The notes under the pieces were generated by a model that had not been told where the DNA came from, ran no database searches, and saw nothing but the letters and a program-made list of their open reading frames with translations. Made by a program: the position numbers and the translations under genes. DNA of 64,000 nucleotides from an uncultured Polaribacter sp. (lineage in GTDB: Bacteria > Bacteroidota > Bacteroidia > Flavobacteriales > Flavobacteriaceae), in assembly GCA_965367085.1 (NCBI GenBank), contig CBDUHF010000004.1:40996-104995 (forward strand), given 5' to 3'. Shown here piece by piece: positions 1 to 64,000 of this stretch (position 1 is the stretch's first letter; each line of letters starts with the position of its first letter).

Positions 1-1265
1 GTTCTACTAAATTAGGAGAAAACAATAAATGGGGTTTATTTCCAGCCTTAGGTTTGGGAGTAGATGTTAACAAATACTTAGAACTTGATAATGTAAATTT
101 ATTTAAAGTTCGTTTAGGGTATGGTGTTACTGGTTCTTTACCATCTCAATATGGTCTTCAATATGCAAGATTTGATCCTGCTTCAGACTTACTAAGCACA
201 AATCAAGTTACTGATGCAAATGATGACTTAAAATGGGAAGAAAAAGCTGAAACTAACTTAGGTATAGAATATGCTTCTGGAAGATTATCTGCAACTTTAG
301 ATCTATATACTCGTAAAGTTTCTGATTTTATTTTAGAGAGAACTGTAGATGTAGCAGTATACCCAACAGGTAGTCGTGTTGAAAACGGAGGAGATTTATC
401 TACAAAGGGTATAGAATTATCTGTAAATTATGACATCTTTAAAAATGAAGATTTAACATATAATTCTGGAATTGTTTTTTCTAGTTATAAATCTACTTTA
501 GATTCTTTTGACAGAAATGGATTAAGAGGTAATTTAGGAGCTCCAGGACAAAATGATACAAATGTTATATTAGTTGCTCCAGGTGAAGAAATAGGATTAA
601 TCTATGGACCTGTTTGGGATGGAACAATTACAGATGGTAGTCAGAATTTTGTTGATGTAAACGGTGATGGTACTTTACAAACAGACCAATTATATGATAA
701 TGCAATTGATGCTGATGGTGATGGTGTAATAGATGGTGATTTAAAAAAATTAGGTAAAGGTATTCCAGATTTTGAATTAGGTTGGTCTCATTCTCTTTCT
801 TATAAAAACTGGGATGTGAATGCATTGTTTAGAGGTGCTTTCGGTCACAGTATGGTAAATAACTTTAGAGTATTTTATGAGCCAAGAGTAGGTAGTCAAG
901 GTTCTTATAACTTTGTAAATACTTCTTTAGCAAATGCTGAAATTACAAATGCAAAATTTAGTTCACATTATGTAGAAAAAGCAGATTTCGTAAAGTTATC
1001 TAACTTATCAGTAGGATATACTTTTGATATAGCTGAAGACAATAAATATTTTAGCGACATAAGATTATCTTTAAGTGGTCAGAACTTATTTACACTTACA
1101 GGATATACTGGTGCAGATCCAGAACCAGCATTACAAGATAAAGGTTCTATAGATAACGGAGGGTTTTTAGGAACTTCTGCAGATCCATTAATACCTGGTA
1201 TAGACAGAAGATATAATTATTTTTCTTCAAGAACCATAACTTTTGGAATTAACATTAACTTTTAA
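1..1265 (+). CDS. SusC/RagA-type TonB-dependent outer-membrane transporter, C-terminal ~420 aa (5' end outside window)
   Basis: Frame 3 is open from the window edge (STKLGENNKWGLFPALGLGVDVN...), so the ATG at 54 is internal. The sequence is beta-barrel-like and ends ...RTITFGININF (terminal Phe). A SusD-like lipoprotein gene follows 11 nt later, which is the diagnostic pairing. Confidence 0.85.
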   Translation, partial: STKLGENNKWGLFPALGLGVDVNKYLELDNVNLFKVRLGYGVTGSLPSQYGLQYARFDPASDLLSTNQVTDANDDLKWEEKAETNLGIEYASGRLSATLDLYTRKVSDFILERTVDVAVYPTGSRVENGGDLSTKGIELSVNYDIFKNEDLTYNSGIVFSSYKSTLDSFDRNGLRGNLGAPGQNDTNVILVAPGEEIGLIYGPVWDGTITDGSQNFVDVNGDGTLQTDQLYDNAIDADGDGVIDGDLKKLGKGIPDFELGWSHSLSYKNWDVNALFRGAFGHSMVNNFRVFYEPRVGSQGSYNFVNTSLANAEITNAKFSSHYVEKADFVKLSNLSVGYTFDIAEDNKYFSDIRLSLSGQNLFTLTGYTGADPEPALQDKGSIDNGGFLGTSADPLIPGIDRRYNYFSSRTITFGININF

Positions 1266-1276
1266 AAAAAACATAA

Positions 1277-2887
1277 ATGAAATTAACATATAAATTATTT
1301 ACAATTTGTTTTGCACTACTTACTGTAGGTGCTTGTACAGATTTAGATGACGTTTTAGTAGGAGAAGTTGATTCTGCCTTTAATGGAACTGAGCCTTCTT
1401 TTGGAAATTTTGACGGAGGTGGTTCAGGGCCTTCAGATGCGGTAAGTTCTGCTTACAATCAGTTAAGAGAATCAGGATCTGCAAATCACGGTGGTTATTG
1501 GTCAGTACAATCTGTTTCTTCAGATGAAATGGCAATTACACAGAAAGGTGGAGATTGGTATGATGGTGGTATTTGGATAAACATGCACAGACATACATTT
1601 ACATCTACAAATGGGCCAATAAAAGATGCTTGGAACCAACAATATGCTGCAATTGGAGCGTGTAACACTTCTTTAGCTGACGGTGGTTTAGATGCTAATC
1701 AAACAGCACAAGTAAAAGCGTTAAGAGCATTTTTCTATTATAGATTATTAGACATGTATGGTAGAGTGAAGATTGTTACTACTCCTGGAGTAGATGCACC
1801 TCAATCTTCTAGAGCAGATGTATATAACTTTGTTGAAAGTGAATTATTAGCATCATTAGGAATTGCAAGTGTTACTGCTGGTATGGATTTATCTGCTAGT
1901 CCTTTAGGAACTGCAAATAACCCTTACAGAATTAATCAATTTGCTGCCTTAGGTTTATTAGCTAAATTATATTTAAATGCAGAAGTATATTCAGGAACTC
2001 CAAAATATGCAGAAGCTGCATTAGCTGCTGGTTATGTTATAGACAATGGAGGTTATATGTTATGTGATACTGGTTGTTCTGAAATTAATGAAGGTAGAAG
2101 ACCTTCTGTAGCATCTGATCCAGAAACATTAGAAGGATATGCAGCAGTTTTTGCTCCGAACAATCAAAACAATCCAGAAATTATTTGGTCTATTGCTTAT
2201 GATAATGTTTCAGGAACAAATATGAACTTTGCACAAATGTCTTTACATTATTCAAGTCAGTTTACATGGAACCTTGCAAATCAACCTTGGAATGGATATT
2301 CTGCGTTAGAAGATTTTTATAATTCTTATGAAGCTACTGATAAGCGTAAAACTGCAAACTTTATTGTTGGCCCACAATCAGATTATGAGGGTTCTGTTAT
2401 TTTAGATTATGCTGCTTCAGGTGGAGATTTAGAATTAACTTATACTCCAGAGATTGATGAATTAGAGCCTAATGCTTCTAGAAAAGGTGGTGCACGTTTA
2501 GGTAAATTTAGTTTTAGACAAGGACAACAAGATAATATGGATAATGATATGCCAATTATTCGTTTAGGAGATTTATATTTAATTAGAGCTGAAGGTAATG
2601 CAAGAGCAGCTTCTGATTGGAGTTTAGCAATGACCGATGTAAATACTATTAGAGCAAGAGCAGGTGTAGCTGCAATGACTAGTGTAACTGCAGATAGCTT
2701 TTTAGCAGAAAGGGGTAGAGAAATGTTTATGGAGGTTACTCGTAGACAAGATTTAATTCGTTTTGGTAAATGGTCTAGCTCATGGTGGGAAAAATCTAAC
2801 AGTGATTCATTTAGAACTGTTTTTCCAATACCACAAGAACAAATAGATGCTAGTGGTGGTACTTTAACACAAAACCCTGGGTACTAG
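1277..2887 (+). CDS. SusD/RagB family nutrient-binding outer-membrane lipoprotein
   Basis: 536 aa with lipoprotein signal MKLTYKLFTICFALLTVGAC. Size, position directly behind the susC-like gene and overall composition are typical of the SusD/RagB family. Confidence 0.85.
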   Translation: MKLTYKLFTICFALLTVGACTDLDDVLVGEVDSAFNGTEPSFGNFDGGGSGPSDAVSSAYNQLRESGSANHGGYWSVQSVSSDEMAITQKGGDWYDGGIWINMHRHTFTSTNGPIKDAWNQQYAAIGACNTSLADGGLDANQTAQVKALRAFFYYRLLDMYGRVKIVTTPGVDAPQSSRADVYNFVESELLASLGIASVTAGMDLSASPLGTANNPYRINQFAALGLLAKLYLNAEVYSGTPKYAEAALAAGYVIDNGGYMLCDTGCSEINEGRRPSVASDPETLEGYAAVFAPNNQNNPEIIWSIAYDNVSGTNMNFAQMSLHYSSQFTWNLANQPWNGYSALEDFYNSYEATDKRKTANFIVGPQSDYEGSVILDYAASGGDLELTYTPEIDELEPNASRKGGARLGKFSFRQGQQDNMDNDMPIIRLGDLYLIRAEGNARAASDWSLAMTDVNTIRARAGVAAMTSVTADSFLAERGREMFMEVTRRQDLIRFGKWSSSWWEKSNSDSFRTVFPIPQEQIDASGGTLTQNPGY

Positions 2888-2920
2888 TATTTAAAATTTA
2901 AGTTAATTATTTGATTTTTA

Positions 2921-2951
2921 AAGCGGATTACCCCATGGTAATCCGCTTTTT
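2921..2951 (+). terminator. Rho-independent terminator after susD-like gene
   Basis: Perfect 12-bp stem AAGCGGATTACC / GGTAATCCGCTT with loop CCAT, followed by a T run. Confidence 0.8.
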
Positions 2952-3118
2952 AATATCTAATCATTTTAATAAATTTCTTTAATTAAAAATGATTGAATAG
3001 CAACTGTTTTATAATTAATATGAAAGCTTTTTGTTTTATCTTTGAAAATATTGAGTACAACTCAACTAAAGACTGCAATTACAAATTTGTAACTGAAAAA
3101 TTATTACTTATCACACCC

Positions 3119-3126
3119 TAAATTTG
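3119..3126 (+). promoter_or_regulatory. Bacteroidetes-type -7 promoter box (TAAATTTG)
   Basis: Perfect match to the TAnnTTTG consensus, about 55 nt upstream of ATG 3182. It sits inside a cluster of AAATTTGT-type inverted and direct repeats. Confidence 0.45.
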
Positions 3127-3181
3127 TAAACAGTAAATTCACAAATTTTTAATGACCAATATGGTTTTGTAAACCTTTCTA

Positions 3182-6100
3182 ATGGACTTAAAAAAAATAT
3201 ATTGTATCTTACTCATAGTACTTTTCTTTTCTTGTAAAAATAAAGAAAACTCAAAACCACTTTTTGCTTTAAAACATAATATTGGGATTAATTTTTCTAA
3301 TATTTTAAAGGAAACTGAAGCGTTAAACCCATATACATATAAAAATTTTTATAATGGTGGTGGGGTTGCGTTAGGAGATATTAATAATGATGGTTTATTA
3401 GATATTTACTTTAGTGGAAATCAAGTTGAAAACCAATTATATCTTAATAAAGGAAATTGGAAATTTGATAATATTACTAAAAAATCTAATGTTTCTTGTA
3501 AAGACAATTGGTCTTCTGGTGTAACTTTTGTAGATATAAATAGTGATGGCTTTTTAGACATTTATGTTTGTCAAGCTGGTCCACCAAAAGAAACAGATAG
3601 ACACAATAAACTTTTTATAAATAATGGCGATCTAACTTTTACTGAGCAATCAGAAAAGTATGGACTTAATATTACTGGTTTAGCAGTTCAAGCAAATTTT
3701 TTCGATTTCGATAAAGATGGTGATCTAGACTGTTACCTCTTAAATAATTCTATACGATCTGTTGGTAATTATGATTTAATAAAAAATCAACGAGATAAAT
3801 CAACAGAAAAAGGAAATAAATTATTAAGAAATGATGATGGCTTATTTATAGATGTTACTGAAGAAGCTAATATATATTCAAGCGAAATTGGTTTTGGTTT
3901 AGGAATAACTGTCAGTGATTATAATAACGATACATGGCCAGATATATTTATTTCAAATGATTTTTTTGAAAGAGATTATTTATACATCAATCAACAAAAT
4001 GGAACTTTTAAAGAAAAATTAACTACTCAATTCGAATCTATTTCAATGGGTTCAATGGGCGCAGATGCTGCAGATTTAAATAATGATTCTAAAACAGATA
4101 TTATGGTTACAGAAATGTTACCTAAAACTATAGAAAGACAGCGTACTAAAACGTTGTTTGAATCTTGGAATAAATATGCATTGAGCGTTAAAAATGGTTA
4201 TCATTATCAATTTTCTAGAAATGCGTTGCATCAAAACATGGGAAATGATACTTTTTTAGAAATAAGTCGTTTTTCAAATGTTTCTGCATCTGAATGGAGT
4301 TGGTCTTCTTTATTGTTTGATGCTGATAATGATGGATTAAAAGATATTTTTATTAGTAATGGTATCTATAAAGACTTGTTAGATAGAGATTATTTAACAT
4401 ATATGGCTAATGAGCAACAGATAAAAGAAATGATGCAAAATGACAAAGATGTCATTAAAAAATTAATTGATAAAATGCCTTCTGAAGCAGTTCCAAACGT
4501 TATGTATAAGAACCAAGGAGACTTTAAATTTAAAAATAAAACACAAGATTGGGGTTTGCAGCAACCTAGTTTTAGTAACGGAAGTGCATATGGTGATTTA
4601 GATAATGATGGTGATTTAGATTTAGTTTTAAATAACGTAAATATGCCAGCATTTGTCTATGAAAATAAATTAGATAGCACTAAATATAAAAGCATTACAC
4701 TTCAACTAAAAGGTAGTAATAAAAACACTAAAGCTGTAGGTGCAAAAGCAGAAATTTTTTACAATGATTCAAAATATAGTACTTTAGAAAACTTTCCTTC
4801 ACGAGGATTTCAAAGCTCTGTAGGACATCAACTTGTTTTTGGAGTTGGCAATTGTTCTATTATTGATAGTTTAAAAATAAGTTGGCCAAATGGAGCTAAT
4901 AGTGTTTACAAAAACTTAAAAACCAATTCTAACTACGTTTACAAAGAACCAAAAGAAGGAAATAAAACTATCATAAAAAAGGAAATAAATTCTCAAAATC
5001 CGTTAAAGTTAGCTGAAAAAAAATTTCACTTTAATCATAAAGAAAATAAAGCAGTAGATTTTAATAGTGAGCAGTTATTACCAGAAATGTTTAATAATGA
5101 AGGACCTCATATAGCTACTGCAGATATTAATAATGATGGAAATCCAGATTTTTATATAGGAGGCGCAAAAGGACAATCAGGAAAATTATTTATTTCTCAA
5201 AAAGACAAAAGTTATAAAGAAATAACAAGACCATTTAACACACATTATACTTCTGAAGATACAGATGCCATTTTTTTTGATAGTGATGGTGATGGTGATT
5301 TAGATTTATATGTATGTAGTGGTGGAAAATCATTTTCAAAGTATGATTTTTCTTTACACGATAGATTGTATATAAATAATGGTAATAAAAACTTTACAAT
5401 TAGTAAATCAAAACTACCCTTTAAAACACCTATTAGCACTTCAACAGTTTCTGCATATGATTATGATAATGATGGTGATGAAGACCTTTTTGTAGGAGAA
5501 CGATTTAAAGTTGCTACTTATGGTATTCCTGTAAGTGGTTATCTTTTAGAAAATAAAGGAAATAATGTTTTTGAAATATCTAATCAAGAGGTATTAAAAA
5601 ATATTGGATTAATTACAGATTCTTTCTGGAAAGACATTAACAATGATGGTGTAAAAGAACTAATAGTTGCAGGAGAATGGATGCCAATTAGTGTTTTTAA
5701 ATTCTCTGAAGGGAAATTAATAAACATCACAAAAGAATTTGGATTAGAAAACTCAAATGGGTTATGGAAAAGGATAAAAATAGTAGATATAGATGGTGAT
5801 GGTGATCTAGATATTATAGCAGGAAATAAAGGAGAAAACACATTTTTTGAAGAAGAAATGAGAATGTATGTTTCAGATTTTGATAATAACGGAACTGTAG
5901 AATCTATTATTTGCTATAAGAAAGGTAACGAGTATTATCCTATTGTAGATAGAGATGAATTAATTGGTCAAATTGCAAGCTTAAAACAAAAACTACTTTA
6001 TTATAAAGATTATGAAAATGCTACAATGAATTCTATTTTCACTAAAGAACAACTTCAAAAAGCAATATTTTTAGATATAAAAACGGTACAATCAAAATTA

Positions 6101-6439
6101 TTTATTAATACTGAAAATAAATATAAAGCCCTTAGACTTCCAAATAAAATCCAGTATTCAAATACCTCAGCAATTGAAACTATAGACATTAATAACGATG
6201 GAAATTTAGATATTTTATTTGGTGGAAATCAATATCTTGTAAAGCCGCAATTTGGAAGACAAGATGCTTCATCTGGCTGGCTATTGTATGGAAGTAAAAA
6301 GAAAAACAGTTTTAATAAAGTAATTCCTTTAAATATAAAAGGGCAAATAAGGGATTTTAAAATCAAAGAAATCAATCATAAAAAATACATAATAACTACT
6401 ATAAATAATGATAGCATACAATTTCATGAAATACAATAA
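3182..6439 (+). CDS. VCBS/FG-GAP repeat + ASPIC/UnbV domain lipoprotein (CRTAC1-like), paralog 1
   Basis: 1085 aa with lipobox ...VLFFSC. There are 14 D-x-[ND]-x-D-G-x-x-D-[ILV] calcium-loop repeats, 7 before and 7 after a central UnbV-like segment (...NKNTKAVGAKAEIFY...SRGFQSS...ISWPNG). Confidence 0.85.
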   Translation: MDLKKIYCILLIVLFFSCKNKENSKPLFALKHNIGINFSNILKETEALNPYTYKNFYNGGGVALGDINNDGLLDIYFSGNQVENQLYLNKGNWKFDNITKKSNVSCKDNWSSGVTFVDINSDGFLDIYVCQAGPPKETDRHNKLFINNGDLTFTEQSEKYGLNITGLAVQANFFDFDKDGDLDCYLLNNSIRSVGNYDLIKNQRDKSTEKGNKLLRNDDGLFIDVTEEANIYSSEIGFGLGITVSDYNNDTWPDIFISNDFFERDYLYINQQNGTFKEKLTTQFESISMGSMGADAADLNNDSKTDIMVTEMLPKTIERQRTKTLFESWNKYALSVKNGYHYQFSRNALHQNMGNDTFLEISRFSNVSASEWSWSSLLFDADNDGLKDIFISNGIYKDLLDRDYLTYMANEQQIKEMMQNDKDVIKKLIDKMPSEAVPNVMYKNQGDFKFKNKTQDWGLQQPSFSNGSAYGDLDNDGDLDLVLNNVNMPAFVYENKLDSTKYKSITLQLKGSNKNTKAVGAKAEIFYNDSKYSTLENFPSRGFQSSVGHQLVFGVGNCSIIDSLKISWPNGANSVYKNLKTNSNYVYKEPKEGNKTIIKKEINSQNPLKLAEKKFHFNHKENKAVDFNSEQLLPEMFNNEGPHIATADINNDGNPDFYIGGAKGQSGKLFISQKDKSYKEITRPFNTHYTSEDTDAIFFDSDGDGDLDLYVCSGGKSFSKYDFSLHDRLYINNGNKNFTISKSKLPFKTPISTSTVSAYDYDNDGDEDLFVGERFKVATYGIPVSGYLLENKGNNVFEISNQEVLKNIGLITDSFWKDINNDGVKELIVAGEWMPISVFKFSEGKLINITKEFGLENSNGLWKRIKIVDIDGDGDLDIIAGNKGENTFFEEEMRMYVSDFDNNGTVESIICYKKGNEYYPIVDRDELIGQIASLKQKLLYYKDYENATMNSIFTKEQLQKAIFLDIKTVQSKLFINTENKYKALRLPNKIQYSNTSAIETIDINNDGNLDILFGGNQYLVKPQFGRQDASSGWLLYGSKKKNSFNKVIPLNIKGQIRDFKIKEINHKKYIITTINNDSIQFHEIQ

Positions 6440-7001
6440 ACTCACTAAAGGCGTATTCTTTTTTAGCTTACTATTTTTATTTTCCTGTCAATCAGACTAT
6501 ACAAAATTGGTAAAAAAAGAACTTGCTACTGGGATTAAAAATGATACCCTCCTTTATAATTTAAAATTTGGTAACACTAAAAAAGAATTTTATACAATTT
6601 GCTGGAATTTAAATAGTAAAGGGACTGTTACTCATGGAGGTAATAATAATTACGTAAAAACTGTTTTACGTCCAAAAGATAGTATCAATAAAACAAAAGC
6701 AATTAAGATGCTGTTTTATGCAAAATTTAATACCGAAGATATTATTACAGGAATGGACATGAAATTTACATATTCTGCTTGGGCACCTTGGAATAAGGAT
6801 TTACAAGCAGACAGTTTATTCCCAGTTGTACAAGACACTCTTCTAAAATGGTATCCTGGTAACGAATTTATAGAAGTAAAGAAAGGTATTCTAGTAAAAA
6901 TAGATGGAAATAGGCAAATACAACTCAAAAAAGAATCTGATAAAGATGTTTCTGTTTTGATAGAAAATTTAGAATACAAATACAAAACATTAGTTGATTA
7001 A
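6426..7001 (+). CDS. Small lipoprotein of unknown function
   Basis: The ORF track starts at 6408. The ATG at 6426 gives a canonical signal MKYNKLTKGVFFFSLLFLFSC. It overlaps the stop of the upstream gene by 14 nt. I recognise no family. Confidence 0.6.
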   Translation: MKYNKLTKGVFFFSLLFLFSCQSDYTKLVKKELATGIKNDTLLYNLKFGNTKKEFYTICWNLNSKGTVTHGGNNNYVKTVLRPKDSINKTKAIKMLFYAKFNTEDIITGMDMKFTYSAWAPWNKDLQADSLFPVVQDTLLKWYPGNEFIEVKKGILVKIDGNRQIQLKKESDKDVSVLIENLEYKYKTLVD

Positions 7002-7014
7002 AAATAGATATACA

Positions 7015-10000
7015 ATGAAACAATATTACAGTGTTTTTTTGATAGTTTTTATTCTGTCTTGTGGCAAAACAGAAGAAAATAAAACCCAGTTTGAACTTTT
7101 ATCTTCAGAAACAACAAATATTAATTTTAGTAACGATTTAACCTCTACAGATACATTTAATGTCTATAGATATAGAAATTTTTACAACGGCGGTGGTGTA
7201 GCTATTGGTGATGTAAATAATGATGGTTTACAAGATATATATCTGACAGCCAACCTAAAAGAAAATAAATTGTTTTTAAATAAAGGTAATTTTAAGTTTG
7301 AAGATATTACTAAAAAAGCAAACGTTGGCGGAACAAAAGCATGGTCTACAGGAGTTTCTATGGTAGATATTAATGCAGATGGATTTATAGATATTTATGT
7401 TTGTAATTCTGGTGATGTAAAGGGAGATAACAAGCAAAATGAATTATTTATTAATAATGGAGATGGAACTTTTTTAGAAAAAGCAGCTGAATATGGGTTA
7501 GCAGATTTAGGGTTTTCTACACATGCTTCTTTTTTCGATTATGATAAAGATGGAGATTTAGATGTGTATTTATTAAACAATTCTTATCAATCTATAGGTA
7601 GTTTTAACCTTACAAAAAATGAAAGACCAAATCGTGACGTTTTAGGTGGAGATAAATTGTTTGAAAACAACAATAATCATTTTGTAGATGTAAGCGAAAA
7701 AGCAGGTATTTATGGCAGTATTATTGGGTTTGGTTTAGGTGTAACTGTAAGTGATTTAAATAATGATGGTTGGGAAGATATTTATGTTTCTAATGATTTT
7801 TTTGAAAGAGATTACCTTTATATTAATCAACAAAACGGCACTTTTAAAGAACAATTAACTAGTGCTATTAGCTCTATTAGTGGGGCTTCTATGGGAGCAG
7901 ATGCAGCAGATATTAATAATGATGGTTTTAATGATATTTTTGTTACTGAAATGCTACCAAAAGACTACGAGAGGTTAAAAACTGTAACAACATTTGAAGA
8001 TTGGAACAAATACCAATACAATCTTAAAAATGATTATTACCACCAGTTTACTAGAAATATGTTACAGTTAAATAACAGTGACGAAACGTTTAGTGAAGTA
8101 GGAAGATTTAGTGGTGTAGAAGCTTCTGACTGGAGTTGGGGAGCATTGTCTTTCGATATGAATAATGATGGTTCTAAAGATCTATTTATTGCCAATGGAA
8201 TATATAAAGATTTAACAAATCAAGATTATTTACGCTATGTTTCTAACGAAGAAGTACTACAATCTTTAGTAAAAGGTAATAAAGTAGATTACAAAAAATT
8301 AATTGACATTATTCCTTCTAATAAAGTAAAAAACCATGCTTATATTAATAAAGGGAATCTTGCATTTGAACGTGAAAATAATGGCTTAAATGCAGAAGGG
8401 TTTTCTAATGGTGCTGCTTATGGAGATTTAGATAATGATGGAGACATGGACTTGGTTGTAAACAACGTTAATATGCCATTATTTGTTTATAAAAATAATT
8501 TAGACACACAGAAAACCAATTATGTAAAACTTATTTTAAATGGCGAAGGTGCTAATAAAAACGCTATTGGAGCAAAAATAAAATTAGCAACAAAATCTGG
8601 TAATTATTATTTAGAACAACAACCTGTTAGAGGTTTTCAATCTTCAATGGATAATAGACCAAACTTTGGTTTTAAAGACAAAGAAAATGTTAGTTTAACT
8701 GTAACCTGGCCTTCAGGAAAAAGAACTCAATTAGAAAATATTGAAGTAAATAAAACTTTAACACTATTTGAAAAAGATGCACAAGAATATTTAAATAAAG
8801 ACGAAAAAAACAATAAAAAACTCTTTATTAAAAATCAAAACACACTTCAATTTGTGCATAAAGAAAATAATTATAGCGATTTTAATGTAGATCGTTTGTT
8901 GCCATTTATGAGAAGTACAGAAGGACCAAAAATGGCAATTGCAGATATTAATAATGATGGAAAAGCAGCTGTTTTTATTGGTGGATCTAAAAACAATATA
9001 TCATCATTATTTTTACAGAATAATGATTCTTTTACACAAAGTAAAACATCCGTTTTTGATAAACAAAAATCTGCAGAAGATACAGAAAGCCTATTTTTTG
9101 ATGCAGATGGCGATGGAGATTTAGATTTATATGTATGCAGTGGAAGTATAGAAACATCTAAATACAGCGCAAATTATTTAGATAAATTATATGTAAATGA
9201 TGGAAAAGGAAATTTTTCAATATCCAATCAAAAATTACCAAGTATTACTAAATTTCATAGTACAAGCACAGTTATTGCTGCTGACATTGATAATGATAAC
9301 GATTTAGATTTATTTGTAGGCGAAAGAGCTGTTCCAAACTCTTATGGAGTTCCTGGTTCAGGTTTTTTATTAATAAATGATGGAAAAGGAAATTTTATAG
9401 AAAAATCTGAAAGTTTAGCTCCTCAATTTAAAAACCTAGGTATGATTACTGATGCCGTTTTTATTGACATTAATAAAAATGGATATGAAGATTTGGTTGT
9501 TGTTGGAGAGTTTATGGGAATTGAAGTTTTTGAAAATCAAAAAGGAAGTTTCCAAAAATTAAAAGACAGTCCATTATCTCAAGTAAAAGGTTGGTTTAAA
9601 ACAATTGAAAAAAGCGATTTGGATAATGATGGGGATTTAGACTTAATTCTAGGAAATCATGGTTTAAATAGTAGATTTAGAGCCAATGAAAAGCATCCTA
9701 TAAAATTATTCTTAAACGATTATGACAACAATGGTTTTTTAGATCCAATTCTTTCTTTTACTGCAGAAAACGGGAAAAATTATCCATATGCATTGCGTCA
9801 TGATTTAGTAGATCAATTAAAATATTTAAGTAAAAAATTTCCTGATTACGATTCTTTTAAAGCAGCAACAATTGAAGATATTTTCACCAAAGAACAACTT
9901 CAAAAGAGCACTGTTTTGGAAGCAAATACATTAAGCTCCATAATACTTATTAATGAAGGTAATTTTAAATTTAAAATTCAAGAATTGCCTACAGAAACAC

Positions 10001-10278
10001 AGTTTTCACCTATTTATGCAATTGCTACATCAGATTTTGACAAAGATGGTGATCAAGACATTATTTTAGGAGGAAATCTTAACGGTGTAAAACCTGAGTT
10101 TGGTAAATATGATGCTTCTTTTGGAAATTATTTAGAAAATATAGGTAATAATCAATTTAAGTTTCATCAAACAGGAAAAGGACTAAAAGTTAAAGGGCAA
10201 ATACGAGATATTAAGGTATTGAACAATACGATTTTTATCACAAAAAACAACGATTCATTAGAAGTTTACAAATATTAA
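7015..10278 (+). CDS. VCBS/FG-GAP repeat + ASPIC/UnbV domain lipoprotein, paralog 2
   Basis: The ORF track starts at TTG 6994. The ATG at 7015 gives signal MKQYYSVFLIVFILSC. It has the same 7 + UnbV + 7 architecture (GAKIKLAT...VRGFQSS...VTWPSG) and shares identical stretches with paralog 1 (DFFERDYLYINQQNGTFKE). Confidence 0.85.
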   Translation: MKQYYSVFLIVFILSCGKTEENKTQFELLSSETTNINFSNDLTSTDTFNVYRYRNFYNGGGVAIGDVNNDGLQDIYLTANLKENKLFLNKGNFKFEDITKKANVGGTKAWSTGVSMVDINADGFIDIYVCNSGDVKGDNKQNELFINNGDGTFLEKAAEYGLADLGFSTHASFFDYDKDGDLDVYLLNNSYQSIGSFNLTKNERPNRDVLGGDKLFENNNNHFVDVSEKAGIYGSIIGFGLGVTVSDLNNDGWEDIYVSNDFFERDYLYINQQNGTFKEQLTSAISSISGASMGADAADINNDGFNDIFVTEMLPKDYERLKTVTTFEDWNKYQYNLKNDYYHQFTRNMLQLNNSDETFSEVGRFSGVEASDWSWGALSFDMNNDGSKDLFIANGIYKDLTNQDYLRYVSNEEVLQSLVKGNKVDYKKLIDIIPSNKVKNHAYINKGNLAFERENNGLNAEGFSNGAAYGDLDNDGDMDLVVNNVNMPLFVYKNNLDTQKTNYVKLILNGEGANKNAIGAKIKLATKSGNYYLEQQPVRGFQSSMDNRPNFGFKDKENVSLTVTWPSGKRTQLENIEVNKTLTLFEKDAQEYLNKDEKNNKKLFIKNQNTLQFVHKENNYSDFNVDRLLPFMRSTEGPKMAIADINNDGKAAVFIGGSKNNISSLFLQNNDSFTQSKTSVFDKQKSAEDTESLFFDADGDGDLDLYVCSGSIETSKYSANYLDKLYVNDGKGNFSISNQKLPSITKFHSTSTVIAADIDNDNDLDLFVGERAVPNSYGVPGSGFLLINDGKGNFIEKSESLAPQFKNLGMITDAVFIDINKNGYEDLVVVGEFMGIEVFENQKGSFQKLKDSPLSQVKGWFKTIEKSDLDNDGDLDLILGNHGLNSRFRANEKHPIKLFLNDYDNNGFLDPILSFTAENGKNYPYALRHDLVDQLKYLSKKFPDYDSFKAATIEDIFTKEQLQKSTVLEANTLSSIILINEGNFKFKIQELPTETQFSPIYAIATSDFDKDGDQDIILGGNLNGVKPEFGKYDASFGNYLENIGNNQFKFHQTGKGLKVKGQIRDIKVLNNTIFITKNNDSLEVYKY

Positions 10279-10279
10279 T

Positions 10280-13200
10280 ATGATAAAAAGAATAATTTTA
10301 TTTTCTCTTATTATAGTTGGTTGTACCAAAGATAAAATAGTAAAAGAAAGCATAGAAAAAGAACTATTTACTGAAGTAGCTTCTGAAGTTTCTGGCATTC
10401 ATTTTTCAAATGATTTAAAAGAAAAAGGAGACTTAAATATTATTGAGTACTTGTATTATTATAATGGTGGTGGGGTTGCTTTAGGCGATATAAATAATGA
10501 CGGATTAGATGATATTTATTTAACAGCAAATCAAAAACCAGATAAATTATATCTTAATGAAGGAAATTTAAAGTTTAAAGATATTTCATTGCTTGGTAAA
10601 ATAAGTCAAGATAGCACTTGGTCTACAGGTGTTACCATGGTAGATATCAATAAAGATGGTTTTCTAGATATTTATGTTTGTAAAGTTGGTAATTACAAAA
10701 CTTTAAAAGCAACAAATGAGTTGTATATTAATAACGGAGATAACACTTTTACGGAAGAAGCAAAAAAGTATGGATTAGACTTTTCAGGTTTTTCTACACA
10801 GGCTTCTTTTTTCGATTATGACCAAGATGGAGATATGGATATGTATCTATTAAATCATTCTGTACACTCTACCTACTCTTATGGAAATGCTAAGTTAAGA
10901 GAAAAATCAGATGTGTTAGCTGGTGATATTTTATTTGAAAACATTGGTAAAAATGGAACAATTAAATTTGTTGATGTTACTAAAAAAGCAGGTATTTATA
11001 ATAGTGCATTAGGATATGGATTGGCTATTGCTACTTCAGATTTTAATAATGATGGATTAATGGATATTTATGTTGGTAATGATTTTCATGAAAATGATTA
11101 TTTATACATCAATAATGGAAATAAGACCTTTACAGAATCTACTGCAGATTACTTTACGAGTACTTCTAGATTTACGATGGGTGTTGATGTTGCAGACATT
11201 AATAATGATAAAAAATTAGATTTAATTTCTTTAGATATGATGCCTTACAAATCAGAAGTATTTCTGAAATCTGGTGGAGAAGATTCTGATAAAATTAATG
11301 AAATCAAAAAATCGTTTGGCTTTCAACAGCAATATGCCAGAAACCATTTGCAAATAAATAAAGGAACTCATTTTTCTGATGTAGCTTTATATGCTGGAGT
11401 CCATGCAACAGATTGGAGCTGGTCTCCACTATTATTAGATTATAATAACGATGGATTACAAGATATTTATATTACAAACGGAATTTACAAAAGACCAAAT
11501 GATTTAGATTATGTAAATTATTTAAGTAATCTAGATTTTGCAAAATATACTTCAAATCAACAGGATACATTAGAAAAAAAATTAATTGAAACAATGCCAA
11601 CTTTAGGGTTGTCTAATATATTATTTCAAAATAATGACAATCTAGATTTTACAAAAACGATTATCAATTCTAAGAAAAAAACAAGCTATTCTAATGGTGC
11701 TGCTTATTCTGATTTAGATTTAGATGGTGATTTAGATATTGTTGTAAATAATCTAAATGAAAAAGCAACTTTGCTAGAAAACAAAACTACATCAACTAAT
11801 TATATATCTATAAATTTATTAGAAGAGGAGAATGGTCTAAACACAAATGGAGTAAAAGTATCCCTTTATGCTGGTGATAAAAGTTTTTATAAAGAACAAA
11901 CTACTGTTAGAGGTTTTCAATCTAGTTCTACAAGAAAAGTTCATTTTGGTTTAGCAGATTTGTCTAAAGTAGATTCTATAATAGTTGTTTGGAATGATGG
12001 TTCAGAAACTCTTCAAAAAGAAATTTCTATCAATAAAGTAATAACCATTAAAAAAGGAAAAACTTCTAAACATATTTTTGAAAAACCAACAAAAAACACA
12101 CACAAAGAGTTTATATATAAACATATAGAAAATGATTTCCTAGATTATGAAAGAGAAGCTTTAATGCCAGAAAAATTATCTACTGAAGGTCCTTCTGTTG
12201 TTCAGGCAGATTTTAATGCTGATGGTTTAAAAGACCTGTTTATTGGTGGCGCAAGAAATCAAAAACCTGTTTTATATTTTCAAACTAAAGATGGAAAATA
12301 TATGCTTCAAAACAATGCTGTTTTTGAAAAAGACAACATATATGAAGATGTAGATGCTATTGCTTTTGATATTGATGGCGATAATGATTTAGATATTTAC
12401 GCTTTAAGTGGAGGAAATGATTTTAAAGAGGGAGATCCGATGTTAGAAGATCGTGTGTATATAAATGATGGAAAAGGGAATTTCACAAAACTAGATGCAA
12501 GATTATTAGCTACAAATGGAGGGTCGGTTTCATCTTTTGATTATAATAAAGATGGATTTCAAGATTTATTTATTGGAAATAGATCTATTCCTGGAGCTTA
12601 TGGTTTATCACCATTTAGTTTTATTCTTAAAAATACTGGAAATAACAATTTTGAGATTGAGGTAAAGACTCGTTTTGGAATGGTTACAGATAGTAAATGG
12701 GCAGATTTAGAAAATGATGGAGAAATAGAATTAATAGTTGCTGGAGACTGGATGCCAATAACCGTTTTATCGTATACAAAAGAAGGAAAGTTTGAAAACA
12801 AAACCAAAGAAATGGGATTGGATAAAACAAATGGAATGTGGAATGTTCTTAAAATAACAGATATTAATAAAGATGGACTTTTAGATATACTAGGAGGAAA
12901 TACAGGAACCAATTTTAAATGGACAGCTTCTAAAGAAAAACCAGTAAAAATGTATTTAGATGATTTTGATGGAAACAAACAATTAGATCAACTTATATTT
13001 TATAATTATTTTGGTACAGACGTGCCTTTTGCTTCTAAAGATAAATTGGTACAACAAATACCTAAATTAAAAAAACAGTTTTTAAAGTATGCTGCTTTTT
13101 CAAAAGTAGCATCTATAGAAGATTTAAATTTAAAAGATAAAAAATCTATTTTAGAAACTAAATATATTTATGAATTACGTTCTATGCTATATATAAATAA

Positions 13201-13504
13201 TGGAACTACATTCACTCAAAAAGCATTAGCAAAAGAATCTCAGTTAAGTACTATCGAAGATTTTTATATAAATAATGATGAAATTATTTATACTGGAAAC
13301 TTTGATGGTTTTGTAACAGAACTAGGAAAAAGTATTTCAAATTCTGGAGGAATCTTATCTTTTACAGATAATAATATATACCAAAAAAGTGCCTTGCAAT
13401 TACCTACAAAATTTCACGGAAGAAAAATTGTAAAACTAAATGATGAAGAATATTTAATTCTATCTAATAACGGAAACTCATATATTTTAAATACTAAAAA
13501 ATAG
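10280..13504 (+). CDS. VCBS/FG-GAP repeat + ASPIC/UnbV domain lipoprotein, paralog 3 (more divergent)
   Basis: 1074 aa with lipobox SLIIVGC. It starts 1 nt after the stop of paralog 2. It has 7 N-terminal Ca-loop repeats, a UnbV-like centre (GVKVSLYA...VRGFQSS...VVWNDG) and 6 clear plus 1 degenerate C-terminal repeats. Confidence 0.85.
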   Translation: MIKRIILFSLIIVGCTKDKIVKESIEKELFTEVASEVSGIHFSNDLKEKGDLNIIEYLYYYNGGGVALGDINNDGLDDIYLTANQKPDKLYLNEGNLKFKDISLLGKISQDSTWSTGVTMVDINKDGFLDIYVCKVGNYKTLKATNELYINNGDNTFTEEAKKYGLDFSGFSTQASFFDYDQDGDMDMYLLNHSVHSTYSYGNAKLREKSDVLAGDILFENIGKNGTIKFVDVTKKAGIYNSALGYGLAIATSDFNNDGLMDIYVGNDFHENDYLYINNGNKTFTESTADYFTSTSRFTMGVDVADINNDKKLDLISLDMMPYKSEVFLKSGGEDSDKINEIKKSFGFQQQYARNHLQINKGTHFSDVALYAGVHATDWSWSPLLLDYNNDGLQDIYITNGIYKRPNDLDYVNYLSNLDFAKYTSNQQDTLEKKLIETMPTLGLSNILFQNNDNLDFTKTIINSKKKTSYSNGAAYSDLDLDGDLDIVVNNLNEKATLLENKTTSTNYISINLLEEENGLNTNGVKVSLYAGDKSFYKEQTTVRGFQSSSTRKVHFGLADLSKVDSIIVVWNDGSETLQKEISINKVITIKKGKTSKHIFEKPTKNTHKEFIYKHIENDFLDYEREALMPEKLSTEGPSVVQADFNADGLKDLFIGGARNQKPVLYFQTKDGKYMLQNNAVFEKDNIYEDVDAIAFDIDGDNDLDIYALSGGNDFKEGDPMLEDRVYINDGKGNFTKLDARLLATNGGSVSSFDYNKDGFQDLFIGNRSIPGAYGLSPFSFILKNTGNNNFEIEVKTRFGMVTDSKWADLENDGEIELIVAGDWMPITVLSYTKEGKFENKTKEMGLDKTNGMWNVLKITDINKDGLLDILGGNTGTNFKWTASKEKPVKMYLDDFDGNKQLDQLIFYNYFGTDVPFASKDKLVQQIPKLKKQFLKYAAFSKVASIEDLNLKDKKSILETKYIYELRSMLYINNGTTFTQKALAKESQLSTIEDFYINNDEIIYTGNFDGFVTELGKSISNSGGILSFTDNNIYQKSALQLPTKFHGRKIVKLNDEEYLILSNNGNSYILNTKK

Positions 13505-13515
13505 ACCAAACTCAT

Positions 13516-14847
13516 ATGAATAATTTATTAAAATCTTTGCTTTTTATATTCATAATAGGAACTTTGATTCGTTGTCAAAAACCATCAGAACCTATAGAAA
13601 TTAATATAAATACTTATCATGCAGCTGTAGATAAGGTTACAGAAATTATGATTCATGATATTTTTTCGCCACCAGTAGCAAGTAGAATTTTTGCATATCC
13701 TAATATTGCTGCGTATGAAATTTTAGCACAAAATGATTCTATTTACAAATCTATAGAAAATACATTAAATGGATTAACATCTATTCCTAAAGTAGCTGAA
13801 ATTGATAAAGTAAATTTAAAAGTGTCGGCATTAATAGCACATATGGAATTAAGCAAAATGTTGGTTTTTTCTGAAGATAAACTAAACGTTTTAAAAGATA
13901 GTTTATATCAAAAATGGAATGACACAAATGAACAAGAGTTTATGAATTCTAAAGAATATGCTTTAAAAGTTGTAAAACATATTAAAAAATGGATGGATGC
14001 AGATAATTACAATCAGACCAGAACAATGCCAAAATTTACGGTAGACACAGATGATCCTTCTAGGTGGCAACCTACTCCACCAGCCTATATGGATGGAATA
14101 GAACCTCATTGGAATAAAATTAGACCTTTTATTTTAGAAACTGCCTCACAATTTAAACCTATACCTCCACCAAAGTTTTCAATGGATAAAGACTCTGATT
14201 TTTATAAAGAGCTAATAGAAGTCTATAATATCAGTCAGAAAATAACAAAAGAAGGAGATAAATCTGAAGAGATTGCAATTGCCCAATTTTGGGATTGTAA
14301 TCCGTTTGTTTCTGTAACCAGAGGGCATTTTATGTTTGCTACAAAAAAGATTTCTCCAGGTGCACATTGGATTGGAATTGTAAAAATTGCAACGAAGAAA
14401 ACCAATTCAAATTTTATGGAAACTGTAAATGCATATACCAAAACATCTTTGGCAATCGCAGATGGTTTTATTAGTTGTTGGGATGAAAAATACAGAAGTA
14501 ATTTAGTTCGTCCAGAAACACTAATAAATCTAAATATAGATCCAGATTGGCTTCCAATTTTACAAACACCTCCTTTTCCAGAATATACAAGTGGTCATTC
14601 TGTAGTTTCTGGAGCAGCTTCAACAATGTTAACAGCTATTTTTGGTGATAATTTTGCTTTTGATGATGATACTGAAGTTCAATTTGGTTTGCCTATAAGA
14701 ACGTTTAAATCTTTTAATGCAGCAGCAGATGAAGCAGCAATTAGTAGAATGTATGGAGGTATTCATTATAGAGCTGCTGTTGAAGTTGGTGTAAAGCAAG
14801 GTAGAGACCTAGGAAAGTTTGTTGTTAGTAAATTAAGCACTAAATAG
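13516..14847 (+). CDS. Vanadium-dependent haloperoxidase-like / PAP2-superfamily lipoprotein
   Basis: 443 aa with signal ending TLIRC. The PAP2/VHPO active-site motifs are present in order: K325-x6-R-P (KYRSNLVRP), S-G-H (PEYTSGHS) and S-R-x5-H (SRMYGGIH). The terminal HxxxD of acid phosphatases reads HYRAA. Confidence 0.7.
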   Translation: MNNLLKSLLFIFIIGTLIRCQKPSEPIEININTYHAAVDKVTEIMIHDIFSPPVASRIFAYPNIAAYEILAQNDSIYKSIENTLNGLTSIPKVAEIDKVNLKVSALIAHMELSKMLVFSEDKLNVLKDSLYQKWNDTNEQEFMNSKEYALKVVKHIKKWMDADNYNQTRTMPKFTVDTDDPSRWQPTPPAYMDGIEPHWNKIRPFILETASQFKPIPPPKFSMDKDSDFYKELIEVYNISQKITKEGDKSEEIAIAQFWDCNPFVSVTRGHFMFATKKISPGAHWIGIVKIATKKTNSNFMETVNAYTKTSLAIADGFISCWDEKYRSNLVRPETLINLNIDPDWLPILQTPPFPEYTSGHSVVSGAASTMLTAIFGDNFAFDDDTEVQFGLPIRTFKSFNAAADEAAISRMYGGIHYRAAVEVGVKQGRDLGKFVVSKLSTK

Positions 14848-14869
14848 TTGGCTTAATTTTTCAACAAAC

Positions 14870-14882
14870 CGAAACGTTTTCG
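14870..14882. promoter_or_regulatory. Candidate LacI-type operator (CG-centred palindrome), site A
   Basis: CGAAACGTTTTCG contains the palindrome AAACGTTT and lies about 70 nt upstream of the GH97 start. It shares AAACGTTTTC with site B at 22737..22748. Confidence 0.4.
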
Positions 14883-14953
14883 ATTTAAAAATGGAAAAAT
14901 TATATTAAAACCTTACCAAACAATTATTTGTGAAATAAATTAAGAACTGTATT

Positions 14954-17086
14954 ATGAAAAAAATTAATTCCTATTTATTATTATTAACATTTGCTGCATT
15001 AATTATTTCTGCATGTAGCACTTCAGAAAAAAGTACTTCTGTTACTTCACCAGATAAAAACATTACTATTGAATTTGCTTTATCAAAAACTGGAGAGCCA
15101 ATGTATTTGGTAGCACATAAAAACATGCCAGTTATTGACACCTCCTTTATCAGTTTTGATTTTAAAGATTTAGCTTCTTTAAAAGAGAATTTTAAAATTA
15201 TAAAAACAACAACAGGAACTATAGATGAAACATGGAAAATGCCTTGGGGTGAGCAAATAGATGTTAGAAATAACTATAATGAATTAGTAGTTTTTTTAGA
15301 AGAACAAACTGAAGATAAAAGACAATTAAATATTCACTTTAAAGTTTATAATGACGGATTAGGATTTAGATATGAATTTCCTGAGCAAGCTAACTTAAAA
15401 GAGGTTTTAATTACAGATGAAAACACAGAATTCAATTTAACTGGAGATCATAAGGTCTGGTGGATTCCTGGAGATTGGGATATTTATGAGCATTTATATA
15501 ACAAAACAACATTTTCTGAAATTGATGCGCTTTCAAAACAAAATCATGAAAACTTATCTGCAACCTATATTCCACAAAATGCAGTAAATACGCCAGTAAC
15601 AATGAAAACTGATGATGGTTTATATCTAAGTTTTCATGAAGCAGATTTAACTAATTATTCAGGTATGACTTTAAAGGTTGATACTGATAACTTGAGTATG
15701 ACAAGTGAACTAGTTGGATCAGAACGATTAGGTGGAAAAGCAAAAGTAACGTTACCTTTTAATACTCCTTGGCGAACAATTCAAATTGCAGAAAAAGCTG
15801 GCGATTTAATTGAATCTAAAATGACATTAAATCTTAATGAGCCTAATGAAATAGGAGATGTTGATTATTTTACACCAATGAAATATGTTGGAATTTGGTG
15901 GGAAATGCATATTGGGAAATCTACTTGGGATTTAGAAGGAAGTCAAGATATGAATACTTTTACGACTGGTAAAGCAGGAACCTCTAGACACGGAGCTAAC
16001 ACAAAAAATGCTAAAAAATATATAGATTTTGCTTCTCAAAATGGCATAAAAGGACTTTTAGTTGAAGGGTGGAATACTGGATGGGATAAATGGATAAGCA
16101 ACGATCGAGAAGGTGTTTTTGACTTTATGACACCATATTCAGATTATAATTTTGAGGAAGTAATGGCATATGCCAAAGAAAAAGGTGTAGAAGTAATTAT
16201 GCATCACGAAACTTCTGCAGCACCGCTTACGTATGAAAAACAAATGAATGTTGCTTACGATTTTATGAAAGCAAATGATATCAATTCAGTTAAAACTGGT
16301 TATGTAGGTAAAATAATTCCAAAGGGAGAATATCATCATGGTCAATGGATGGTAAATCATTATCATAAAGTATTGGTAGAGGCTGCTAAAAAGAAAATTG
16401 CAGTTAATGCACACGAACCAATTAAAGCAACTGGTAAACGTAGAACTTACCCTAATGCTATTGCAAGAGAAGGATTAAGAGGGCAAGAGTTTAATGCTTG
16501 GGCAACAGATGGTGGTAACCCTCCAAATCATATACCAACCGTTGCATTTACAAGAATGTTATCAGGTCCAATAGATTTTACACCAGGAGTTTTTAACATA
16601 AAGTTTAATGAATTCAAAAAAGAAAATCAAGTAAACACTACCCTAGCACATCAATTGGCTTTGTATGTGGTCATTTATAGTCCAATTCAAATGGCTTGCG
16701 ATTTACCAGAACATTATATGGATGAAGGTAAAGTTCATCCTGCACTTCAATTTATTACAGATGTTGGAGTAGATTGGCAACAAACTAAGGTATTAAGCGG
16801 TGAAATTGGCGAATATGTTACGATTGCTCGACAAGAAAGAAAAACTGAAAATTGGTTTATTGGAGGAATTACTGATGAAAATGAAAGAACAGAATCTTTA
16901 ATTTTTGATTTTTTAGAAGAAGGAAAAAAATATAAAGCAATTGTATATAAAGACTCTAAAGATTCACACTGGAATACGAATCCAGAGGCTTATAAAATTG
17001 AAGAAATAGAAATAACGAAAACATCTACTTTAGATATAAAATTAGCTTCAGGTGGTGGTTTTGCAATGAGCCTTATAAAAGAGTAA
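14954..17086 (+). CDS. Glycoside hydrolase family 97 lipoprotein (SusB-like alpha-glucosidase/alpha-galactosidase family)
   Basis: 710 aa with lipobox ALIISAC. The N-terminal SPDKNITIEFALSKTGEPMYLV pattern and the length are typical of GH97. Confidence 0.8.
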   Translation: MKKINSYLLLLTFAALIISACSTSEKSTSVTSPDKNITIEFALSKTGEPMYLVAHKNMPVIDTSFISFDFKDLASLKENFKIIKTTTGTIDETWKMPWGEQIDVRNNYNELVVFLEEQTEDKRQLNIHFKVYNDGLGFRYEFPEQANLKEVLITDENTEFNLTGDHKVWWIPGDWDIYEHLYNKTTFSEIDALSKQNHENLSATYIPQNAVNTPVTMKTDDGLYLSFHEADLTNYSGMTLKVDTDNLSMTSELVGSERLGGKAKVTLPFNTPWRTIQIAEKAGDLIESKMTLNLNEPNEIGDVDYFTPMKYVGIWWEMHIGKSTWDLEGSQDMNTFTTGKAGTSRHGANTKNAKKYIDFASQNGIKGLLVEGWNTGWDKWISNDREGVFDFMTPYSDYNFEEVMAYAKEKGVEVIMHHETSAAPLTYEKQMNVAYDFMKANDINSVKTGYVGKIIPKGEYHHGQWMVNHYHKVLVEAAKKKIAVNAHEPIKATGKRRTYPNAIAREGLRGQEFNAWATDGGNPPNHIPTVAFTRMLSGPIDFTPGVFNIKFNEFKKENQVNTTLAHQLALYVVIYSPIQMACDLPEHYMDEGKVHPALQFITDVGVDWQQTKVLSGEIGEYVTIARQERKTENWFIGGITDENERTESLIFDFLEEGKKYKAIVYKDSKDSHWNTNPEAYKIEEIEITKTSTLDIKLASGGGFAMSLIKE

Positions 17087-17125
17087 AAAGTACATACTTA
17101 ATAATTAAAACTAACTAAATAATAT

Positions 17126-18439
17126 ATGAAACTATCTAAACCAAGTTTATCTTTTTGGCAAATTTTTAATATGAATGTTGGGTTTTTAGGAATTCAATAT
17201 AGTTTTGGTTTACAGCAAACCGCAATAAATCCAATCTTTTTATATTTAGGAGCACCAGAAGATATGTTGCCTATTTTAAATATTGCTGGCCCAGTTACAG
17301 GATTAATTATTCAGCCCATTATTGGAGCCATGTCAGATAAAACATGGTCTAATCGCTGGGGTAGACGAAAGCCTTATTTTTTAATTGGAGCCTTAATGGG
17401 TAGTTTATGTTTATTTGTATTTCCTCATAGTCCTATTCTTTGGTTTGCAGTTGGTTTGTTGTGGATTTTAGATGTAGGTAACAATATGGCTATGGAACCT
17501 TATAGAGCATTTGTTGGAGATAAATTACCAGAAAAACAATTAAGTATGGGGTATCAAATGCAAAGTTTATTTGTAGGTGCAGGTATTTTATTAGCAAACG
17601 GATCTATTGTTTTATTTCAATATTGGTTTGGAGGTGAATCTGTTGAAGCAGCAGGCTCAATTCCACAATGGTTATATTATTCATTTTACATAGGTGCTTT
17701 CTTGTCTTTAACTACTATTTTGTGGTCGGTTTTTAAAACTCCAGAAATTCCACCAAGTGATAAGGAACTAGAAGAAATTAATGCTATAAAAGCTTTACCA
17801 CTTAGCCAACGTATATCACAACCATTTTCAGAAATTGCAGAAGCTATAAAAAAGATGCCAAAATTTATGTGGAAAATTGGAGCTGTTTATTTATTTCAAT
17901 GGTATGCACTTTTTATTTACTGGCAGTTTACAACGCCTTTATTTAAATTAACGCTTGGGTTCTCTACATCTGAAGCTGCTTCACAAGCTGCTAAAATGAG
18001 TTTAACTTACAACATTGTTACTATGGTAGTTGCTTTGGCTTTAGTGCCTTTAACACTTCGTTTTGGAGGTAAAAAAATATATGCTTTAAGTTTAATAGGT
18101 ACTGCAATTGCTTTATTTTCAATACCATATATTTCAGACCCAATGTTGGTACTTGCACCAATGGTGTTATTTGGTATTGGTTGGGCAGCAATGATGGGAA
18201 TTCCTTATACAATGGTTTCAAAAATTGTGCCTCAAGATAGAAGAGGTGTTTATATGGGTATTTTAAATATGATGATAGTAATACCTATGTTTATTCAGAC
18301 TTTAACTTTTGGTCCAATCTATAAATATTTACTTGGAGGAAATGCAATAAATGCAATGCTTTTTGCCGGCGTATTTTTTGCTATTGCAGCTTTCTTAGCA
18401 TTCCGATTAAATGAAGGAAAATCAACAATTGAAGACTAA
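17126..18439 (+). CDS. MFS sugar:cation symporter, SLC45/GPH-like (sucrose/maltose-transporter-like)
   Basis: 437 aa, polytopic. It has the RWGRRKPY motif after the second helix, as in sucrose/maltose-type symporters. Confidence 0.7.
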   Translation: MKLSKPSLSFWQIFNMNVGFLGIQYSFGLQQTAINPIFLYLGAPEDMLPILNIAGPVTGLIIQPIIGAMSDKTWSNRWGRRKPYFLIGALMGSLCLFVFPHSPILWFAVGLLWILDVGNNMAMEPYRAFVGDKLPEKQLSMGYQMQSLFVGAGILLANGSIVLFQYWFGGESVEAAGSIPQWLYYSFYIGAFLSLTTILWSVFKTPEIPPSDKELEEINAIKALPLSQRISQPFSEIAEAIKKMPKFMWKIGAVYLFQWYALFIYWQFTTPLFKLTLGFSTSEAASQAAKMSLTYNIVTMVVALALVPLTLRFGGKKIYALSLIGTAIALFSIPYISDPMLVLAPMVLFGIGWAAMMGIPYTMVSKIVPQDRRGVYMGILNMMIVIPMFIQTLTFGPIYKYLLGGNAINAMLFAGVFFAIAAFLAFRLNEGKSTIED

Positions 18440-18448
18440 AAATTAGAT

Positions 18449-19681
18449 ATGAAAAACCTAGCCATTAAAATATCTATTTACCTTAACTATTTTGTTTTTG
18501 CTATTTTATTAAATAGTGTTGGTATTGTAATAGAAAAATCTATTGATGTTTATAAAGTAAGTGAATCTCAAGCTTCAGTTTTAGAAGCTTTTAAAGACTT
18601 ACCAATTGCATTAGTTTCTTTTTTAATTGCATCTTTCCTACCACGTTTTGGTTATAAAAAAGCGATGTTAACAGCTTTAGCAATTGTGTTTTTTGGCTGC
18701 TTATATATGATCTTTGGAAATACTTTTTATCATACCAAAGTTTTGTTTTTATCAATAGGTGTTAGTTTTGCTTTAATAAAATTATCTGTTTATTCTCTTA
18801 TAGGAATTCTAACAGATTCTAAAAAAGAACATGCTTCAATGATGAGTTCTATTGAAGGGTTTTTTATGGTAGGTATTGCTTTGGCTTATTTTTTATTCCC
18901 AGTTTTTTATTCTGAAGATGAAAATTCTTGGCTAAATGTATATTTCCTTTTATGTGGACTTATTTTAATCTCATTTTTATTTCTTCTATTTTCTAAAATA
19001 GAATATGAAGTAGAGGTTATAGGCTCTAGCTTAAAAGAAGACTTAAGGGAATCTGTTAAATTAATTATCATTCCATTAGTTTTAATTTTTATCATTTCTG
19101 CTTTTTTGTTTGTTATGATAGAACAAGGAATTATGACTTGGTTGCCAACTTTTAATAAGAAAATATTTAATTTTAGCTCTGTGCTAAGCGTTCAAATGGC
19201 CAGTATACTAGCGCTCTCTCTAGCACTTGGTAGGTTTATTGCTGGTTTTTTAACCAAACATATTAACTGGGTAGTTTTAGTAATAGTCTGTGTTGTAATT
19301 TCTGGAGGAATTCTTTTATATATTTTACCTCAATTACAAGGAGATATTGAATCTATTGGAGAAATAACAAGCTTATCAGATGTTCCAATGCTTGGTTTTA
19401 TTTTACCATTAATTGGGCTGTTTATTGCTCCTATTTATCCATTATTAAATTCAACTGTATTAAGTTCTTTGCCAAAAAGTTTACACTCACCAATGTCTGG
19501 TTTAATTATTATATTTTCTGCTTTAGGAGGAACAATTGGTTCTAGAATTGTTGGTGAATTATTTGAAAGTATTGGTGGTGCAAGTGCTTTTTACTTCCTG
19601 TTAATTCCAATGACTTTGCTAATAATTTTTGTTTTATTAATTGATAGAATGTCTAAAAAACAAGTTGTTTCAAAATCATGA
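18449..19681 (+). CDS. MFS transporter (sugar-type, second)
   Basis: 410 aa with about 12 hydrophobic segments. It is embedded in the sugar locus, and its stop overlaps the trehalase start by 4 nt. Confidence 0.6.
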   Translation: MKNLAIKISIYLNYFVFAILLNSVGIVIEKSIDVYKVSESQASVLEAFKDLPIALVSFLIASFLPRFGYKKAMLTALAIVFFGCLYMIFGNTFYHTKVLFLSIGVSFALIKLSVYSLIGILTDSKKEHASMMSSIEGFFMVGIALAYFLFPVFYSEDENSWLNVYFLLCGLILISFLFLLFSKIEYEVEVIGSSLKEDLRESVKLIIIPLVLIFIISAFLFVMIEQGIMTWLPTFNKKIFNFSSVLSVQMASILALSLALGRFIAGFLTKHINWVVLVIVCVVISGGILLYILPQLQGDIESIGEITSLSDVPMLGFILPLIGLFIAPIYPLLNSTVLSSLPKSLHSPMSGLIIIFSALGGTIGSRIVGELFESIGGASAFYFLLIPMTLLIIFVLLIDRMSKKQVVSKS

Positions 19682-21543
19682 TTTTCAATCTAAAAATAGA
19701 AGATACTTTATATAAGTTATTACAACAAGAAGATACTGATGGAGATAAAAAAATTACGATTGAAGATAAAGGACCTAAATCATTTGAATTAGTTTCTAAA
19801 AATGGTGAAAAGTATATTGTAAATAGCACATATCATTTATCTAACCTTTTACAGGAATTGGTAATTTCAAAAAATGAAGGTTTAACAATTGCACAAATTC
19901 CTTTAAATCATATAGAAGAATTACCAGTAGATAGAGTTTCAAGAATGATAAAAGATTATTTTTGGAATGGATTAACAAGAACTCTTGATGAAAAAGGCAT
20001 TGAAAACCTTATAAATGACTCCAAAAATGAAACTCTTATCTCAAATAATCTAAGAGTTTATATTCCTTTTAAGGATGAAATTGCATTTAATTATTACAAA
20101 AAATTAGAAAGTAATTTTCCAATAGAAGCAATTAAACTTCCTGAAAAAATAACTCCAGAATTTGTTAAAAAAATAAACACAAAACCTGGTATTTTATCAC
20201 TAAAACTAGAACAAAAAAATAATAAAATTAGTGCAATACCTTTTGTTGTTCCTGGAGGACGTTTTAATGAAATGTACGGTTGGGATAGTTATTTTCAATC
20301 TATAGGCTTAATTATAGATGGTAAAGTTGAATTAGCAAAGGCTGCAGCAGAACACTTTCAATATGAAATACGGCATTATGGTAAAATATTAAATGCAAAT
20401 AGATCTTATTATTTAACAAGAACACAACCTCCTTTTTATTCAAGTTTAATAAGAGAAGTTTTTGAAGTAACTGATGATAAAAAATGGCTAAAGAGTAATT
20501 TAATAACTGCCATTTTTGAATATGAAACAGTTTGGATGACAGAAGGAAACCGTCTTACAAAAAACGGATTAAATCGTTATTTGGCTGAAGGTATTGGGAT
20601 GCCACCTGAATGTGAAGAAGGTCACTTTGATGCTACCGTAAAACCTTTTGCTGATGAAATTCAACTTTCAATAAGTGTTTATTTAGAACAATATCAACTT
20701 GGTGAAATAAAAAACAAAACACTAGATACTTATTTTATAAATGATAGAAGTGTTCGTGAATCTGGTCATGATACCTCCTATCGAATTGATGGTAATTGTG
20801 CAGATTTAAATTTGGTAGAACTAAATGCGTTGCTTTTTAAATATGAAACTGATTTTGCTAAATTAATTAAAGAAGAATTTAATGATAAATTAGTCGTTAA
20901 TTCAAAAACATATACGAGTGCTTATTGGCTAGAAAAAGCAAAAAACAGACAAGAAAAAGCAAATCAGTTATTATGGAATGAAACGAGTGGGCTTTATTTA
21001 GATTATAATTTTAAAACAACAAAACAGTCTAATTTTATAGCTGCAACAACATTTGCTCCTCTTTGGAGTAAAATGGCTTCACAAGAACAAGCAGAAAGTC
21101 TTGTTAAAAATATATTGCCATTACTTATAGAACAAGGTGGAATTGCAGGAAGCACTAAAGAAAGTATTGGTATAATTTCAAATGAAAGACCTCAACGTCA
21201 ATGGGATTATCCTAATGGTTGGGCTCCACATCAAATGTTAATTTGGAAAGGTTTAATAAACTACGGGTTTTTAGATGCAACACAAGAGTTAATATATAGA
21301 TGGCTATATATGATCACTAAAAATGCAGTAGATTATAATGGTACAATACCAGAGAAATATGATGTTGTAGAAGCAACTCATAAAGTTTTTGCAGAATATG
21401 GAAATGTTGGAACTGACTTTGAATATATTACTCAAGAAGGTTTTGGTTGGATGAATGCTTCATATCAATATGGTTTAACACTATTAAAAAAAGAATATGT
21501 TAGTAGTTTAAATAATCTAATTCCACCAAAATCAGTTTTTTAA
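19678..21543 (+). CDS. GH37 alpha,alpha-trehalase, cytoplasmic, with N-terminal Ca-binding motif
   Basis: Both trehalase signatures are present: PGGRFNEMYGWDSYF and QWDYPNGWAPHQ. There is no signal peptide. The N-terminal DTDGDKKITIED motif resembles the Ca-binding motif of fungal neutral trehalases. Confidence 0.9.
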   Translation: MIFNLKIEDTLYKLLQQEDTDGDKKITIEDKGPKSFELVSKNGEKYIVNSTYHLSNLLQELVISKNEGLTIAQIPLNHIEELPVDRVSRMIKDYFWNGLTRTLDEKGIENLINDSKNETLISNNLRVYIPFKDEIAFNYYKKLESNFPIEAIKLPEKITPEFVKKINTKPGILSLKLEQKNNKISAIPFVVPGGRFNEMYGWDSYFQSIGLIIDGKVELAKAAAEHFQYEIRHYGKILNANRSYYLTRTQPPFYSSLIREVFEVTDDKKWLKSNLITAIFEYETVWMTEGNRLTKNGLNRYLAEGIGMPPECEEGHFDATVKPFADEIQLSISVYLEQYQLGEIKNKTLDTYFINDRSVRESGHDTSYRIDGNCADLNLVELNALLFKYETDFAKLIKEEFNDKLVVNSKTYTSAYWLEKAKNRQEKANQLLWNETSGLYLDYNFKTTKQSNFIAATTFAPLWSKMASQEQAESLVKNILPLLIEQGGIAGSTKESIGIISNERPQRQWDYPNGWAPHQMLIWKGLINYGFLDATQELIYRWLYMITKNAVDYNGTIPEKYDVVEATHKVFAEYGNVGTDFEYITQEGFGWMNASYQYGLTLLKKEYVSSLNNLIPPKSVF

Positions 21544-21544
21544 A

Positions 21545-22711
21545 ATGAATTCACTAAAACTAATTTTAACTAATATCAAATACTTTTCAGTAGTGTGGAT
21601 ATTTAGTTCATTAAACTTTATTGTGGGTACTTGGGTTTTATATATACCCTTTGTAAAAACAAAATTGAATTTAAATAACTCTCAAATAGGGTTTGCTTTA
21701 TTCTGTTTAGCTTTAGGAATTTTAACTTTCCTTCCATTAGTTCCTTATTTAAGCAAAAAAATAGGGTTAGGACGTTTAACATTTTTTGCAATTGTACTTT
21801 TTGCAATTGCATTTATATTTCCTTTATTAATGCCAGATTACGTTTCATTATGTATATCATTATTTATAGTTGGTGTTTTTACTGGAATAACAGATATTGC
21901 AATGAATGCATTAGTTTCTGAAATTGAAAAAACTGAAAAAGTTAATATAATGTCTGCAGCACATGGTTTTTTTAGTTTGGGAGGGGCTCTAGGTGCAGCT
22001 TTGGGAAGTATTTTAATGCCCGTTTTTAATCTACCTGTATATTATATGGTTACAGTGTTTGTCCTTATTATATTTATAAATATAATGTTAGTCAAAAATT
22101 ATTTTTCTATAGCAGAAGAACAGCATATAAAACAGAAAAATAATTACTCTTTTGAATTAATTAAGCCATTAATAGTTATCTCTTTTATTGCTTTTGTTAT
22201 TATGAGTAGCGAAGGTGCCATAGAACATTGGAGTAGTCTTTACCTTATTGAGGTGGTAAAAGTTACGCATCAAAACCTTGCAGGTTTAGGTTTTATTGTT
22301 TTTTCTGTAATGATGACTATCGGTCGCTTTTTTGGTGATGGAATTAGTGCTAAAATAGGCTCAATAAAAATAATTATTTTAGGATGTGTTTTAGCAAGTA
22401 TTGGTTATTTATGTATTCTTATTGGTCAATTAACTATAACTATTTTAGGCTTCAGCATAGTAGGTCTAGGACTTTCTGTTATTATTCCAGAATTATTTAG
22501 AATCGCTGGAAAAGTTAAAGGTGTTAAAGCATCGGTAGGTATTTCAATTGTTTCAGGAATTGGCTTTTCAGGATTTTTATTAGGACCCGTTGTTTTGGGC
22601 TATATATCAAACTCTTATAATTTAAAAATAAGCTTTTTAACATTATTAATTCTAACATTTTTTGCTTTGTTAATAGCAAGTTTAAATTTTAGAAACGAAA
22701 AAAATGTTTAG
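21545..22711 (+). CDS. MFS transporter (third)
   Basis: 388 aa, polytopic. It starts 1 nt after the trehalase stop. Confidence 0.6.
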   Translation: MNSLKLILTNIKYFSVVWIFSSLNFIVGTWVLYIPFVKTKLNLNNSQIGFALFCLALGILTFLPLVPYLSKKIGLGRLTFFAIVLFAIAFIFPLLMPDYVSLCISLFIVGVFTGITDIAMNALVSEIEKTEKVNIMSAAHGFFSLGGALGAALGSILMPVFNLPVYYMVTVFVLIIFINIMLVKNYFSIAEEQHIKQKNNYSFELIKPLIVISFIAFVIMSSEGAIEHWSSLYLIEVVKVTHQNLAGLGFIVFSVMMTIGRFFGDGISAKIGSIKIIILGCVLASIGYLCILIGQLTITILGFSIVGLGLSVIIPELFRIAGKVKGVKASVGISIVSGIGFSGFLLGPVVLGYISNSYNLKISFLTLLILTFFALLIASLNFRNEKNV

Positions 22712-22736
22712 ACATTCATTACAAAAATGAATTTAC

Positions 22737-22748
22737 GAAAACGTTTTC
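22737..22748. promoter_or_regulatory. Candidate LacI-type operator (perfect 12-nt palindrome), site B
   Basis: GAAAACGTTTTC is a perfect palindrome centred on CG. It lies about 100 nt upstream of the kinase start. Confidence 0.45.
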
Positions 22749-22851
22749 ATTAGATAAAGAGATGTTTATTTCAAAAAAAAAGATTTTTTTAAAAACATAT
22801 TTGTACGTTTATAATTGATGTAGAAATAAGTCGCTAAAAAAGGTTGAAATT

Positions 22852-23781
22852 TTGAAAAAGAATATAGATATATTATGTGTTGGAGAAGTACTTATAGATT
22901 TCATTGGTCATCAATCTGGTGTACTAATTAATAACACAAGAGATTACCATAGATATTTAGGTGGCTCGCCAACTAATGTTGCTATGAATTCAGCTAGATT
23001 AGGTTTAAATCCAATTATGGTTTCTTCTGTTGGAAATGATGGTTTTGGCGAATACATTTTTAAAAGGTTAGCGGAAGAGGGTGTAAATACAAATAATATT
23101 AAAAAACTAGATAATAAACCTACAAGTGTAATTTTTGTTTCAAAATCAGAAAGCACACCAGATTTTATTCCTTTTCGTGAAGCAGATTATCAAATTACAG
23201 AAGAACAAATTGATACTGAAACACTTGCACAAACAAATATTTTTCACACAACATGTTTTGCGTTAAGTAAAGAACCTGCACAAACTACAATTTTACAAAA
23301 GGCAGAAGAAGCTTATAACTTAGGGTGTAAATTAAGTATAGATTTAAATTATGCTAAGAAATTATGGAGCAGTCAAGACCTAGCTTTAAAAGTAATTAAA
23401 GCATATTGCAAATATAATCCGTTAATAAAAATTAGCGAAGATGATATGCTTCGTTTATTTGAGAAGGAATTACCACATGAGGAAATTTTTCAATTCTTCC
23501 ATAATCAAGGTGTAGAAACTGTCTGCTTAACCTTAGGAAGTAACGGTGTAAAATTATCTCAAATTAATAAAGAAATTATTCAATTACCAGCCATAAAGGT
23601 TGAAAAAGTAATGGATACTACAGGTGCAGGAGATGCTTTTTGGTCTGGTTTTCTTTTTGCTTACATTAAAGAAAAACCAATAGAAGATTGTCTACAAGTG
23701 GCTTTAAAATTAGCGGCTTTAAAACTTCAAAATGTCGGTAGATTGCCAGATAACATAAACATTTTATCTAAACTTTTATAG
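22852..23781 (+). CDS. PfkB-family carbohydrate kinase (probable fructokinase)
   Basis: TTG start. The N-terminus is ILCVGEVLIDFIG and the PfkB signature DTTGAGDAFWSGFL is present. Its position next to a sucrose-phosphorylase-like gene suggests fructokinase. Confidence 0.75.
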   Translation: MKKNIDILCVGEVLIDFIGHQSGVLINNTRDYHRYLGGSPTNVAMNSARLGLNPIMVSSVGNDGFGEYIFKRLAEEGVNTNNIKKLDNKPTSVIFVSKSESTPDFIPFREADYQITEEQIDTETLAQTNIFHTTCFALSKEPAQTTILQKAEEAYNLGCKLSIDLNYAKKLWSSQDLALKVIKAYCKYNPLIKISEDDMLRLFEKELPHEEIFQFFHNQGVETVCLTLGSNGVKLSQINKEIIQLPAIKVEKVMDTTGAGDAFWSGFLFAYIKEKPIEDCLQVALKLAALKLQNVGRLPDNINILSKLL

Positions 23782-23794
23782 TAATTACAATCTC

Positions 23795-25531
23795 ATGCAA
23801 ATAGAAAAAAATTTAATTTCTAACGGAGTAATGCTGAATGCTTATCCAGATAGTATTGGGCAAAAATTAAGCGACACTATTTCTATGCTTAAAATGCAAG
23901 AATTTAAAGACGTTTTTTCTTTATTTTATGTGTTACCTACGTTTTTTAATAGTGATTTAGACAGGGGGTTTTCTGTAATAGATTATAATTTAAATGAAGA
24001 ATTAGTTTCTAAAAAAGATTTAAAAGACTTAGAAAATTTAAATATTGAATTAAAATTTGATATTGTTCTAAATCATTTATCTGTAAACTCTCCACAATTC
24101 AAAGATCTATTAGAAAATGGAGAACAATCTATATTTAAAGATTTTTTTATCAATTGGAATACTTTTTGGCAAGAAAACGGAACTAAAAATAATGAAGGAA
24201 TTATAATACCAAAAGAAGAGTTTCTCAATAAATTATTTATGAGAAAATCTGGTCTTCCTATACTTAAAGTTCCTTTCCCTGATGGCACAGAAAAACCATA
24301 TTGGAATACTTTTTATCAAGAAATAAACTATCAAAAAATTAATATTGAAGATTTAATTGAAACCATCCCTATAGGTTTTCAAAAAGCTGAATTGATTTGT
24401 AATCAAATCGATTCAGCTATTAATAATAAGAACGATATTAATGATCTTGATTTTGGAGATTGTAATAAATATAAAAAAGAAATAAACCTGTTAATAGAAA
24501 AAAACAGGTCTTTTTTAGGCCAAATGGATGTAAATGCCAAGTCTGAATTGGTTTGGGATTTTTATGAAGAAACTTTAGCAAAAGTTAAAAGTTTTGGATG
24601 CAAAATTTTACGTCTAGATGCTTTTGCATACTTACATAAAGAAGTTGGTCAAACTAATTTTTTTAACAAACCAGGTACTTGGAATTATTTAGATAGAATT
24701 AATGAAATTGCTAAAAAAAACGATTTAATTCTTCTACCAGAAATTCATGCAGAATATGGTTTAGATTTACATGATGAAGTAGCAAAAGAAGGATATCAAA
24801 TTTACGACTTTTTCTTACCTGGTTTAATGATTCATACCATTGAAACTTCTAATTCTAAAGCACTTTTAACTTGGGCTAAAGAAATTATTAGCAAAGGTTA
24901 TAAAACTGTAAATATGTTGGGTTGCCATGATGGAATTCCTGTTTTAGATTTAAAAGGAAAAGAAGTAAATGGAACTTATAATAAAGGTTTGCTAGAAGAT
25001 ACTGAAATAGAATCTATTATGAATACTATTTTAGAGCGTGGAGGAAGAGTAAAAAATTTATATGATCCGGCAGGAAATAAAATTTCTTATTACCAAGTTA
25101 ATGCAACATTCTTTAGTGCTTTAGGAGAAAATGAACAAAAACTATTATTAGCAAGAGCTATTCAAATGTTTATGCCTGGAATTCCTCAAGTTTGGTATCT
25201 AGATATTTTTGCCGGAAAAAATAATTATGCAGCAGCTGATAAAGGTGGAAGTGGTGGACACAAAGAAATTAATAGAACAACGTTGTCAAATAAAGATATT
25301 GAAGAAGGTTTAAAAACAGAAATTGTTTTAAATCAGCTTAAAATAATGCGATTAAGAAATACATTAAAGGCTTTTTTGGGTACTATAAATATTAAGGAAT
25401 CTACTGATAATGAACTAGATATAACTTGGTCTTCTGGTGATGATTTTGCACAACTAACAGCAAATCTTATCACATATTCATTTTCAATTACATATTCAGA
25501 AAACAATATCACAAAAACTTTATCTTATTAG
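23795..25531 (+). CDS. GH13 subfamily 18 (sucrose phosphorylase-like) glucoside phosphorylase
   Basis: The N-terminus GVMLNAYPDSIG, ILRLDAFAY (nucleophile Asp), LLPEIHAEY (acid/base Glu), LGCHDGIPV and YYQVNATFFSALG all resemble sucrose phosphorylases. At 578 aa it is about 80 aa longer than the classical enzymes. Confidence 0.75.
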   Translation: MQIEKNLISNGVMLNAYPDSIGQKLSDTISMLKMQEFKDVFSLFYVLPTFFNSDLDRGFSVIDYNLNEELVSKKDLKDLENLNIELKFDIVLNHLSVNSPQFKDLLENGEQSIFKDFFINWNTFWQENGTKNNEGIIIPKEEFLNKLFMRKSGLPILKVPFPDGTEKPYWNTFYQEINYQKINIEDLIETIPIGFQKAELICNQIDSAINNKNDINDLDFGDCNKYKKEINLLIEKNRSFLGQMDVNAKSELVWDFYEETLAKVKSFGCKILRLDAFAYLHKEVGQTNFFNKPGTWNYLDRINEIAKKNDLILLPEIHAEYGLDLHDEVAKEGYQIYDFFLPGLMIHTIETSNSKALLTWAKEIISKGYKTVNMLGCHDGIPVLDLKGKEVNGTYNKGLLEDTEIESIMNTILERGGRVKNLYDPAGNKISYYQVNATFFSALGENEQKLLLARAIQMFMPGIPQVWYLDIFAGKNNYAAADKGGSGGHKEINRTTLSNKDIEEGLKTEIVLNQLKIMRLRNTLKAFLGTINIKESTDNELDITWSSGDDFAQLTANLITYSFSITYSENNITKTLSY

Positions 25532-25610
25532 AAGATTATATATCAAAACATTAAGTTAAAAAGACTACTTAAAAGAATAGAAAATTAATTTACTCTTCCG
25601 CTGAAAACCA

Positions 25611-25618
25611 TATATTTG
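25611..25618 (+). promoter_or_regulatory. -7 promoter box (TATATTTG) upstream of maeB
   Basis: Perfect TAnnTTTG. It ends 1 nt before the ORF-track ATG at 25620, which argues for the ATG at 25647 as the real start. Confidence 0.45.
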
Positions 25619-25646
25619 TATGCTTAAACAAGCAAACACCTATTAT

Positions 25647-27929
25647 ATGAGCGATTCTAGAAAAAGACACGAAGCTTTACTATATCACGCAAAGCCAAAA
25701 CCAGGTAAAATTGAAGTTGTTCCTACTAAAAAATATGCAACTCAACACGATTTAGCTTTAGCATATTCTCCAGGTGTTGCAGAACCTTGTTTAGAAATTG
25801 CTAAAGATAAAAACAACGCTTATAAATATACTTCTAAAGGTAATTTAGTGGCAGTTATTTCTAACGGAACAGCGGTTTTAGGTTTGGGTGATATTGGCCC
25901 AGAAGCCTCTAAACCAGTAATGGAAGGAAAAGGATTACTTTTTAAAATTTTTGCAGATATCGATGTTTTTGATATTGAAGTTGATGCAACAGATGTAGAA
26001 CAATTTATTCAAACTGTAAAAGCAATTGCTCCTACTTTTGGCGGAATTAATCTAGAAGATATTAAAGCTCCTGAAGCTTTTGAAATAGAAAGAAGATTAA
26101 AAGAAGAATTAGACATCCCTGTAATGCATGATGATCAGCATGGAACTGCAATTATTTCTGCTGCTGCTCTTAAAAATGCAATTGATATTACAGAAAAAGA
26201 TATTAGCAAAGTAAAAATAGTTGTTAATGGAGCTGGAGCTGCAGCAATTTCTTGTACTCGTTTGTATTTAAAACTCGGTGCAAAAAGAGAAAATGTAGTA
26301 ATGTGCGATAGCAAAGGGGTTATTAGAAAAGATAGAGATAATCTTACTTCTCAAAAAGCTGAATTTGCAACAGATAAAGATTTAAAAACATTAGACGAAG
26401 CCATGCATAATGCAGATGTCTTTATTGGCTTATCTAAAGGAAACGTTGTTTCTCCAGAAATGCTATTATCTATGGCAAAAGACCCAATTGTATTTGCTAT
26501 GGCAAACCCTGTAGCAGAAATAGAGTATGATTTAGCGGTTGCTACGAGAAAGGATATTATTATGGCTACTGGTAGATCAGACCATCCTAACCAAGTAAAC
26601 AATGTACTTGGATTTCCGTTTATTTTTAGAGGTGCTTTAGATGTTAGAGCAACTAAAATTAATGAAGAAATGAAGATGGCTGCAGTTCATGCTCTTGCTG
26701 ATTTAGCAAAGCAATCTGTACCAGAGCAAGTAAATATTGTGTATGATGAAGTAAGTTTAGCTTACGGAAGAGAATATATTATTCCTAAACCTTTTGATCC
26801 AAGATTAATTTATGAAATTCCACCAGCAATTGCAAAAGCTGCTATGGATTCTGGTGTTGCTCTAGAACCAATTGAAGATTGGGATAAATACAGAGAAGAA
26901 TTAATGGAAAGATCTGGTTCTGGAAGTAAAGAAATCAGACTTTTACACAATAGAGCAAAAAGTAATAGAAAACGTATTGTTTTTGCAGAAGCAGACCATT
27001 TAGATGTTTTAAAAGCTGCGCAAAGAGTATATGATGAAAAAATTGGAAATCCAATATTACTAGGAAGAAAAGAAGTAATCTTAGAATTAATGGAAGAAAT
27101 TGGTTTTACAGGAAATGTGCCAATTATAGATCCAAAAACTGATGAAGAAACAGAACGAAGAGAGCGTTTTGGAGAAATTTATTGGAAAAACAGACGCAGA
27201 AAAGGACGTACTTTATCTGAAGCACAAAAATTAATGCGAGAGCGTAATTATTTTGCTGCAATGATGGTAAATGAGGGGGAAGCAGATGCATTAATTACAG
27301 GATATTCAAGACCTTACCCAACAGTTTTAAGACCAATTTTAGAACTGATTGAAAAAGACAAAGGAGTTACCAAAATTGCAGCAACCAATCTTATGCTAAC
27401 AAAACAGGGTCCTTTATTTTTATCAGACACAACAATTAACATCAATCCAACTGCAAAAGATTTAGTAAAGATTTCTCAAATGACAGGAAACTTTGTTAAA
27501 ATGTTTGGTATGAAAGCAAATATGGCAATGGTATCTTTTTCTAATTTTGGCTCTTCAAATTCTGAAACATCTAAAAAAATTAGAGAAGCTGTTTCTTATT
27601 TACATCGTCATTTCCCTAATACAGTTGTTGATGGAGAATTACAAGCAGATTTTGCTCTAAACCCAGAAATGTTAGCGAAAGAGTTTCCTTTTTCTAAACT
27701 AAATGGAAAAAAAGTAAATGTTTTAATTTTCCCTAATTTAGAATCAGCAAATATTACTTACAAGTTATTAAAGCAAGTAAACAAAGCAGAATCTATTGGA
27801 CCAATAATTTTAGGTTTAAGTAAACCTGTACATATTTTACAACTAGGATCTAGTGTAGATGAAATGGTAAACATGGCTGCTCTTGCTGCTGTAGATGCCC
27901 AAGAAAAAGAAAAAAGAAACAAAAAATAA
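25647..27929 (+). CDS. maeB: NADP-dependent malic enzyme (malic enzyme + phosphate-acetyltransferase-like domain)
   Basis: About 760 aa. The N-terminal malic enzyme region ([39 protein letters not shown]) is followed by a PTA-like C-terminal half. The start is moved to MSDSRKRHE because of the promoter box. Confidence 0.9.
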
Positions 27930-27964
27930 AATTGTTACTTTAGAGACCTAAAAAAAATAGCTAA

Positions 27965-28546
27965 ATGATAACACAAATTAGAGGAAGACTTGTAGAGAAA
28001 AATCCAACAGATGTTGTTGTAGACTGCAATGGTGTAGGTTATTTATTACATATTTCACTAAATACTTATTCTAGTTTACCAGATGATGAAGCTGTTATTT
28101 TATACACGCATTTATCAATAAGAGAAGATGCACACACACTTTTTGGATTTATAAGTAAAACAGAAAGAGAAGTTTTTAAATTACTTATTTCTGTTTCTGG
28201 TGTTGGACCAAGTATTGCAAGAACCATGTTATCTTCTATGACATCAGAAGAAATACAGAATGCAATTGCAACAGAAAATGTAGCTTTAATTCAATCTGTA
28301 AAAGGAATTGGAGCAAAAACAGCACAAAGAGTTATTGTAGATTTAAAAGATAAAATTTTAAAAACCTTTGATATTGATGAAGTTTCTATTAATACAAGCA
28401 ATACTAATAAAGATGAAGCGTTATCTGCTTTAGAGGTTTTAGGATTCCAAAGAAAACAATCCGATAAAATTATATCTGCAATTATAAAAGAAAATGCAGA
28501 TGCATCTGTAGAAAAGTTAATAAAATTAGCACTAAAAAGCTTATAG
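27965..28546 (+). CDS. ruvA: Holliday junction branch migration complex subunit RuvA
   Basis: 193 aa. MITQIRGRLVEKNPTDVVVDCNGVGY..., the helix-hairpin-helix motifs (VSGVGPSIA, VKGIGAKTAQR) and the C-terminal domain are all present. Confidence 0.9.
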   Translation: MITQIRGRLVEKNPTDVVVDCNGVGYLLHISLNTYSSLPDDEAVILYTHLSIREDAHTLFGFISKTEREVFKLLISVSGVGPSIARTMLSSMTSEEIQNAIATENVALIQSVKGIGAKTAQRVIVDLKDKILKTFDIDEVSINTSNTNKDEALSALEVLGFQRKQSDKIISAIIKENADASVEKLIKLALKSL

Positions 28547-28550
28547 TCAA

Positions 28551-31500
28551 TTGAATAGATTTTTAAAAAATATTTTTTTACTTGGTATACTTACTTTTAT
28601 AGTAAACCTTTCTTCTTACGCACAAAACAACCCAGAGAAAGATACAATTGCCCTAAAAAAAGATACCGTAAAATTAAAGTATAACTTTAACAGGCTACAA
28701 AAAGGAGGATTATTTTTAGATGATTTAGCAGAAAAAACAATCATTTTTGATAAAGCTTTAGACAAATATGTAATTGTAGAAAAAATAGGAGATTATTCTA
28801 CAAGAACACCTATTTACATGACTCCTAAAGAATATGAACAATATCGTTTAAAACACGATATGATACAATATTTTAAAGATAAAGTAAGTGCTGCAAGTGG
28901 TAAAAAGAAAGGAGCAAAAGATGCTCAAAAAAACTTACTACCAACGTATTATGTAAACTCTAAATTTTTTGAAACTATTTTTGGTGGAAACACAGTTGAA
29001 GTTACTCCTACAGGAAATCTAAATTTAAAACTTGGTTTTATTTATCAAAATACAGACAACCCACAATTATCAGAAGAAAATAGAAGCAGTTTTACTTTTG
29101 ATTTTGACCAACAAATTAACGCAAGTATACAAGCAAAAGTTGGAAATAGATTAAAGTTTACTGCCAATTATGACACCCAATCTTCTTTCGATTTTCAGAA
29201 TTTAGTAAAAGTTGAATTTATTCCTCCTTCTCTTTCTGATGTAAAATATTCTGAAGATGGAATTATACAAGGAATTGAAGCTGGTAATATTTCTATGCCA
29301 ATTAAAAACTCATTAATAAACGGTGCTCAAAGTTTATTTGGTGTAAAAACAAAATTACAATTTGGAAACACCAATGTTACTGCCGTTTTTTCTCAGCAAA
29401 ACTCAGAAAGTAAAACTGTTGTTGCAGAAGCTGGTGCATCTATTCAGTCTTTTGAATTAAAAGCAACAGATTATGATAATGACAGGCACTTTTTCTTATC
29501 GCAATATTTTATAGACAATTACGCAAACTCTTTAAAAAGGTATCCTTTAATTAATAGTCCAGTAAATATTACGAGAATAGAAGTTTGGATTACCAACAGA
29601 AATGCAAGTACAGAAGATTACAGAAGTATTGTTGCTTTTGCAGATATTGGTGAATCAGAAAACAGTGTTCTTGTAAATCAAACTGGTGCTATACAACCAA
29701 CAAGCCCTCCTTCTGTTTCTGGAGGAAATTTACCTTCAAACGAATCTAATAATTTATCTACATTATTAACTTCAAATAGCGGAATTAGAGATATTTCTAC
29801 AGTTGATGCTACGTTGCTTCCTTTAATGATGCAACAAGGAACAGATTACTCTATTCTACAAAATGCTAGGAGATTAAGTACAAATGAATTTACATTAAAC
29901 CCACAATTAGGTTTTATTTCTTTAAACAGAAGACTAAATGATGGTGAAGTTTTAGCAGTTGCATATGAATATACTGTTGCAGGAAATGTAAATGGTAGCA
30001 CAAAAAAATCTTTTAAAGTTGGTGAATTTTCTAATGATGGAATACAAGCACCAGAAAATTTAGCTGTAAAATTATTACGTAGTGAAATTTTACAAACAAA
30101 AAGAACAGTTGCTGGTGTAGAAGAATCTTTTCCTACTTGGCGTTTAATGATGAAAAACGTCTATGCTTTAGGAGCTTATCCTTTATCTCAAGATGGTTTT
30201 AGATTTGAAATACAATATAGAGATGATGCTACAGGAATAGCTTCAAATGTATTACAGAATGCCAAAACTACAGGAATTGCGAATCAACCTTTAATACAAG
30301 TTTTAAAATTAGACCAATTAGATCAAAGTCAGTTTAGAAACCCAGATGGTTTTATAGATTATGTAGAAGGAATTACTGTAAATTCTGAAAACGGATATGT
30401 TATTTTTCCTGAACCAGAACCTTTTGGTAAAGATTTAATAAGAGATATTACTATTACAGATGATGAAGGATTAGACCCAACAACAACAGATGTTTCTAAT
30501 TATTTGTTTGAAGAATTATATTTAAATACAAAAATTAACGTAAAAAACAATTTTCAGAATAAAGATAAATACTTTTTAAAAGGATATTTTAAATCAGAAA
30601 GTTCTGGAGGAATTCCTATTGGAGCATTTAACGTACCAAGAGGTTCTGTTAGAGTTACTGCAGGAGGTAGACAATTAGTAGAAGGTGTAGATTATGTAGT
30701 AGATTATCAATTAGGTAGAGTACAAATTATAGATCCTGGTTTACAAGCTTCTGGAACTCCAATAAGTGTTTCTACAGAAAATAATGCTGTTTTTAATCAA
30801 CAAAGAAAAACCTTTATGGGTATTGATGTTGAACACAAATTCTCTGATGATTTTATCGTTGGTGCAACAATTTTAAATGTTAATGAAAGACCAATTACTC
30901 CAAAAGTAAATTTTGGAGCAGAACCAATAGACAACACCATGTTTGGTGTAAATATAAATTACTCTACAGAAGTGCCTTATTTTACTAAATTAGCAAATAA
31001 ATTACCTTTTGTAGATACAGATGCTCCTTCTAATTTATCTGTAAAAGCAGATATGGCTTATTTATTACCAGGAACACCAAGTGGAATTGATGTAGCAGGC
31101 GCAGCAACTTCTTATATAGATGATTTTGAAGCCTCTCAAATTCCTATTAGTTTATTATCTCCTTTAGATTGGTATGAAGCAAGTACACCAAAATATTTTC
31201 CAACATTTAATGGAGATCAGGACGATTTATCTTACAATTACAAAAGAGCAAAATTAGCTTGGTATAATGTAGATCAAATTTTTTACGGGGCAGGACAAAC
31301 ACCTGTAAGTGTTAATGCAGATGAATTATCTAGAGCAGAAACAAGACAAATTAATTACAGAGAATTATTTCCAAACGTACAATTAGATATTACTCAAAAT
31401 TCATTAATTAGAACGTTAGATTTAGCTTATTTTCCAGAAGAAAGAGGTTCTTATAACTTTAATCCTAGTGCTAAAGTTGAAGGAGAATTTGTAAAGCTTA

Positions 31501-34500
31501 ACAATCCTCAAGGCAATTGGGGAGGTATTATGCGCCCTTTAACAACAAATAACTTTGACCAAGCAAATGTAGAATACATTCAATTTTGGATTATGGATCC
31601 TTATGAAAATTATTCTTTAACAAGTGAGGAAGGTTTAACAGAAGAATCAAATCCAAGTGACCCAACTAATCAAGTAGGAGACTTATACATCAACCTTGGT
31701 AATATTTCTGAAGATATTTTAAAAGACAACCGTAAAATGTACGAAAACGGTTTGCCTGAAGATGGTTTAAAAGTAGATGGAAATAATGTAAATAGAACAA
31801 CTTGGGGAGATGTTCCTAGAAATCCATCAATCATCTATGCTTTTGATCAAGAAGATGCTTCAAGAACATTTCAAGATGTTGGTTTTGATGGATTAAATGA
31901 TGCTGATGAAAAAAAATTAGCAGGTATTGGTGTTTATGCTAATCTATCTGACCCGGCAGCAGATAACTTTGAATATTTTAGAGGAGCAGAATTAGATGCT
32001 ATAAATGCATCTATCATTAAAAGATATAAAAATTTCAATAATACAGAGGGCAACTCAGTAACATTAAATCAATCTACAGAATCTTATCCAACTTCTTCTA
32101 CAACATATCCAGATGTAGAAGATATTAATAAAGATCAAACAATGAGTACTGTAGAAAGTTACTACGAGTATAAAATTTCTTTGAATAAAGCCAATTTGGT
32201 AAAAGGAGAAAACTTTATTGTTGATGAAAAAACAACAACAGTTACTTTAGAAAATGGTAATTCTCAGCAAACAAAATGGTATCAATTTAGAGTTCCTGTT
32301 AGAAGCGGAACACCAATAAATGGAATTTCTGACTTTAATAGTATCCGTTTTGTAAGAATGTTTTTAACCAATTTTAAAATACCAGTTGTAATTAGATTTG
32401 GAGAACTAGATTTGGTTCGTGGAGACTGGAGACGTTATGTTAGAACTCTAGATAAAGATGTAGAACCTGCTATAGATTTAACACAAACAGAATTAAATGA
32501 TTTTGAAGTTGGTGTTGTAAGTATAGAACAAAATGAAGGTAGTTATATTCAACCTCCAGGAATTGAGAGAGAACGTTTGCAAGGAAGTACAACAGTTCAA
32601 TTACAAAATGAACAATCTGTAACGCTTAAAGTAAAAAACTTACAAGCAAATAAAACTAGAGCTATCTATAAAAACATAAGTGTAGATTTAAGAAGATTTA
32701 AAAACCTTAAAATGTTTATGCACTTACAATCTAATTCTGGTTCTAATATAGATGCAGAAGGTTTAAATGCTGTAATAAGACTAGGAACAGATTTAGATGA
32801 TAATTACTATCAAATAGAATTGCCTTTAACTGTTAGTCCTGCTGGAACTTCTCAATTAGATCTTTGGCCAGAAGCAAATAATTTAGATGCCTTTTTAGAA
32901 ACTTTTGGAAAAGTAAAACTAGAAAGAGACGCACTGGGTATAACGGTTGCTCCGCCAAATGAATTGTATACATCTACACAACAAGATCCAAACTCTACTT
33001 ATACAATTAGTGTAAAAGGGAATCCTACTTTAGCTCAATTAAAAACCATAATGTTGGGAGTAAAAAACACAACATCTTCACCAAAAAGCGGAGAAGTTTG
33101 GTTTAATGAATTACGTTCTTCTGGTTTCGATAATAAAGCTGGTTGGGCTGCAGTTGTAAATGCTGATGCAAATTTTGCAGATGTTGCCAATGTATCTTTA
33201 TCTGGTAGTATGCAAACTATAGGTTTTGGTAATGTAGAAGACAGAGTTGGGCAGCGTACTTTAGATGAAACTAAGCAATATGATGTTGCTACAAGTATTA
33301 ATTTAGGAAAAGTGTTTACTCCAAAAAAATGGGGAATTCAATTACCAATGAGTTATAGTGTTGGAGAAAAATTCATAGACCCTAAGTTCGATCCACAATA
33401 TCAAGATGTTAAATTAGCAGATGCTTTAGAACAAAATCCTAACAGTGAATTTTCAAGAGATTACACAAAAAGAACTAGTATTAGTTTTACAAATGTTAAA
33501 AAGAATAGAAACCCTAATTCTACTAAAAAACCAAAATTTTACGATGTAGAAAATGTATCTGTTTCTTATGCACACAATAAAGAGTTTCATAGAGATTATA
33601 ACATTAAAAAATATATAAACGAAAATGTAACTGCTTCTGCATCTTACAATTTTAACTTTCAATCTAAATCAATAGAACCTTTTAAAAATTCTAATAAATT
33701 TAAAAGTAAGTATTGGAAACTAATTAAGGATATTAATTTTAATCCAATTCCAAAAACATTAGCTTTAAATTCTAGAATTAATAGAAATTATAATGAACAA
33801 CAATCTAGAAATTTAGTTGCAGATTTATCTGATCAACCAGAATTAAAACAACGTAGATTTTTGTTCGATTGGGATTATACAATTGGTTTCGATTTAACAA
33901 AATCGCTTCAATTAAACTTTAACGCAACCAATAGTTATATCTATGATGCATTTGAAAGTGATGAAGAGTTAGAAGTTTTTGATGATTTCTTTAACACAGG
34001 AAGACCTAATCATTATCATCAAAAATTAAATGCAACGTATAATTTACCTATTGATAAAATTCCGTTTTTAAGTTTCATAAAAGCAGATTATGGATATACA
34101 GCAGATTTTGATTGGCAAACATCATCACAAGACCTAACAATTGTAAGTGAAATTGGTAATGTTATTCAAAATGCAAATACACATAATTTAAATACATCAA
34201 TTAATTTTGATAAGTTTTATAAAGGTCTTGGGTTTGAAAAGTTATTATTAACCAAAAGCCAACGTAAAAAAGATAAAAAGTTACAAGGAAATGGATTGCC
34301 TCCAACACCTAGAAGAATCAATAAAAAGAAAAAATTAAGCTTAGGAAAAAAGATTTTAAAAGGAACTTATGACGTAATTACATCAGTAAAAACAGGAAAA
34401 ATAAGTTACTCAGAAAATAACGGACAATTACTACCTGGTTATACAGAAGATATTGGGTTTTTAGGTGGCGCACCAACTTCATTTGCTTTTGGTAGCCAAG

Positions 34501-35693
34501 TAGATATTAGAAATAAAGCTTTAATAAATGGTTGGTTAATTAATCCTAGAGATCCTGAAAATAGCGAATACTATAATAAAACCTATAGTAAAACACATTA
34601 TAACAAATTAGATTATTCATTTACTTTAAAACCTTTTAAAGATTTTAACATTGAAGTAAGAGGAAATAAAATTCAAACTAGAGACTTATCTCAACAACTA
34701 GATGTTATTGAAAATGGTGATGAATTTGGAGAATTAGACACAAATATTAGTGCTTTTGAAACAGGAAACTTTAGTACAAGTCATTCTATGATTTCTACAT
34801 CTTTTACAGATGGAGATGCTTTATTTCAAAAAATGAGAGATTATAGGTCTATTCTTTCTAATAGGTTAGCTATAGAAAATGGAGTTCCTGCAGCCGGCTT
34901 TGGAGAAAACAGTCAACAAGTATTATTACCAGCATTTATGGCTGCTTATTCTGGTAAAGACCCAGATAAAGTAAGTACTGGTTTGTTTAGAGATATTCCA
35001 GTTCCAAACTGGTCTTTACGTTATAACGGACTAATGAAGTTTAAATTTTTCAAGAAGAACTTTAGCAATTTTGTAGTTTCTCATGGTTATAATTCTTCTT
35101 ATACTGTGTCGAGTTTTACAAATAACTTACAACACAATACATCAGCTCCATATGCAGAAACAAACATAACTTCTGGTAATTATGAACCAGAATTATTAGT
35201 ATCTGCAGTTACTTTGGTTGATGAGTTTTCGCCTTTAGTAAAAGTAGATATGAAAATGAAAAATTCATTTTCATTTAGAGGAGAAATTAAAAGAGATAGA
35301 ACTTTAACAATGAACTTTAACAATAGTACATTAACAGACATTAAAGGAACAGAATATATCTTTGGTTTAGGTTATGTATTTAAAGACGTTAAGTTTGATA
35401 CTCGTTTTACGGGAAAGAAACAAACCTTAAAAGGCGATGTTAATTTAAGAGCAGATGTATCTTTAAGAGATAATTTAACGCAAATTAGATCTGTAGATGA
35501 AGATAATAATCAAATAAGTGGTGGTCAAAAGCTATTTTCTATTAAATTTACAGCCGATTATAGATTGAATAGTAATTTAACAGCATCGTTTTATTACAAT
35601 CATCAAACATCTAAATATGCTATTTCTACCACTTTCCCAAGACAGGCAATTAATGGTGGATTTAACATTATTTATAATTTAGGAGGAAATTAA
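28551..35693 (+). CDS. sprA: SprA, type IX secretion system translocon / gliding motility protein
   Basis: 2380-aa protein with signal peptide (...VNLSSYAQ) and TTG start 4 nt after ruvA. The giant beta-rich protein, its size and its ruvA adjacency match flavobacterial SprA. Confidence 0.8.
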   Translation: MNRFLKNIFLLGILTFIVNLSSYAQNNPEKDTIALKKDTVKLKYNFNRLQKGGLFLDDLAEKTIIFDKALDKYVIVEKIGDYSTRTPIYMTPKEYEQYRLKHDMIQYFKDKVSAASGKKKGAKDAQKNLLPTYYVNSKFFETIFGGNTVEVTPTGNLNLKLGFIYQNTDNPQLSEENRSSFTFDFDQQINASIQAKVGNRLKFTANYDTQSSFDFQNLVKVEFIPPSLSDVKYSEDGIIQGIEAGNISMPIKNSLINGAQSLFGVKTKLQFGNTNVTAVFSQQNSESKTVVAEAGASIQSFELKATDYDNDRHFFLSQYFIDNYANSLKRYPLINSPVNITRIEVWITNRNASTEDYRSIVAFADIGESENSVLVNQTGAIQPTSPPSVSGGNLPSNESNNLSTLLTSNSGIRDISTVDATLLPLMMQQGTDYSILQNARRLSTNEFTLNPQLGFISLNRRLNDGEVLAVAYEYTVAGNVNGSTKKSFKVGEFSNDGIQAPENLAVKLLRSEILQTKRTVAGVEESFPTWRLMMKNVYALGAYPLSQDGFRFEIQYRDDATGIASNVLQNAKTTGIANQPLIQVLKLDQLDQSQFRNPDGFIDYVEGITVNSENGYVIFPEPEPFGKDLIRDITITDDEGLDPTTTDVSNYLFEELYLNTKINVKNNFQNKDKYFLKGYFKSESSGGIPIGAFNVPRGSVRVTAGGRQLVEGVDYVVDYQLGRVQIIDPGLQASGTPISVSTENNAVFNQQRKTFMGIDVEHKFSDDFIVGATILNVNERPITPKVNFGAEPIDNTMFGVNINYSTEVPYFTKLANKLPFVDTDAPSNLSVKADMAYLLPGTPSGIDVAGAATSYIDDFEASQIPISLLSPLDWYEASTPKYFPTFNGDQDDLSYNYKRAKLAWYNVDQIFYGAGQTPVSVNADELSRAETRQINYRELFPNVQLDITQNSLIRTLDLAYFPEERGSYNFNPSAKVEGEFVKLNNPQGNWGGIMRPLTTNNFDQANVEYIQFWIMDPYENYSLTSEEGLTEESNPSDPTNQVGDLYINLGNISEDILKDNRKMYENGLPEDGLKVDGNNVNRTTWGDVPRNPSIIYAFDQEDASRTFQDVGFDGLNDADEKKLAGIGVYANLSDPAADNFEYFRGAELDAINASIIKRYKNFNNTEGNSVTLNQSTESYPTSSTTYPDVEDINKDQTMSTVESYYEYKISLNKANLVKGENFIVDEKTTTVTLENGNSQQTKWYQFRVPVRSGTPINGISDFNSIRFVRMFLTNFKIPVVIRFGELDLVRGDWRRYVRTLDKDVEPAIDLTQTELNDFEVGVVSIEQNEGSYIQPPGIERERLQGSTTVQLQNEQSVTLKVKNLQANKTRAIYKNISVDLRRFKNLKMFMHLQSNSGSNIDAEGLNAVIRLGTDLDDNYYQIELPLTVSPAGTSQLDLWPEANNLDAFLETFGKVKLERDALGITVAPPNELYTSTQQDPNSTYTISVKGNPTLAQLKTIMLGVKNTTSSPKSGEVWFNELRSSGFDNKAGWAAVVNADANFADVANVSLSGSMQTIGFGNVEDRVGQRTLDETKQYDVATSINLGKVFTPKKWGIQLPMSYSVGEKFIDPKFDPQYQDVKLADALEQNPNSEFSRDYTKRTSISFTNVKKNRNPNSTKKPKFYDVENVSVSYAHNKEFHRDYNIKKYINENVTASASYNFNFQSKSIEPFKNSNKFKSKYWKLIKDINFNPIPKTLALNSRINRNYNEQQSRNLVADLSDQPELKQRRFLFDWDYTIGFDLTKSLQLNFNATNSYIYDAFESDEELEVFDDFFNTGRPNHYHQKLNATYNLPIDKIPFLSFIKADYGYTADFDWQTSSQDLTIVSEIGNVIQNANTHNLNTSINFDKFYKGLGFEKLLLTKSQRKKDKKLQGNGLPPTPRRINKKKKLSLGKKILKGTYDVITSVKTGKISYSENNGQLLPGYTEDIGFLGGAPTSFAFGSQVDIRNKALINGWLINPRDPENSEYYNKTYSKTHYNKLDYSFTLKPFKDFNIEVRGNKIQTRDLSQQLDVIENGDEFGELDTNISAFETGNFSTSHSMISTSFTDGDALFQKMRDYRSILSNRLAIENGVPAAGFGENSQQVLLPAFMAAYSGKDPDKVSTGLFRDIPVPNWSLRYNGLMKFKFFKKNFSNFVVSHGYNSSYTVSSFTNNLQHNTSAPYAETNITSGNYEPELLVSAVTLVDEFSPLVKVDMKMKNSFSFRGEIKRDRTLTMNFNNSTLTDIKGTEYIFGLGYVFKDVKFDTRFTGKKQTLKGDVNLRADVSLRDNLTQIRSVDEDNNQISGGQKLFSIKFTADYRLNSNLTASFYYNHQTSKYAISTTFPRQAINGGFNIIYNLGGN

Positions 35694-35723
35694 AATAATA
35701 ACACTATAAATTTTTATTAAGAA

Positions 35724-36104
35724 ATGAATATTCCATCAGAATTAAAATACACTAAAGATCACGAGTGGATTAAGATTGAAGATAACATTGCAACTGTAGG
35801 AATTACAGATTTTGCACAAGGAGAATTAGGAGACATTGTATATGTAGATGTAGACACATTAGATGATACCGTTGAAGAAGGTGAAGTTTTTGGATCTGTA
35901 GAAGCTGTAAAAACAGTATCAGATTTATTTATGCCTTTATCTGGTGAAATTATAGAATTTAATGAAGGTTTAGAAGATGAACCAGAATTAGTTAATTCTG
36001 ATCCTTATGAAAAAGGTTGGATGATTAAAATTGATATTTCCGACAGCTCACAAATAGAAGGTTTATTAGATGCAGAAGCGTATAAAGAGCTTATTACAGG
36101 ATAA
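35724..36104 (+). CDS. gcvH: Glycine cleavage system protein H
   Basis: 126 aa. [10 protein letters not shown]... and the lipoyl-lysine motif [10 protein letters not shown] are present. Confidence 0.92.
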
Positions 36105-36111
36105 TTTATTT

Positions 36112-36453
36112 ATGATTTCAATAGGCATTACAATTTGTATTGCCTATTTAAGTTTAATGAAAATGCCAAAAGCAGAAGTGGGTTTTGGTAATATAGATAA
36201 GGTTTATCATCTATTTGCATATTTTACATTAACTATTTGTTGGTTATTTACTTTTTATAAGAAACCTAAGGTAAAGTATATTGTAGTAATTGCTTGTGTA
36301 TTTTTTGGCATAATTATTGAAGTACTTCAGTCTACAACAACAACTTATAGAACTGGAGACTACTTAGATGTGATTGCAAATTCTATTGGAGTAGTCTTAG
36401 CGTTAACGATTTACAACCTGATTTTAAAAAAAAATCAAGTAAATTCACATTAA
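36112..36453 (+). CDS. VanZ family membrane protein
   Basis: Small protein with 4 helices. The ORF-track start at 36070 overlaps gcvH by 35 nt, and the ATG at 36112 (MISIGITICIAYLSL) avoids the overlap. Confidence 0.55.
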   Translation: MISIGITICIAYLSLMKMPKAEVGFGNIDKVYHLFAYFTLTICWLFTFYKKPKVKYIVVIACVFFGIIIEVLQSTTTTYRTGDYLDVIANSIGVVLALTIYNLILKKNQVNSH

Positions 36454-36511
36454 CACTTGTATATAATATAATAATTTAACTAAATTAGCGAACTATTAAA
36501 AAATCCTTACA

Positions 36512-37231
36512 ATGGAAATAAAGAAGAATCCGAAATCAAATTTAGAAAATTACAGCAAAATTTTTATGCAAATTGGGCTTGTATTAGCACTTTTTATAAC
36601 TTATGCTGCAATAGAAAAGAAAACATACGATAGAAATATTGGTGACTTGGGATCTGTAACTATGAATGCTGACATGGAAGAGGAAACTGTAATTACAGAA
36701 AGAGTAGAGCCTGTAAAGCCAAAAACTCCACCACCACCAACTCCAGAAAAGATTGAAATTGTAGAAGATGAAAAGGAAGTTGAAGAAACTGTAATTGAAT
36801 CTACAGAAACAGATGAAACTGAAGCTGTTGAAGTAGAAGAAATTGTAGAGGTTGAAGAAGTTGAAGAAGTTGTAGAGGATGTAAGTTTCATGATTATTGA
36901 AGACGTTCCTGTATTTCCTGGTTGTAAAGGAAGCAAAGCAGCACTTAAAAAATGTTTCAGTAAAATGGTTCAAAAACATTTTTCTAGAAAGTTTGATGCA
37001 GATTTACCTAATGAGTTAGGATTAGCTCCAGGAAAGAAAAGAGTATTTATTGGTTTTAAAATTGATAAAAACGGTAACATTGTAGATGTTAATGCAAGAG
37101 CACCTCACCCAAAAATTAAAAAGGAAGTAATTAAGGTAATGAAATTGTTACCTAAAATGAAACCAGGTAAACAAAGAGGTAAGCCAGTAGGTGTAAAATA
37201 TAGTATTCCTTTTACGTTATTAGTAGAGTAA
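36512..37231 (+). CDS. TonB-like protein, paralog 1 (N-terminal anchor, acidic/Pro linker, TonB-C-like domain)
   Basis: It has the KKNPKSNLENYSKIFMQIGLVLALFI anchor, a PPPPTPEK plus EEVEE linker, and a C-terminal module VPVFPGCKG...KKCF...GKPVGVKYSIPF. Confidence 0.6.
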   Translation: MEIKKNPKSNLENYSKIFMQIGLVLALFITYAAIEKKTYDRNIGDLGSVTMNADMEEETVITERVEPVKPKTPPPPTPEKIEIVEDEKEVEETVIESTETDETEAVEVEEIVEVEEVEEVVEDVSFMIIEDVPVFPGCKGSKAALKKCFSKMVQKHFSRKFDADLPNELGLAPGKKRVFIGFKIDKNGNIVDVNARAPHPKIKKEVIKVMKLLPKMKPGKQRGKPVGVKYSIPFTLLVE

Positions 37232-37257
37232 TTTTTAAAGGAATTATAAGATAAAAG

Positions 37258-37289
37258 AACCCGTTTAGAAAAATTCTCAACGGGTTTTT
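37258..37289 (+). terminator. Rho-independent terminator
   Basis: Stem AACCCGTT / AACGGGTT followed by TTTTT. Confidence 0.7.
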
Positions 37290-37360
37290 ACATTGATATT
37301 TATTTATAAAAAAGAATTTCTTTATATTTACTACTTATAAATCAATTTAAAAAAATTATT

Positions 37361-37561
37361 ATGGCAGTAATGAAAGTTATTGAAGTGTTAGCAAATTCTG
37401 AAAAAAGTTGGGAAGATGCAACTAGAAAAGCAGTAAAACATGCTTCTAAATCTGTAAAAAATATTAAATCGGTATTTGTACAATCGCAAAGTGCAGTTGT
37501 TAAAGATAATGATGTAGCAGAATTTAGAGTAAATTTAAAAATTACTTTTGAAGTAAACTAA
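37361..37561 (+). CDS. Dodecin-family small flavin-binding protein
   Basis: 66 aa. MAVMKVIEVLANSEKSWEDATRKAV...FRVNLKITFEV matches the dodecin pattern as I recall it. Confidence 0.65.
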   Translation: MAVMKVIEVLANSEKSWEDATRKAVKHASKSVKNIKSVFVQSQSAVVKDNDVAEFRVNLKITFEVN

Positions 37562-37584
37562 AGCCATAAATACTAACTACTACC

Positions 37585-37621
37585 AAAAGCGATTTGATAA
37601 TTTTATTAAATCGCTTTTTTT
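37585..37621 (+). terminator. Rho-independent terminator
   Basis: Stem AAAAGCGATTT / AAATCGCTTTT followed by a T run. Confidence 0.7.
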
Positions 37622-37633
37622 AATCTAAAAAGA

Positions 37634-37990
37634 ATGAATTACTTTCAAATTGCCATTATTAGTTTTGTAGCTATTATTCATATTTACATCTTATATATAG
37701 AAATGTTTTTATGGACAAAACCAAAAGGAATTAAAACTTTTGGACTAAAAAGCAAAGAATTTGCAGAAGAAACTAAAGTTATGGGAGCTAACCAAGGTTT
37801 ATATAATGGTTTTTTAGCTGCGGGTTTAATTTGGTCTATAATAAGCAAACAAAATGATGTAGCAGTTTTCTTTTTAACCTGTGTGTTTGTTGCTGGAATA
37901 TACGGCGCATATTCAACCAACAAAAAGAAGATACTTTACATACAATCTATCCCCGCAATTATTGGACTAATATTAATGTTAATTAATTAA
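37634..37990 (+). CDS. Small membrane protein (DUF1304-like)
   Basis: 118 aa with four hydrophobic helices. The family assignment is from memory only. Confidence 0.45.
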   Translation: MNYFQIAIISFVAIIHIYILYIEMFLWTKPKGIKTFGLKSKEFAEETKVMGANQGLYNGFLAAGLIWSIISKQNDVAVFFLTCVFVAGIYGAYSTNKKKILYIQSIPAIIGLILMLIN

Positions 37991-38020
37991 ATAATCTTTC
38001 ACTTCTTTTTTAAAAACGAT

Positions 38021-38028
38021 TACTTTTG
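38021..38028 (+). promoter_or_regulatory. -7 promoter box (TACTTTTG)
   Basis: Perfect TAnnTTTG, about 20 nt upstream of ATG 38049. Confidence 0.4.
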
Positions 38029-38048
38029 CCAAAATAAATTTATTGAAA

Positions 38049-38849
38049 ATGGAAACATATTTAGAAAAATTAAAAGACTTACTTATTGAATTTACACCAA
38101 CCATTATAACTGCTTTAGCAATTTTAATTATTGGATTATTTATAATTAATTTAATTGTAAAAGCATCTAGAAAAGTAATGGAAAAAAGAGGTGTAGATGT
38201 AACACTTCAAAAATTTTTAGGAAACTTAGTTGGCTGGATTCTTAAAATATTATTAATCGTAACTGTTATTGCTAAATTAGGTATAGCAACTACATCTTTT
38301 GCTGCAATAATTGCTGCTGCTGGTTTAGCTGTAGGTTTAGCATTACAAGGTTCGCTTGCAAATTTTGCTGGTGGTGTATTAATAATGATTTTTAAACCTT
38401 TTAAAATTGGAGATTTAGTAGAAGCTCAAGGGGAAATTGGTGTGATAAAAGAAATTGAGATTTTTACAACAAAACTTACTGGATTATCAAACAAAGAAAT
38501 TATAATTCCTAATGGAACTTTATCTAACGGAAATATTATAAATTATTCTACAGAAGGAACTCGTAGAGTAGATTTAACTTTTGGAGTAGATTATGCTGCA
38601 GACATTAAACAAACAAAAGAAGTTTTAATGAGTGTAATAACTTCTCATCCTAAAGTATTAAAAGATCCTGCTCCTGCAGTTACTGTTTCTGAATTAGCAG
38701 ATAGTTCTGTAAACTTTGCAGTAAGACCTTGGTGTAAAACTGAAGATTATTGGACGGTATTTTTTGATGTAACAGAAAACACAAAAATTGCTTTAGATAA
38801 AGCAGGAATAGATATTCCTTATCCTCATCAAGTAAACGTTAAAAAGTAG
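38049..38849 (+). CDS. Small-conductance mechanosensitive channel (MscS family)
   Basis: It has three N-terminal helices and then the MscS beta-domain pattern (FKPFKIGDLVEAQGEIGVIKEIEIFTTKL). The ORF track begins at TTG 38043, and the ATG at 38049 is preferred. Confidence 0.85.
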   Translation: METYLEKLKDLLIEFTPTIITALAILIIGLFIINLIVKASRKVMEKRGVDVTLQKFLGNLVGWILKILLIVTVIAKLGIATTSFAAIIAAAGLAVGLALQGSLANFAGGVLIMIFKPFKIGDLVEAQGEIGVIKEIEIFTTKLTGLSNKEIIIPNGTLSNGNIINYSTEGTRRVDLTFGVDYAADIKQTKEVLMSVITSHPKVLKDPAPAVTVSELADSSVNFAVRPWCKTEDYWTVFFDVTENTKIALDKAGIDIPYPHQVNVKK

Positions 38850-39525
38850 GTTTCTTTTTCTTTTCAGGAATAACAACGAAATCTTTTAAATAAAAAGGCT
38901 CAAAATAAGCGACATCTTCGATGTCGTTTTTTTTGTATTTATCATAAGATAATTCTGCCATTTCTTTTGCTGATGGAAATTTATCATCAACAAAAACAGC
39001 ATTCTTGTGCGTAATAAGTTCTTTGCATTTCTGAGCTCCATCACCTAAAAAATATACTTTCTGATTTTCGAGATACTCTAAAAATGATGTTTCATCTATA
39101 ATTTCGGCTTTAATTTCTCTTATAGAATCATAATCAGCATTAAAAACTGCAGCATACACTTCCATTCTTCTAGCATCTAACATCGGAATAATAACTCCAT
39201 TATCAATAGAAACAGAATGTGCTAAAGATTTTAAAGTTTCAATAGAAATTAAAGGCTTGTCAAACGCAAAACAAAGCCCTTTTGCAGCCGAAACTCCAAT
39301 TCTTAACCCAGTATAAGACCCAGGTCCTTTACTAACTGCTACAGCATCTATTTCTTGCGAAGTACTATTAGCTTCTTCTAAAACATCTACAATAAAAGGG
39401 TGTAAAACCTCTGCATGAGAATAATTACCGTTGTTTAGTTCTTTTAATGCTAATATTTCTCCGTTTTTAGATACGGATACAGAGCAATTTTTGGTTGCTG
39501 TTTCAATGTTAAGAATTAGTGCCAA
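38839..39525 (-). CDS. tsaB: tRNA threonylcarbamoyladenosine biosynthesis protein TsaB
   Basis: 228 aa. LILNIETATKNCSVSV... and GPGSYTGLRIGVSAAKG are present. TTG start. Its 3' end overlaps the mscS-like 3' end by 11 nt (convergent genes). Confidence 0.85.
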   Translation of the reverse strand: MALILNIETATKNCSVSVSKNGEILALKELNNGNYSHAEVLHPFIVDVLEEANSTSQEIDAVAVSKGPGSYTGLRIGVSAAKGLCFAFDKPLISIETLKSLAHSVSIDNGVIIPMLDARRMEVYAAVFNADYDSIREIKAEIIDETSFLEYLENQKVYFLGDGAQKCKELITHKNAVFVDDKFPSAKEMAELSYDKYKKNDIEDVAYFEPFYLKDFVVIPEKKKKPTF

Positions 39526-39542
39526 TGTTTATAAATTTGATA

Positions 39543-39550
39543 CAAATATA
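39543..39550 (-). promoter_or_regulatory. -7 promoter box (TATATTTG on - strand) for tsaB
   Basis: CAAATATA on the + strand, 17 nt upstream of the start codon. Confidence 0.4.
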
Positions 39551-39558
39551 CAAGTTAG

Positions 39559-39589
39559 AAAAAAGAAAACCTCGCATAAATGCGAGGTT
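39559..39589 (-). terminator. Rho-independent terminator after tolC-like gene
   Basis: Stem AACCTCGCA / TGCGAGGTT with loop TAAA. A T-rich run follows on the - strand. Confidence 0.7.
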
Positions 39590-39611
39590 CTATAATATTT
39601 TTAAGTTCAAA

Positions 39612-40943
39612 TTAATCTAAAACCAACTCTCCTGAATAGAACTGTAATACTTTTGTTTTAAAAACATAATCATATTTAGAACTTATTAAAGACGCTTCTG
39701 CACTTACCAAACGATTTCTTACTTGGTCAAAATCGAACAAAGTCATTGCACCATAATTATATCTTTCTTGTGCATTCTTAAATGCTTCTTTTTGTGCTTC
39801 TAATGAAATTTTAGAAGCTTCAAAAGTTTTTAATGCAGATTTAACATCTAAAAAAGCTTGTTCTATAGTTTGCTTTAATTGTAGTTTTTCGCTTTCTAAT
39901 CTAGTTTCAGAAATTTCTCTATTAATGATAGATTTTGCTACATTATTTTTTGTTTGAAATCTATTAAAGATTGGAATATTTAAAGAAATACCTGCTCCGT
40001 ATTGAAATCTATCGCTTGTTTGAGAGAAAAAATCATCATTAAATCTTCCTGGTAATAAATTATTAAATTGATGATAATATGAAGTACCAGCACTTATGCT
40101 ATAACTTAATGTTGGTAAAAAAGCACCTTTTGAAATTTCAATATTTAAATCTGCATTTTCTATTGCTAATTTTGCTCTAGCAATTTCTGGCATATTATTT
40201 AAAGAACTATTGTAAACAGAATTTGAGTTTTTATATAATAAGTTTGCTGAAGGAGTGCCAACATCTATAGAAGCTATATCAAAACCTTCTACTGGTGTTT
40301 GTATTAATTGTGCTAAATTTAATAACGCAATATCTAAAGCATTCTCTTGCGTTATTACGGTTTGTAAGTTTGTTGCAGCTGTAGATTCTGTATTTAATAA
40401 TTCTCCTTTAGGAATTACTCCTGCATTAAACCTATTTTTTGCAGCTTCAATTTGCTTTTTACTAATATCAAACTGAACCTTAGCTACATTTAAATTTTCT
40501 TTTGCAAACAATACATTTAAATATCCATTAACTACAAATAAAGAAATGTCGTTTTCTATTTTTTCTAAATCTAACAAACTAGACTCTACACCTAATTGTG
40601 CTCGTTTAAAAGTATTTGTATTTCTATAACCATTAAAAATAATACCAGAACTATTTAATCCGAAAGAACCATTAAAGTTATTTGTGTTGGTTAAAACACC
40701 ACTACTGTTTGGTGATAAACCTGAATTAACACTACCGCTAGTAGAACCATTTAAATTTGGTAAAAAATTTCCTTTAGAAATATCTACATCTTTTTTAGCT
40801 AATTCTAGATTTAATTTATTTTGTTGAATTGAAATATTTTTTTCTAATGCCTGATCAACACACTCTCTAAGAGTCCATTGTTTTTGAGAAAAAGTTGTTA
40901 TTGATGTTAATACAACGATTGCCAGTAAAAGTTTAGTTTTCAA
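39612..40943 (-). CDS. TolC-family outer membrane efflux protein
   Basis: 443 aa with a signal peptide. It has the two-repeat alpha/beta pattern typical of TolC (…LNLELAKKDVDISKGNFLPNL… / …AIENADLNIEISKGAFLPTL…). Confidence 0.8.
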   Translation of the reverse strand: MKTKLLLAIVVLTSITTFSQKQWTLRECVDQALEKNISIQQNKLNLELAKKDVDISKGNFLPNLNGSTSGSVNSGLSPNSSGVLTNTNNFNGSFGLNSSGIIFNGYRNTNTFKRAQLGVESSLLDLEKIENDISLFVVNGYLNVLFAKENLNVAKVQFDISKKQIEAAKNRFNAGVIPKGELLNTESTAATNLQTVITQENALDIALLNLAQLIQTPVEGFDIASIDVGTPSANLLYKNSNSVYNSSLNNMPEIARAKLAIENADLNIEISKGAFLPTLSYSISAGTSYYHQFNNLLPGRFNDDFFSQTSDRFQYGAGISLNIPIFNRFQTKNNVAKSIINREISETRLESEKLQLKQTIEQAFLDVKSALKTFEASKISLEAQKEAFKNAQERYNYGAMTLFDFDQVRNRLVSAEASLISSKYDYVFKTKVLQFYSGELVLD

Positions 40944-41113
40944 AATCTTAAATTTTATAATTTCAATAATTAGTTTTAAATGATAATACTAAAAGAAAAA
41001 AAAATAATACCAACTAGTAATCAAACAGTTACATCAATTAAATATTTAATACTACTATTTATTAATCAGTGTTAAAAATTCTATCTTCTGATAGTTTTAA
41101 TAAGACGATTAAA

Positions 41114-41139
41114 AGTAAAATATGTTACACTATTTTACT
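41114..41139 (-). terminator. Weak AT-rich hairpin after the oxidase-accessory cluster
   Basis: Stem AGTAAAATA / TATTTTACT just downstream of the stop at 41152. The T tail is poor. Confidence 0.3.
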
Positions 41140-41151
41140 CTTATTGAAATG

Positions 41152-41373
41152 TTAATTTTTAGCTTTCTTTTTGTACCTATAAATTACATAGAATAATACA
41201 CCAATTAGAAGGTAAGGAAAAACCATTAAATAGGTAATTCCGTTGTTTACTCCTTCAGCCATAGAAGCATCTCCATTTTCAACAACAGCTTTACACATTG
41301 CACATTGAGAAAATGTGGTTTTAGATGTAAAAACCATCAGTAAAAAGATAAAAAATAATTTATTTTTAAACAT
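41152..41373 (-). CDS. Small membrane protein with CxxC motif (unknown function)
   Basis: 73 aa. It has a signal-like N-terminus, QCAMCKA, one C-terminal helix and a KKKAKN tail. It overlaps the upstream DUF420 gene by 8 nt. Confidence 0.55.
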   Translation of the reverse strand: MFKNKLFFIFLLMVFTSKTTFSQCAMCKAVVENGDASMAEGVNNGITYLMVFPYLLIGVLFYVIYRYKKKAKN

Positions 41374-41905
41374 AATATGGAGATATCATTAAATAAACTA
41401 CAACACCAGTAATTGCAACATATAACCACAAAGGAAATGTAATTTTTGCTATTTTTTTATGTTCTGGAAATTTACCTAATTTAGCTCTCATATAGGTTGT
41501 TAACACAAAAGGAATAACAATTATTGATAAAACAATATGAGTAAATAAAATAAAATAATAGATATATCTTATAGCTCCTTCGCCACCAAATTTTGTAGAA
41601 TCAGATGTCATATGATAGGCGATATAAAGTAATAAAAACACTAAAGAACAACCAATAGCAAAAGTATTTAATTGTTCATGCAATTTTCTATTTCCTTTTT
41701 TTATAGATACAACAGAAGCTATTAAAACGATAGCAGTTATTGCATTTATTGATGCATAAATTGGAGGTAAAAAAGTTAAAGGTGCTACATTAAAACCTAA
41801 ATCTTTTAAATTTACTCCAAACAAAGCAGCCACAGCCAAAGGAATAATGATTGATAATGCTGTAATTATTTTCTTGTATTTTTTTTCTTGTGATATATTA
41901 CTCAT
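41366..41905 (-). CDS. DUF420 (CtaM-like) membrane protein
   Basis: 179 aa with 4-5 helices, located in the cytochrome oxidase accessory cluster. It overlaps the SCO gene by 8 nt. Confidence 0.6.
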   Translation of the reverse strand: MSNISQEKKYKKIITALSIIIPLAVAALFGVNLKDLGFNVAPLTFLPPIYASINAITAIVLIASVVSIKKGNRKLHEQLNTFAIGCSLVFLLLYIAYHMTSDSTKFGGEGAIRYIYYFILFTHIVLSIIVIPFVLTTYMRAKLGKFPEHKKIAKITFPLWLYVAITGVVVYLMISPYYV

Positions 41906-42545
41906 TCAACAAAATTTTAATGTCTTCTTTTAATTCTTTTATCTGATCTTCAAATCCATGTTCTTCTAAAGCTCTGTAGTATAAAATAGGGTTTCCATGT
42001 TCATCTTTTCTAGAACGAATAATACCATCTTTATCTACTAAGGCAAATAAACCTGAATGCTCAAAACCTCCATGATTTTCTTCCCCTTTTCCTACAAATA
42101 ATTTAAAACCTTTATTAGACAATGCATACACAATGTCTTCAGATTTACCTGTAAGGAGGTTCCAATTAGGATGTGTAATTTTATATGTATTAGCGTATTC
42201 TTTAAGAATTTCTGGAGTATCTATTTCTGGTGTTATAGAAATAGAAGCAATTCCAAAATTTGGATTTCCAAAAAACTCATCTTGAATTGTTACCATTTTC
42301 TGGTTCATTATTGGGCAAATAGTTGGACACGTTGTAAAAAAGAATTCTACAACATAGACTTTACCTTCATAACTTTTATTGGTAATAGTTTTTCCATTCT
42401 GGTTTGTAAACTCAAAATCTGGAACTTTATTAAAAGCATGTAATTTTTCTGAACCTTTAAAGCGTTCAACAACTTTAGGAATTGTGTAAATTCCGAATAA
42501 CAAGATGATGAAAGCTACTCCTACGTAAGAATATTTTTTATTCAT
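41898..42545 (-). CDS. SCO1/SenC family copper chaperone (thioredoxin fold)
   Basis: It has an N-terminal anchor, the CxxxC motif FFFTTCPTICP and a downstream His (GGFEHSGLFALVD). Confidence 0.85.
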   Translation of the reverse strand: MNKKYSYVGVAFIILLFGIYTIPKVVERFKGSEKLHAFNKVPDFEFTNQNGKTITNKSYEGKVYVVEFFFTTCPTICPIMNQKMVTIQDEFFGNPNFGIASISITPEIDTPEILKEYANTYKITHPNWNLLTGKSEDIVYALSNKGFKLFVGKGEENHGGFEHSGLFALVDKDGIIRSRKDEHGNPILYYRALEEHGFEDQIKELKEDIKILLNE

Positions 42546-42550
42546 TGTTT

Positions 42551-43201
42551 TTAGATTTCTCTATCTGCGTTGTTCTTTTTTAAAGCTAATCTATATTCTG
42601 CTAAAACAACTTTTAAATCATCTTTCATTTTGTTGTTTAGTTCAGCTACAGAATTCATGTTATACCCAAAAAGTTTACCATCTTTAGCATCTTCATCATC
42701 AGTTCTACCTCTTAAACCTCCTTCTCTATCAATTATAAAAGCTTTAGAGCTATAATAATTAGTTAGTGGTTCTTCTACCTTAAAACTAGCATAAAAAGCA
42801 TCTATCTCTTCTTTAGAGCTGGCAACAAACTTCCATTTTACCATATCTGTAAAATTGCTTATTTCTTTTTTAAGCTCAATTACTTCTTGATCTTTTCCTT
42901 TAGGATAAATAGCAATTATCTGAAAATCTTTAAATCCATAAAAGGGTTTATATATTTTCTGATTTAAATTGAATAATCCTCCTTTTATCGCTTCTATATC
43001 ATCTCCTAAAAAACATACAATAGAAATTTTATTTTCTAACGTAGTTGTTTTTGTACTATCTATTAGAGAAACATCAGTAATATTTTTGGTTACTACTGGT
43101 AATTTAGCAAAATTATTTACTCCTTGTTGTAATGCCAAATAGAACATTAAAGGAAAAATAAAAAGCAAAAAAAGGACAACTCTTTTTTTAGATATTTTCA
43201 T
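42551..43201 (-). CDS. SCO-like thioredoxin-fold paralog lacking the Cu-binding CxxxC/His
   Basis: It aligns by eye with the adjacent SCO: ISIVCFLGDD vs VYVVEFFFTTCPTICP, SSKAFIIDREGGLRGR vs HSGLFALVDKDGIIRSR, and a similar C-terminal helix. Confidence 0.55.
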   Translation of the reverse strand: MKISKKRVVLFLLFIFPLMFYLALQQGVNNFAKLPVVTKNITDVSLIDSTKTTTLENKISIVCFLGDDIEAIKGGLFNLNQKIYKPFYGFKDFQIIAIYPKGKDQEVIELKKEISNFTDMVKWKFVASSKEEIDAFYASFKVEEPLTNYYSSKAFIIDREGGLRGRTDDEDAKDGKLFGYNMNSVAELNNKMKDDLKVVLAEYRLALKKNNADREI

Positions 43202-43212
43202 GATTGTTTTAT

Positions 43213-43242
43213 ATAAAAAAAGGTGGTTAAAAAAACCACCTT
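43213..43242 (-). terminator. Rho-independent terminator inside the oxidase cluster (after subunit IV gene)
   Basis: Stem AAGGTGGTT / AACCACCTT with loop AAAAA, followed by a T run on the - strand. Confidence 0.7.
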
Positions 43243-43255
43243 ATTATTTTTTAGA

Positions 43256-43594
43256 TTACCATCTTACAAGTGGCGCTAGTGTACTGTGTAAATAATCTCC
43301 TTCTATTAAAAGTAAGGTTACTAAGTAACAGATTAAGAATACTGCTGTCCAAACAACAGCACGTCTAAACCATTTTTTCTCACCTTCCATGTGCATAAAA
43401 GCCCAAGTAATTCCATAAGCTTTAAAAAGTGTTAGAATGATAAAAATCCAGTTTAATGGACTAGTTCCTAAAAAACTAGTAAGGTGTAATGATGCTGGTT
43501 TGTATATACCTAATATTACTTCTACAATTGTAATAGCAGATAATATCCAGAATACGTTCCAAATTCTTTTTGTATGTGATTGTGCGTGTGCCAT
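43256..43594 (-). CDS. Cytochrome c oxidase subunit IV family protein
   Basis: 112 aa with three helices, directly downstream of the subunit III genes. Confidence 0.6.
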   Translation of the reverse strand: MAHAQSHTKRIWNVFWILSAITIVEVILGIYKPASLHLTSFLGTSPLNWIFIILTLFKAYGITWAFMHMEGEKKWFRRAVVWTAVFLICYLVTLLLIEGDYLHSTLAPLVRW

Positions 43595-43614
43595 TTTTTA
43601 ATGCTATTTTATAA

Positions 43615-44595
43615 TTAAACTAAGTAGAAGAAAGTAAATACAAATACCCAAACTAAATCTACAAAGTGCCAATATAATCCCACTTTTTCAACCATTTCAT
43701 AATGCCCTCTACGTTCGTAAGTACCTAAAATAACATTAAAGAAAATGATAATATTAATTATGATTCCTGATAATACGTGAAAACCATGGAAACCTGTTAT
43801 GAAGAAAAAGAAATCTGCAAAAATGGTATTACCATATTCATTAACTTCTAAATTAGCTCCTTCTACAACCATTTTTGTTTTTGCTAAAGCAGCAGCACCT
43901 GCTTCTCTAGAAAGAATTACTTTGCTTTTTTCATCAGCATTTATAAGCTCAGACTTTATTTGAATTGCCGGATTTGCATTATAAGAAGTAATTATTTGAT
44001 CTATTGAATATGTTGAAATTGTTCCTTCTTTCTCAAACCATAAACCATTTTTTCTTGTATGTTGCTCTCTTACATCTGTTCTTTCTCCAACAACAAAATC
44101 TGATAACGCTATTTGATGGCCATCTTTTACAAATTGTAAAACTTTACCATCTGTAGTTTTAACAGCTCCATAAGAACCTTTAATAAAAGTATTCCATTCC
44201 CAAGCTTGAGAACCTAAAAAGATTAAACCTCCTATAATAGTTAAAAACATATAGATTGTTACTTTCTTCTTATTCATATGATGACCTGCATCTACAGCCA
44301 AAACCATAGTTACAGATGATGCAATTAGGACAAATGTCATAAATGCAACGTAAATCATTGGATAATTACCGTGGAAAAAAGGAATGTGTGTAAAAACCTC
44401 ATCGGCAATAGGCCAAGAATCTATAAATTTAAAACGTGTTAAACCATAAGCCGCCAAAAAAGCTGAAAAGGTTAATGCATCTGATACGATAAAAAACCAC
44501 ATCATCATTTTACCATAACTTGCGCCAAATGGTTTTACACCACCTCCGCCCCAAGTTTCTTTTTTGTTAGAAGGTATAGCAATCTTTGCTTCCAT
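43615..44595 (-). CDS. Heme-copper oxidase subunit III family protein (long form with soluble insertion)
   Basis: The C-terminal subunit III signature GLYWHFVDLVWVFVF is present. A hydrophilic segment of about 115 aa lies between helices. Confidence 0.8.
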   Translation of the reverse strand: MEAKIAIPSNKKETWGGGGVKPFGASYGKMMMWFFIVSDALTFSAFLAAYGLTRFKFIDSWPIADEVFTHIPFFHGNYPMIYVAFMTFVLIASSVTMVLAVDAGHHMNKKKVTIYMFLTIIGGLIFLGSQAWEWNTFIKGSYGAVKTTDGKVLQFVKDGHQIALSDFVVGERTDVREQHTRKNGLWFEKEGTISTYSIDQIITSYNANPAIQIKSELINADEKSKVILSREAGAAALAKTKMVVEGANLEVNEYGNTIFADFFFFITGFHGFHVLSGIIINIIIFFNVILGTYERRGHYEMVEKVGLYWHFVDLVWVFVFTFFYLV

Positions 44596-44649
44596 AAATA
44601 TTCTATGTTAATTATTCTTAGTTAGTTTGCCAAAATTAAACATTTTTCA

Positions 44650-45237
44650 TCACCTAATAAAATAGAAAAAGAAAAATAGATAAATCCATAATATATCTAC
44701 AAAGTGCCAGAAGATTGCACCGAGTTCAAACCCTAGTAAATCATCTGATTTATATTTGTATTTAAAATGATTATAAATAACAACTAAAAGTACAACTAAG
44801 CCTGCAAATAGGTGTAAAACGTGCATAAACGTTATACCTATTATAAATGAAGTTGACACTGTGCTTTCTGGTCCTGTAAAAAATAAACCTACACTTTTTA
44901 GTTGATTAAAGCCAACATATTGTTGCCATACAAATCCAATTCCTAACAATAATGTTGCTACTGAAAGTAATAAAGAGAGTTGTCTTTTATTGTTTTTTAA
45001 GAATTTTTGAGCTAAAAAAAGCGTAATACTACTTCCAATAATCAAAAAAGTACTAATATAAAAAGCTTGAGGTAAATCAAAAGAAACCCAATCATCACGT
45101 TTCATACTAATTACATACGCACTTGTTAATCCTGCAAAAAACATAACCATACTAATCATAGAAACCCACAACATTGGTTTTGCTGATTTCCTTTTAGCAA
45201 CGGTTAATTCTTTTTGTAATGTTTCTTCGTTTATCAT
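44650..45237 (-). CDS. Heme-copper oxidase subunit III family protein (short form)
   Basis: 195 aa with five helices and AIFWHFVDILWIYLF. Confidence 0.8.
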   Translation of the reverse strand: MINEETLQKELTVAKRKSAKPMLWVSMISMVMFFAGLTSAYVISMKRDDWVSFDLPQAFYISTFLIIGSSITLFLAQKFLKNNKRQLSLLLSVATLLLGIGFVWQQYVGFNQLKSVGLFFTGPESTVSTSFIIGITFMHVLHLFAGLVVLLVVIYNHFKYKYKSDDLLGFELGAIFWHFVDILWIYLFFFFYFIR

Positions 45238-45240
45238 TGT

Positions 45241-46143
45241 TTAATGTAAAAATTTATCTACAACGTATATAATTTGTACTAATGTTATGTATAAAACACT
45301 AGATAACATTAGTTTTCTTGCATCTACGTTTTCTTCACTTTTGTGTAATTTAAGTCCATAATACAACATAATTAATCCTAAAAAGGCAATAATTACTGCT
45401 GTTAATGGATAAATATAAAATGCTCCAGATACTTTAAAAACAGGTGCAATTGAAACTACAATCATAATTATTGTATAAAAAATGATTTGTTTTACCGCTC
45501 CTTTATCTTTAGTATTCATTGGCATCATATTGAAACCTGCTTTTTTATACTCCTCAAATTGTAACCAACCAATTGCCCAAAAATGAGGAAATTGCCAAAA
45601 AAATTGAATCATGAATAAAAACCCTGCTTCTAAACCAAAATTATTTGTTGCAGCAACCCAACCTAACATAAAAGGAATTGCCCCAGGAATTGCACCAACA
45701 AAAACTGATAAAGGTGTAACGGCTTTTAATGGAGTATAAACACTTGTATATAAAAATATAGAAATAGCACCAAACAATGCTGTTTTTGGATTGATAATAT
45801 ATAAAATTGTTAAACCTGAAATTGTAAACAAGATTGCTATTGCTAAAGCTGTATTAACAGACATTCTCTCTGTAGGCAAAGGTCTATTTTGTGTACGTTT
45901 CATAATAGCGTCTGTGTCTTTTTCTATAATTTGATTAAATGCATTAGAAGCACCAACCATAAAAAAACCACCAATAGCTAATAAAAATAAGATGAAATAA
46001 TTAATAGATTCTACTGCTAATAAATATCCTGCAACAGAAGAAAACACTACACTTAAAGACAGTCCAACTTTAGTAAGTTGCTTTAAGTCTGAAATTATAG
46101 TATGCATAGATGTTTTATTGTCTGTAATAACTGTTGTACTCAT
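45241..46143 (-). CDS. cyoE: Protoheme IX farnesyltransferase (heme O synthase)
   Basis: UbiA-family motifs are present (NQIIEKDTDAIMKRTQNRPLP). The ORF-track TTG at 46164 lies inside a -7 promoter box, so the ATG at 46143 (MSTTVITD...) is preferred. Confidence 0.9.
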   Translation of the reverse strand: MSTTVITDNKTSMHTIISDLKQLTKVGLSLSVVFSSVAGYLLAVESINYFILFLLAIGGFFMVGASNAFNQIIEKDTDAIMKRTQNRPLPTERMSVNTALAIAILFTISGLTILYIINPKTALFGAISIFLYTSVYTPLKAVTPLSVFVGAIPGAIPFMLGWVAATNNFGLEAGFLFMIQFFWQFPHFWAIGWLQFEEYKKAGFNMMPMNTKDKGAVKQIIFYTIIMIVVSIAPVFKVSGAFYIYPLTAVIIAFLGLIMLYYGLKLHKSEENVDARKLMLSSVLYITLVQIIYVVDKFLH

Positions 46144-46161
46144 TTTATCACAATTCGGCTG

Positions 46162-46169
46162 CAAAGATA
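46162..46169 (-). promoter_or_regulatory. -7 promoter box (TATCTTTG on - strand) for the cyoE-cox cluster
   Basis: CAAAGATA on the + strand, 18 nt upstream of ATG 46143. Confidence 0.4.
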
Positions 46170-46214
46170 TTTGATAATTATGAATTTACCACACATTTTA
46201 ATAGTTATTGAGTT

Positions 46215-46247
46215 AAAATAAAAAACCCACTCAATAAATTGAGTGGG
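46215..46247 (-). terminator. Rho-independent terminator after RemB-like gene
   Basis: 10-bp stem CCCACTCAAT / ATTGAGTGGG, followed by a T run on the - strand. Confidence 0.75.
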
Positions 46248-46343
46248 AAATTGCTATGAAAAAGAAAAAGTGTGATCTATGAAAATCACGCTGTAAATAT
46301 ATATATAAATATTTTACTTTCTCTTAATGAATTTATAAAATTT

Positions 46344-48407
46344 TTAAAAATCGAAATACCAATTAAATAAATCTGCTTTAACCCCAACAGATAACCAAAT
46401 ATTATTTCCTTCTGGAAAACCTATTAAAGAAACTTCTGGAGAAAATTTTCTATACGATAATCCTCCAAATAGATTTAGATTATTAGAAGGGTTTATTAAG
46501 TAGTTTGCTTGAAAATCTGCAATAAAAATATTTGCAGTATTACCTTGTGCAAGTTCATTTCCTGTATCTCCAAATCTATCTTCATAAGATTGATAAATAT
46601 CTCCACCATAACTTACAACTTGGTCTTGTAGATCAAATCCTTTTTTTCCAAGTGTTATTTTAGCACTTCCACTCCATCTATCTTTTTTATATCTGGCTAT
46701 TGCAATTGCTTCCCAAAAATTTGCACCCCATAAATGTCCTAAAGGTTGGCTATAGTTTCCATAATTTAAAACGGGTGATTTATGAGCAAATGTATATGGT
46801 CTTGCATAATTATATTCTAATTGTAAATAAAGGTTCTCAATTTCGAAAGCATCAAAATATTTTGCTCCAAATTGGTAAGCAAATTTATTTTCCCATTTTC
46901 CTAAATCATTTAAGTTTCCTACAGAAAATTCATCAATAACTAATTGAGAGTATAAAGAAACATTATCGTTCAACTTATATTTACCTGTTAAACCAACAAG
47001 TGCATTACCAGCGTCTTCACCTCTATTAAACTCTACAGATCTATAAAAAATTATAGGATTTAAAAAACCAGCATCAAAACCTTGCTCACCCGTTGAGATT
47101 GCAGTTTCGAAAAAACCAATATTTAGTTTATTTGTTAAGTTGAGACTTAAATAATGTGCTGCAACGTATTTTCTTGCATGTTCATTTGGATTAGAAGCTG
47201 CACTTAAAGAAGGTTCTGTGTTCCACATCCAAACGTTAGTATATTGAAATTTCCAAAAATCAACCTTCATTTTTAAATATGTAGTTGGAGAAGAAACATC
47301 TGAAAGTATAAATGATCGATATCCATCTCCAATAAAGTTTTTACCGTTACCGAATTGAAACTGCATAAACTGATTTGGTTTATATGACAAATATCCTTCT
47401 GCAACAGGATAATCATGAGAATCTGTTTTAAATCCTTTAGATTTTCCTCTTCCAGGAACCAATCCTTCAGAATTTTTTGGTCTTACATTTAAAGCAGGAT
47501 TTTCGATATAACTATTTATATAATCTGCAAATCTTGCCTGACTTTCGTAAATCGTAGCTGAGTAAGAAAGTTTATCGCCTAAACCTCCATTTACAGTAAC
47601 AATTCTAGAATTATTATATGTATATGTTTGGTTTGAGTTATCTTTTCCAAATTGAACATCAACTAAAAAATCTAACGTAAACCAGTAATCTTCTTTCTTA
47701 ACTTGAAGCAAATGTTCATTCCATATTTTATTACCTACCCAGGTTTTCATTTGGGGTTTTAAAAATTTCTTTTTTTCTTCAGTAAGATTGTAATATTTAT
47801 TTACATCACTATAAATATATGGTTTAGAAGCTGTATGAGTTCCATTAGCTTTGTGCATAGCAAAATCATAATCTACATATTTTTGATGCGTAAACGGAAT
47901 ATTTAACTGGCTATTATGTTCTAAGAAAGTAGAGTCTGCTATTCTATTTTTTTCTACGGTAACAAATAAATCTTCTTTTGGTTTTGAAGTTTTAGTTATT
48001 CCGCTTTCAATTATATTTTTATCAATAGGAAATGTAATTGGAATTTCAAATGTCATTTCTATAGGATGATTATTATACCAACCTGGAGTTACTCTTGGAA
48101 ATATTTTAAAAGCTCTTTCTACTTCTTTTCTTACTTCTACATAAGGTGAGTTTACGTAAATTAACTTAAAGTCTCCTTTATTAGTAACCACAAAAATAGC
48201 ATTTGCAGTTCCTTTAAAGTTTTCATTTTCTACAATAGCTGGTGTCTTAAACTCTGCAAAAAAATGTTTTTTTGTGGTTGATAAAAAGCAGTCTTCCATA
48301 GAACTAATTTCAGATCCTTTACACACATCAAAAACGGGAAATTTTTCTGTTTGTGACAACATTATTGAAGGAAACAATAAAACTACTAGTAAATATTTTT
48401 TAATCAT
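46344..48407 (-). CDS. Outer-membrane beta-barrel protein (RemB / Wzi-like) with N-terminal TonB-C-like module
   Basis: 687 aa with a signal peptide. The N-terminal FPVFDVCKG...EDCF...IPITF module is homologous to the C-termini of the three TonB-like proteins. The long beta-rich C-terminal part ends ...NWYFDF. The RemB name is recalled from flavobacterial annotation and is not verified. Confidence 0.55.
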   Translation of the reverse strand: MIKKYLLVVLLFPSIMLSQTEKFPVFDVCKGSEISSMEDCFLSTTKKHFFAEFKTPAIVENENFKGTANAIFVVTNKGDFKLIYVNSPYVEVRKEVERAFKIFPRVTPGWYNNHPIEMTFEIPITFPIDKNIIESGITKTSKPKEDLFVTVEKNRIADSTFLEHNSQLNIPFTHQKYVDYDFAMHKANGTHTASKPYIYSDVNKYYNLTEEKKKFLKPQMKTWVGNKIWNEHLLQVKKEDYWFTLDFLVDVQFGKDNSNQTYTYNNSRIVTVNGGLGDKLSYSATIYESQARFADYINSYIENPALNVRPKNSEGLVPGRGKSKGFKTDSHDYPVAEGYLSYKPNQFMQFQFGNGKNFIGDGYRSFILSDVSSPTTYLKMKVDFWKFQYTNVWMWNTEPSLSAASNPNEHARKYVAAHYLSLNLTNKLNIGFFETAISTGEQGFDAGFLNPIIFYRSVEFNRGEDAGNALVGLTGKYKLNDNVSLYSQLVIDEFSVGNLNDLGKWENKFAYQFGAKYFDAFEIENLYLQLEYNYARPYTFAHKSPVLNYGNYSQPLGHLWGANFWEAIAIARYKKDRWSGSAKITLGKKGFDLQDQVVSYGGDIYQSYEDRFGDTGNELAQGNTANIFIADFQANYLINPSNNLNLFGGLSYRKFSPEVSLIGFPEGNNIWLSVGVKADLFNWYFDF

Positions 48408-48408
48408 T

Positions 48409-48981
48409 CTATAATTTTAAAACGCTATTATTTTTTAATTGATATTCTTGCTTACTTTCTGTACAAGTTGCAAAACCATTTTCATTAAACTGTAATCTAT
48501 GTCCATATTCGCTAACCCAACCTATTTGTTTAGAAGGATTACCTACAACAAGAGCATAAGGTAATATTTCTTTTGTAACAACTGCTCCAGCTCCTACAAA
48601 AGCATATTCACCAATATTATTTCCACACACAATTGTTGCATTTGCACCAATACTTGCTCCTTTCTTTACAATTGTTTTTTGATATTCGTTTTTTCTTTTA
48701 ATTGCACTTCTTGGGTTTATAACGTTTGTAAAAACCATTGAAGGCCCAAGAAAAACATCATCTTCACAAATAACTCCTGTGTAAATTGAAACGTTATTTT
48801 GCACTTTTACGTTATTTCCTAAAACAACTTCTGGAGAAACTACAACATTTTGACCAATATTGCACGCTTTTCCAATGACACAATTAGACATAATATGACT
48901 AAAATGCCAGATTTTAGTTTCTTCTCCAATACTGCAATCTTTATCTATTACAGCTGTTTCATGTGCAAAATAATTTATCAA
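48409..48981 (-). CDS. Left-handed beta-helix N-acetyltransferase (WbpD/WlbB-like)
   Basis: 190 aa with hexapeptide repeats throughout (IGEETKIWHFSHI, IGKACNIGQNVVV, IGANATIVCGNNIG). Confidence 0.8.
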   Translation of the reverse strand: MINYFAHETAVIDKDCSIGEETKIWHFSHIMSNCVIGKACNIGQNVVVSPEVVLGNNVKVQNNVSIYTGVICEDDVFLGPSMVFTNVINPRSAIKRKNEYQKTIVKKGASIGANATIVCGNNIGEYAFVGAGAVVTKEILPYALVVGNPSKQIGWVSEYGHRLQFNENGFATCTESKQEYQLKNNSVLKL

Positions 48982-48982
48982 A

Positions 48983-49729
48983 CTAATATCCTGTATTTGT
49001 ATTTTTTTCTCTGTTTATTATTTCTTTAGATGAAGAAGTACCAATTCTATCTACTCCTAAAGAAATCATTTTTAATGCAGTTTCGTAATCTCTTACTCCG
49101 CCAGCTGCTTTAATTTTTAATGGTTTTGCTGTTTCAGAAATAATTTTCATTACTTCTAATGTTGCACCATTTGGTAAATTATTTTCCGTTTTAAAAAACC
49201 CTGTAGATGATTTTACGAAAACATTTTTAGCATTTTCTTCGCCAAATTCTTCAAAAACAATTGTTTTTATTAATTGTGAAATTACAATTATTTCTTCATT
49301 TGTTAAGGCTGCTACTTCAATTATCCATTTTACAACCTTGTTGTTGTCTAGAGAAAGTTTTATTCCTTTAGTAATTTCATTTCTTACTAAATCAATATCA
49401 CCATTTTTAAAAGCGCTGTAATTGGCAACAAAATCTAATTCATCTGCACCTAAATCAATTGCATTTTTTGCTTCTTCTAATTTATCTTCTGTTGAATAAG
49501 TTCCTTCATGAAACCCAATTACAGTTCCTATTAAAACATTAGAATTTGCTGCTTTCAACATTTTCTTTGCTAAAGGAATATGTTTTGCACGAATCATAAC
49601 TAACTTATAATCATACAAAATTGCTTCTTCAACTAACTCAATAACTTTTTGTTGAGTTTCTTCTTCTGTTAGATTGGCTTGACTTGCTGTTTTTAAGTAA
49701 GTAGCATCTAAAAATTGATTAATTTTCAT
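48983..49729 (-). CDS. deoC: Deoxyribose-phosphate aldolase
   Basis: It has LDATYLK, the Schiff-base lysine context FVKSSTGF, and IKAAGGVRD. Confidence 0.75.
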   Translation of the reverse strand: MKINQFLDATYLKTASQANLTEEETQQKVIELVEEAILYDYKLVMIRAKHIPLAKKMLKAANSNVLIGTVIGFHEGTYSTEDKLEEAKNAIDLGADELDFVANYSAFKNGDIDLVRNEITKGIKLSLDNNKVVKWIIEVAALTNEEIIVISQLIKTIVFEEFGEENAKNVFVKSSTGFFKTENNLPNGATLEVMKIISETAKPLKIKAAGGVRDYETALKMISLGVDRIGTSSSKEIINREKNTNTGY

Positions 49730-49733
49730 ATTG

Positions 49734-49741
49734 CAAAAATA
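49734..49741 (-). promoter_or_regulatory. -7 promoter box (TATTTTTG on - strand), 4 nt from the deoC ATG
   Basis: The - strand reads TATTTTTGCAATATG, so the box is followed by 4 nt and then the ATG. Confidence 0.45.
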
Positions 49742-49764
49742 AGAAATAATAAAAAGAGAGCATT

Positions 49765-49788
49765 AAAAAACCCAACCTTTTGGTTGGG
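49765..49788 (-). terminator. Rho-independent terminator after TonB-like paralog 2
   Basis: Stem CCCAACC / GGTTGGG with loop TTTT, followed by TTTTTT on the - strand. Confidence 0.75.
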
Positions 49789-49796
49789 CTTAAATT

Positions 49797-50534
49797 TTAT
49801 TCTATTTTAAATGTTATGGGCAAGGTATATCTGACCTTTACAGTTCTGTTATTCTGTTTACCTGGTTTAAATTTGGGCAACTTTTTTATAATTCTTTGGG
49901 TTTCTTTTTTTAACTTATTATGTGGTGCTGTTATTTGTATATTAATAATATTACCTTCTTGGTTGATAATAAATTGTGTTTTAATTTTATGTATGCCAGA
50001 ATGTAACCCTAATTCGTTTGCAAGTTCTATATCAAAATTTCGCTGTACAAATTTTTTCATTTTTTTATCGAAACAAATTTTATTTTCTTCTTTTGATAAT
50101 CCTTCACAGCCTTTAAAAACTGGCGCATTTTGAATGTTTACAAAATCTACATCTTCAATAAATTTTTCAGGTATTTTTACTATATCAACTTTATCAATAT
50201 CAATCAAAACAGGAATTTCTAATGGAGCTTCATCAATAAAAATTTCTAAATCTGTATCTTCTCCTTTTACAACTTCATCAATCATAAAGATTTGTGGTTT
50301 CGTTAGTTCTACTTTGGGAATAACTTTGGGCTCTTTTGTAAAAATTATTTCTTGTTCTTGATCTACATAAACAACTTTGCTCTTATCTGGTTTAAAAACG
50401 GCTGCTGTTTTTTGTTCGGTTTGGTACTCTAAAGTTATAAAAACAATAAAGAGCACTAATACAAGTCCTAACTGCATAAAAATGTTAGAGAACTTTTCTA
50501 ATTGTTTGGTTGGTAGTTTTTTTGAATTCATCAT
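49797..50534 (-). CDS. TonB-like protein, paralog 2 (divergent linker)
   Basis: It has the same anchor (QLEKFSNIFMQLGLVLVLFIV) and C-terminal module (APVFKGCEG...KICF...RTVKVRYTLPITF). It lacks the EEVEE-type acidic repeat. Confidence 0.55.
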   Translation of the reverse strand: MMNSKKLPTKQLEKFSNIFMQLGLVLVLFIVFITLEYQTEQKTAAVFKPDKSKVVYVDQEQEIIFTKEPKVIPKVELTKPQIFMIDEVVKGEDTDLEIFIDEAPLEIPVLIDIDKVDIVKIPEKFIEDVDFVNIQNAPVFKGCEGLSKEENKICFDKKMKKFVQRNFDIELANELGLHSGIHKIKTQFIINQEGNIINIQITAPHNKLKKETQRIIKKLPKFKPGKQNNRTVKVRYTLPITFKIE

Positions 50535-50585
50535 AATTAGAAAGTTTTAAATGTTAAGAACATGTTAAAACAAAGAATATGCCAT

Positions 50586-50619
50586 AAAAAAAAGCATCAC
50601 GAAGTTGTGATGCTTTTTT
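50586..50619. terminator. Orphan terminator-like hairpin in a divergent intergenic region
   Basis: AAAAAAAAGCATCAC-GAAGTT-GTGATGCTTTTTT has A and T runs on both sides. No convergent gene ends here. Confidence 0.4.
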
Positions 50620-50739
50620 GATAAATTAATTAACCCCCTACAGTTAAATAATTTAATATCTTAATTCTTTTTCTTAATATGCATTTCCCCCAAAATGCTA
50701 TACAAATGTAAGAAACGATGTAGGTTTAAAAATTCACTT

Positions 50740-50773
50740 TTGTATAAATGGTTCAAAATATTGTATAAATGGT
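50740..50773 (+). promoter_or_regulatory. Perfect 13-nt direct repeat with 21-nt phasing (candidate LytTR response-regulator binding site)
   Basis: TTGTATAAATGGT occurs at 50740..50752 and 50761..50773 with an 8-nt spacer. The pair lies about 80 nt upstream of the LytTR regulator gene. Confidence 0.5.
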
Positions 50774-50827
50774 ATAAAAAACAAATATTATGTATTGCTA
50801 AAAAATTTCATTTCATATAAATAATAG

Positions 50828-50835
50828 TATTTTTG
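50828..50835 (+). promoter_or_regulatory. -7 promoter box (TATTTTTG) for the two-component operon
   Basis: Perfect TAnnTTTG, 16 nt before ATG 50852. Confidence 0.45.
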
Positions 50836-50851
50836 GGTAAAATATTTTTTT

Positions 50852-51586
50852 ATGTTAACATCAGTAATTGTAGATGATGAGCCAAAAGCAATACAAAGCT
50901 TAACTTGGGAGTTATCAAATTTTGATACTCAAATTAGTATAGTTGCTACATTTAATAACCCAGAAGAAGCTTTAATTTACTTATCTCAGAATGAAATTGA
51001 CTGTCTTTTTTTAGACATTGAAATGCCAACAATGGATGGTTTTCAGTTTTTAGATAAACTAAAATCTCGTGAATTTGCAGTAGTTATTACCACTGCTTAT
51101 AATGAGTATGCAATTAAAGCACTTAAGAATGAGGCTATAGATTATTTATTAAAACCTATAGATACAGACGATTTAGAAGAAACTTTAATAAAAGTTAAAA
51201 AGTACAACTCAAGAACTTTAAATTCTAACAAAGTAGAAAAGGTATTATTGAATTTTAATAAAAACTTAAGCGCAAAAAAGATTACAATAAATACTGATGG
51301 AAAACTAATTTTTTTAGAACCTGAAGAAATTGTCTTTATAGAGTCTGATGGAAATTACTCTACAATTCACACCATTGAAAATAAAAAAATTGTTGTTACA
51401 AAAAAACTTAAAGAAGTAAACTCTTTATTACCAAATGAGTTATTTTTTAGAATTCATAACTCATATGTTATCAACCTAAAAAAAGTAAAAGAATTTTATA
51501 AAACAGATGGTTATGTTGTTTTAGAAAACAATCACAAAATACCTGTTTCTCGTCAGAAAAAAGCAGCGTTTTTAGATAAATTTTAA
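50852..51586 (+). CDS. LytR/AlgR (LytTR) family response regulator
   Basis: It has a receiver domain (VIVDDEP..., DCLFLDIEMP) and a C-terminal LytTR domain (...FFRIHNSYVINLKKVKEF...). Confidence 0.9.
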   Translation: MLTSVIVDDEPKAIQSLTWELSNFDTQISIVATFNNPEEALIYLSQNEIDCLFLDIEMPTMDGFQFLDKLKSREFAVVITTAYNEYAIKALKNEAIDYLLKPIDTDDLEETLIKVKKYNSRTLNSNKVEKVLLNFNKNLSAKKITINTDGKLIFLEPEEIVFIESDGNYSTIHTIENKKIVVTKKLKEVNSLLPNELFFRIHNSYVINLKKVKEFYKTDGYVVLENNHKIPVSRQKKAAFLDKF

Positions 51587-51589
51587 TTA

Positions 51590-53506
51590 ATGAAAGCAAA
51601 ATTAATATTACTTTCTTTCTTGTTTTTAAGTCTGTTTTCTTTTTCTCAAGACTCAGAAATAAACACTCAGATAGAATATCTAATAGAAAATAAAATTTCT
51701 TCTTTAGATATTATTGATTCTGTCTTTTTAAAAAACAGAAAAATAAAAAACAAATTAGAGTTATTAGTAGCAAAAAGTAAAGAGGCTTCTTATATAGAAG
51801 GTGAGTTTTATGGCAGCAATGCTTTGGGAAGATATTATAGAGATCATTCTCTTTTTAATAAATCTATTACTGAATATAAAAATGCTCTTAACCTTAATCA
51901 GATAATAAAAGATACTGTTTCTGAAGTAAAAATTTTAAATGCTATTGGTTCTGTTTATCGAAGACAAGATGATATTAGAAACGCTTTAAATTATCATCAA
52001 GAAGCATTAGAAAAAGCTCTTAAAATTAAAAATCCTTCAGTAAGTATTAAAAAAAGCATTAGTATTTCTCAAAATAGTATTGGTAATATTTATATTTCTT
52101 TAAAGCAATATAAATTAGCTTTAGATGAGTTTAGTAAATCTATTGTTACGCAAAGTGAGCTAGATCATAAACTTGGTCTTGCTATAAATTATCAAAATAT
52201 TGGAAATGCACAATATGAATTAGGCGATTTAAATAACGCTTATAAGAATTATACAAAATCATTATACTATAATAATTTAATTGAATCAAAAATTGGAAGA
52301 GTAATTTGTGGATATAGTATTGCTAACCTTTTAATAAAGCAAAAAAAATATAACCAAGCATTTGCAACTGTAGATACTATTTTACAAACCGCTATTAATG
52401 AAAAAGATAAATATTATCTTTCTAACACATATAACACCTTAGGTTTATCTCAATTACATATAGGTAAATTAGATTTGGCAAAAAACAATTTAACAACAGC
52501 CTTAGAGATTGCAACAGAATATAATGTACAAACAATAATAGTTAAAGCAAATGAAAATTTAGCTTTATTGTACGATAAGAAAAAAGACTACCAAAAAGCA
52601 TACACTTATTATAAAAAAGCAAAAGAAGAAGATGCAAAAACTTTTAACGAGCGCAACCTTCTTTACGTTAGTCAATTAATTACAAAATACGATAAAGAAC
52701 ATAGTGAAAACCAAATAAAAGATTTAGCTAAAAAGAATCAAATAGCACAATTACAACTTACACGAAATAGAAATCTATGGATAATGGCTTTAAGTATTCT
52801 TACTTTAATTGTAGTCATTTTATTCTCTGTTAATAAGCAAAAAGGGTTAAGAAATGAAAAGAGGATTCTTACATTAAAACAAGATGCGTTAAGAAGTCAA
52901 ATGAATCCTCATTTTATGTTTAATGCTCTAAATTCTATTAAATTATATATTATAGAGAACAATCAAAAAAAGGCAACATCTTACTTAAATAAGTTTTCTA
53001 AATTGATGAGAAAAATACTAGAAGCATCATCTGTTCAAGAAATCTCTTTGGCTGAAGAAATAGAAACCATGAAGCTATATATGAGTATAGAAAACATTCG
53101 ATTTTCGAATGAAATTGATTTTAATATAGACACCGATCCTTTAGTAAATTTAAATACAATAAAAATTCCGCCCTTAGTTTTACAACCTTTCTTAGAAAAC
53201 TCTTTGTGGCATGGTTTATCATCAAAAAAAGGAGAAAAAGAAATAACAATTTCTATTCATAAACTATCTACTAATTTTATTGAAATTGAGATTAAAGACA
53301 ATGGAATTGGAAGAATAGCTTCTGCAGAAATTAAAGCAAAAAAATTTATAAAAAGAAAATCTGTTGGTATCGATTTAACAAAACAGCGATTAAAGGCTTT
53401 TGTTAAAGGTTTTAAAAACGACTATAAATTAAGCTATGAAGATGTTTTATCTGAAAATAAAAAAATCTGTGGAACAAAAGTAATATTAAAGCTACCATTA
53501 TCTTAA
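51590..53506 (+). CDS. Sensor histidine kinase (LytS/YehU-type His_kinase) with extracytoplasmic TPR region
   Basis: It has a signal peptide, TPR-like repeats, one TM (LWIMALSILTLIVVILFSV), then RSQMNPHFMFNALNSI and an ATPase domain (IEIKDNGIG). Confidence 0.85.
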   Translation: MKAKLILLSFLFLSLFSFSQDSEINTQIEYLIENKISSLDIIDSVFLKNRKIKNKLELLVAKSKEASYIEGEFYGSNALGRYYRDHSLFNKSITEYKNALNLNQIIKDTVSEVKILNAIGSVYRRQDDIRNALNYHQEALEKALKIKNPSVSIKKSISISQNSIGNIYISLKQYKLALDEFSKSIVTQSELDHKLGLAINYQNIGNAQYELGDLNNAYKNYTKSLYYNNLIESKIGRVICGYSIANLLIKQKKYNQAFATVDTILQTAINEKDKYYLSNTYNTLGLSQLHIGKLDLAKNNLTTALEIATEYNVQTIIVKANENLALLYDKKKDYQKAYTYYKKAKEEDAKTFNERNLLYVSQLITKYDKEHSENQIKDLAKKNQIAQLQLTRNRNLWIMALSILTLIVVILFSVNKQKGLRNEKRILTLKQDALRSQMNPHFMFNALNSIKLYIIENNQKKATSYLNKFSKLMRKILEASSVQEISLAEEIETMKLYMSIENIRFSNEIDFNIDTDPLVNLNTIKIPPLVLQPFLENSLWHGLSSKKGEKEITISIHKLSTNFIEIEIKDNGIGRIASAEIKAKKFIKRKSVGIDLTKQRLKAFVKGFKNDYKLSYEDVLSENKKICGTKVILKLPLS

Positions 53507-54067
53507 ATGCTTTTCTGCAACTTTCTCTAGTTCGTCATACCAATTTTGCCCAAACTTTCTAACCAAAGCTTGTTTTACAAATTTATAAACAGGCACTTGA
53601 AGTTCTTTTCCTAAAGAGCACGCATCATCGCATATTTCCCATTTATGGTAATTTACGGCAGAGAATTCGCTATAATCTTTTACTCTAATGGGGTATAAAT
53701 GACAAGAAACTGGTTTTTTCCAATCTATTTCTCCTTGATTATATGCTTCTTCAATTGCGCATAAAGCTGTATTCTTTTCATCAAAAATAACATAAGCACA
53801 ATCAGCACCATTAATTAATGGAGTTTCTAATTCTCCCCATTCACTTTTTACCCAAGTTCCTTCTTTTTCAATTACATCAATCCCTTCTTGTCTTAAAAAA
53901 GGTTTTACTTTCGGATAAATTTTTTCTAAAATTTTAGCTTCTTCTTCATCTATTGGCGCTCCTGCTTCACCATCTACACAACAAGCTCCTTTACATGCAG
54001 ATAAATTACACACAAAATCTTTTTCTATAATATCTTCTGATACAATGGTTTTTCCTAGTTGAAACAT
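53498..54067 (-). CDS. Cys-rich DUF3109-like protein
   Basis: 189 aa with CNLSACKGACCVDGEAGAP and further Cys residues. The family name is recalled. Its 3' end overlaps the kinase gene by 9 nt. Confidence 0.55.
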   Translation of the reverse strand: MFQLGKTIVSEDIIEKDFVCNLSACKGACCVDGEAGAPIDEEEAKILEKIYPKVKPFLRQEGIDVIEKEGTWVKSEWGELETPLINGADCAYVIFDEKNTALCAIEEAYNQGEIDWKKPVSCHLYPIRVKDYSEFSAVNYHKWEICDDACSLGKELQVPVYKFVKQALVRKFGQNWYDELEKVAEKHLR

Positions 54068-54071
54068 ATTG

Positions 54072-54079
54072 CAAAAATA
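54072..54079 (-). promoter_or_regulatory. -7 promoter box (TATTTTTG on - strand), 4 nt from the ATG
   Basis: The - strand reads TATTTTTGCAATATG, the same 15-mer as in front of deoC. Confidence 0.45.
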
Positions 54080-54125
54080 GTATTATTTTTTTCTTTAACT
54101 TTACATTTAGCTAAACTAAGTTATC

Positions 54126-54133
54126 TAAGTTTG
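54126..54133 (+). promoter_or_regulatory. -7 promoter box (TAAGTTTG)
   Basis: Perfect TAnnTTTG, 19 nt before ATG 54153. Confidence 0.45.
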
Positions 54134-54152
54134 CAAAATAAAATAAACTCTC

Positions 54153-54740
54153 ATGAATTTTAATTTAAAACAAATTATCACTGCTTTTATGGTGCTTTTT
54201 GCAGTAATAGATATTATAGGAAATATTCCTATTATTATTGATTTACGTAAAAAAGCAGGTCATATTCAATCTGAAAAAGCCTCTTTAATTGCTGGGTTTA
54301 TTATGATAATTTTCCTTTTCTTAGGTCAAAGTTTATTGAGTCTTATTGGTATTGATGTAAATTCATTTGCTGTTGCAGGTTCATTTATTTTATTTTTTAT
54401 TGCATTAGAAATGATTTTAGGAATAACTTTATATAAAGACAACGAAGAAAACGTAAGCGCAATTACTGCATCTGTTTTCCCTTTAGCTTTTCCTCTTATT
54501 GCTGGCCCAGGAAGTTTAACAACTTTACTTTCTTTACGTGCAGAATTTGCTCTAGAAAATATAATTGTTGCTGTTTTTTTAAATGTAATATTAATTTATG
54601 CCGTTTTAAAAACATCATCAAAAATAGAACGTCTTTTAGGTCCAAATGGAATACAAATTATAAGAAAAGTATTTGGTGTAATTTTATTAGCTATTTCTGT
54701 AAAATTATTTGCCGCAAATATTAAAATGCTCTTTATATAA
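54153..54740 (+). CDS. MarC family (UPF0056) membrane protein
   Basis: 195 aa with six helices and the N-terminal FMVLFAVIDIIGNIPI pattern. Confidence 0.75.
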   Translation: MNFNLKQIITAFMVLFAVIDIIGNIPIIIDLRKKAGHIQSEKASLIAGFIMIIFLFLGQSLLSLIGIDVNSFAVAGSFILFFIALEMILGITLYKDNEENVSAITASVFPLAFPLIAGPGSLTTLLSLRAEFALENIIVAVFLNVILIYAVLKTSSKIERLLGPNGIQIIRKVFGVILLAISVKLFAANIKMLFI

Positions 54741-54741
54741 A

Positions 54742-55347
54742 ATGATTTTTGATGTACTAATTATTGGTGGTGGTGTTTCTGGAATGCAATGTGCGTTGGT
54801 TTTAGGTTCTGCTAAAAATAAAGCGTTTGCTATCAATAAAAATATTGGCATCATAATGCATCAAAAAACTTCTCACTTACAAAATGCACTTTTTAATAAT
54901 GTTTTGGGATTATCACCTAAAACTCTTGGGAAAAACATTTTAAATGAAGGAAAAGAGCAATTATCAACCTTATATCCACATGTTTCTCAGATAGAAGAAG
55001 AAAAAGTGCTCTCTATTTTAAATGATAAGGAAGGATATAAAATTACTACCAATAAAAATAGCTACGTTTCTAAAAAAGTAGTTCTTGCATTAAACTACTC
55101 TAAACCTTTTTCTATTTCTGGATTAGAAGATTATATAGAACCTCATCAACGAGCAAATCCGTTAAAAGATAGAATTCAACTTAAAAATACAAACCATTTT
55201 ATAAAAGAAGGTATGTATTGCTGTGGCACAATTGCTGGATGGAGAAGTCAATTTGCAATTGCAGCGGGTAGTGGGGCCAGTGTAGCAACAGATATTCTAA
55301 CAATTTGGAACAATAATTCTTCTACCAAAGTACACGATAAAGTATGA
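54742..55347 (+). CDS. Short FAD-binding oxidoreductase (thioredoxin-reductase-like FAD domain only)
   Basis: It starts MIFDVLIIGGGVSGMQCA (GxGxxG), and the C-terminus reads GMYCCGTIAGWRSQFAIAAGSGA. At about 200 aa there is no room for an NAD(P)H domain. The ORF-track start at 54709 overlaps marC. Confidence 0.6.
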   Translation: MIFDVLIIGGGVSGMQCALVLGSAKNKAFAINKNIGIIMHQKTSHLQNALFNNVLGLSPKTLGKNILNEGKEQLSTLYPHVSQIEEEKVLSILNDKEGYKITTNKNSYVSKKVVLALNYSKPFSISGLEDYIEPHQRANPLKDRIQLKNTNHFIKEGMYCCGTIAGWRSQFAIAAGSGASVATDILTIWNNNSSTKVHDKV

Positions 55348-55493
55348 TTTTAATCATATTTTAAATCTTTTAAAGCATATACTTTTACACAGTAATACTG
55401 TCTCTATTAGACAATTTACAAAGTAAAATAACATGTTTCAAGACAATAAAAAAATGTCTGTTTATTATAAAATAAACATTAAAAGTTTTAAAA

Positions 55494-56222
55494 ATGATCG
55501 TCAAAAAAAACCCAAAACAACAGTTAGAAAATTACAGTAAAATATTTCTACAAATAGGTTTAGCTCTAACCTTATTCATTGTTTACAGTCTAATTGAGCA
55601 CAAAACTTACGATAGAAGTGATTTAAAAAGTTTAGGTCAAGCAAACATGACCGACGATATGAAGGAAGATATTCCTATCATAGTAATACCAGAAGTTGCA
55701 CCTCCTCCTAAAAATGTACCTGTTCTTGTAGAAAAAATTAAGATTGTAGAAGATGAAATGAAAGTAGAAGAAACTATTATTGAATCTACGGAAACAGATG
55801 AAGCAGAGGCTATTATTGTAAATACAGATGATATTCTTGAAGTAGAAGAAGCAGAAGAAGTTGTGGAAGATATTCCTTTTATCCTTATTGAAAATGTACC
55901 TGTATATCCAGGATGTAGAGGTAACAATACCAAATTGAAGAAATGTTTTACAAAAAAAATAACAGAGTTTTTTGGAAGAAAATTTAATACTGATTTAGCA
56001 AATGAACTTGGATTGGTTCCTGGAAAGAAAAAACTTTTTGTAATGTTTAAGATTGATAAAACAGGAAAAGTTTCTAATGTAAAAGCAAGAGGACCTCATC
56101 CAAGATTAGAAAAAGAAGTTGTAAAAGTTTTAACTGCTTTGCCTAGAATGACACCCGGTAAGCAGAGAGGTGCGCCTGTAGGTGTAAGTTATAGTATACC
56201 CATAACACTTGAGGTTAGATAA
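55494..56222 (+). CDS. TonB-like protein, paralog 3
   Basis: It is close to paralog 1: KKNPKQQLENYSKIFLQIGLALTLFIV, an acidic linker, VPVYPGCRG...KKCF...GAPVGVSYSIPITL. Confidence 0.6.
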   Translation: MIVKKNPKQQLENYSKIFLQIGLALTLFIVYSLIEHKTYDRSDLKSLGQANMTDDMKEDIPIIVIPEVAPPPKNVPVLVEKIKIVEDEMKVEETIIESTETDEAEAIIVNTDDILEVEEAEEVVEDIPFILIENVPVYPGCRGNNTKLKKCFTKKITEFFGRKFNTDLANELGLVPGKKKLFVMFKIDKTGKVSNVKARGPHPRLEKEVVKVLTALPRMTPGKQRGAPVGVSYSIPITLEVR

Positions 56223-56223
56223 T

Positions 56224-56254
56224 AAAAAACCCAGCTTTCTAAGCTGGGTTTTTT
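56224..56254. terminator. Bidirectional terminator between convergent tonB-like 3 and glmS
   Basis: Stem ACCCAGCTT / AAGCTGGGT with loop TCT, flanked by A6 and T6 runs. Confidence 0.8.
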
Positions 56255-56275
56255 ATTATCTATTTTTTAAAATCT

Positions 56276-58132
56276 CTACTCTACAGTAACAGATTTTGCT
56301 AAATTTCTTGGTTGATCTACATTCTTATCTAACATTACAGCTATATGATAAGATAACAATTGAAACGGAATTGTAGTTAACAATGGTGTTAACGCTTCTT
56401 CAGTTTCTGGTATTTCAATTACATGATCTGCAATTTCTTTTACTTGTGTATCTCCTTCTGTAACAATTGCAATAATTTTTCCAGCTCTAGATTTTATTTC
56501 CTGAATGTTACTAACTACTTTTTCATAATGTCCTTTATTTGTTGCAATAACAAATATTGGCATATTTTCATCAATCAAAGCAATTGGTCCGTGTTTCATT
56601 TCTGCAGCAGGATACCCTTCAGCATGAATATAAGATATTTCTTTTAACTTTAAAGCTCCTTCTAAAGCAACTGGAAAATTAAAACCTCTTCCTAAATACA
56701 AACAATTTTTAGCATCCTTATAAACAGCGGCAATTTCTTTTACTTTCTCATCTATTTTTAAAAGAGCTTCTACTTTTGCAGTTATTAATTGCATTTTTTG
56801 TAAGTATGTTCTTAAATCTGATTTAGAAAGTTCTCCTTTCTTTGATGCTAATTTAAACGCTATTAAGGTTAAAACTGTTATTTGTGTTGTAAATGCTTTT
56901 GTTGATGCAACACCAATTTCTGGTCCTGCATGTGTGTAAGCACCTGCATCTGTTTCTCTAGCGATAGATGAACCAACAACATTACAAATTCCAAAAACAA
57001 AAGCTCCTTTAGATTTTGCTAATTTTATTGCTGCTAATGTATCTGCAGTTTCTCCAGATTGAGAAATTGCAATTACAACATCTTTGGGTGTAATAATTGG
57101 GTTTCTATATCTAAATTCAGAAGCATATTCTACTTCAACAGGAATTCTTGAAAACTCTTCTATAAGATACTCTCCAACTAGACCAGCATGCCAAGAAGTT
57201 CCACAAGCAACAATTATAATTCTTTCTGCATTTAAGAATTTATTCATGTGGTTGTCTATACCTGCCATTCTTATAATTCCTTCATCAGCTATCATTCTTC
57301 CTCTGTAAGTATCAATAATAGCTTTAGGCTGTTCATGAATTTCTTTAAGCATAAAATGATCGTAACCACCTTTTTCAATTTGCTCTAAACTCATTTTTAG
57401 TTTTTGAACATTTGCATCTACTAAAGAATCATCTTTTATTTTATGAACTTTTATCCCTTTATTTAATTTTATAATTGCCATTTCTTCATCTTCTAAATAA
57501 ATAGCATCTTTAGTATATTCAATAAATGGCGATGCATCTGAGGCAATAAAAAACTCTGAATTATCTTTTCCTACACCAATTGCTATTGGGCTCCCTAAAC
57601 GAGCTACAACAATTTCATTTGGCTTTGTTTTATCGAACACAGCAATTGCATAGGCTCCAATTACATTATTTAAGGCCAATTGAACGGCTTTACCTAACAT
57701 ACAACCCTCTTGTTTTTTAACTTCTTCAATTAAATTAACAAGAACTTCAGTATCTGTATCACTTTGAAAAACATACCCTCTGGTAATTAACTCTTTTCTT
57801 AAGCTATCATAATTTTCTATAATTCCATTATGAACAATAACTAAATCTCCAGATTGAGAAAAATGTGGGTGAGAATTCACATCATTAGGAACTCCATGAG
57901 TTGCCCATCGAGTGTGACCCATTCCTATATTTCCTTTTTTTCTTTCTTCTTCTTTATTTGTAATTAATTCAAGGTCTGAAACTTTTCCTTTTGTTTTAGA
58001 TAAATGTATTTTTTTTCCATCAAACATCATTATCCCAGCACTATCATAACCTCGGTACTCTAATCTTTTTAAACCGTTAATTACAATTGGGTAAGCGTCT
58101 CTAAAACCAATATAACCTGTAATTCCGCACAT
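56276..58132 (-). CDS. glmS: Glutamine--fructose-6-phosphate aminotransferase
   Basis: 618 aa with N-terminal MCGITGYIG, SIS domains and the C-terminal ...LAKSVTVE. Confidence 0.95.
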   Translation of the reverse strand: MCGITGYIGFRDAYPIVINGLKRLEYRGYDSAGIMMFDGKKIHLSKTKGKVSDLELITNKEEERKKGNIGMGHTRWATHGVPNDVNSHPHFSQSGDLVIVHNGIIENYDSLRKELITRGYVFQSDTDTEVLVNLIEEVKKQEGCMLGKAVQLALNNVIGAYAIAVFDKTKPNEIVVARLGSPIAIGVGKDNSEFFIASDASPFIEYTKDAIYLEDEEMAIIKLNKGIKVHKIKDDSLVDANVQKLKMSLEQIEKGGYDHFMLKEIHEQPKAIIDTYRGRMIADEGIIRMAGIDNHMNKFLNAERIIIVACGTSWHAGLVGEYLIEEFSRIPVEVEYASEFRYRNPIITPKDVVIAISQSGETADTLAAIKLAKSKGAFVFGICNVVGSSIARETDAGAYTHAGPEIGVASTKAFTTQITVLTLIAFKLASKKGELSKSDLRTYLQKMQLITAKVEALLKIDEKVKEIAAVYKDAKNCLYLGRGFNFPVALEGALKLKEISYIHAEGYPAAEMKHGPIALIDENMPIFVIATNKGHYEKVVSNIQEIKSRAGKIIAIVTEGDTQVKEIADHVIEIPETEEALTPLLTTIPFQLLSYHIAVMLDKNVDQPRNLAKSVTVE

Positions 58133-58157
58133 AACAATTTTAATTTAAGTTAATCTA

Positions 58158-59726
58158 TTAATTCTTTCTCTCTGAATATGAAATCTTCAATTGAGCTCTT
58201 CTAGTGCCATTTAAAGTTTCATCATGATTCAATATTGTAACAGCTTTTGGACTCCAATTATAATTTTTATAAATTGTATCAGAAATTGGAGTGTCTGAAG
58301 TATTAAATACTTTTAATCTTAATTCTGGTGAGTAATCTGTTTCACCACTTAATAAATCAGAGATATAATCTGTAATTTTAAATGTATATTTATTTGGATT
58401 ATCACTTTCATTCTCTAAAGCACCTCCAAAGAAAGATTGCTCAGAATAGCTATCTTTAACATGACTTAAATTAGTTCCTCCTCCATTTTTGTATAAAAAC
58501 AAATTATTTGGCACAATAGTTATGTCTGAAGATTGATTTACATAAAAAGTTAGTGCAGCATCATTAATCAACCAATTTTTATTTCTTAAATCAGTAAGCT
58601 CAGTCCCATTTAAAATTTTAACAGTTGCTTCGCTACCTGCAAGACCTTGTAATTTTACTTCATTATTTGAAGGATACACTTTATCTGTCATTTTAAATGA
58701 ATTATTTACAATTCCAGATAATTGAAAAGAACGGTTTCTAGTAAACACTGTATCTATAGTGCCATTTCTTAAAAAAGTATTCGTATAATAAATTTCGATA
58801 GATGGGTTTAATGTTGAAGATGTATTGCTAAAATCAAAGCCGATTAATGAACCTCCTTTTTCACCAGAAGCGTGAGTTTTCTCTTTAGCTTCTATCGTAA
58901 TTCCTCTAAAATAATTATTAAAAACATCTTGAGAAGCAAAATTATCACCTCCAAAATTATCTAAGAAAACATTTTGCCCAAAGCTCTTCTTTAATGGAAT
59001 AAAAGCTATAGGTAAAGGTAAGTTTGCATTTGAAGTTGTAGTGTATTTTACAGTATCAGTGGCGTATAAATTACCATCATTAGTTCTTCTTTTTATTATC
59101 ATTAACGTATCATTTACACTTGGAGTAAAATCAATATCAGCTAATTCATTTAATTGAATTCCTTTATTTTGATACGTAGCATTTGACAAGTATTGATTTA
59201 CTTTTGTAGGATCTGTTTGATTTAATCTACTCAAATAAGTATCTAATTCATAAACATTTAATGTAAATGGTAACTCCTGGTTTCCAATTACAGAATCTAA
59301 CTCATAAATTGGTCTGGTTGTATTTGATATTAATGTAGCTTGATAAGGTAGTTTAATAAAAACTGTATCTATAGTAGTAACAACTTCTAAATTATCTGGA
59401 TTATCATAAGTAACTAGTTCTGAACTCGCATTTATTGCAACTTGAGATATTATAGATGCTTCTACACTTTCATAATCATCATTTACATAATTACCTAATA
59501 AATATTGATCTTGTAATCCACCTGTAAGACTTAGTCCATCTGCAATAACACTTTCTACTGGTGCATTTGTAACTAGAACTTCTAAAATTGTGTCTTTTGT
59601 TGAAAATTTCGAATTTCCAATAATACTTGTTCCTATATCTGTAAAGTCTTTTTCACAAGAAATAATTCCTGAAAAAATTAAAAACAAAACACCTACATAA
59701 ACGCTTTTTCTAATAATATTTCTCAC
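58158..59726 (-). CDS. Lipoprotein, DUF4270-like
   Basis: 522 aa with lipobox SGIISC. The conserved position between the short glgA-like gene and glmS is recalled from Bacteroidetes genomes. Confidence 0.5.
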   Translation of the reverse strand: MRNIIRKSVYVGVLFLIFSGIISCEKDFTDIGTSIIGNSKFSTKDTILEVLVTNAPVESVIADGLSLTGGLQDQYLLGNYVNDDYESVEASIISQVAINASSELVTYDNPDNLEVVTTIDTVFIKLPYQATLISNTTRPIYELDSVIGNQELPFTLNVYELDTYLSRLNQTDPTKVNQYLSNATYQNKGIQLNELADIDFTPSVNDTLMIIKRRTNDGNLYATDTVKYTTTSNANLPLPIAFIPLKKSFGQNVFLDNFGGDNFASQDVFNNYFRGITIEAKEKTHASGEKGGSLIGFDFSNTSSTLNPSIEIYYTNTFLRNGTIDTVFTRNRSFQLSGIVNNSFKMTDKVYPSNNEVKLQGLAGSEATVKILNGTELTDLRNKNWLINDAALTFYVNQSSDITIVPNNLFLYKNGGGTNLSHVKDSYSEQSFFGGALENESDNPNKYTFKITDYISDLLSGETDYSPELRLKVFNTSDTPISDTIYKNYNWSPKAVTILNHDETLNGTRRAQLKISYSERKN

Positions 59727-59736
59727 TATAAAATAA

Positions 59737-60546
59737 TTAATTAGCCGGAATTAAATCGGCATAAAAATTTAAATAATTTTCTTTTAAGTTCTCTGGTTCG
59801 TATTCTAATACTGGTATCTCTCTTTCTTTAATAAAAGATGATAACTCATCAGAAATAGTTTCGCTACCATGAATAATTGCATCAGAATTTTCTATGGCGC
59901 TTTTTAATATATTAGTGTGATTAGGTGTTTTAATTGTTGCAATTTTTTCATCTTTAATCATGTCAAATTTAACCTTATTTGCTAAATCTTCATTTAAAGT
60001 TCCTTCGAAACCACTATTGTAAATAGATGTTACAATCTTACTTTCTGTAAACAAAGGCTCTTCTTTATAAAACTCTTTTAAATAAAGAGGTAATAAAGAT
60101 GCTAACCATCCATGAACATGAATAATATCTGGAGCCCAATTTAATTTTTTTACAGTTTCTACAACTCCTTTTGCAAAGAAAATTGCACGCTCATCATTGT
60201 CAGAAAACAATTGATCATCTTCATCTGTAAAAACGGCTTTTCGTTTAAAATATTCTTCGTTATCAATAAAATAAACTTGCATTCTTTCTTTTGGTATAGA
60301 AGCAACTTTTATAATAAGTGGCATGTCCATATCATTTACAATAAGGTTCATTCCAGATAAACGAATAACCTCATGTAATTGATGTCTTCGCTCATTAATT
60401 ACACCATATCTTGGCATAAAAATTCTAGTTTGAACTCCTTTTGAATGTGCATTTTTTGCTGCTTGAAAAGCAGTTAACGATAATTCTGTTTCTGGTAAAT
60501 AAGGAACTACTTCCGATGAAACAAATAATATTCTCTTGTCCTTCAT
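59737..60546 (-). CDS. Glycogen/starch synthase N-terminal-domain-only protein (GT5-like, truncated type)
   Basis: 269 aa. ILFVSSEVVPY... and DIIHVHGWLASLLPLYLK resemble the N-terminal half of GlgA. There is no C-terminal Rossmann domain and no KTGGL motif. Confidence 0.7.
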   Translation of the reverse strand: MKDKRILFVSSEVVPYLPETELSLTAFQAAKNAHSKGVQTRIFMPRYGVINERRHQLHEVIRLSGMNLIVNDMDMPLIIKVASIPKERMQVYFIDNEEYFKRKAVFTDEDDQLFSDNDERAIFFAKGVVETVKKLNWAPDIIHVHGWLASLLPLYLKEFYKEEPLFTESKIVTSIYNSGFEGTLNEDLANKVKFDMIKDEKIATIKTPNHTNILKSAIENSDAIIHGSETISDELSSFIKEREIPVLEYEPENLKENYLNFYADLIPAN

Positions 60547-60572
60547 TAAATCAATCTCTTTTATAAGAAGCG

Positions 60573-60580
60573 CAAAAATA
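60573..60580 (-). promoter_or_regulatory. -7 promoter box (TATTTTTG on - strand) for the glgA-like operon
   Basis: CAAAAATA on the + strand, 26 nt upstream of the start. Confidence 0.4.
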
Positions 60581-60612
60581 CAAATTATTATGCTAATATC
60601 GTGTTAAAATGG

Positions 60613-60620
60613 TAAGTTTG
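60613..60620 (+). promoter_or_regulatory. -7 promoter box (TAAGTTTG) for panC
   Basis: Perfect TAnnTTTG, 23 nt before ATG 60644. Confidence 0.45.
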
Positions 60621-60643
60621 CAGACTTTACTTAATTTTTAGGG

Positions 60644-61492
60644 ATGAATATTTTTACCAATAAACAAGAATTAAAATCTTATTTAGCAACTCAAAAAGAG
60701 AAAAACCAATCTGTAGGTTTTGTTCCTACAATGGGAGCATTACACGAAGGTCATTTGTCTCTTATTAAAAAAGCAAAGAAAAAAAATGACATTGTAGTTG
60801 TTAGTATTTTTGTAAATCCAACTCAGTTTGACAACAAAGAAGATTTGGTAAAATATCCTAAAACGTTAGAAAACGATACTAAATTATTAGAAAGCGTTTC
60901 TTGCAATGTTCTATTTTTTCCTTCCGTGGAAGAAATTTATGCAGAAAATGTTACCTCAGAAAAATTTGATTTTGATGGATTAGAACATCAAATGGAAGGA
61001 AAATTTAGAGATGGTCATTTTGATGGAGTTGGTACAATTGTAAAAACACTTTTTGAAATTGTAGAACCTAAAAGAGCTTATTTTGGGCAAAAAGATTTTC
61101 AGCAATTACAAATCATCAAAAAAATGGTGAACAAAAATCGCCTTCCTGTAAAAATTAAAGGATGTCCTATTTTTAGAGAAAAAGATGGATTAGCAATGAG
61201 TTCTAGAAATACACGCTTAACAAAAGAACAAAGAAAGATAGCTCCTTTTATATATAAAACACTAAAAAAAGTACGTAGAAAATTTGGCACAGAAAATGCT
61301 AATACTATAAACGAATGGGTAGCAAATCAATTTAAAAAGCAATCACTTTTAGATTTAGAATATTTTACTATTGCTGAAGAAAAAACACTAGAAACAATAG
61401 AAAACAAAGAATCTAACAAAAAATACCGTGCTTTTATTGCGGTTTATGCAGATAAAATTAGATTGATAGACAACATTCGTTTAAAAAATTAA
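60644..61492 (+). CDS. panC: Pantoate--beta-alanine ligase
   Basis: It has VGFVPTMGALHEGHLSL and FGQKDFQQL. Confidence 0.95.
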   Translation: MNIFTNKQELKSYLATQKEKNQSVGFVPTMGALHEGHLSLIKKAKKKNDIVVVSIFVNPTQFDNKEDLVKYPKTLENDTKLLESVSCNVLFFPSVEEIYAENVTSEKFDFDGLEHQMEGKFRDGHFDGVGTIVKTLFEIVEPKRAYFGQKDFQQLQIIKKMVNKNRLPVKIKGCPIFREKDGLAMSSRNTRLTKEQRKIAPFIYKTLKKVRRKFGTENANTINEWVANQFKKQSLLDLEYFTIAEEKTLETIENKESNKKYRAFIAVYADKIRLIDNIRLKN

Positions 61493-61507
61493 TAACCAAA
61501 AAAATAC

Positions 61508-61515
61508 TATTTTTG
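61508..61515 (+). promoter_or_regulatory. -7 promoter box (TATTTTTG), 4 nt from the panD ATG
   Basis: TATTTTTGCCATATG has the same geometry as the deoC and DUF3109 starts. Confidence 0.4.
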
Positions 61516-61519
61516 CCAT

Positions 61520-61870
61520 ATGTTAGTACAAGTTGTAAAATCAAAAATCCACCGAGTAAAAGTTACAGGTGCAGATTTAAATTATATAGGAAGCATTACC
61601 ATTGATGAAGATTTAATGGATGCAGCCAACATTATTGAAGGAGAACGTGTTCAAATTGTGAATAACAACAATGGAGAGCGTTTAGAAACATATGCTATTC
61701 CAGGTCCTCGTGGAAGTGGAGAAATCACATTAAACGGAGCAGCAGCCAGAAAAGTTGCTGTAAATGATGTTTTAATCTTAATCGTTTATGGATTCATGGA
61801 CTTTGAAGAAGCAAAAAACTTTAAACCATCTTTAGTTTTTCCTAACGAAAAAGATAATACACTTACATAG
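61520..61870 (+). CDS. panD: Aspartate 1-decarboxylase
   Basis: It has [23 protein letters not shown], with the Gly-Ser self-processing site. Confidence 0.95.
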
Positions 61871-61872
61871 GT

Positions 61873-62817
61873 TTGAATATCAAAAAGATTTTAAAAATTA
61901 TATTACCTCTCGTTTTGGGAGGTTTTTTAGTTTGGTATTCTATCTCTAAAATTTCTGTCGATGTTTTAATTGGCTACTTTAAAGAAGCAAAATATGGCTG
62001 GATTGCTCTTGGGCTTTTCTTCGGTATTTTAAGTCATCTTTCTAGAGCTTACAGATGGAAATTTATGCTAGCGCCTTTAGGTTTTAAACCAAAATTTACA
62101 AACAGTGTTTTAGCAGTTTTAGTTGGTTATTTAGTAAACTTAGCATTGCCTAGAGCAGGTGAAGTTTCTAGAGCAGCAGTAATGGCAAATTATGAAGAAA
62201 TTCCTTTCGAAAAAGGATTTGGAACCATCGTTGCAGAAAGAATTGCAGATTTAATAATGATGTTATGTATCATCACAATTACACTTTTTGTTCAGTTCGA
62301 TTTTATCTACGAACTTCTAACAAAAAACTTTAATCCAACAAAAATAATTATTGGCTTAGCAATTGTAATTATTGGTTTTTACATACTTACATCATTTGTA
62401 AAAAAAGCAAAAAAAGGATTTTTACTAAAAATTAAAACTTTTGTTACTGGTTTAGTAGAGGGTGTCACAAGCATCTTTAAGATGAAAAATAAATGGGCAT
62501 TTATTTTTCACACCGTATTTATTTGGGCAATGTATGTAGCCATGTTTTGGGCAACAATTCCTGCAATTGAAGGCTTAAACGTTCCTTTTGGCGGAATTTT
62601 AATTGGTTTTATTGCTGGTGGATTTTCTATTGCAGCAACAAATGGCGGAATTGGTTTATACCCAATTGCTGTTGCTGGCGCTTTGGCTTTATTTGATGTT
62701 CCTACAGAACCTGCAACTGCTTTTGGTTGGATTATGTGGACTGCACAAACTGCAATGATTATCGTTTTTGGTGGATTGGCATTTTTATTCTTACCTATTT
62801 ACAATAAAAACAAGTAA
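61873..62817 (+). CDS. Lysylphosphatidylglycerol-synthase-TM-domain-like (UPF0104) membrane protein
   Basis: 314 aa, polytopic, TTG start 2 nt after panD. The family call is from memory of conserved panD-adjacent genes. Confidence 0.5.
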   Translation: MNIKKILKIILPLVLGGFLVWYSISKISVDVLIGYFKEAKYGWIALGLFFGILSHLSRAYRWKFMLAPLGFKPKFTNSVLAVLVGYLVNLALPRAGEVSRAAVMANYEEIPFEKGFGTIVAERIADLIMMLCIITITLFVQFDFIYELLTKNFNPTKIIIGLAIVIIGFYILTSFVKKAKKGFLLKIKTFVTGLVEGVTSIFKMKNKWAFIFHTVFIWAMYVAMFWATIPAIEGLNVPFGGILIGFIAGGFSIAATNGGIGLYPIAVAGALALFDVPTEPATAFGWIMWTAQTAMIIVFGGLAFLFLPIYNKNK

Positions 62818-62820
62818 TTT

Positions 62821-62946
62821 TCGGGCGTTTCTTTATCCTGAAGGAATTCAGGACCAAGTCGCGCTTTCATTACTCGCTTTTTCTTCGTGCTGATAAAAAT
62901 CAGCATTTCAAAAAAGAGCTCAAACATGCCATTCAATCGCTAACGC
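62821..62946. other. GC-enriched structured intergenic element (candidate ncRNA or REP-like repeat)
   Basis: This stretch is visibly more GC-rich than its surroundings. It has two perfect 6-bp hairpins, CCTGAA-GGAA-TTCAGG (62837..62852) and GCTGAT-AAAA-ATCAGC (62889..62904), and ends in ...CATTCAATCGCTAACGC. There is no ORF. Confidence 0.35.
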
Positions 62947-63018
62947 AACTGTTTGCCAACTTTTATAAAAACTATTTTTATATAGAATTTTTAAAAGAAA
63001 AAACTCAAGATTACTTTG

Positions 63019-63026
63019 TAACTTTG
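63019..63026 (+). promoter_or_regulatory. -7 promoter box (TAACTTTG) for radA
   Basis: Perfect TAnnTTTG, 28 nt before ATG 63055. Confidence 0.4.
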
Positions 63027-63054
63027 ATACTTTCAAAACTTGTAACTAAAACAA

Positions 63055-64000
63055 ATGGCTAAAACCAAAACAACTTTTTTCTGTCAGAATTGTGGAACTC
63101 AACATGCAAAATGGGTAGGACAATGTGGCGCTTGTAAAGAATGGAATACTATTGTAGAAGAAGTAATTCAAAAAGAAGAAAAACGTTCTTGGAAACAAGC
63201 AACAACAGCAAAACAAGTTTCAAAACCATTAAAAATTGCTGACATTCAGTTAAATCCAGAAGAACGAGTTGTTACTAACAACAATGAATTAGACACTGTT
63301 CTTGGTGGTGGTTTGGTAAAAGGTTCTGTTACATTGTTGGGTGGAGAACCAGGTATTGGAAAATCGACCTTATTATTACAAGTTGCTTTAAACATCAGCC
63401 AGAAAGTATTATATGTTTCTGGAGAAGAAAGCCAATCTCAAATAAAAATGAGAGCAGAAAGATTAGAAGCTAACAATTCTAACTGTTTAATTCTAACAGA
63501 AACCAACACACAAAATATCTTCAAAAATATTGAAGAAACAGAGCCCGAAGTTTTAGTAATAGATTCTATTCAAACTTTACACACTAGCTCTATAGAAGCT
63601 TCTCCTGGGAGTATTTCTCAAATAAGAGAAACTGCTGCAGAATTAATTAAATACGCCAAAGAAACTGCAACTCCGGTTTTATTAATTGGACACATTAATA
63701 AAGATGGACATATTGCTGGACCAAAAATTTTAGAACACATGGTAGATGTAGTTTTACAATTTGAAGGCGATAGAAATCATACCTACAGAATTTTACGATC
63801 ACAAAAAAATAGATTTGGATCTACATCAGAATTAGGAATTTACGAAATGCTTTCTAACGGATTAAGAGAAATTTCAAATCCATCAGAAATTTTAATTTCT
63901 AAGAAAGATGCTGATTTAAGCGGAACTGCAATTGCCAGTACATTAGAAGGAATTAGACCTTTAATGATAGAGGTACAGGCCTTGGTTTCTACTGCTGTTT
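63055..64000 (+). CDS. radA: DNA repair protein RadA, N-terminal ~315 aa (3' end outside window)
   Basis: It is not in the ORF track because it has no stop in the window. It begins MAKTKTTFFCQNCGTQHAKWVGQCGACKEWNT (zinc ribbon), has Walker A GGEPGIGKST, and contains KNRFG. Confidence 0.9.
   Translation, partial: MAKTKTTFFCQNCGTQHAKWVGQCGACKEWNTIVEEVIQKEEKRSWKQATTAKQVSKPLKIADIQLNPEERVVTNNNELDTVLGGGLVKGSVTLLGGEPGIGKSTLLLQVALNISQKVLYVSGEESQSQIKMRAERLEANNSNCLILTETNTQNIFKNIEETEPEVLVIDSIQTLHTSSIEASPGSISQIRETAAELIKYAKETATPVLLIGHINKDGHIAGPKILEHMVDVVLQFEGDRNHTYRILRSQKNRFGSTSELGIYEMLSNGLREISNPSEILISKKDADLSGTAIASTLEGIRPLMIEVQALVSTAV

Follow-up and report, generated by a model that had tools for sequence, protein, structure and literature searches.

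A conserved block of propeller lipoproteins and a vanadium iodoperoxidase as the possible front end of an alpha-glucoside regulon in Polaribacter

We analysed a 64,000-nt stretch of DNA from an uncultured Polaribacter sp. (the window), of which positions 1..14847 encode susC/susD, three giant propeller lipoproteins, a small lipoprotein and an iodoperoxidase. We give about an even chance to the reading that these genes supply the outer-membrane part of a regulon under LacI control, devoted to small non-reducing alpha-glucosides of the trehalose, sucrose or isomaltose type, and that this regulon reaches about 25.5 kb in the window. As the front end of such a regulon, the locus would not be enzyme-free. 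The locus type has already been catalogued as a predicted trehalose PUL, and it is the pairing of propellers with an iodoperoxidase that is worth pursuing. Small non-reducing alpha-glucosides are typical algal osmolytes and exudates.

Layout and conservation of the surface block

The features of 1..14847 are as follows.

1..1265 (ORF 54..1265), + strand: SusC-like TonB-dependent transporter, C-terminal 403 aa only, gene start upstream of the window (Pfam TonB_dep_Rec_b-barrel 3e-12; NCBIfam TIGR04056 SusC/RagA 5e-54, model positions 595-981)
1277..2887, + strand: SusD-like lipoprotein, lipobox TVGAC followed by acidic TDLDD (Pfam SusD_RagB 7e-23 and SusD-like_3)
2920..2952, + strand: terminator-like or attenuator hairpin after susD (13-bp stem, 4-nt loop, U-run)
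3182..6439, + strand: propeller lipoprotein 1, 1,085 aa (Pfam FG-GAP_3 1e-74, UnbV_ASPIC 2e-15)
6426..7001 (ORF opens at 6408, 197 aa), + strand: small lipoprotein, 191 aa, lipobox LFLFSC, no known family
7015..10278, + strand: propeller lipoprotein 2, 1,087 aa from the ATG at 7015 (ORF opens with TTG at 6994; Pfam FG-GAP_3 6e-77, UnbV_ASPIC 7e-18)
10280..13504, + strand: propeller lipoprotein 3, 1,074 aa (Pfam FG-GAP_3 about 1e-63, UnbV_ASPIC 3e-14)
13516..14847, + strand: vanadium-dependent iodoperoxidase orthologue, lipoprotein, 443 aa (phmmer against PDB 4cit/4usz, Zg-VIPO1; Pfam PAP2)

All seven genes were called on the + strand, and their ORFs and domain matches stand well above chance expectation. 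A preliminary description of this DNA had set out the same seven-gene layout, and its positions, spacing and lipobox strings were all confirmed in the ORFs and translations; with ATG starts, the spacings from the propeller 1 gene to the iodoperoxidase gene are -14, +13, +1 and +11 nt. It also placed these genes in one operon directly behind susC/susD. Synteny in relatives bears out a conserved functional unit at this position, but a 294-nt gap containing the hairpin separates susD from propeller 1 in the window. The hairpin has a fold energy of -21 kcal/mol (z = -6.4; none of 200 shuffles was equally stable), and TAnnTTTG motifs lie at 3037 and 3119 in the same gap. Of 64 related loci, 33 have an analogous hairpin with a T-run, of differing sequence, and compensatory changes are present among Polaribacter.

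About 80 fetched genomes (L005-L084) share the order SusC-SusD-propeller-small lipoprotein-propeller-propeller; their loci were found through the small lipoprotein, itself present in 151 species. The adjacency, which had been named as a check, holds in different families and orders of Bacteroidota, many of them marine; propeller 1 orthologues occupy the same position in relatives, and in the loci found via the small lipoprotein its gene invariably sits between propeller genes 1 and 2. The 29 complete Flavobacteriaceae loci all contain SusCD, 28 have the three propeller genes and 27 the iodoperoxidase, which is absent from about 60% of non-flavobacterial loci. When the iodoperoxidase was used as the anchor, three propeller genes were directly upstream in 5/5 look-ups. 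Across Bacteroidota, gene order thus keeps susC/susD, the three propellers, the small lipoprotein and the iodoperoxidase together as one conserved block. The full-length SusC orthologue, in L086, has 999 aa. In Cyclobacteriaceae a separate SusE/F gene lies 3' of the propellers, and a variant (L088 and L089) has no susCD in view and no small lipoprotein.

Propellers, small lipoprotein and iodoperoxidase

Comparison at the protein level identifies the three ~1,080-aa products as paralogous, anciently triplicated CRTAC1-like double propellers (FG-GAP/VCBS plus UnbV_ASPIC). Propeller 1 combines FG-GAP/VCBS repeats, UnbV_ASPIC and a second propeller, and has 12 Dx[DN]x[DN]G calcium loops; propeller 2, the most conserved of the three, has 13 and is 94% identical to its counterpart in Polaribacter sp. 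SA4-10, and propeller 3, 40% identical to propeller 2, has nine. The sole specific PDB match of the AF2 model of propeller 2 was murine CRTAC1 (9etn; E 6e-23, TM 0.71). Pfam, NCBIfam, PDB sequence search and fold search returned no CAZyme similarity. This agrees with the preliminary description, which had named the CRTAC1/UnbV type and seen no glycoside hydrolase, lyase, esterase or sulfatase; CRTAC1, the only specific match, is itself no enzyme as far as known. The propellers do not appear to be glycosidases. The description further knew of no established bacterial function for this propeller family; indeed, a literature search turned up no published one. The small lipoprotein had no match in Pfam, NCBIfam or PDB sequences, its homologues fall into 182 clusters, every one unnamed, and a search with its AF2 model (pLDDT 88) gave no fold match (best TM 0.35-0.42).

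The last gene, earlier called haloperoxidase-like, encodes a true vanadium haloperoxidase orthologous to the characterised Zg-VIPO1 (phmmer E 1e-211 over residues 7-440; ~75% identity to the crystallised enzyme). All vanadate ligands are conserved, K325, R332, S359, G360, H361, R411 and H417 being invariant in 121 orthologues; the counterpart of Tyr263 is Phe264. Its lipobox, LIRC, is atypical; orthologues retain the Cys, mostly within a canonical box, e.g. LTGC. The enzyme to which it is orthologous was reportedly found, by Fournier in 2014, to be strictly iodide-specific.

A shared operator and the downstream sugar genes

The absence of any CAZyme or regulator, as first described, holds inside 1..14847 but not beyond, since GH97 begins at 14954; it follows from the boundary that had been chosen. 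The notion of a PUL-like unit with no CAZyme was not supported, because the co-oriented genes run straight into a catabolic set which, by domain content, comprises a periplasmic or surface GH97, three MFS importers and, in the cytoplasm, trehalase, fructokinase and GH13_18 phosphorylase.

14869..14882: degenerate LacI-type operator CCGAAACGTTTTCG, palindrome incomplete by one base, 72 nt 5' of the GH97 gene
14954..17086, + strand: GH97 alpha-glucosidase, SusB-like, lipoprotein with IISAC (Pfam GH97_N, Glyco_hydro_97, GH97_C)
17126..18439 and 18449..19681, + strand: two MFS sugar transporters (Pfam MFS_1 and MFS_2)
19678..21543, + strand: GH37 trehalase, without signal peptide and therefore cytoplasmic (Pfam Trehalase 5e-134)
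21545..22711, + strand: third MFS transporter (Pfam MFS_1)
22736..22749: LacI-type operator CGAAAACGTTTTCA, 1 mismatch, between the third MFS and fructokinase genes
22852..23781, + strand: PfkB fructokinase-type kinase, cytoplasmic (Pfam PfkB 8e-52)
23795..25531, + strand: GH13_18 sucrose/sucrose-6F-phosphate phosphorylase-like enzyme, cytoplasmic (NCBIfam sucrose_gtfA 1e-95; PDB 6s9u, 655 bits)

The GH97 gene starts 106 nt 3' of the iodoperoxidase gene, and its product scores ~650 bits against alpha-glucosidases in the PDB versus ~190 bits against GH97 alpha-galactosidases. The MFS pair is conserved 3' of the iodoperoxidase gene in many Flavobacteriaceae, and 3-keto-disaccharide pathway genes repeatedly flank the block in relatives. 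Which CAZymes lie downstream depends on the lineage: GH97, GH13_31, a secreted GH13 together with SusE/F, a GH63-like one, or no CAZyme inside 10 kb. The core may therefore not be tied to a single substrate.

A single predicted palindromic operator is shared, in several genera, by susC and the downstream catabolic genes. In about 35 loci the LacI-type palindrome CGAAAACGTTTTCG lies 105-230 nt 5' of susC, and at least 12 loci have it again 5' of a GH13, GH97 or MFS gene; nearly all of its 61 matches in 1.59 Mb are at susC-upstream or downstream-sugar-gene positions. Two matches at <=2 mismatches were observed in the window versus 0.11 expected. At least 29 loci have a divergent LacI gene 5' of susC; the LacI gene and susC promoter of the source genome fall outside the window. 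The nearest relative, SA4-10, has a perfect site 5' of susC and no LacI gene directly upstream. Full 14-mers occupy the GH97-proximal position in other genera (L012, L013, L016, L017, L023, L026, L029, L032 and L087). Like the lack of a LacI gene directly upstream in SA4-10, it counts against the regulon reading that this site is one base short in the window lineage and has decayed further in SA4-10.

The orthologous locus of strain MAR_2010_105 was listed by Kappelmann et al. 2019 (PMC6298971) as a predicted 'trehalose PUL' with the order LacI-SusC-SusD-ASPIC-hyp-ASPIC-ASPIC-...-GH13-MFS-MFS-GH37, and SusC/D of this type were contained in bloom metaproteomes (PMC6298971). Published work thus already assigns a function to the locus type, by bioinformatics only; the preliminary description had itself named such an assignment as a ground for refutation. 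Together with the common operator and the downstream genes, it speaks against the non-canonical substrate first proposed. The preliminary description is confirmed as an observation and partly supported as an interpretation. In an Arctic bloom, copy numbers of Bacteroidetes GH37, GH13_18 and GH13_31 track chlorophyll (PMC11573768), and experiments in Bacteroidota have established a 3-keto-disaccharide pathway that acts on trehalose and related sugars (PMC8121099).

Under the alpha-glucoside reading, a LacI-family repressor would free the operons once a disaccharide effector is present, and SusCD would import the glycoside at low ambient concentration. The propellers and small lipoprotein, in the SusE/F position, would probably be calcium-dependent accessories of SusCD for substrate capture or scaffolding. 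The iodoperoxidase would consume H2O2 and iodide at the cell envelope, where it may shield the uptake machinery in a peroxide-rich phycosphere or may use up H2O2 from periplasmic 3-keto-glycoside oxidation. Position and family suggest these roles for the propellers, small lipoprotein and iodoperoxidase. It is puzzling, though, that small sugars should call for ~3,250 aa of surface protein, and the true substrate could be a larger or another molecule. The variation of the downstream CAZymes and the absence of the iodoperoxidase from many non-flavobacterial loci also weigh against this reading.

Alternative readings of the locus

The preliminary description envisaged a self-contained, CAZyme-free surface machine, in which the propellers capture a non-canonical algal or particle substrate and the haloperoxidase oxidises it (HOI) before TonB-dependent import. 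The tight adjacency of propeller and iodoperoxidase genes, the intact catalytic residues of the latter, the lack of a CAZyme domain in the propellers and the occurrence of the pairing in other PUL types (G. forsetii PUL156 and Cellulophaga PUL47 in the Kappelmann table, PMC6298971) all favour it. We nevertheless consider it unlikely, as glycoside hydrolases, sugar transporters and kinases come next with an operator in common, a LacI regulator suggests a sugar effector, and many non-flavobacterial loci keep SusCD and propellers without the iodoperoxidase. We are aware of no PUL in which a substrate is processed through HOI. Similarly doubtful is the idea that the propellers are new carbohydrate-active or -modifying enzymes, e.g. 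calcium-dependent beta-propeller lyases, hydrolases or isomerases, whose substrates would be alpha-glucosides or a parent polymer; if true, the locus holds surface enzymes missed by current CAZy models. Calcium-dependent beta-propeller lyases are known (PL11, PL24, PL25), many polar or aromatic positions that are not part of the calcium loops (e.g. NDFFERDYLYIN, WSW, H622, E624) are invariant in the three paralogues and 27 orthologues, and the separate SusE/F of Cyclobacteriaceae may already fill the binding-protein role there. These residues are possibly structural only, however, and the searches above gave no CAZyme similarity, with CRTAC1 as the sole specific match.

Iodine handling is a less probable function still: with sugar available, its periplasmic oxidation would yield H2O2, the iodoperoxidase would turn iodide into HOI, and the calcium-binding propellers would help in capture or uptake. 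This could underlie the phenotype of Flavobacteriaceae strain C-21, whose iodine accumulation depends on glucose, O2 and Ca2+ and for which a membrane oxidase plus haloperoxidase was proposed (PMC5064120). The orthology to the reportedly iodide-specific Zg-VIPO1, the 9-13 calcium loops per propeller and the GMC, glucoside-3-dehydrogenase and Gfo-type oxidoreductase genes beside the block in several genomes fit such a role, but the case is wholly circumstantial, SusCD are glycan import systems, the tyrosine share of the propellers is ordinary (4.4-5.2%), and neighbouring SSF transporters are glucose-type rather than iodide-type (vSGLT 217 bits vs NIS 57 bits). Least probable of all, and hardly to be expected, is that susCD stops at the hairpin as a terminator and an independent propeller-iodoperoxidase operon came to lie next to sugar genes by chance. 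The strong hairpin, the long gap with its TAnnTTTG motifs and the variant without susCD would suit such a history. Post-susD hairpins in PULs are, however, compatible with differential expression inside a single operon, the gene order is retained across families and orders, and the gap between susD and the propeller gene is just 40-110 nt in most loci.

Gene content and conservation of the block

The seven-gene block spans positions 1 to 14847 of the window, whose GC content is low (~29%). The ORF listing agrees with the preliminary description in placing seven co-oriented genes here; the intergenic junctions given there are exact when counted from ATG starts (-14, +13, +1 and +11 nt), and every lipobox string that it quoted was found in the translations. 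We refer to the three CRTAC1-like lipoproteins of ~1,080 aa as propellers.

Genes of the block
54..1265, + strand: SusC-like transporter, C-terminal 403 aa, ORF cut by the window edge (Pfam, NCBIfam)
1277..2887, + strand: SusD, ORF (Pfam, NCBIfam)
3182..6439, + strand: propeller 1, 1,085 aa (FG-GAP_3/FG-GAP, UnbV_ASPIC)
6408/6426..7001, + strand: small lipoprotein, 191-197 aa, ORF between propellers 1 and 2
6994/7015..10278, + strand: propeller 2, 1,087-1,094 aa (FG-GAP_3/FG-GAP, UnbV_ASPIC)
10280..13504, + strand: propeller 3, 1,074 aa (FG-GAP_3/FG-GAP, UnbV_ASPIC)
13516..14847, + strand: iodoperoxidase, 443 aa (PAP2)

The co-oriented susC and susD genes are 11 nt apart, so that the adjacent susC/susD pair by which a PUL is recognised is present. 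Lipoboxes (LFFSC, LFLFSC, FILSC and IIVGC) are carried by the lipoproteins encoded directly 3' of susD, a SusE/F-like position, and the acidic residues at +3 to +5 after the cysteine are compatible with surface export, for which they are not decisive. Rfam gave no match within the window.

To survey conservation, one genome per GTDB species was scanned with an alignment of the small lipoprotein; 151 species had a relative, and 80 of the loci were retrieved (L005-L084). A tblastn map recovered the order SusC-SusD-propeller 1-small lipoprotein-propeller 2-propeller 3 in essentially every locus with enough flank, across Flavobacteriaceae, Cyclobacteriaceae, Flammeovirgaceae, Roseivirgaceae, Saprospiraceae, Lewinellaceae and some Bacteroidales MAGs. 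Propeller 2 of the window is 94% identical to that of its nearest relative, Polaribacter sp. SA4-10, and 99% identical to one on a metagenomic contig.

Components in complete loci
Flavobacteriaceae, 29 loci: SusCD in 29; three propellers in 28; iodoperoxidase in 27 (25 directly after propeller 3)
Other Bacteroidota, 23-24 loci: SusCD in 21; three propellers in 16; iodoperoxidase in ~9

Outside Flavobacteriaceae the iodoperoxidase gene sometimes lies upstream on the opposite strand. When the iodoperoxidase was instead used as the anchor, the order propeller-small lipoprotein-propeller-propeller-iodoperoxidase was found in all three species looked up (Polaribacter dokdonensis, Winogradskyella alexanderae and Croceivirga radicis), and two more look-ups (Urechidicola croceus and the flavobacterial locus L089) had three propeller genes directly upstream without the small lipoprotein; together these place the propeller-iodoperoxidase pairing in 5/5 independent samples. 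The gene adjacency in relatives, on which the preliminary description had staked its case beforehand, is therefore strongly conserved. The locus is real, conserved and ecologically widespread, with bloom-associated marine Bacteroidota such as Polaribacter, Winogradskyella and Lutibacter among its carriers, along with Saprospiraceae and Cytophagales.

Some loci depart from this picture. Two contigs labelled 'MAG: Arenicella sp.', a gammaproteobacterium (L007 and L015, JBLHIE01), carry the Bacteroidota locus with proteins 68-82% identical to those of the window, and probably reflect mis-binning or MAG contamination. Two loci from Lewinellaceae / Saprospirales MAGs are rearranged versions: in L067 two SusC/SusD pairs enclose the small-lipoprotein homologue, and no propeller gene appears until after the second of them; in L068 a second SusC follows the small-lipoprotein homologue.

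Downstream sugar genes and transcription signals

Same-strand genes resume 106 nt past the iodoperoxidase stop.

Genes downstream of the block
First gene after the iodoperoxidase gene, + strand: GH97 lipoprotein, SusB-like alpha-glucosidase (~650 bits versus ~190 bits for GH97 alpha-galactosidases, PDB)
After GH97, + strand: two MFS transporters
After the two MFS genes, + strand: GH37 trehalase, predicted cytoplasmic
After GH37, + strand: third MFS transporter
After the third MFS gene, + strand: PfkB kinase (fructokinase)
After PfkB, + strand: GH13_18 sucrose/sucrose-6F-phosphate phosphorylase-like enzyme, predicted cytoplasmic

The best NCBIfam name of the GH97 protein, alpha-galactosidase, was ruled out by the PDB comparison, which identified it as SusB-like. 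GH97, GH37 and GH13_18 all lie within 10.7 kb downstream on the same strand, and none is inside 1..14847. Beyond 25.5 kb housekeeping genes follow (malic enzyme, RuvA, SprA and others); the SprA gene (28551-35693; 2,380 aa, Pfam SprA_N 5e-199) encodes the type IX secretion translocon, is unrelated to the block and is followed by GcvH, VanZ-like and TonB-like genes.

At least 29 related loci have a divergent LacI-family regulator gene 5' of susC, and the LacI-susC intergenic regions hold a common palindrome, CGAAAACGTTTTCG. Searching all fetched DNA (1.59 Mb) for this palindrome with at most one error gave 61 matches. Nearly every match falls into one of two positions: 105-230 nt ahead of susC, as in ~35 loci, or in the gap that separates the iodoperoxidase gene from the GH13, GH97 or MFS gene that comes next, as in at least 12 loci. 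In SA4-10 a perfect site precedes susC by 141 nt. The region 5' of susC and the regulator gene lie outside the window, within which two operator matches were found at two mismatches or fewer, against 0.11 expected.

Operator matches in the window
14869-14882: palindrome one base short, 72 nt before GH97
22736-22749: one mismatch, between the third MFS gene and the fructokinase gene

The GH97-proximal operator is degenerate in the window's Polaribacter lineage. Since the operator is common to susC and the sugar genes, the outer-membrane block and alpha-glucoside catabolism appear to be under the same LacI-type regulator, and we assign the block to this predicted LacI alpha-glucoside regulon with fairly high confidence. 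The earlier idea of a CAZyme-free PUL thus breaks down at the boundary, where GH97, GH37 and GH13_18 continue on the same strand under a shared LacI-type operator, and regulon membership corrects it. A LacI regulon for small alpha-glucosides would give the locus a part in turning over algal osmolytes and exudates, among them trehalose, sucrose and related compounds, rather than polysaccharides.

The genes after the iodoperoxidase vary among relatives. A GH13_31-type oligo-1,6-glucosidase/sucrose-isomerase-like enzyme occurs there in 12 loci, others have GH97, SGLT-type symporters or FGGY kinases (7 loci), and some Cyclobacteriaceae loci have SusE/F and a secreted GH13 after the block. In 10 Flavobacteriaceae loci (e.g. 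L010:18495-19136) a conserved protein of ~210 aa with no Pfam match, absent from the window, is encoded between the iodoperoxidase and the first MFS; precomputed annotation gives it a weak PRK/uridine-kinase-like match, and a 'uridine kinase' is listed at this place in PUL122 of Kappelmann et al. The neighbours of the block in SA4-10, HL-MS24, Urechidicola, L051, L072 and G. forsetii include genes for the 3-keto-disaccharide pathway (for example at L086:1-1110 in SA4-10, L006:38-1461 and L088:15717-21335 in Urechidicola croceus); among these are a DUF1080 hydrolase, a xylose-isomerase-like TIM-barrel protein, Gfo/Idh/MocA and a GMC oxidoreductase with a Gluconate_2-dh3 subunit. In SA4-10 the pathway genes directly precede susC, from which the LacI operator separates them, and no LacI gene is found directly upstream.

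Within the block, a strong, terminator-like 13-bp hairpin with a U-run directly follows susD (2920-2952; -21 kcal/mol, z = -6.4). Comparable post-susD hairpins of unrelated sequence occur in 33 of 64 related loci, with compensatory changes among Polaribacter species; loci with the hairpin include L006, L012, L015, L018-L021, L024-L026, L028-L030, L032 and L034-L036. The hairpin is in keeping with attenuation beyond susCD rather than with a continuous operon, and may be an attenuator that sets the ratio of susCD to accessory-gene expression. The gap between susD and propeller 1 is 294 nt in the window compared to 40-110 nt in most relatives, where so short a gap makes read-through likely; the longer gap of the window might hold a promoter of its own. 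A palindrome in this gap, TTACAAATTTGTAA, was dropped because it is not kept in SA4-10. Scans for sigma-70 and terminator consensus sequences, which are unsuited to Bacteroidota, gave no more matches than shuffled sequences, and the TAnnTTTG motif showed no enrichment.

Relation to catalogued loci and known sugar systems

Loci of this kind already appear in the PUL catalogue of Kappelmann et al. 2019 (ISME J, Suppl. Table S3, Fig. S2J; PMC6298971), where PUL116 of Flavobacteriaceae bacterium MAR_2010_119, labelled 'trehalose', is entered as LacI::SusC::SusD::ASPIC/UnbV::hypothetical::ASPIC/UnbV::ASPIC/UnbV... and PUL103 of MAR_2010_105 has the 'trehalose' label too. The predicted substrate, 'alpha-1,1-glucan, likely trehalose', was derived from GH37 and GH13 only, the propellers and the haloperoxidase are not discussed, and SusC/D of the trehalose-PUL type were seen in North Sea bloom metaproteomes (PMC6298971). 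Variants in the same table include Dokdonia PUL62 ('alpha-glucan'), MAR_2010_188 PUL122 ('unknown') and G. forsetii PUL156 ('unknown'), the last with a glucoside 3-dehydrogenase, FG-GAP proteins and a vanadium haloperoxidase (PMC6298971).

The fetched MAR_2010_105 locus (L087) reads PfkB / LacI / SusC / SusD / propeller / 190 aa / propeller / propeller / PAP2 / GH13 / MFS / MFS / GH37; it is the orthologue of the window locus, and its order matches the PUL116 entry. The trehalose PULs of MAR_2010_105 and MAR_2010_119 have the same order as the window through GH37, with propeller 2 being 74% identical, and the window differs from L087 only in having GH97 in place of GH13 (a GH13_31-type glucosidase). 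The trehalose PULs have LacI upstream of susC, whereas SA4-10 has 3-keto-disaccharide genes there instead. The block therefore belongs to a PUL type that was already in the catalogue; the trehalose label published for this type is a prediction, and the proposal of a non-canonical substrate does not hold. The literature search returned no paper on SusC/D with VCBS/UnbV and haloperoxidase, and none on a role of the propellers or the iodoperoxidase.

With the starch Sus PULs (susRABCDEFG of B. thetaiotaomicron and the flavobacterial LacI-SusC-SusD-SusE-GH13/GH65/GH97 loci) the window shares SusC/SusD, lipoprotein genes after susD, a SusB-like GH97 and MFS import, and LacI control is a feature of alpha-glucan loci of Flavobacteriia and predicted for the window's locus type. 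However, the window lacks SusE/F and a surface amylase and has the propellers, the small lipoprotein and the iodoperoxidase instead, and whereas Sus-type PULs point to a polymer, the catabolic genes of the window (GH37, GH13_18 and fructokinase) point to disaccharides. The sucrose CUT locus of Xanthomonas campestris, suxR-suxC-suxA-suxB, encodes a LacI repressor, an MFS carrier, a TonB-dependent disaccharide transporter and a cytoplasmic GH13. It follows the same LacI / TonB-dependent / MFS / GH13 plan, although it has no SusD, propeller lipoproteins or haloperoxidase, and thus provides a precedent for TonB-dependent scavenging of a mere disaccharide.

The 3-keto-disaccharide pathway has been shown experimentally in Bacteroidota, with trehalose, palatinose, leucrose and raffinose as substrates; its operon in B. 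thetaiotaomicron is BT2156-BT2160, and homologues occur in Pedobacter and Echinicola (Liu et al. 2021, PMC8121099). Compared to BT2156-BT2160, the window holds no 3-keto genes but has a hydrolytic/phosphorolytic route (GH97, GH37, GH13_18). In a Polaribacter-dominated Arctic bloom, copy numbers of Bacteroidetes GH37, GH13_18 and GH13_31 track chlorophyll (PMC11573768), and disaccharide use fits both these copy numbers and the 3-keto-disaccharide genes that flank the block.

The accessory proteins and their possible roles

Each large protein matches FG-GAP_3 (Pfam E 1e-64 to 6e-77) together with UnbV_ASPIC and has 9-13 calcium loops of the Dx[DN]x[DN]G type. The three are paralogues, the other two being 49% and 40% identical to propeller 2, and their only solved sequence relative is CRTAC1 (9ETN), the top match by both sequence and fold. 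In the AlphaFold model of propeller 2 (pLDDT 74.7) the UnbV_ASPIC domain is predicted to lie between two propellers; the sole specific structural match of this model is murine CRTAC1 (E 6e-23, TM 0.71 on target), the remainder being generic multi-propeller proteins (DDB1, SF3B3 and integrins), and no CAZyme fold is among its top 50 matches. Searches of the large proteins against Pfam, NCBIfam, PDB sequences and, by Foldseek, the PDB returned only FG-GAP/UnbV/CRTAC1 and generic propellers, with no catalytic CAZyme domain, beta-propeller lyases included; the preliminary description, which had recognised none in these proteins, stands on this point.

As in vertebrate CRTAC1 (ASPIC; PDB 9ETN) and the UnbV proteins of enediyne clusters, a calcium-loop FG-GAP/VCBS propeller is followed by UnbV_ASPIC. 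Unlike CRTAC1, the window proteins are lipoproteins present as three paralogues in a PUL, and a second propeller (residues ~640 to 1094) replaces the EGF-like tail, no EGF-like C-terminal domain being detected by Pfam. Nor did Pfam match a SusF_SusE or CBM domain in the block lipoproteins; one related locus (L058) has a true SusF_SusE gene besides the propellers. The small lipoprotein has no match in Pfam, NCBIfam or PDB sequences and 182 homologue clusters, none of them named, and its model, though confident (pLDDT 88), gave no significant fold match.

The last gene of the block encodes more than the haloperoxidase-like protein first described: it is a full-length orthologue of the iodoperoxidase Zg-VIPO1 of Zobellia galactanivorans (PDB 4CIT/4USZ; ~75% identity over the full length; E 1.4e-211 and 706 bits against 4cit_A, residues 7-440). 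Zg-VIPO1 is reportedly a biochemically proven vanadium-dependent iodoperoxidase. The window protein has the vanadate ligands K325, R332, S359, G360, H361, R411 and H417, none of which varies among 121 orthologues, so that the catalytic site is, from its residues, intact and activity is predicted. The ligands were mapped to the Zg-VIPO1 residue numbers that Fournier 2014 is reported to give, with a check against the PDB chain (offset 8). At the place of the second-shell Tyr263 of Zg-VIPO1 the window protein has Phe264, and orthologues have either Phe (30/121) or Tyr (91/121). Both the Zobellia and the window enzyme have an N-terminal lipoprotein-type signal; the N-terminal cysteine is kept among orthologues, most of whose lipoboxes are canonical, and LIRC in the window is an atypical variant. 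In one related locus (L029:17080-18394) the orthologue is split into two ORFs, representing a frameshift/pseudogene or a MAG assembly error.

We propose that a LacI-type repressor would let go of its regulon in the presence of a small alpha-glucoside, whereupon SusCD would take up the glycoside, GH97 (in relatives GH13_31 or the 3-keto pathway) would carry out a periplasmic step, and MFS carriers would bring disaccharides inward to the trehalase, phosphorylase and fructokinase. The propellers and the small lipoprotein, in the SusE/F position, would most plausibly be calcium-dependent accessory parts of the SusCD complex, and the iodoperoxidase may remove or use H2O2 with iodide at the envelope. 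Our confidence in these roles of the propellers and iodoperoxidase is low, and the full statement that joins them to the regulon assignment could about equally well prove right or wrong.

The oxidative-processing machine put forward in the preliminary description now seems unlikely; counting against it are the CAZymes, the sugar regulator and the fact that loci outside Flavobacteriaceae can dispense with the iodoperoxidase. The many invariant polar residues of the propellers would suit unrecognised enzymes, but these proteins resemble no CAZyme, making such a function improbable in our judgement. That the propeller-iodoperoxidase pair is an iodine-handling system tied to the iodine accumulation of strain C-21, which depends on glucose, O2 and Ca2+ (PMC5064120), is very unlikely; the support is circumstantial, SSF transporters in the neighbourhood belong to the sugar type rather than the iodide type, and the propellers have an ordinary tyrosine content. 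We would give only the slimmest chance to an adjacency that is merely historical. Two candidate components were also rejected: an iodide symporter, as the SSF genes beside the iodoperoxidase in Croceivirga and Urechidicola are SGLT-type (217-226 bits to vSGLT versus 57-73 bits to NIS), and a thyroglobulin-like iodination scaffold, which found no support at a propeller tyrosine content of 4.4-5.2%.

A further, quite improbable reading is that the propellers, small lipoprotein and iodoperoxidase form a distinct envelope module which, rather than binding glycans, couples sugar availability or periplasmic sugar oxidation, as a source of H2O2, to iodide oxidation at the outer membrane. Were this so, it would imply sugar-induced HOI production or iodine accumulation in marine Bacteroidota, and would supply the missing genetics for C-21 iodine uptake and a first function for bacterial CRTAC1/UnbV proteins. 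Some 3,250 aa of CRTAC1-like lipoprotein and an iodoperoxidase orthologue are kept with a sugar importer across the phylum, and explaining the retention of the propellers and iodoperoxidase would give bacterial CRTAC1/UnbV proteins their first function and might connect the foraging for carbohydrates with iodine and peroxide chemistry in the sea.

A second architecture is seen in Urechidicola croceus (L088, CP017478.1) and in L089, where the three propellers are followed by the iodoperoxidase, a GyrI-like protein and an SGLT-type symporter; a GyrI-like gene after PAP2 is also found in PUL122 of Kappelmann et al.
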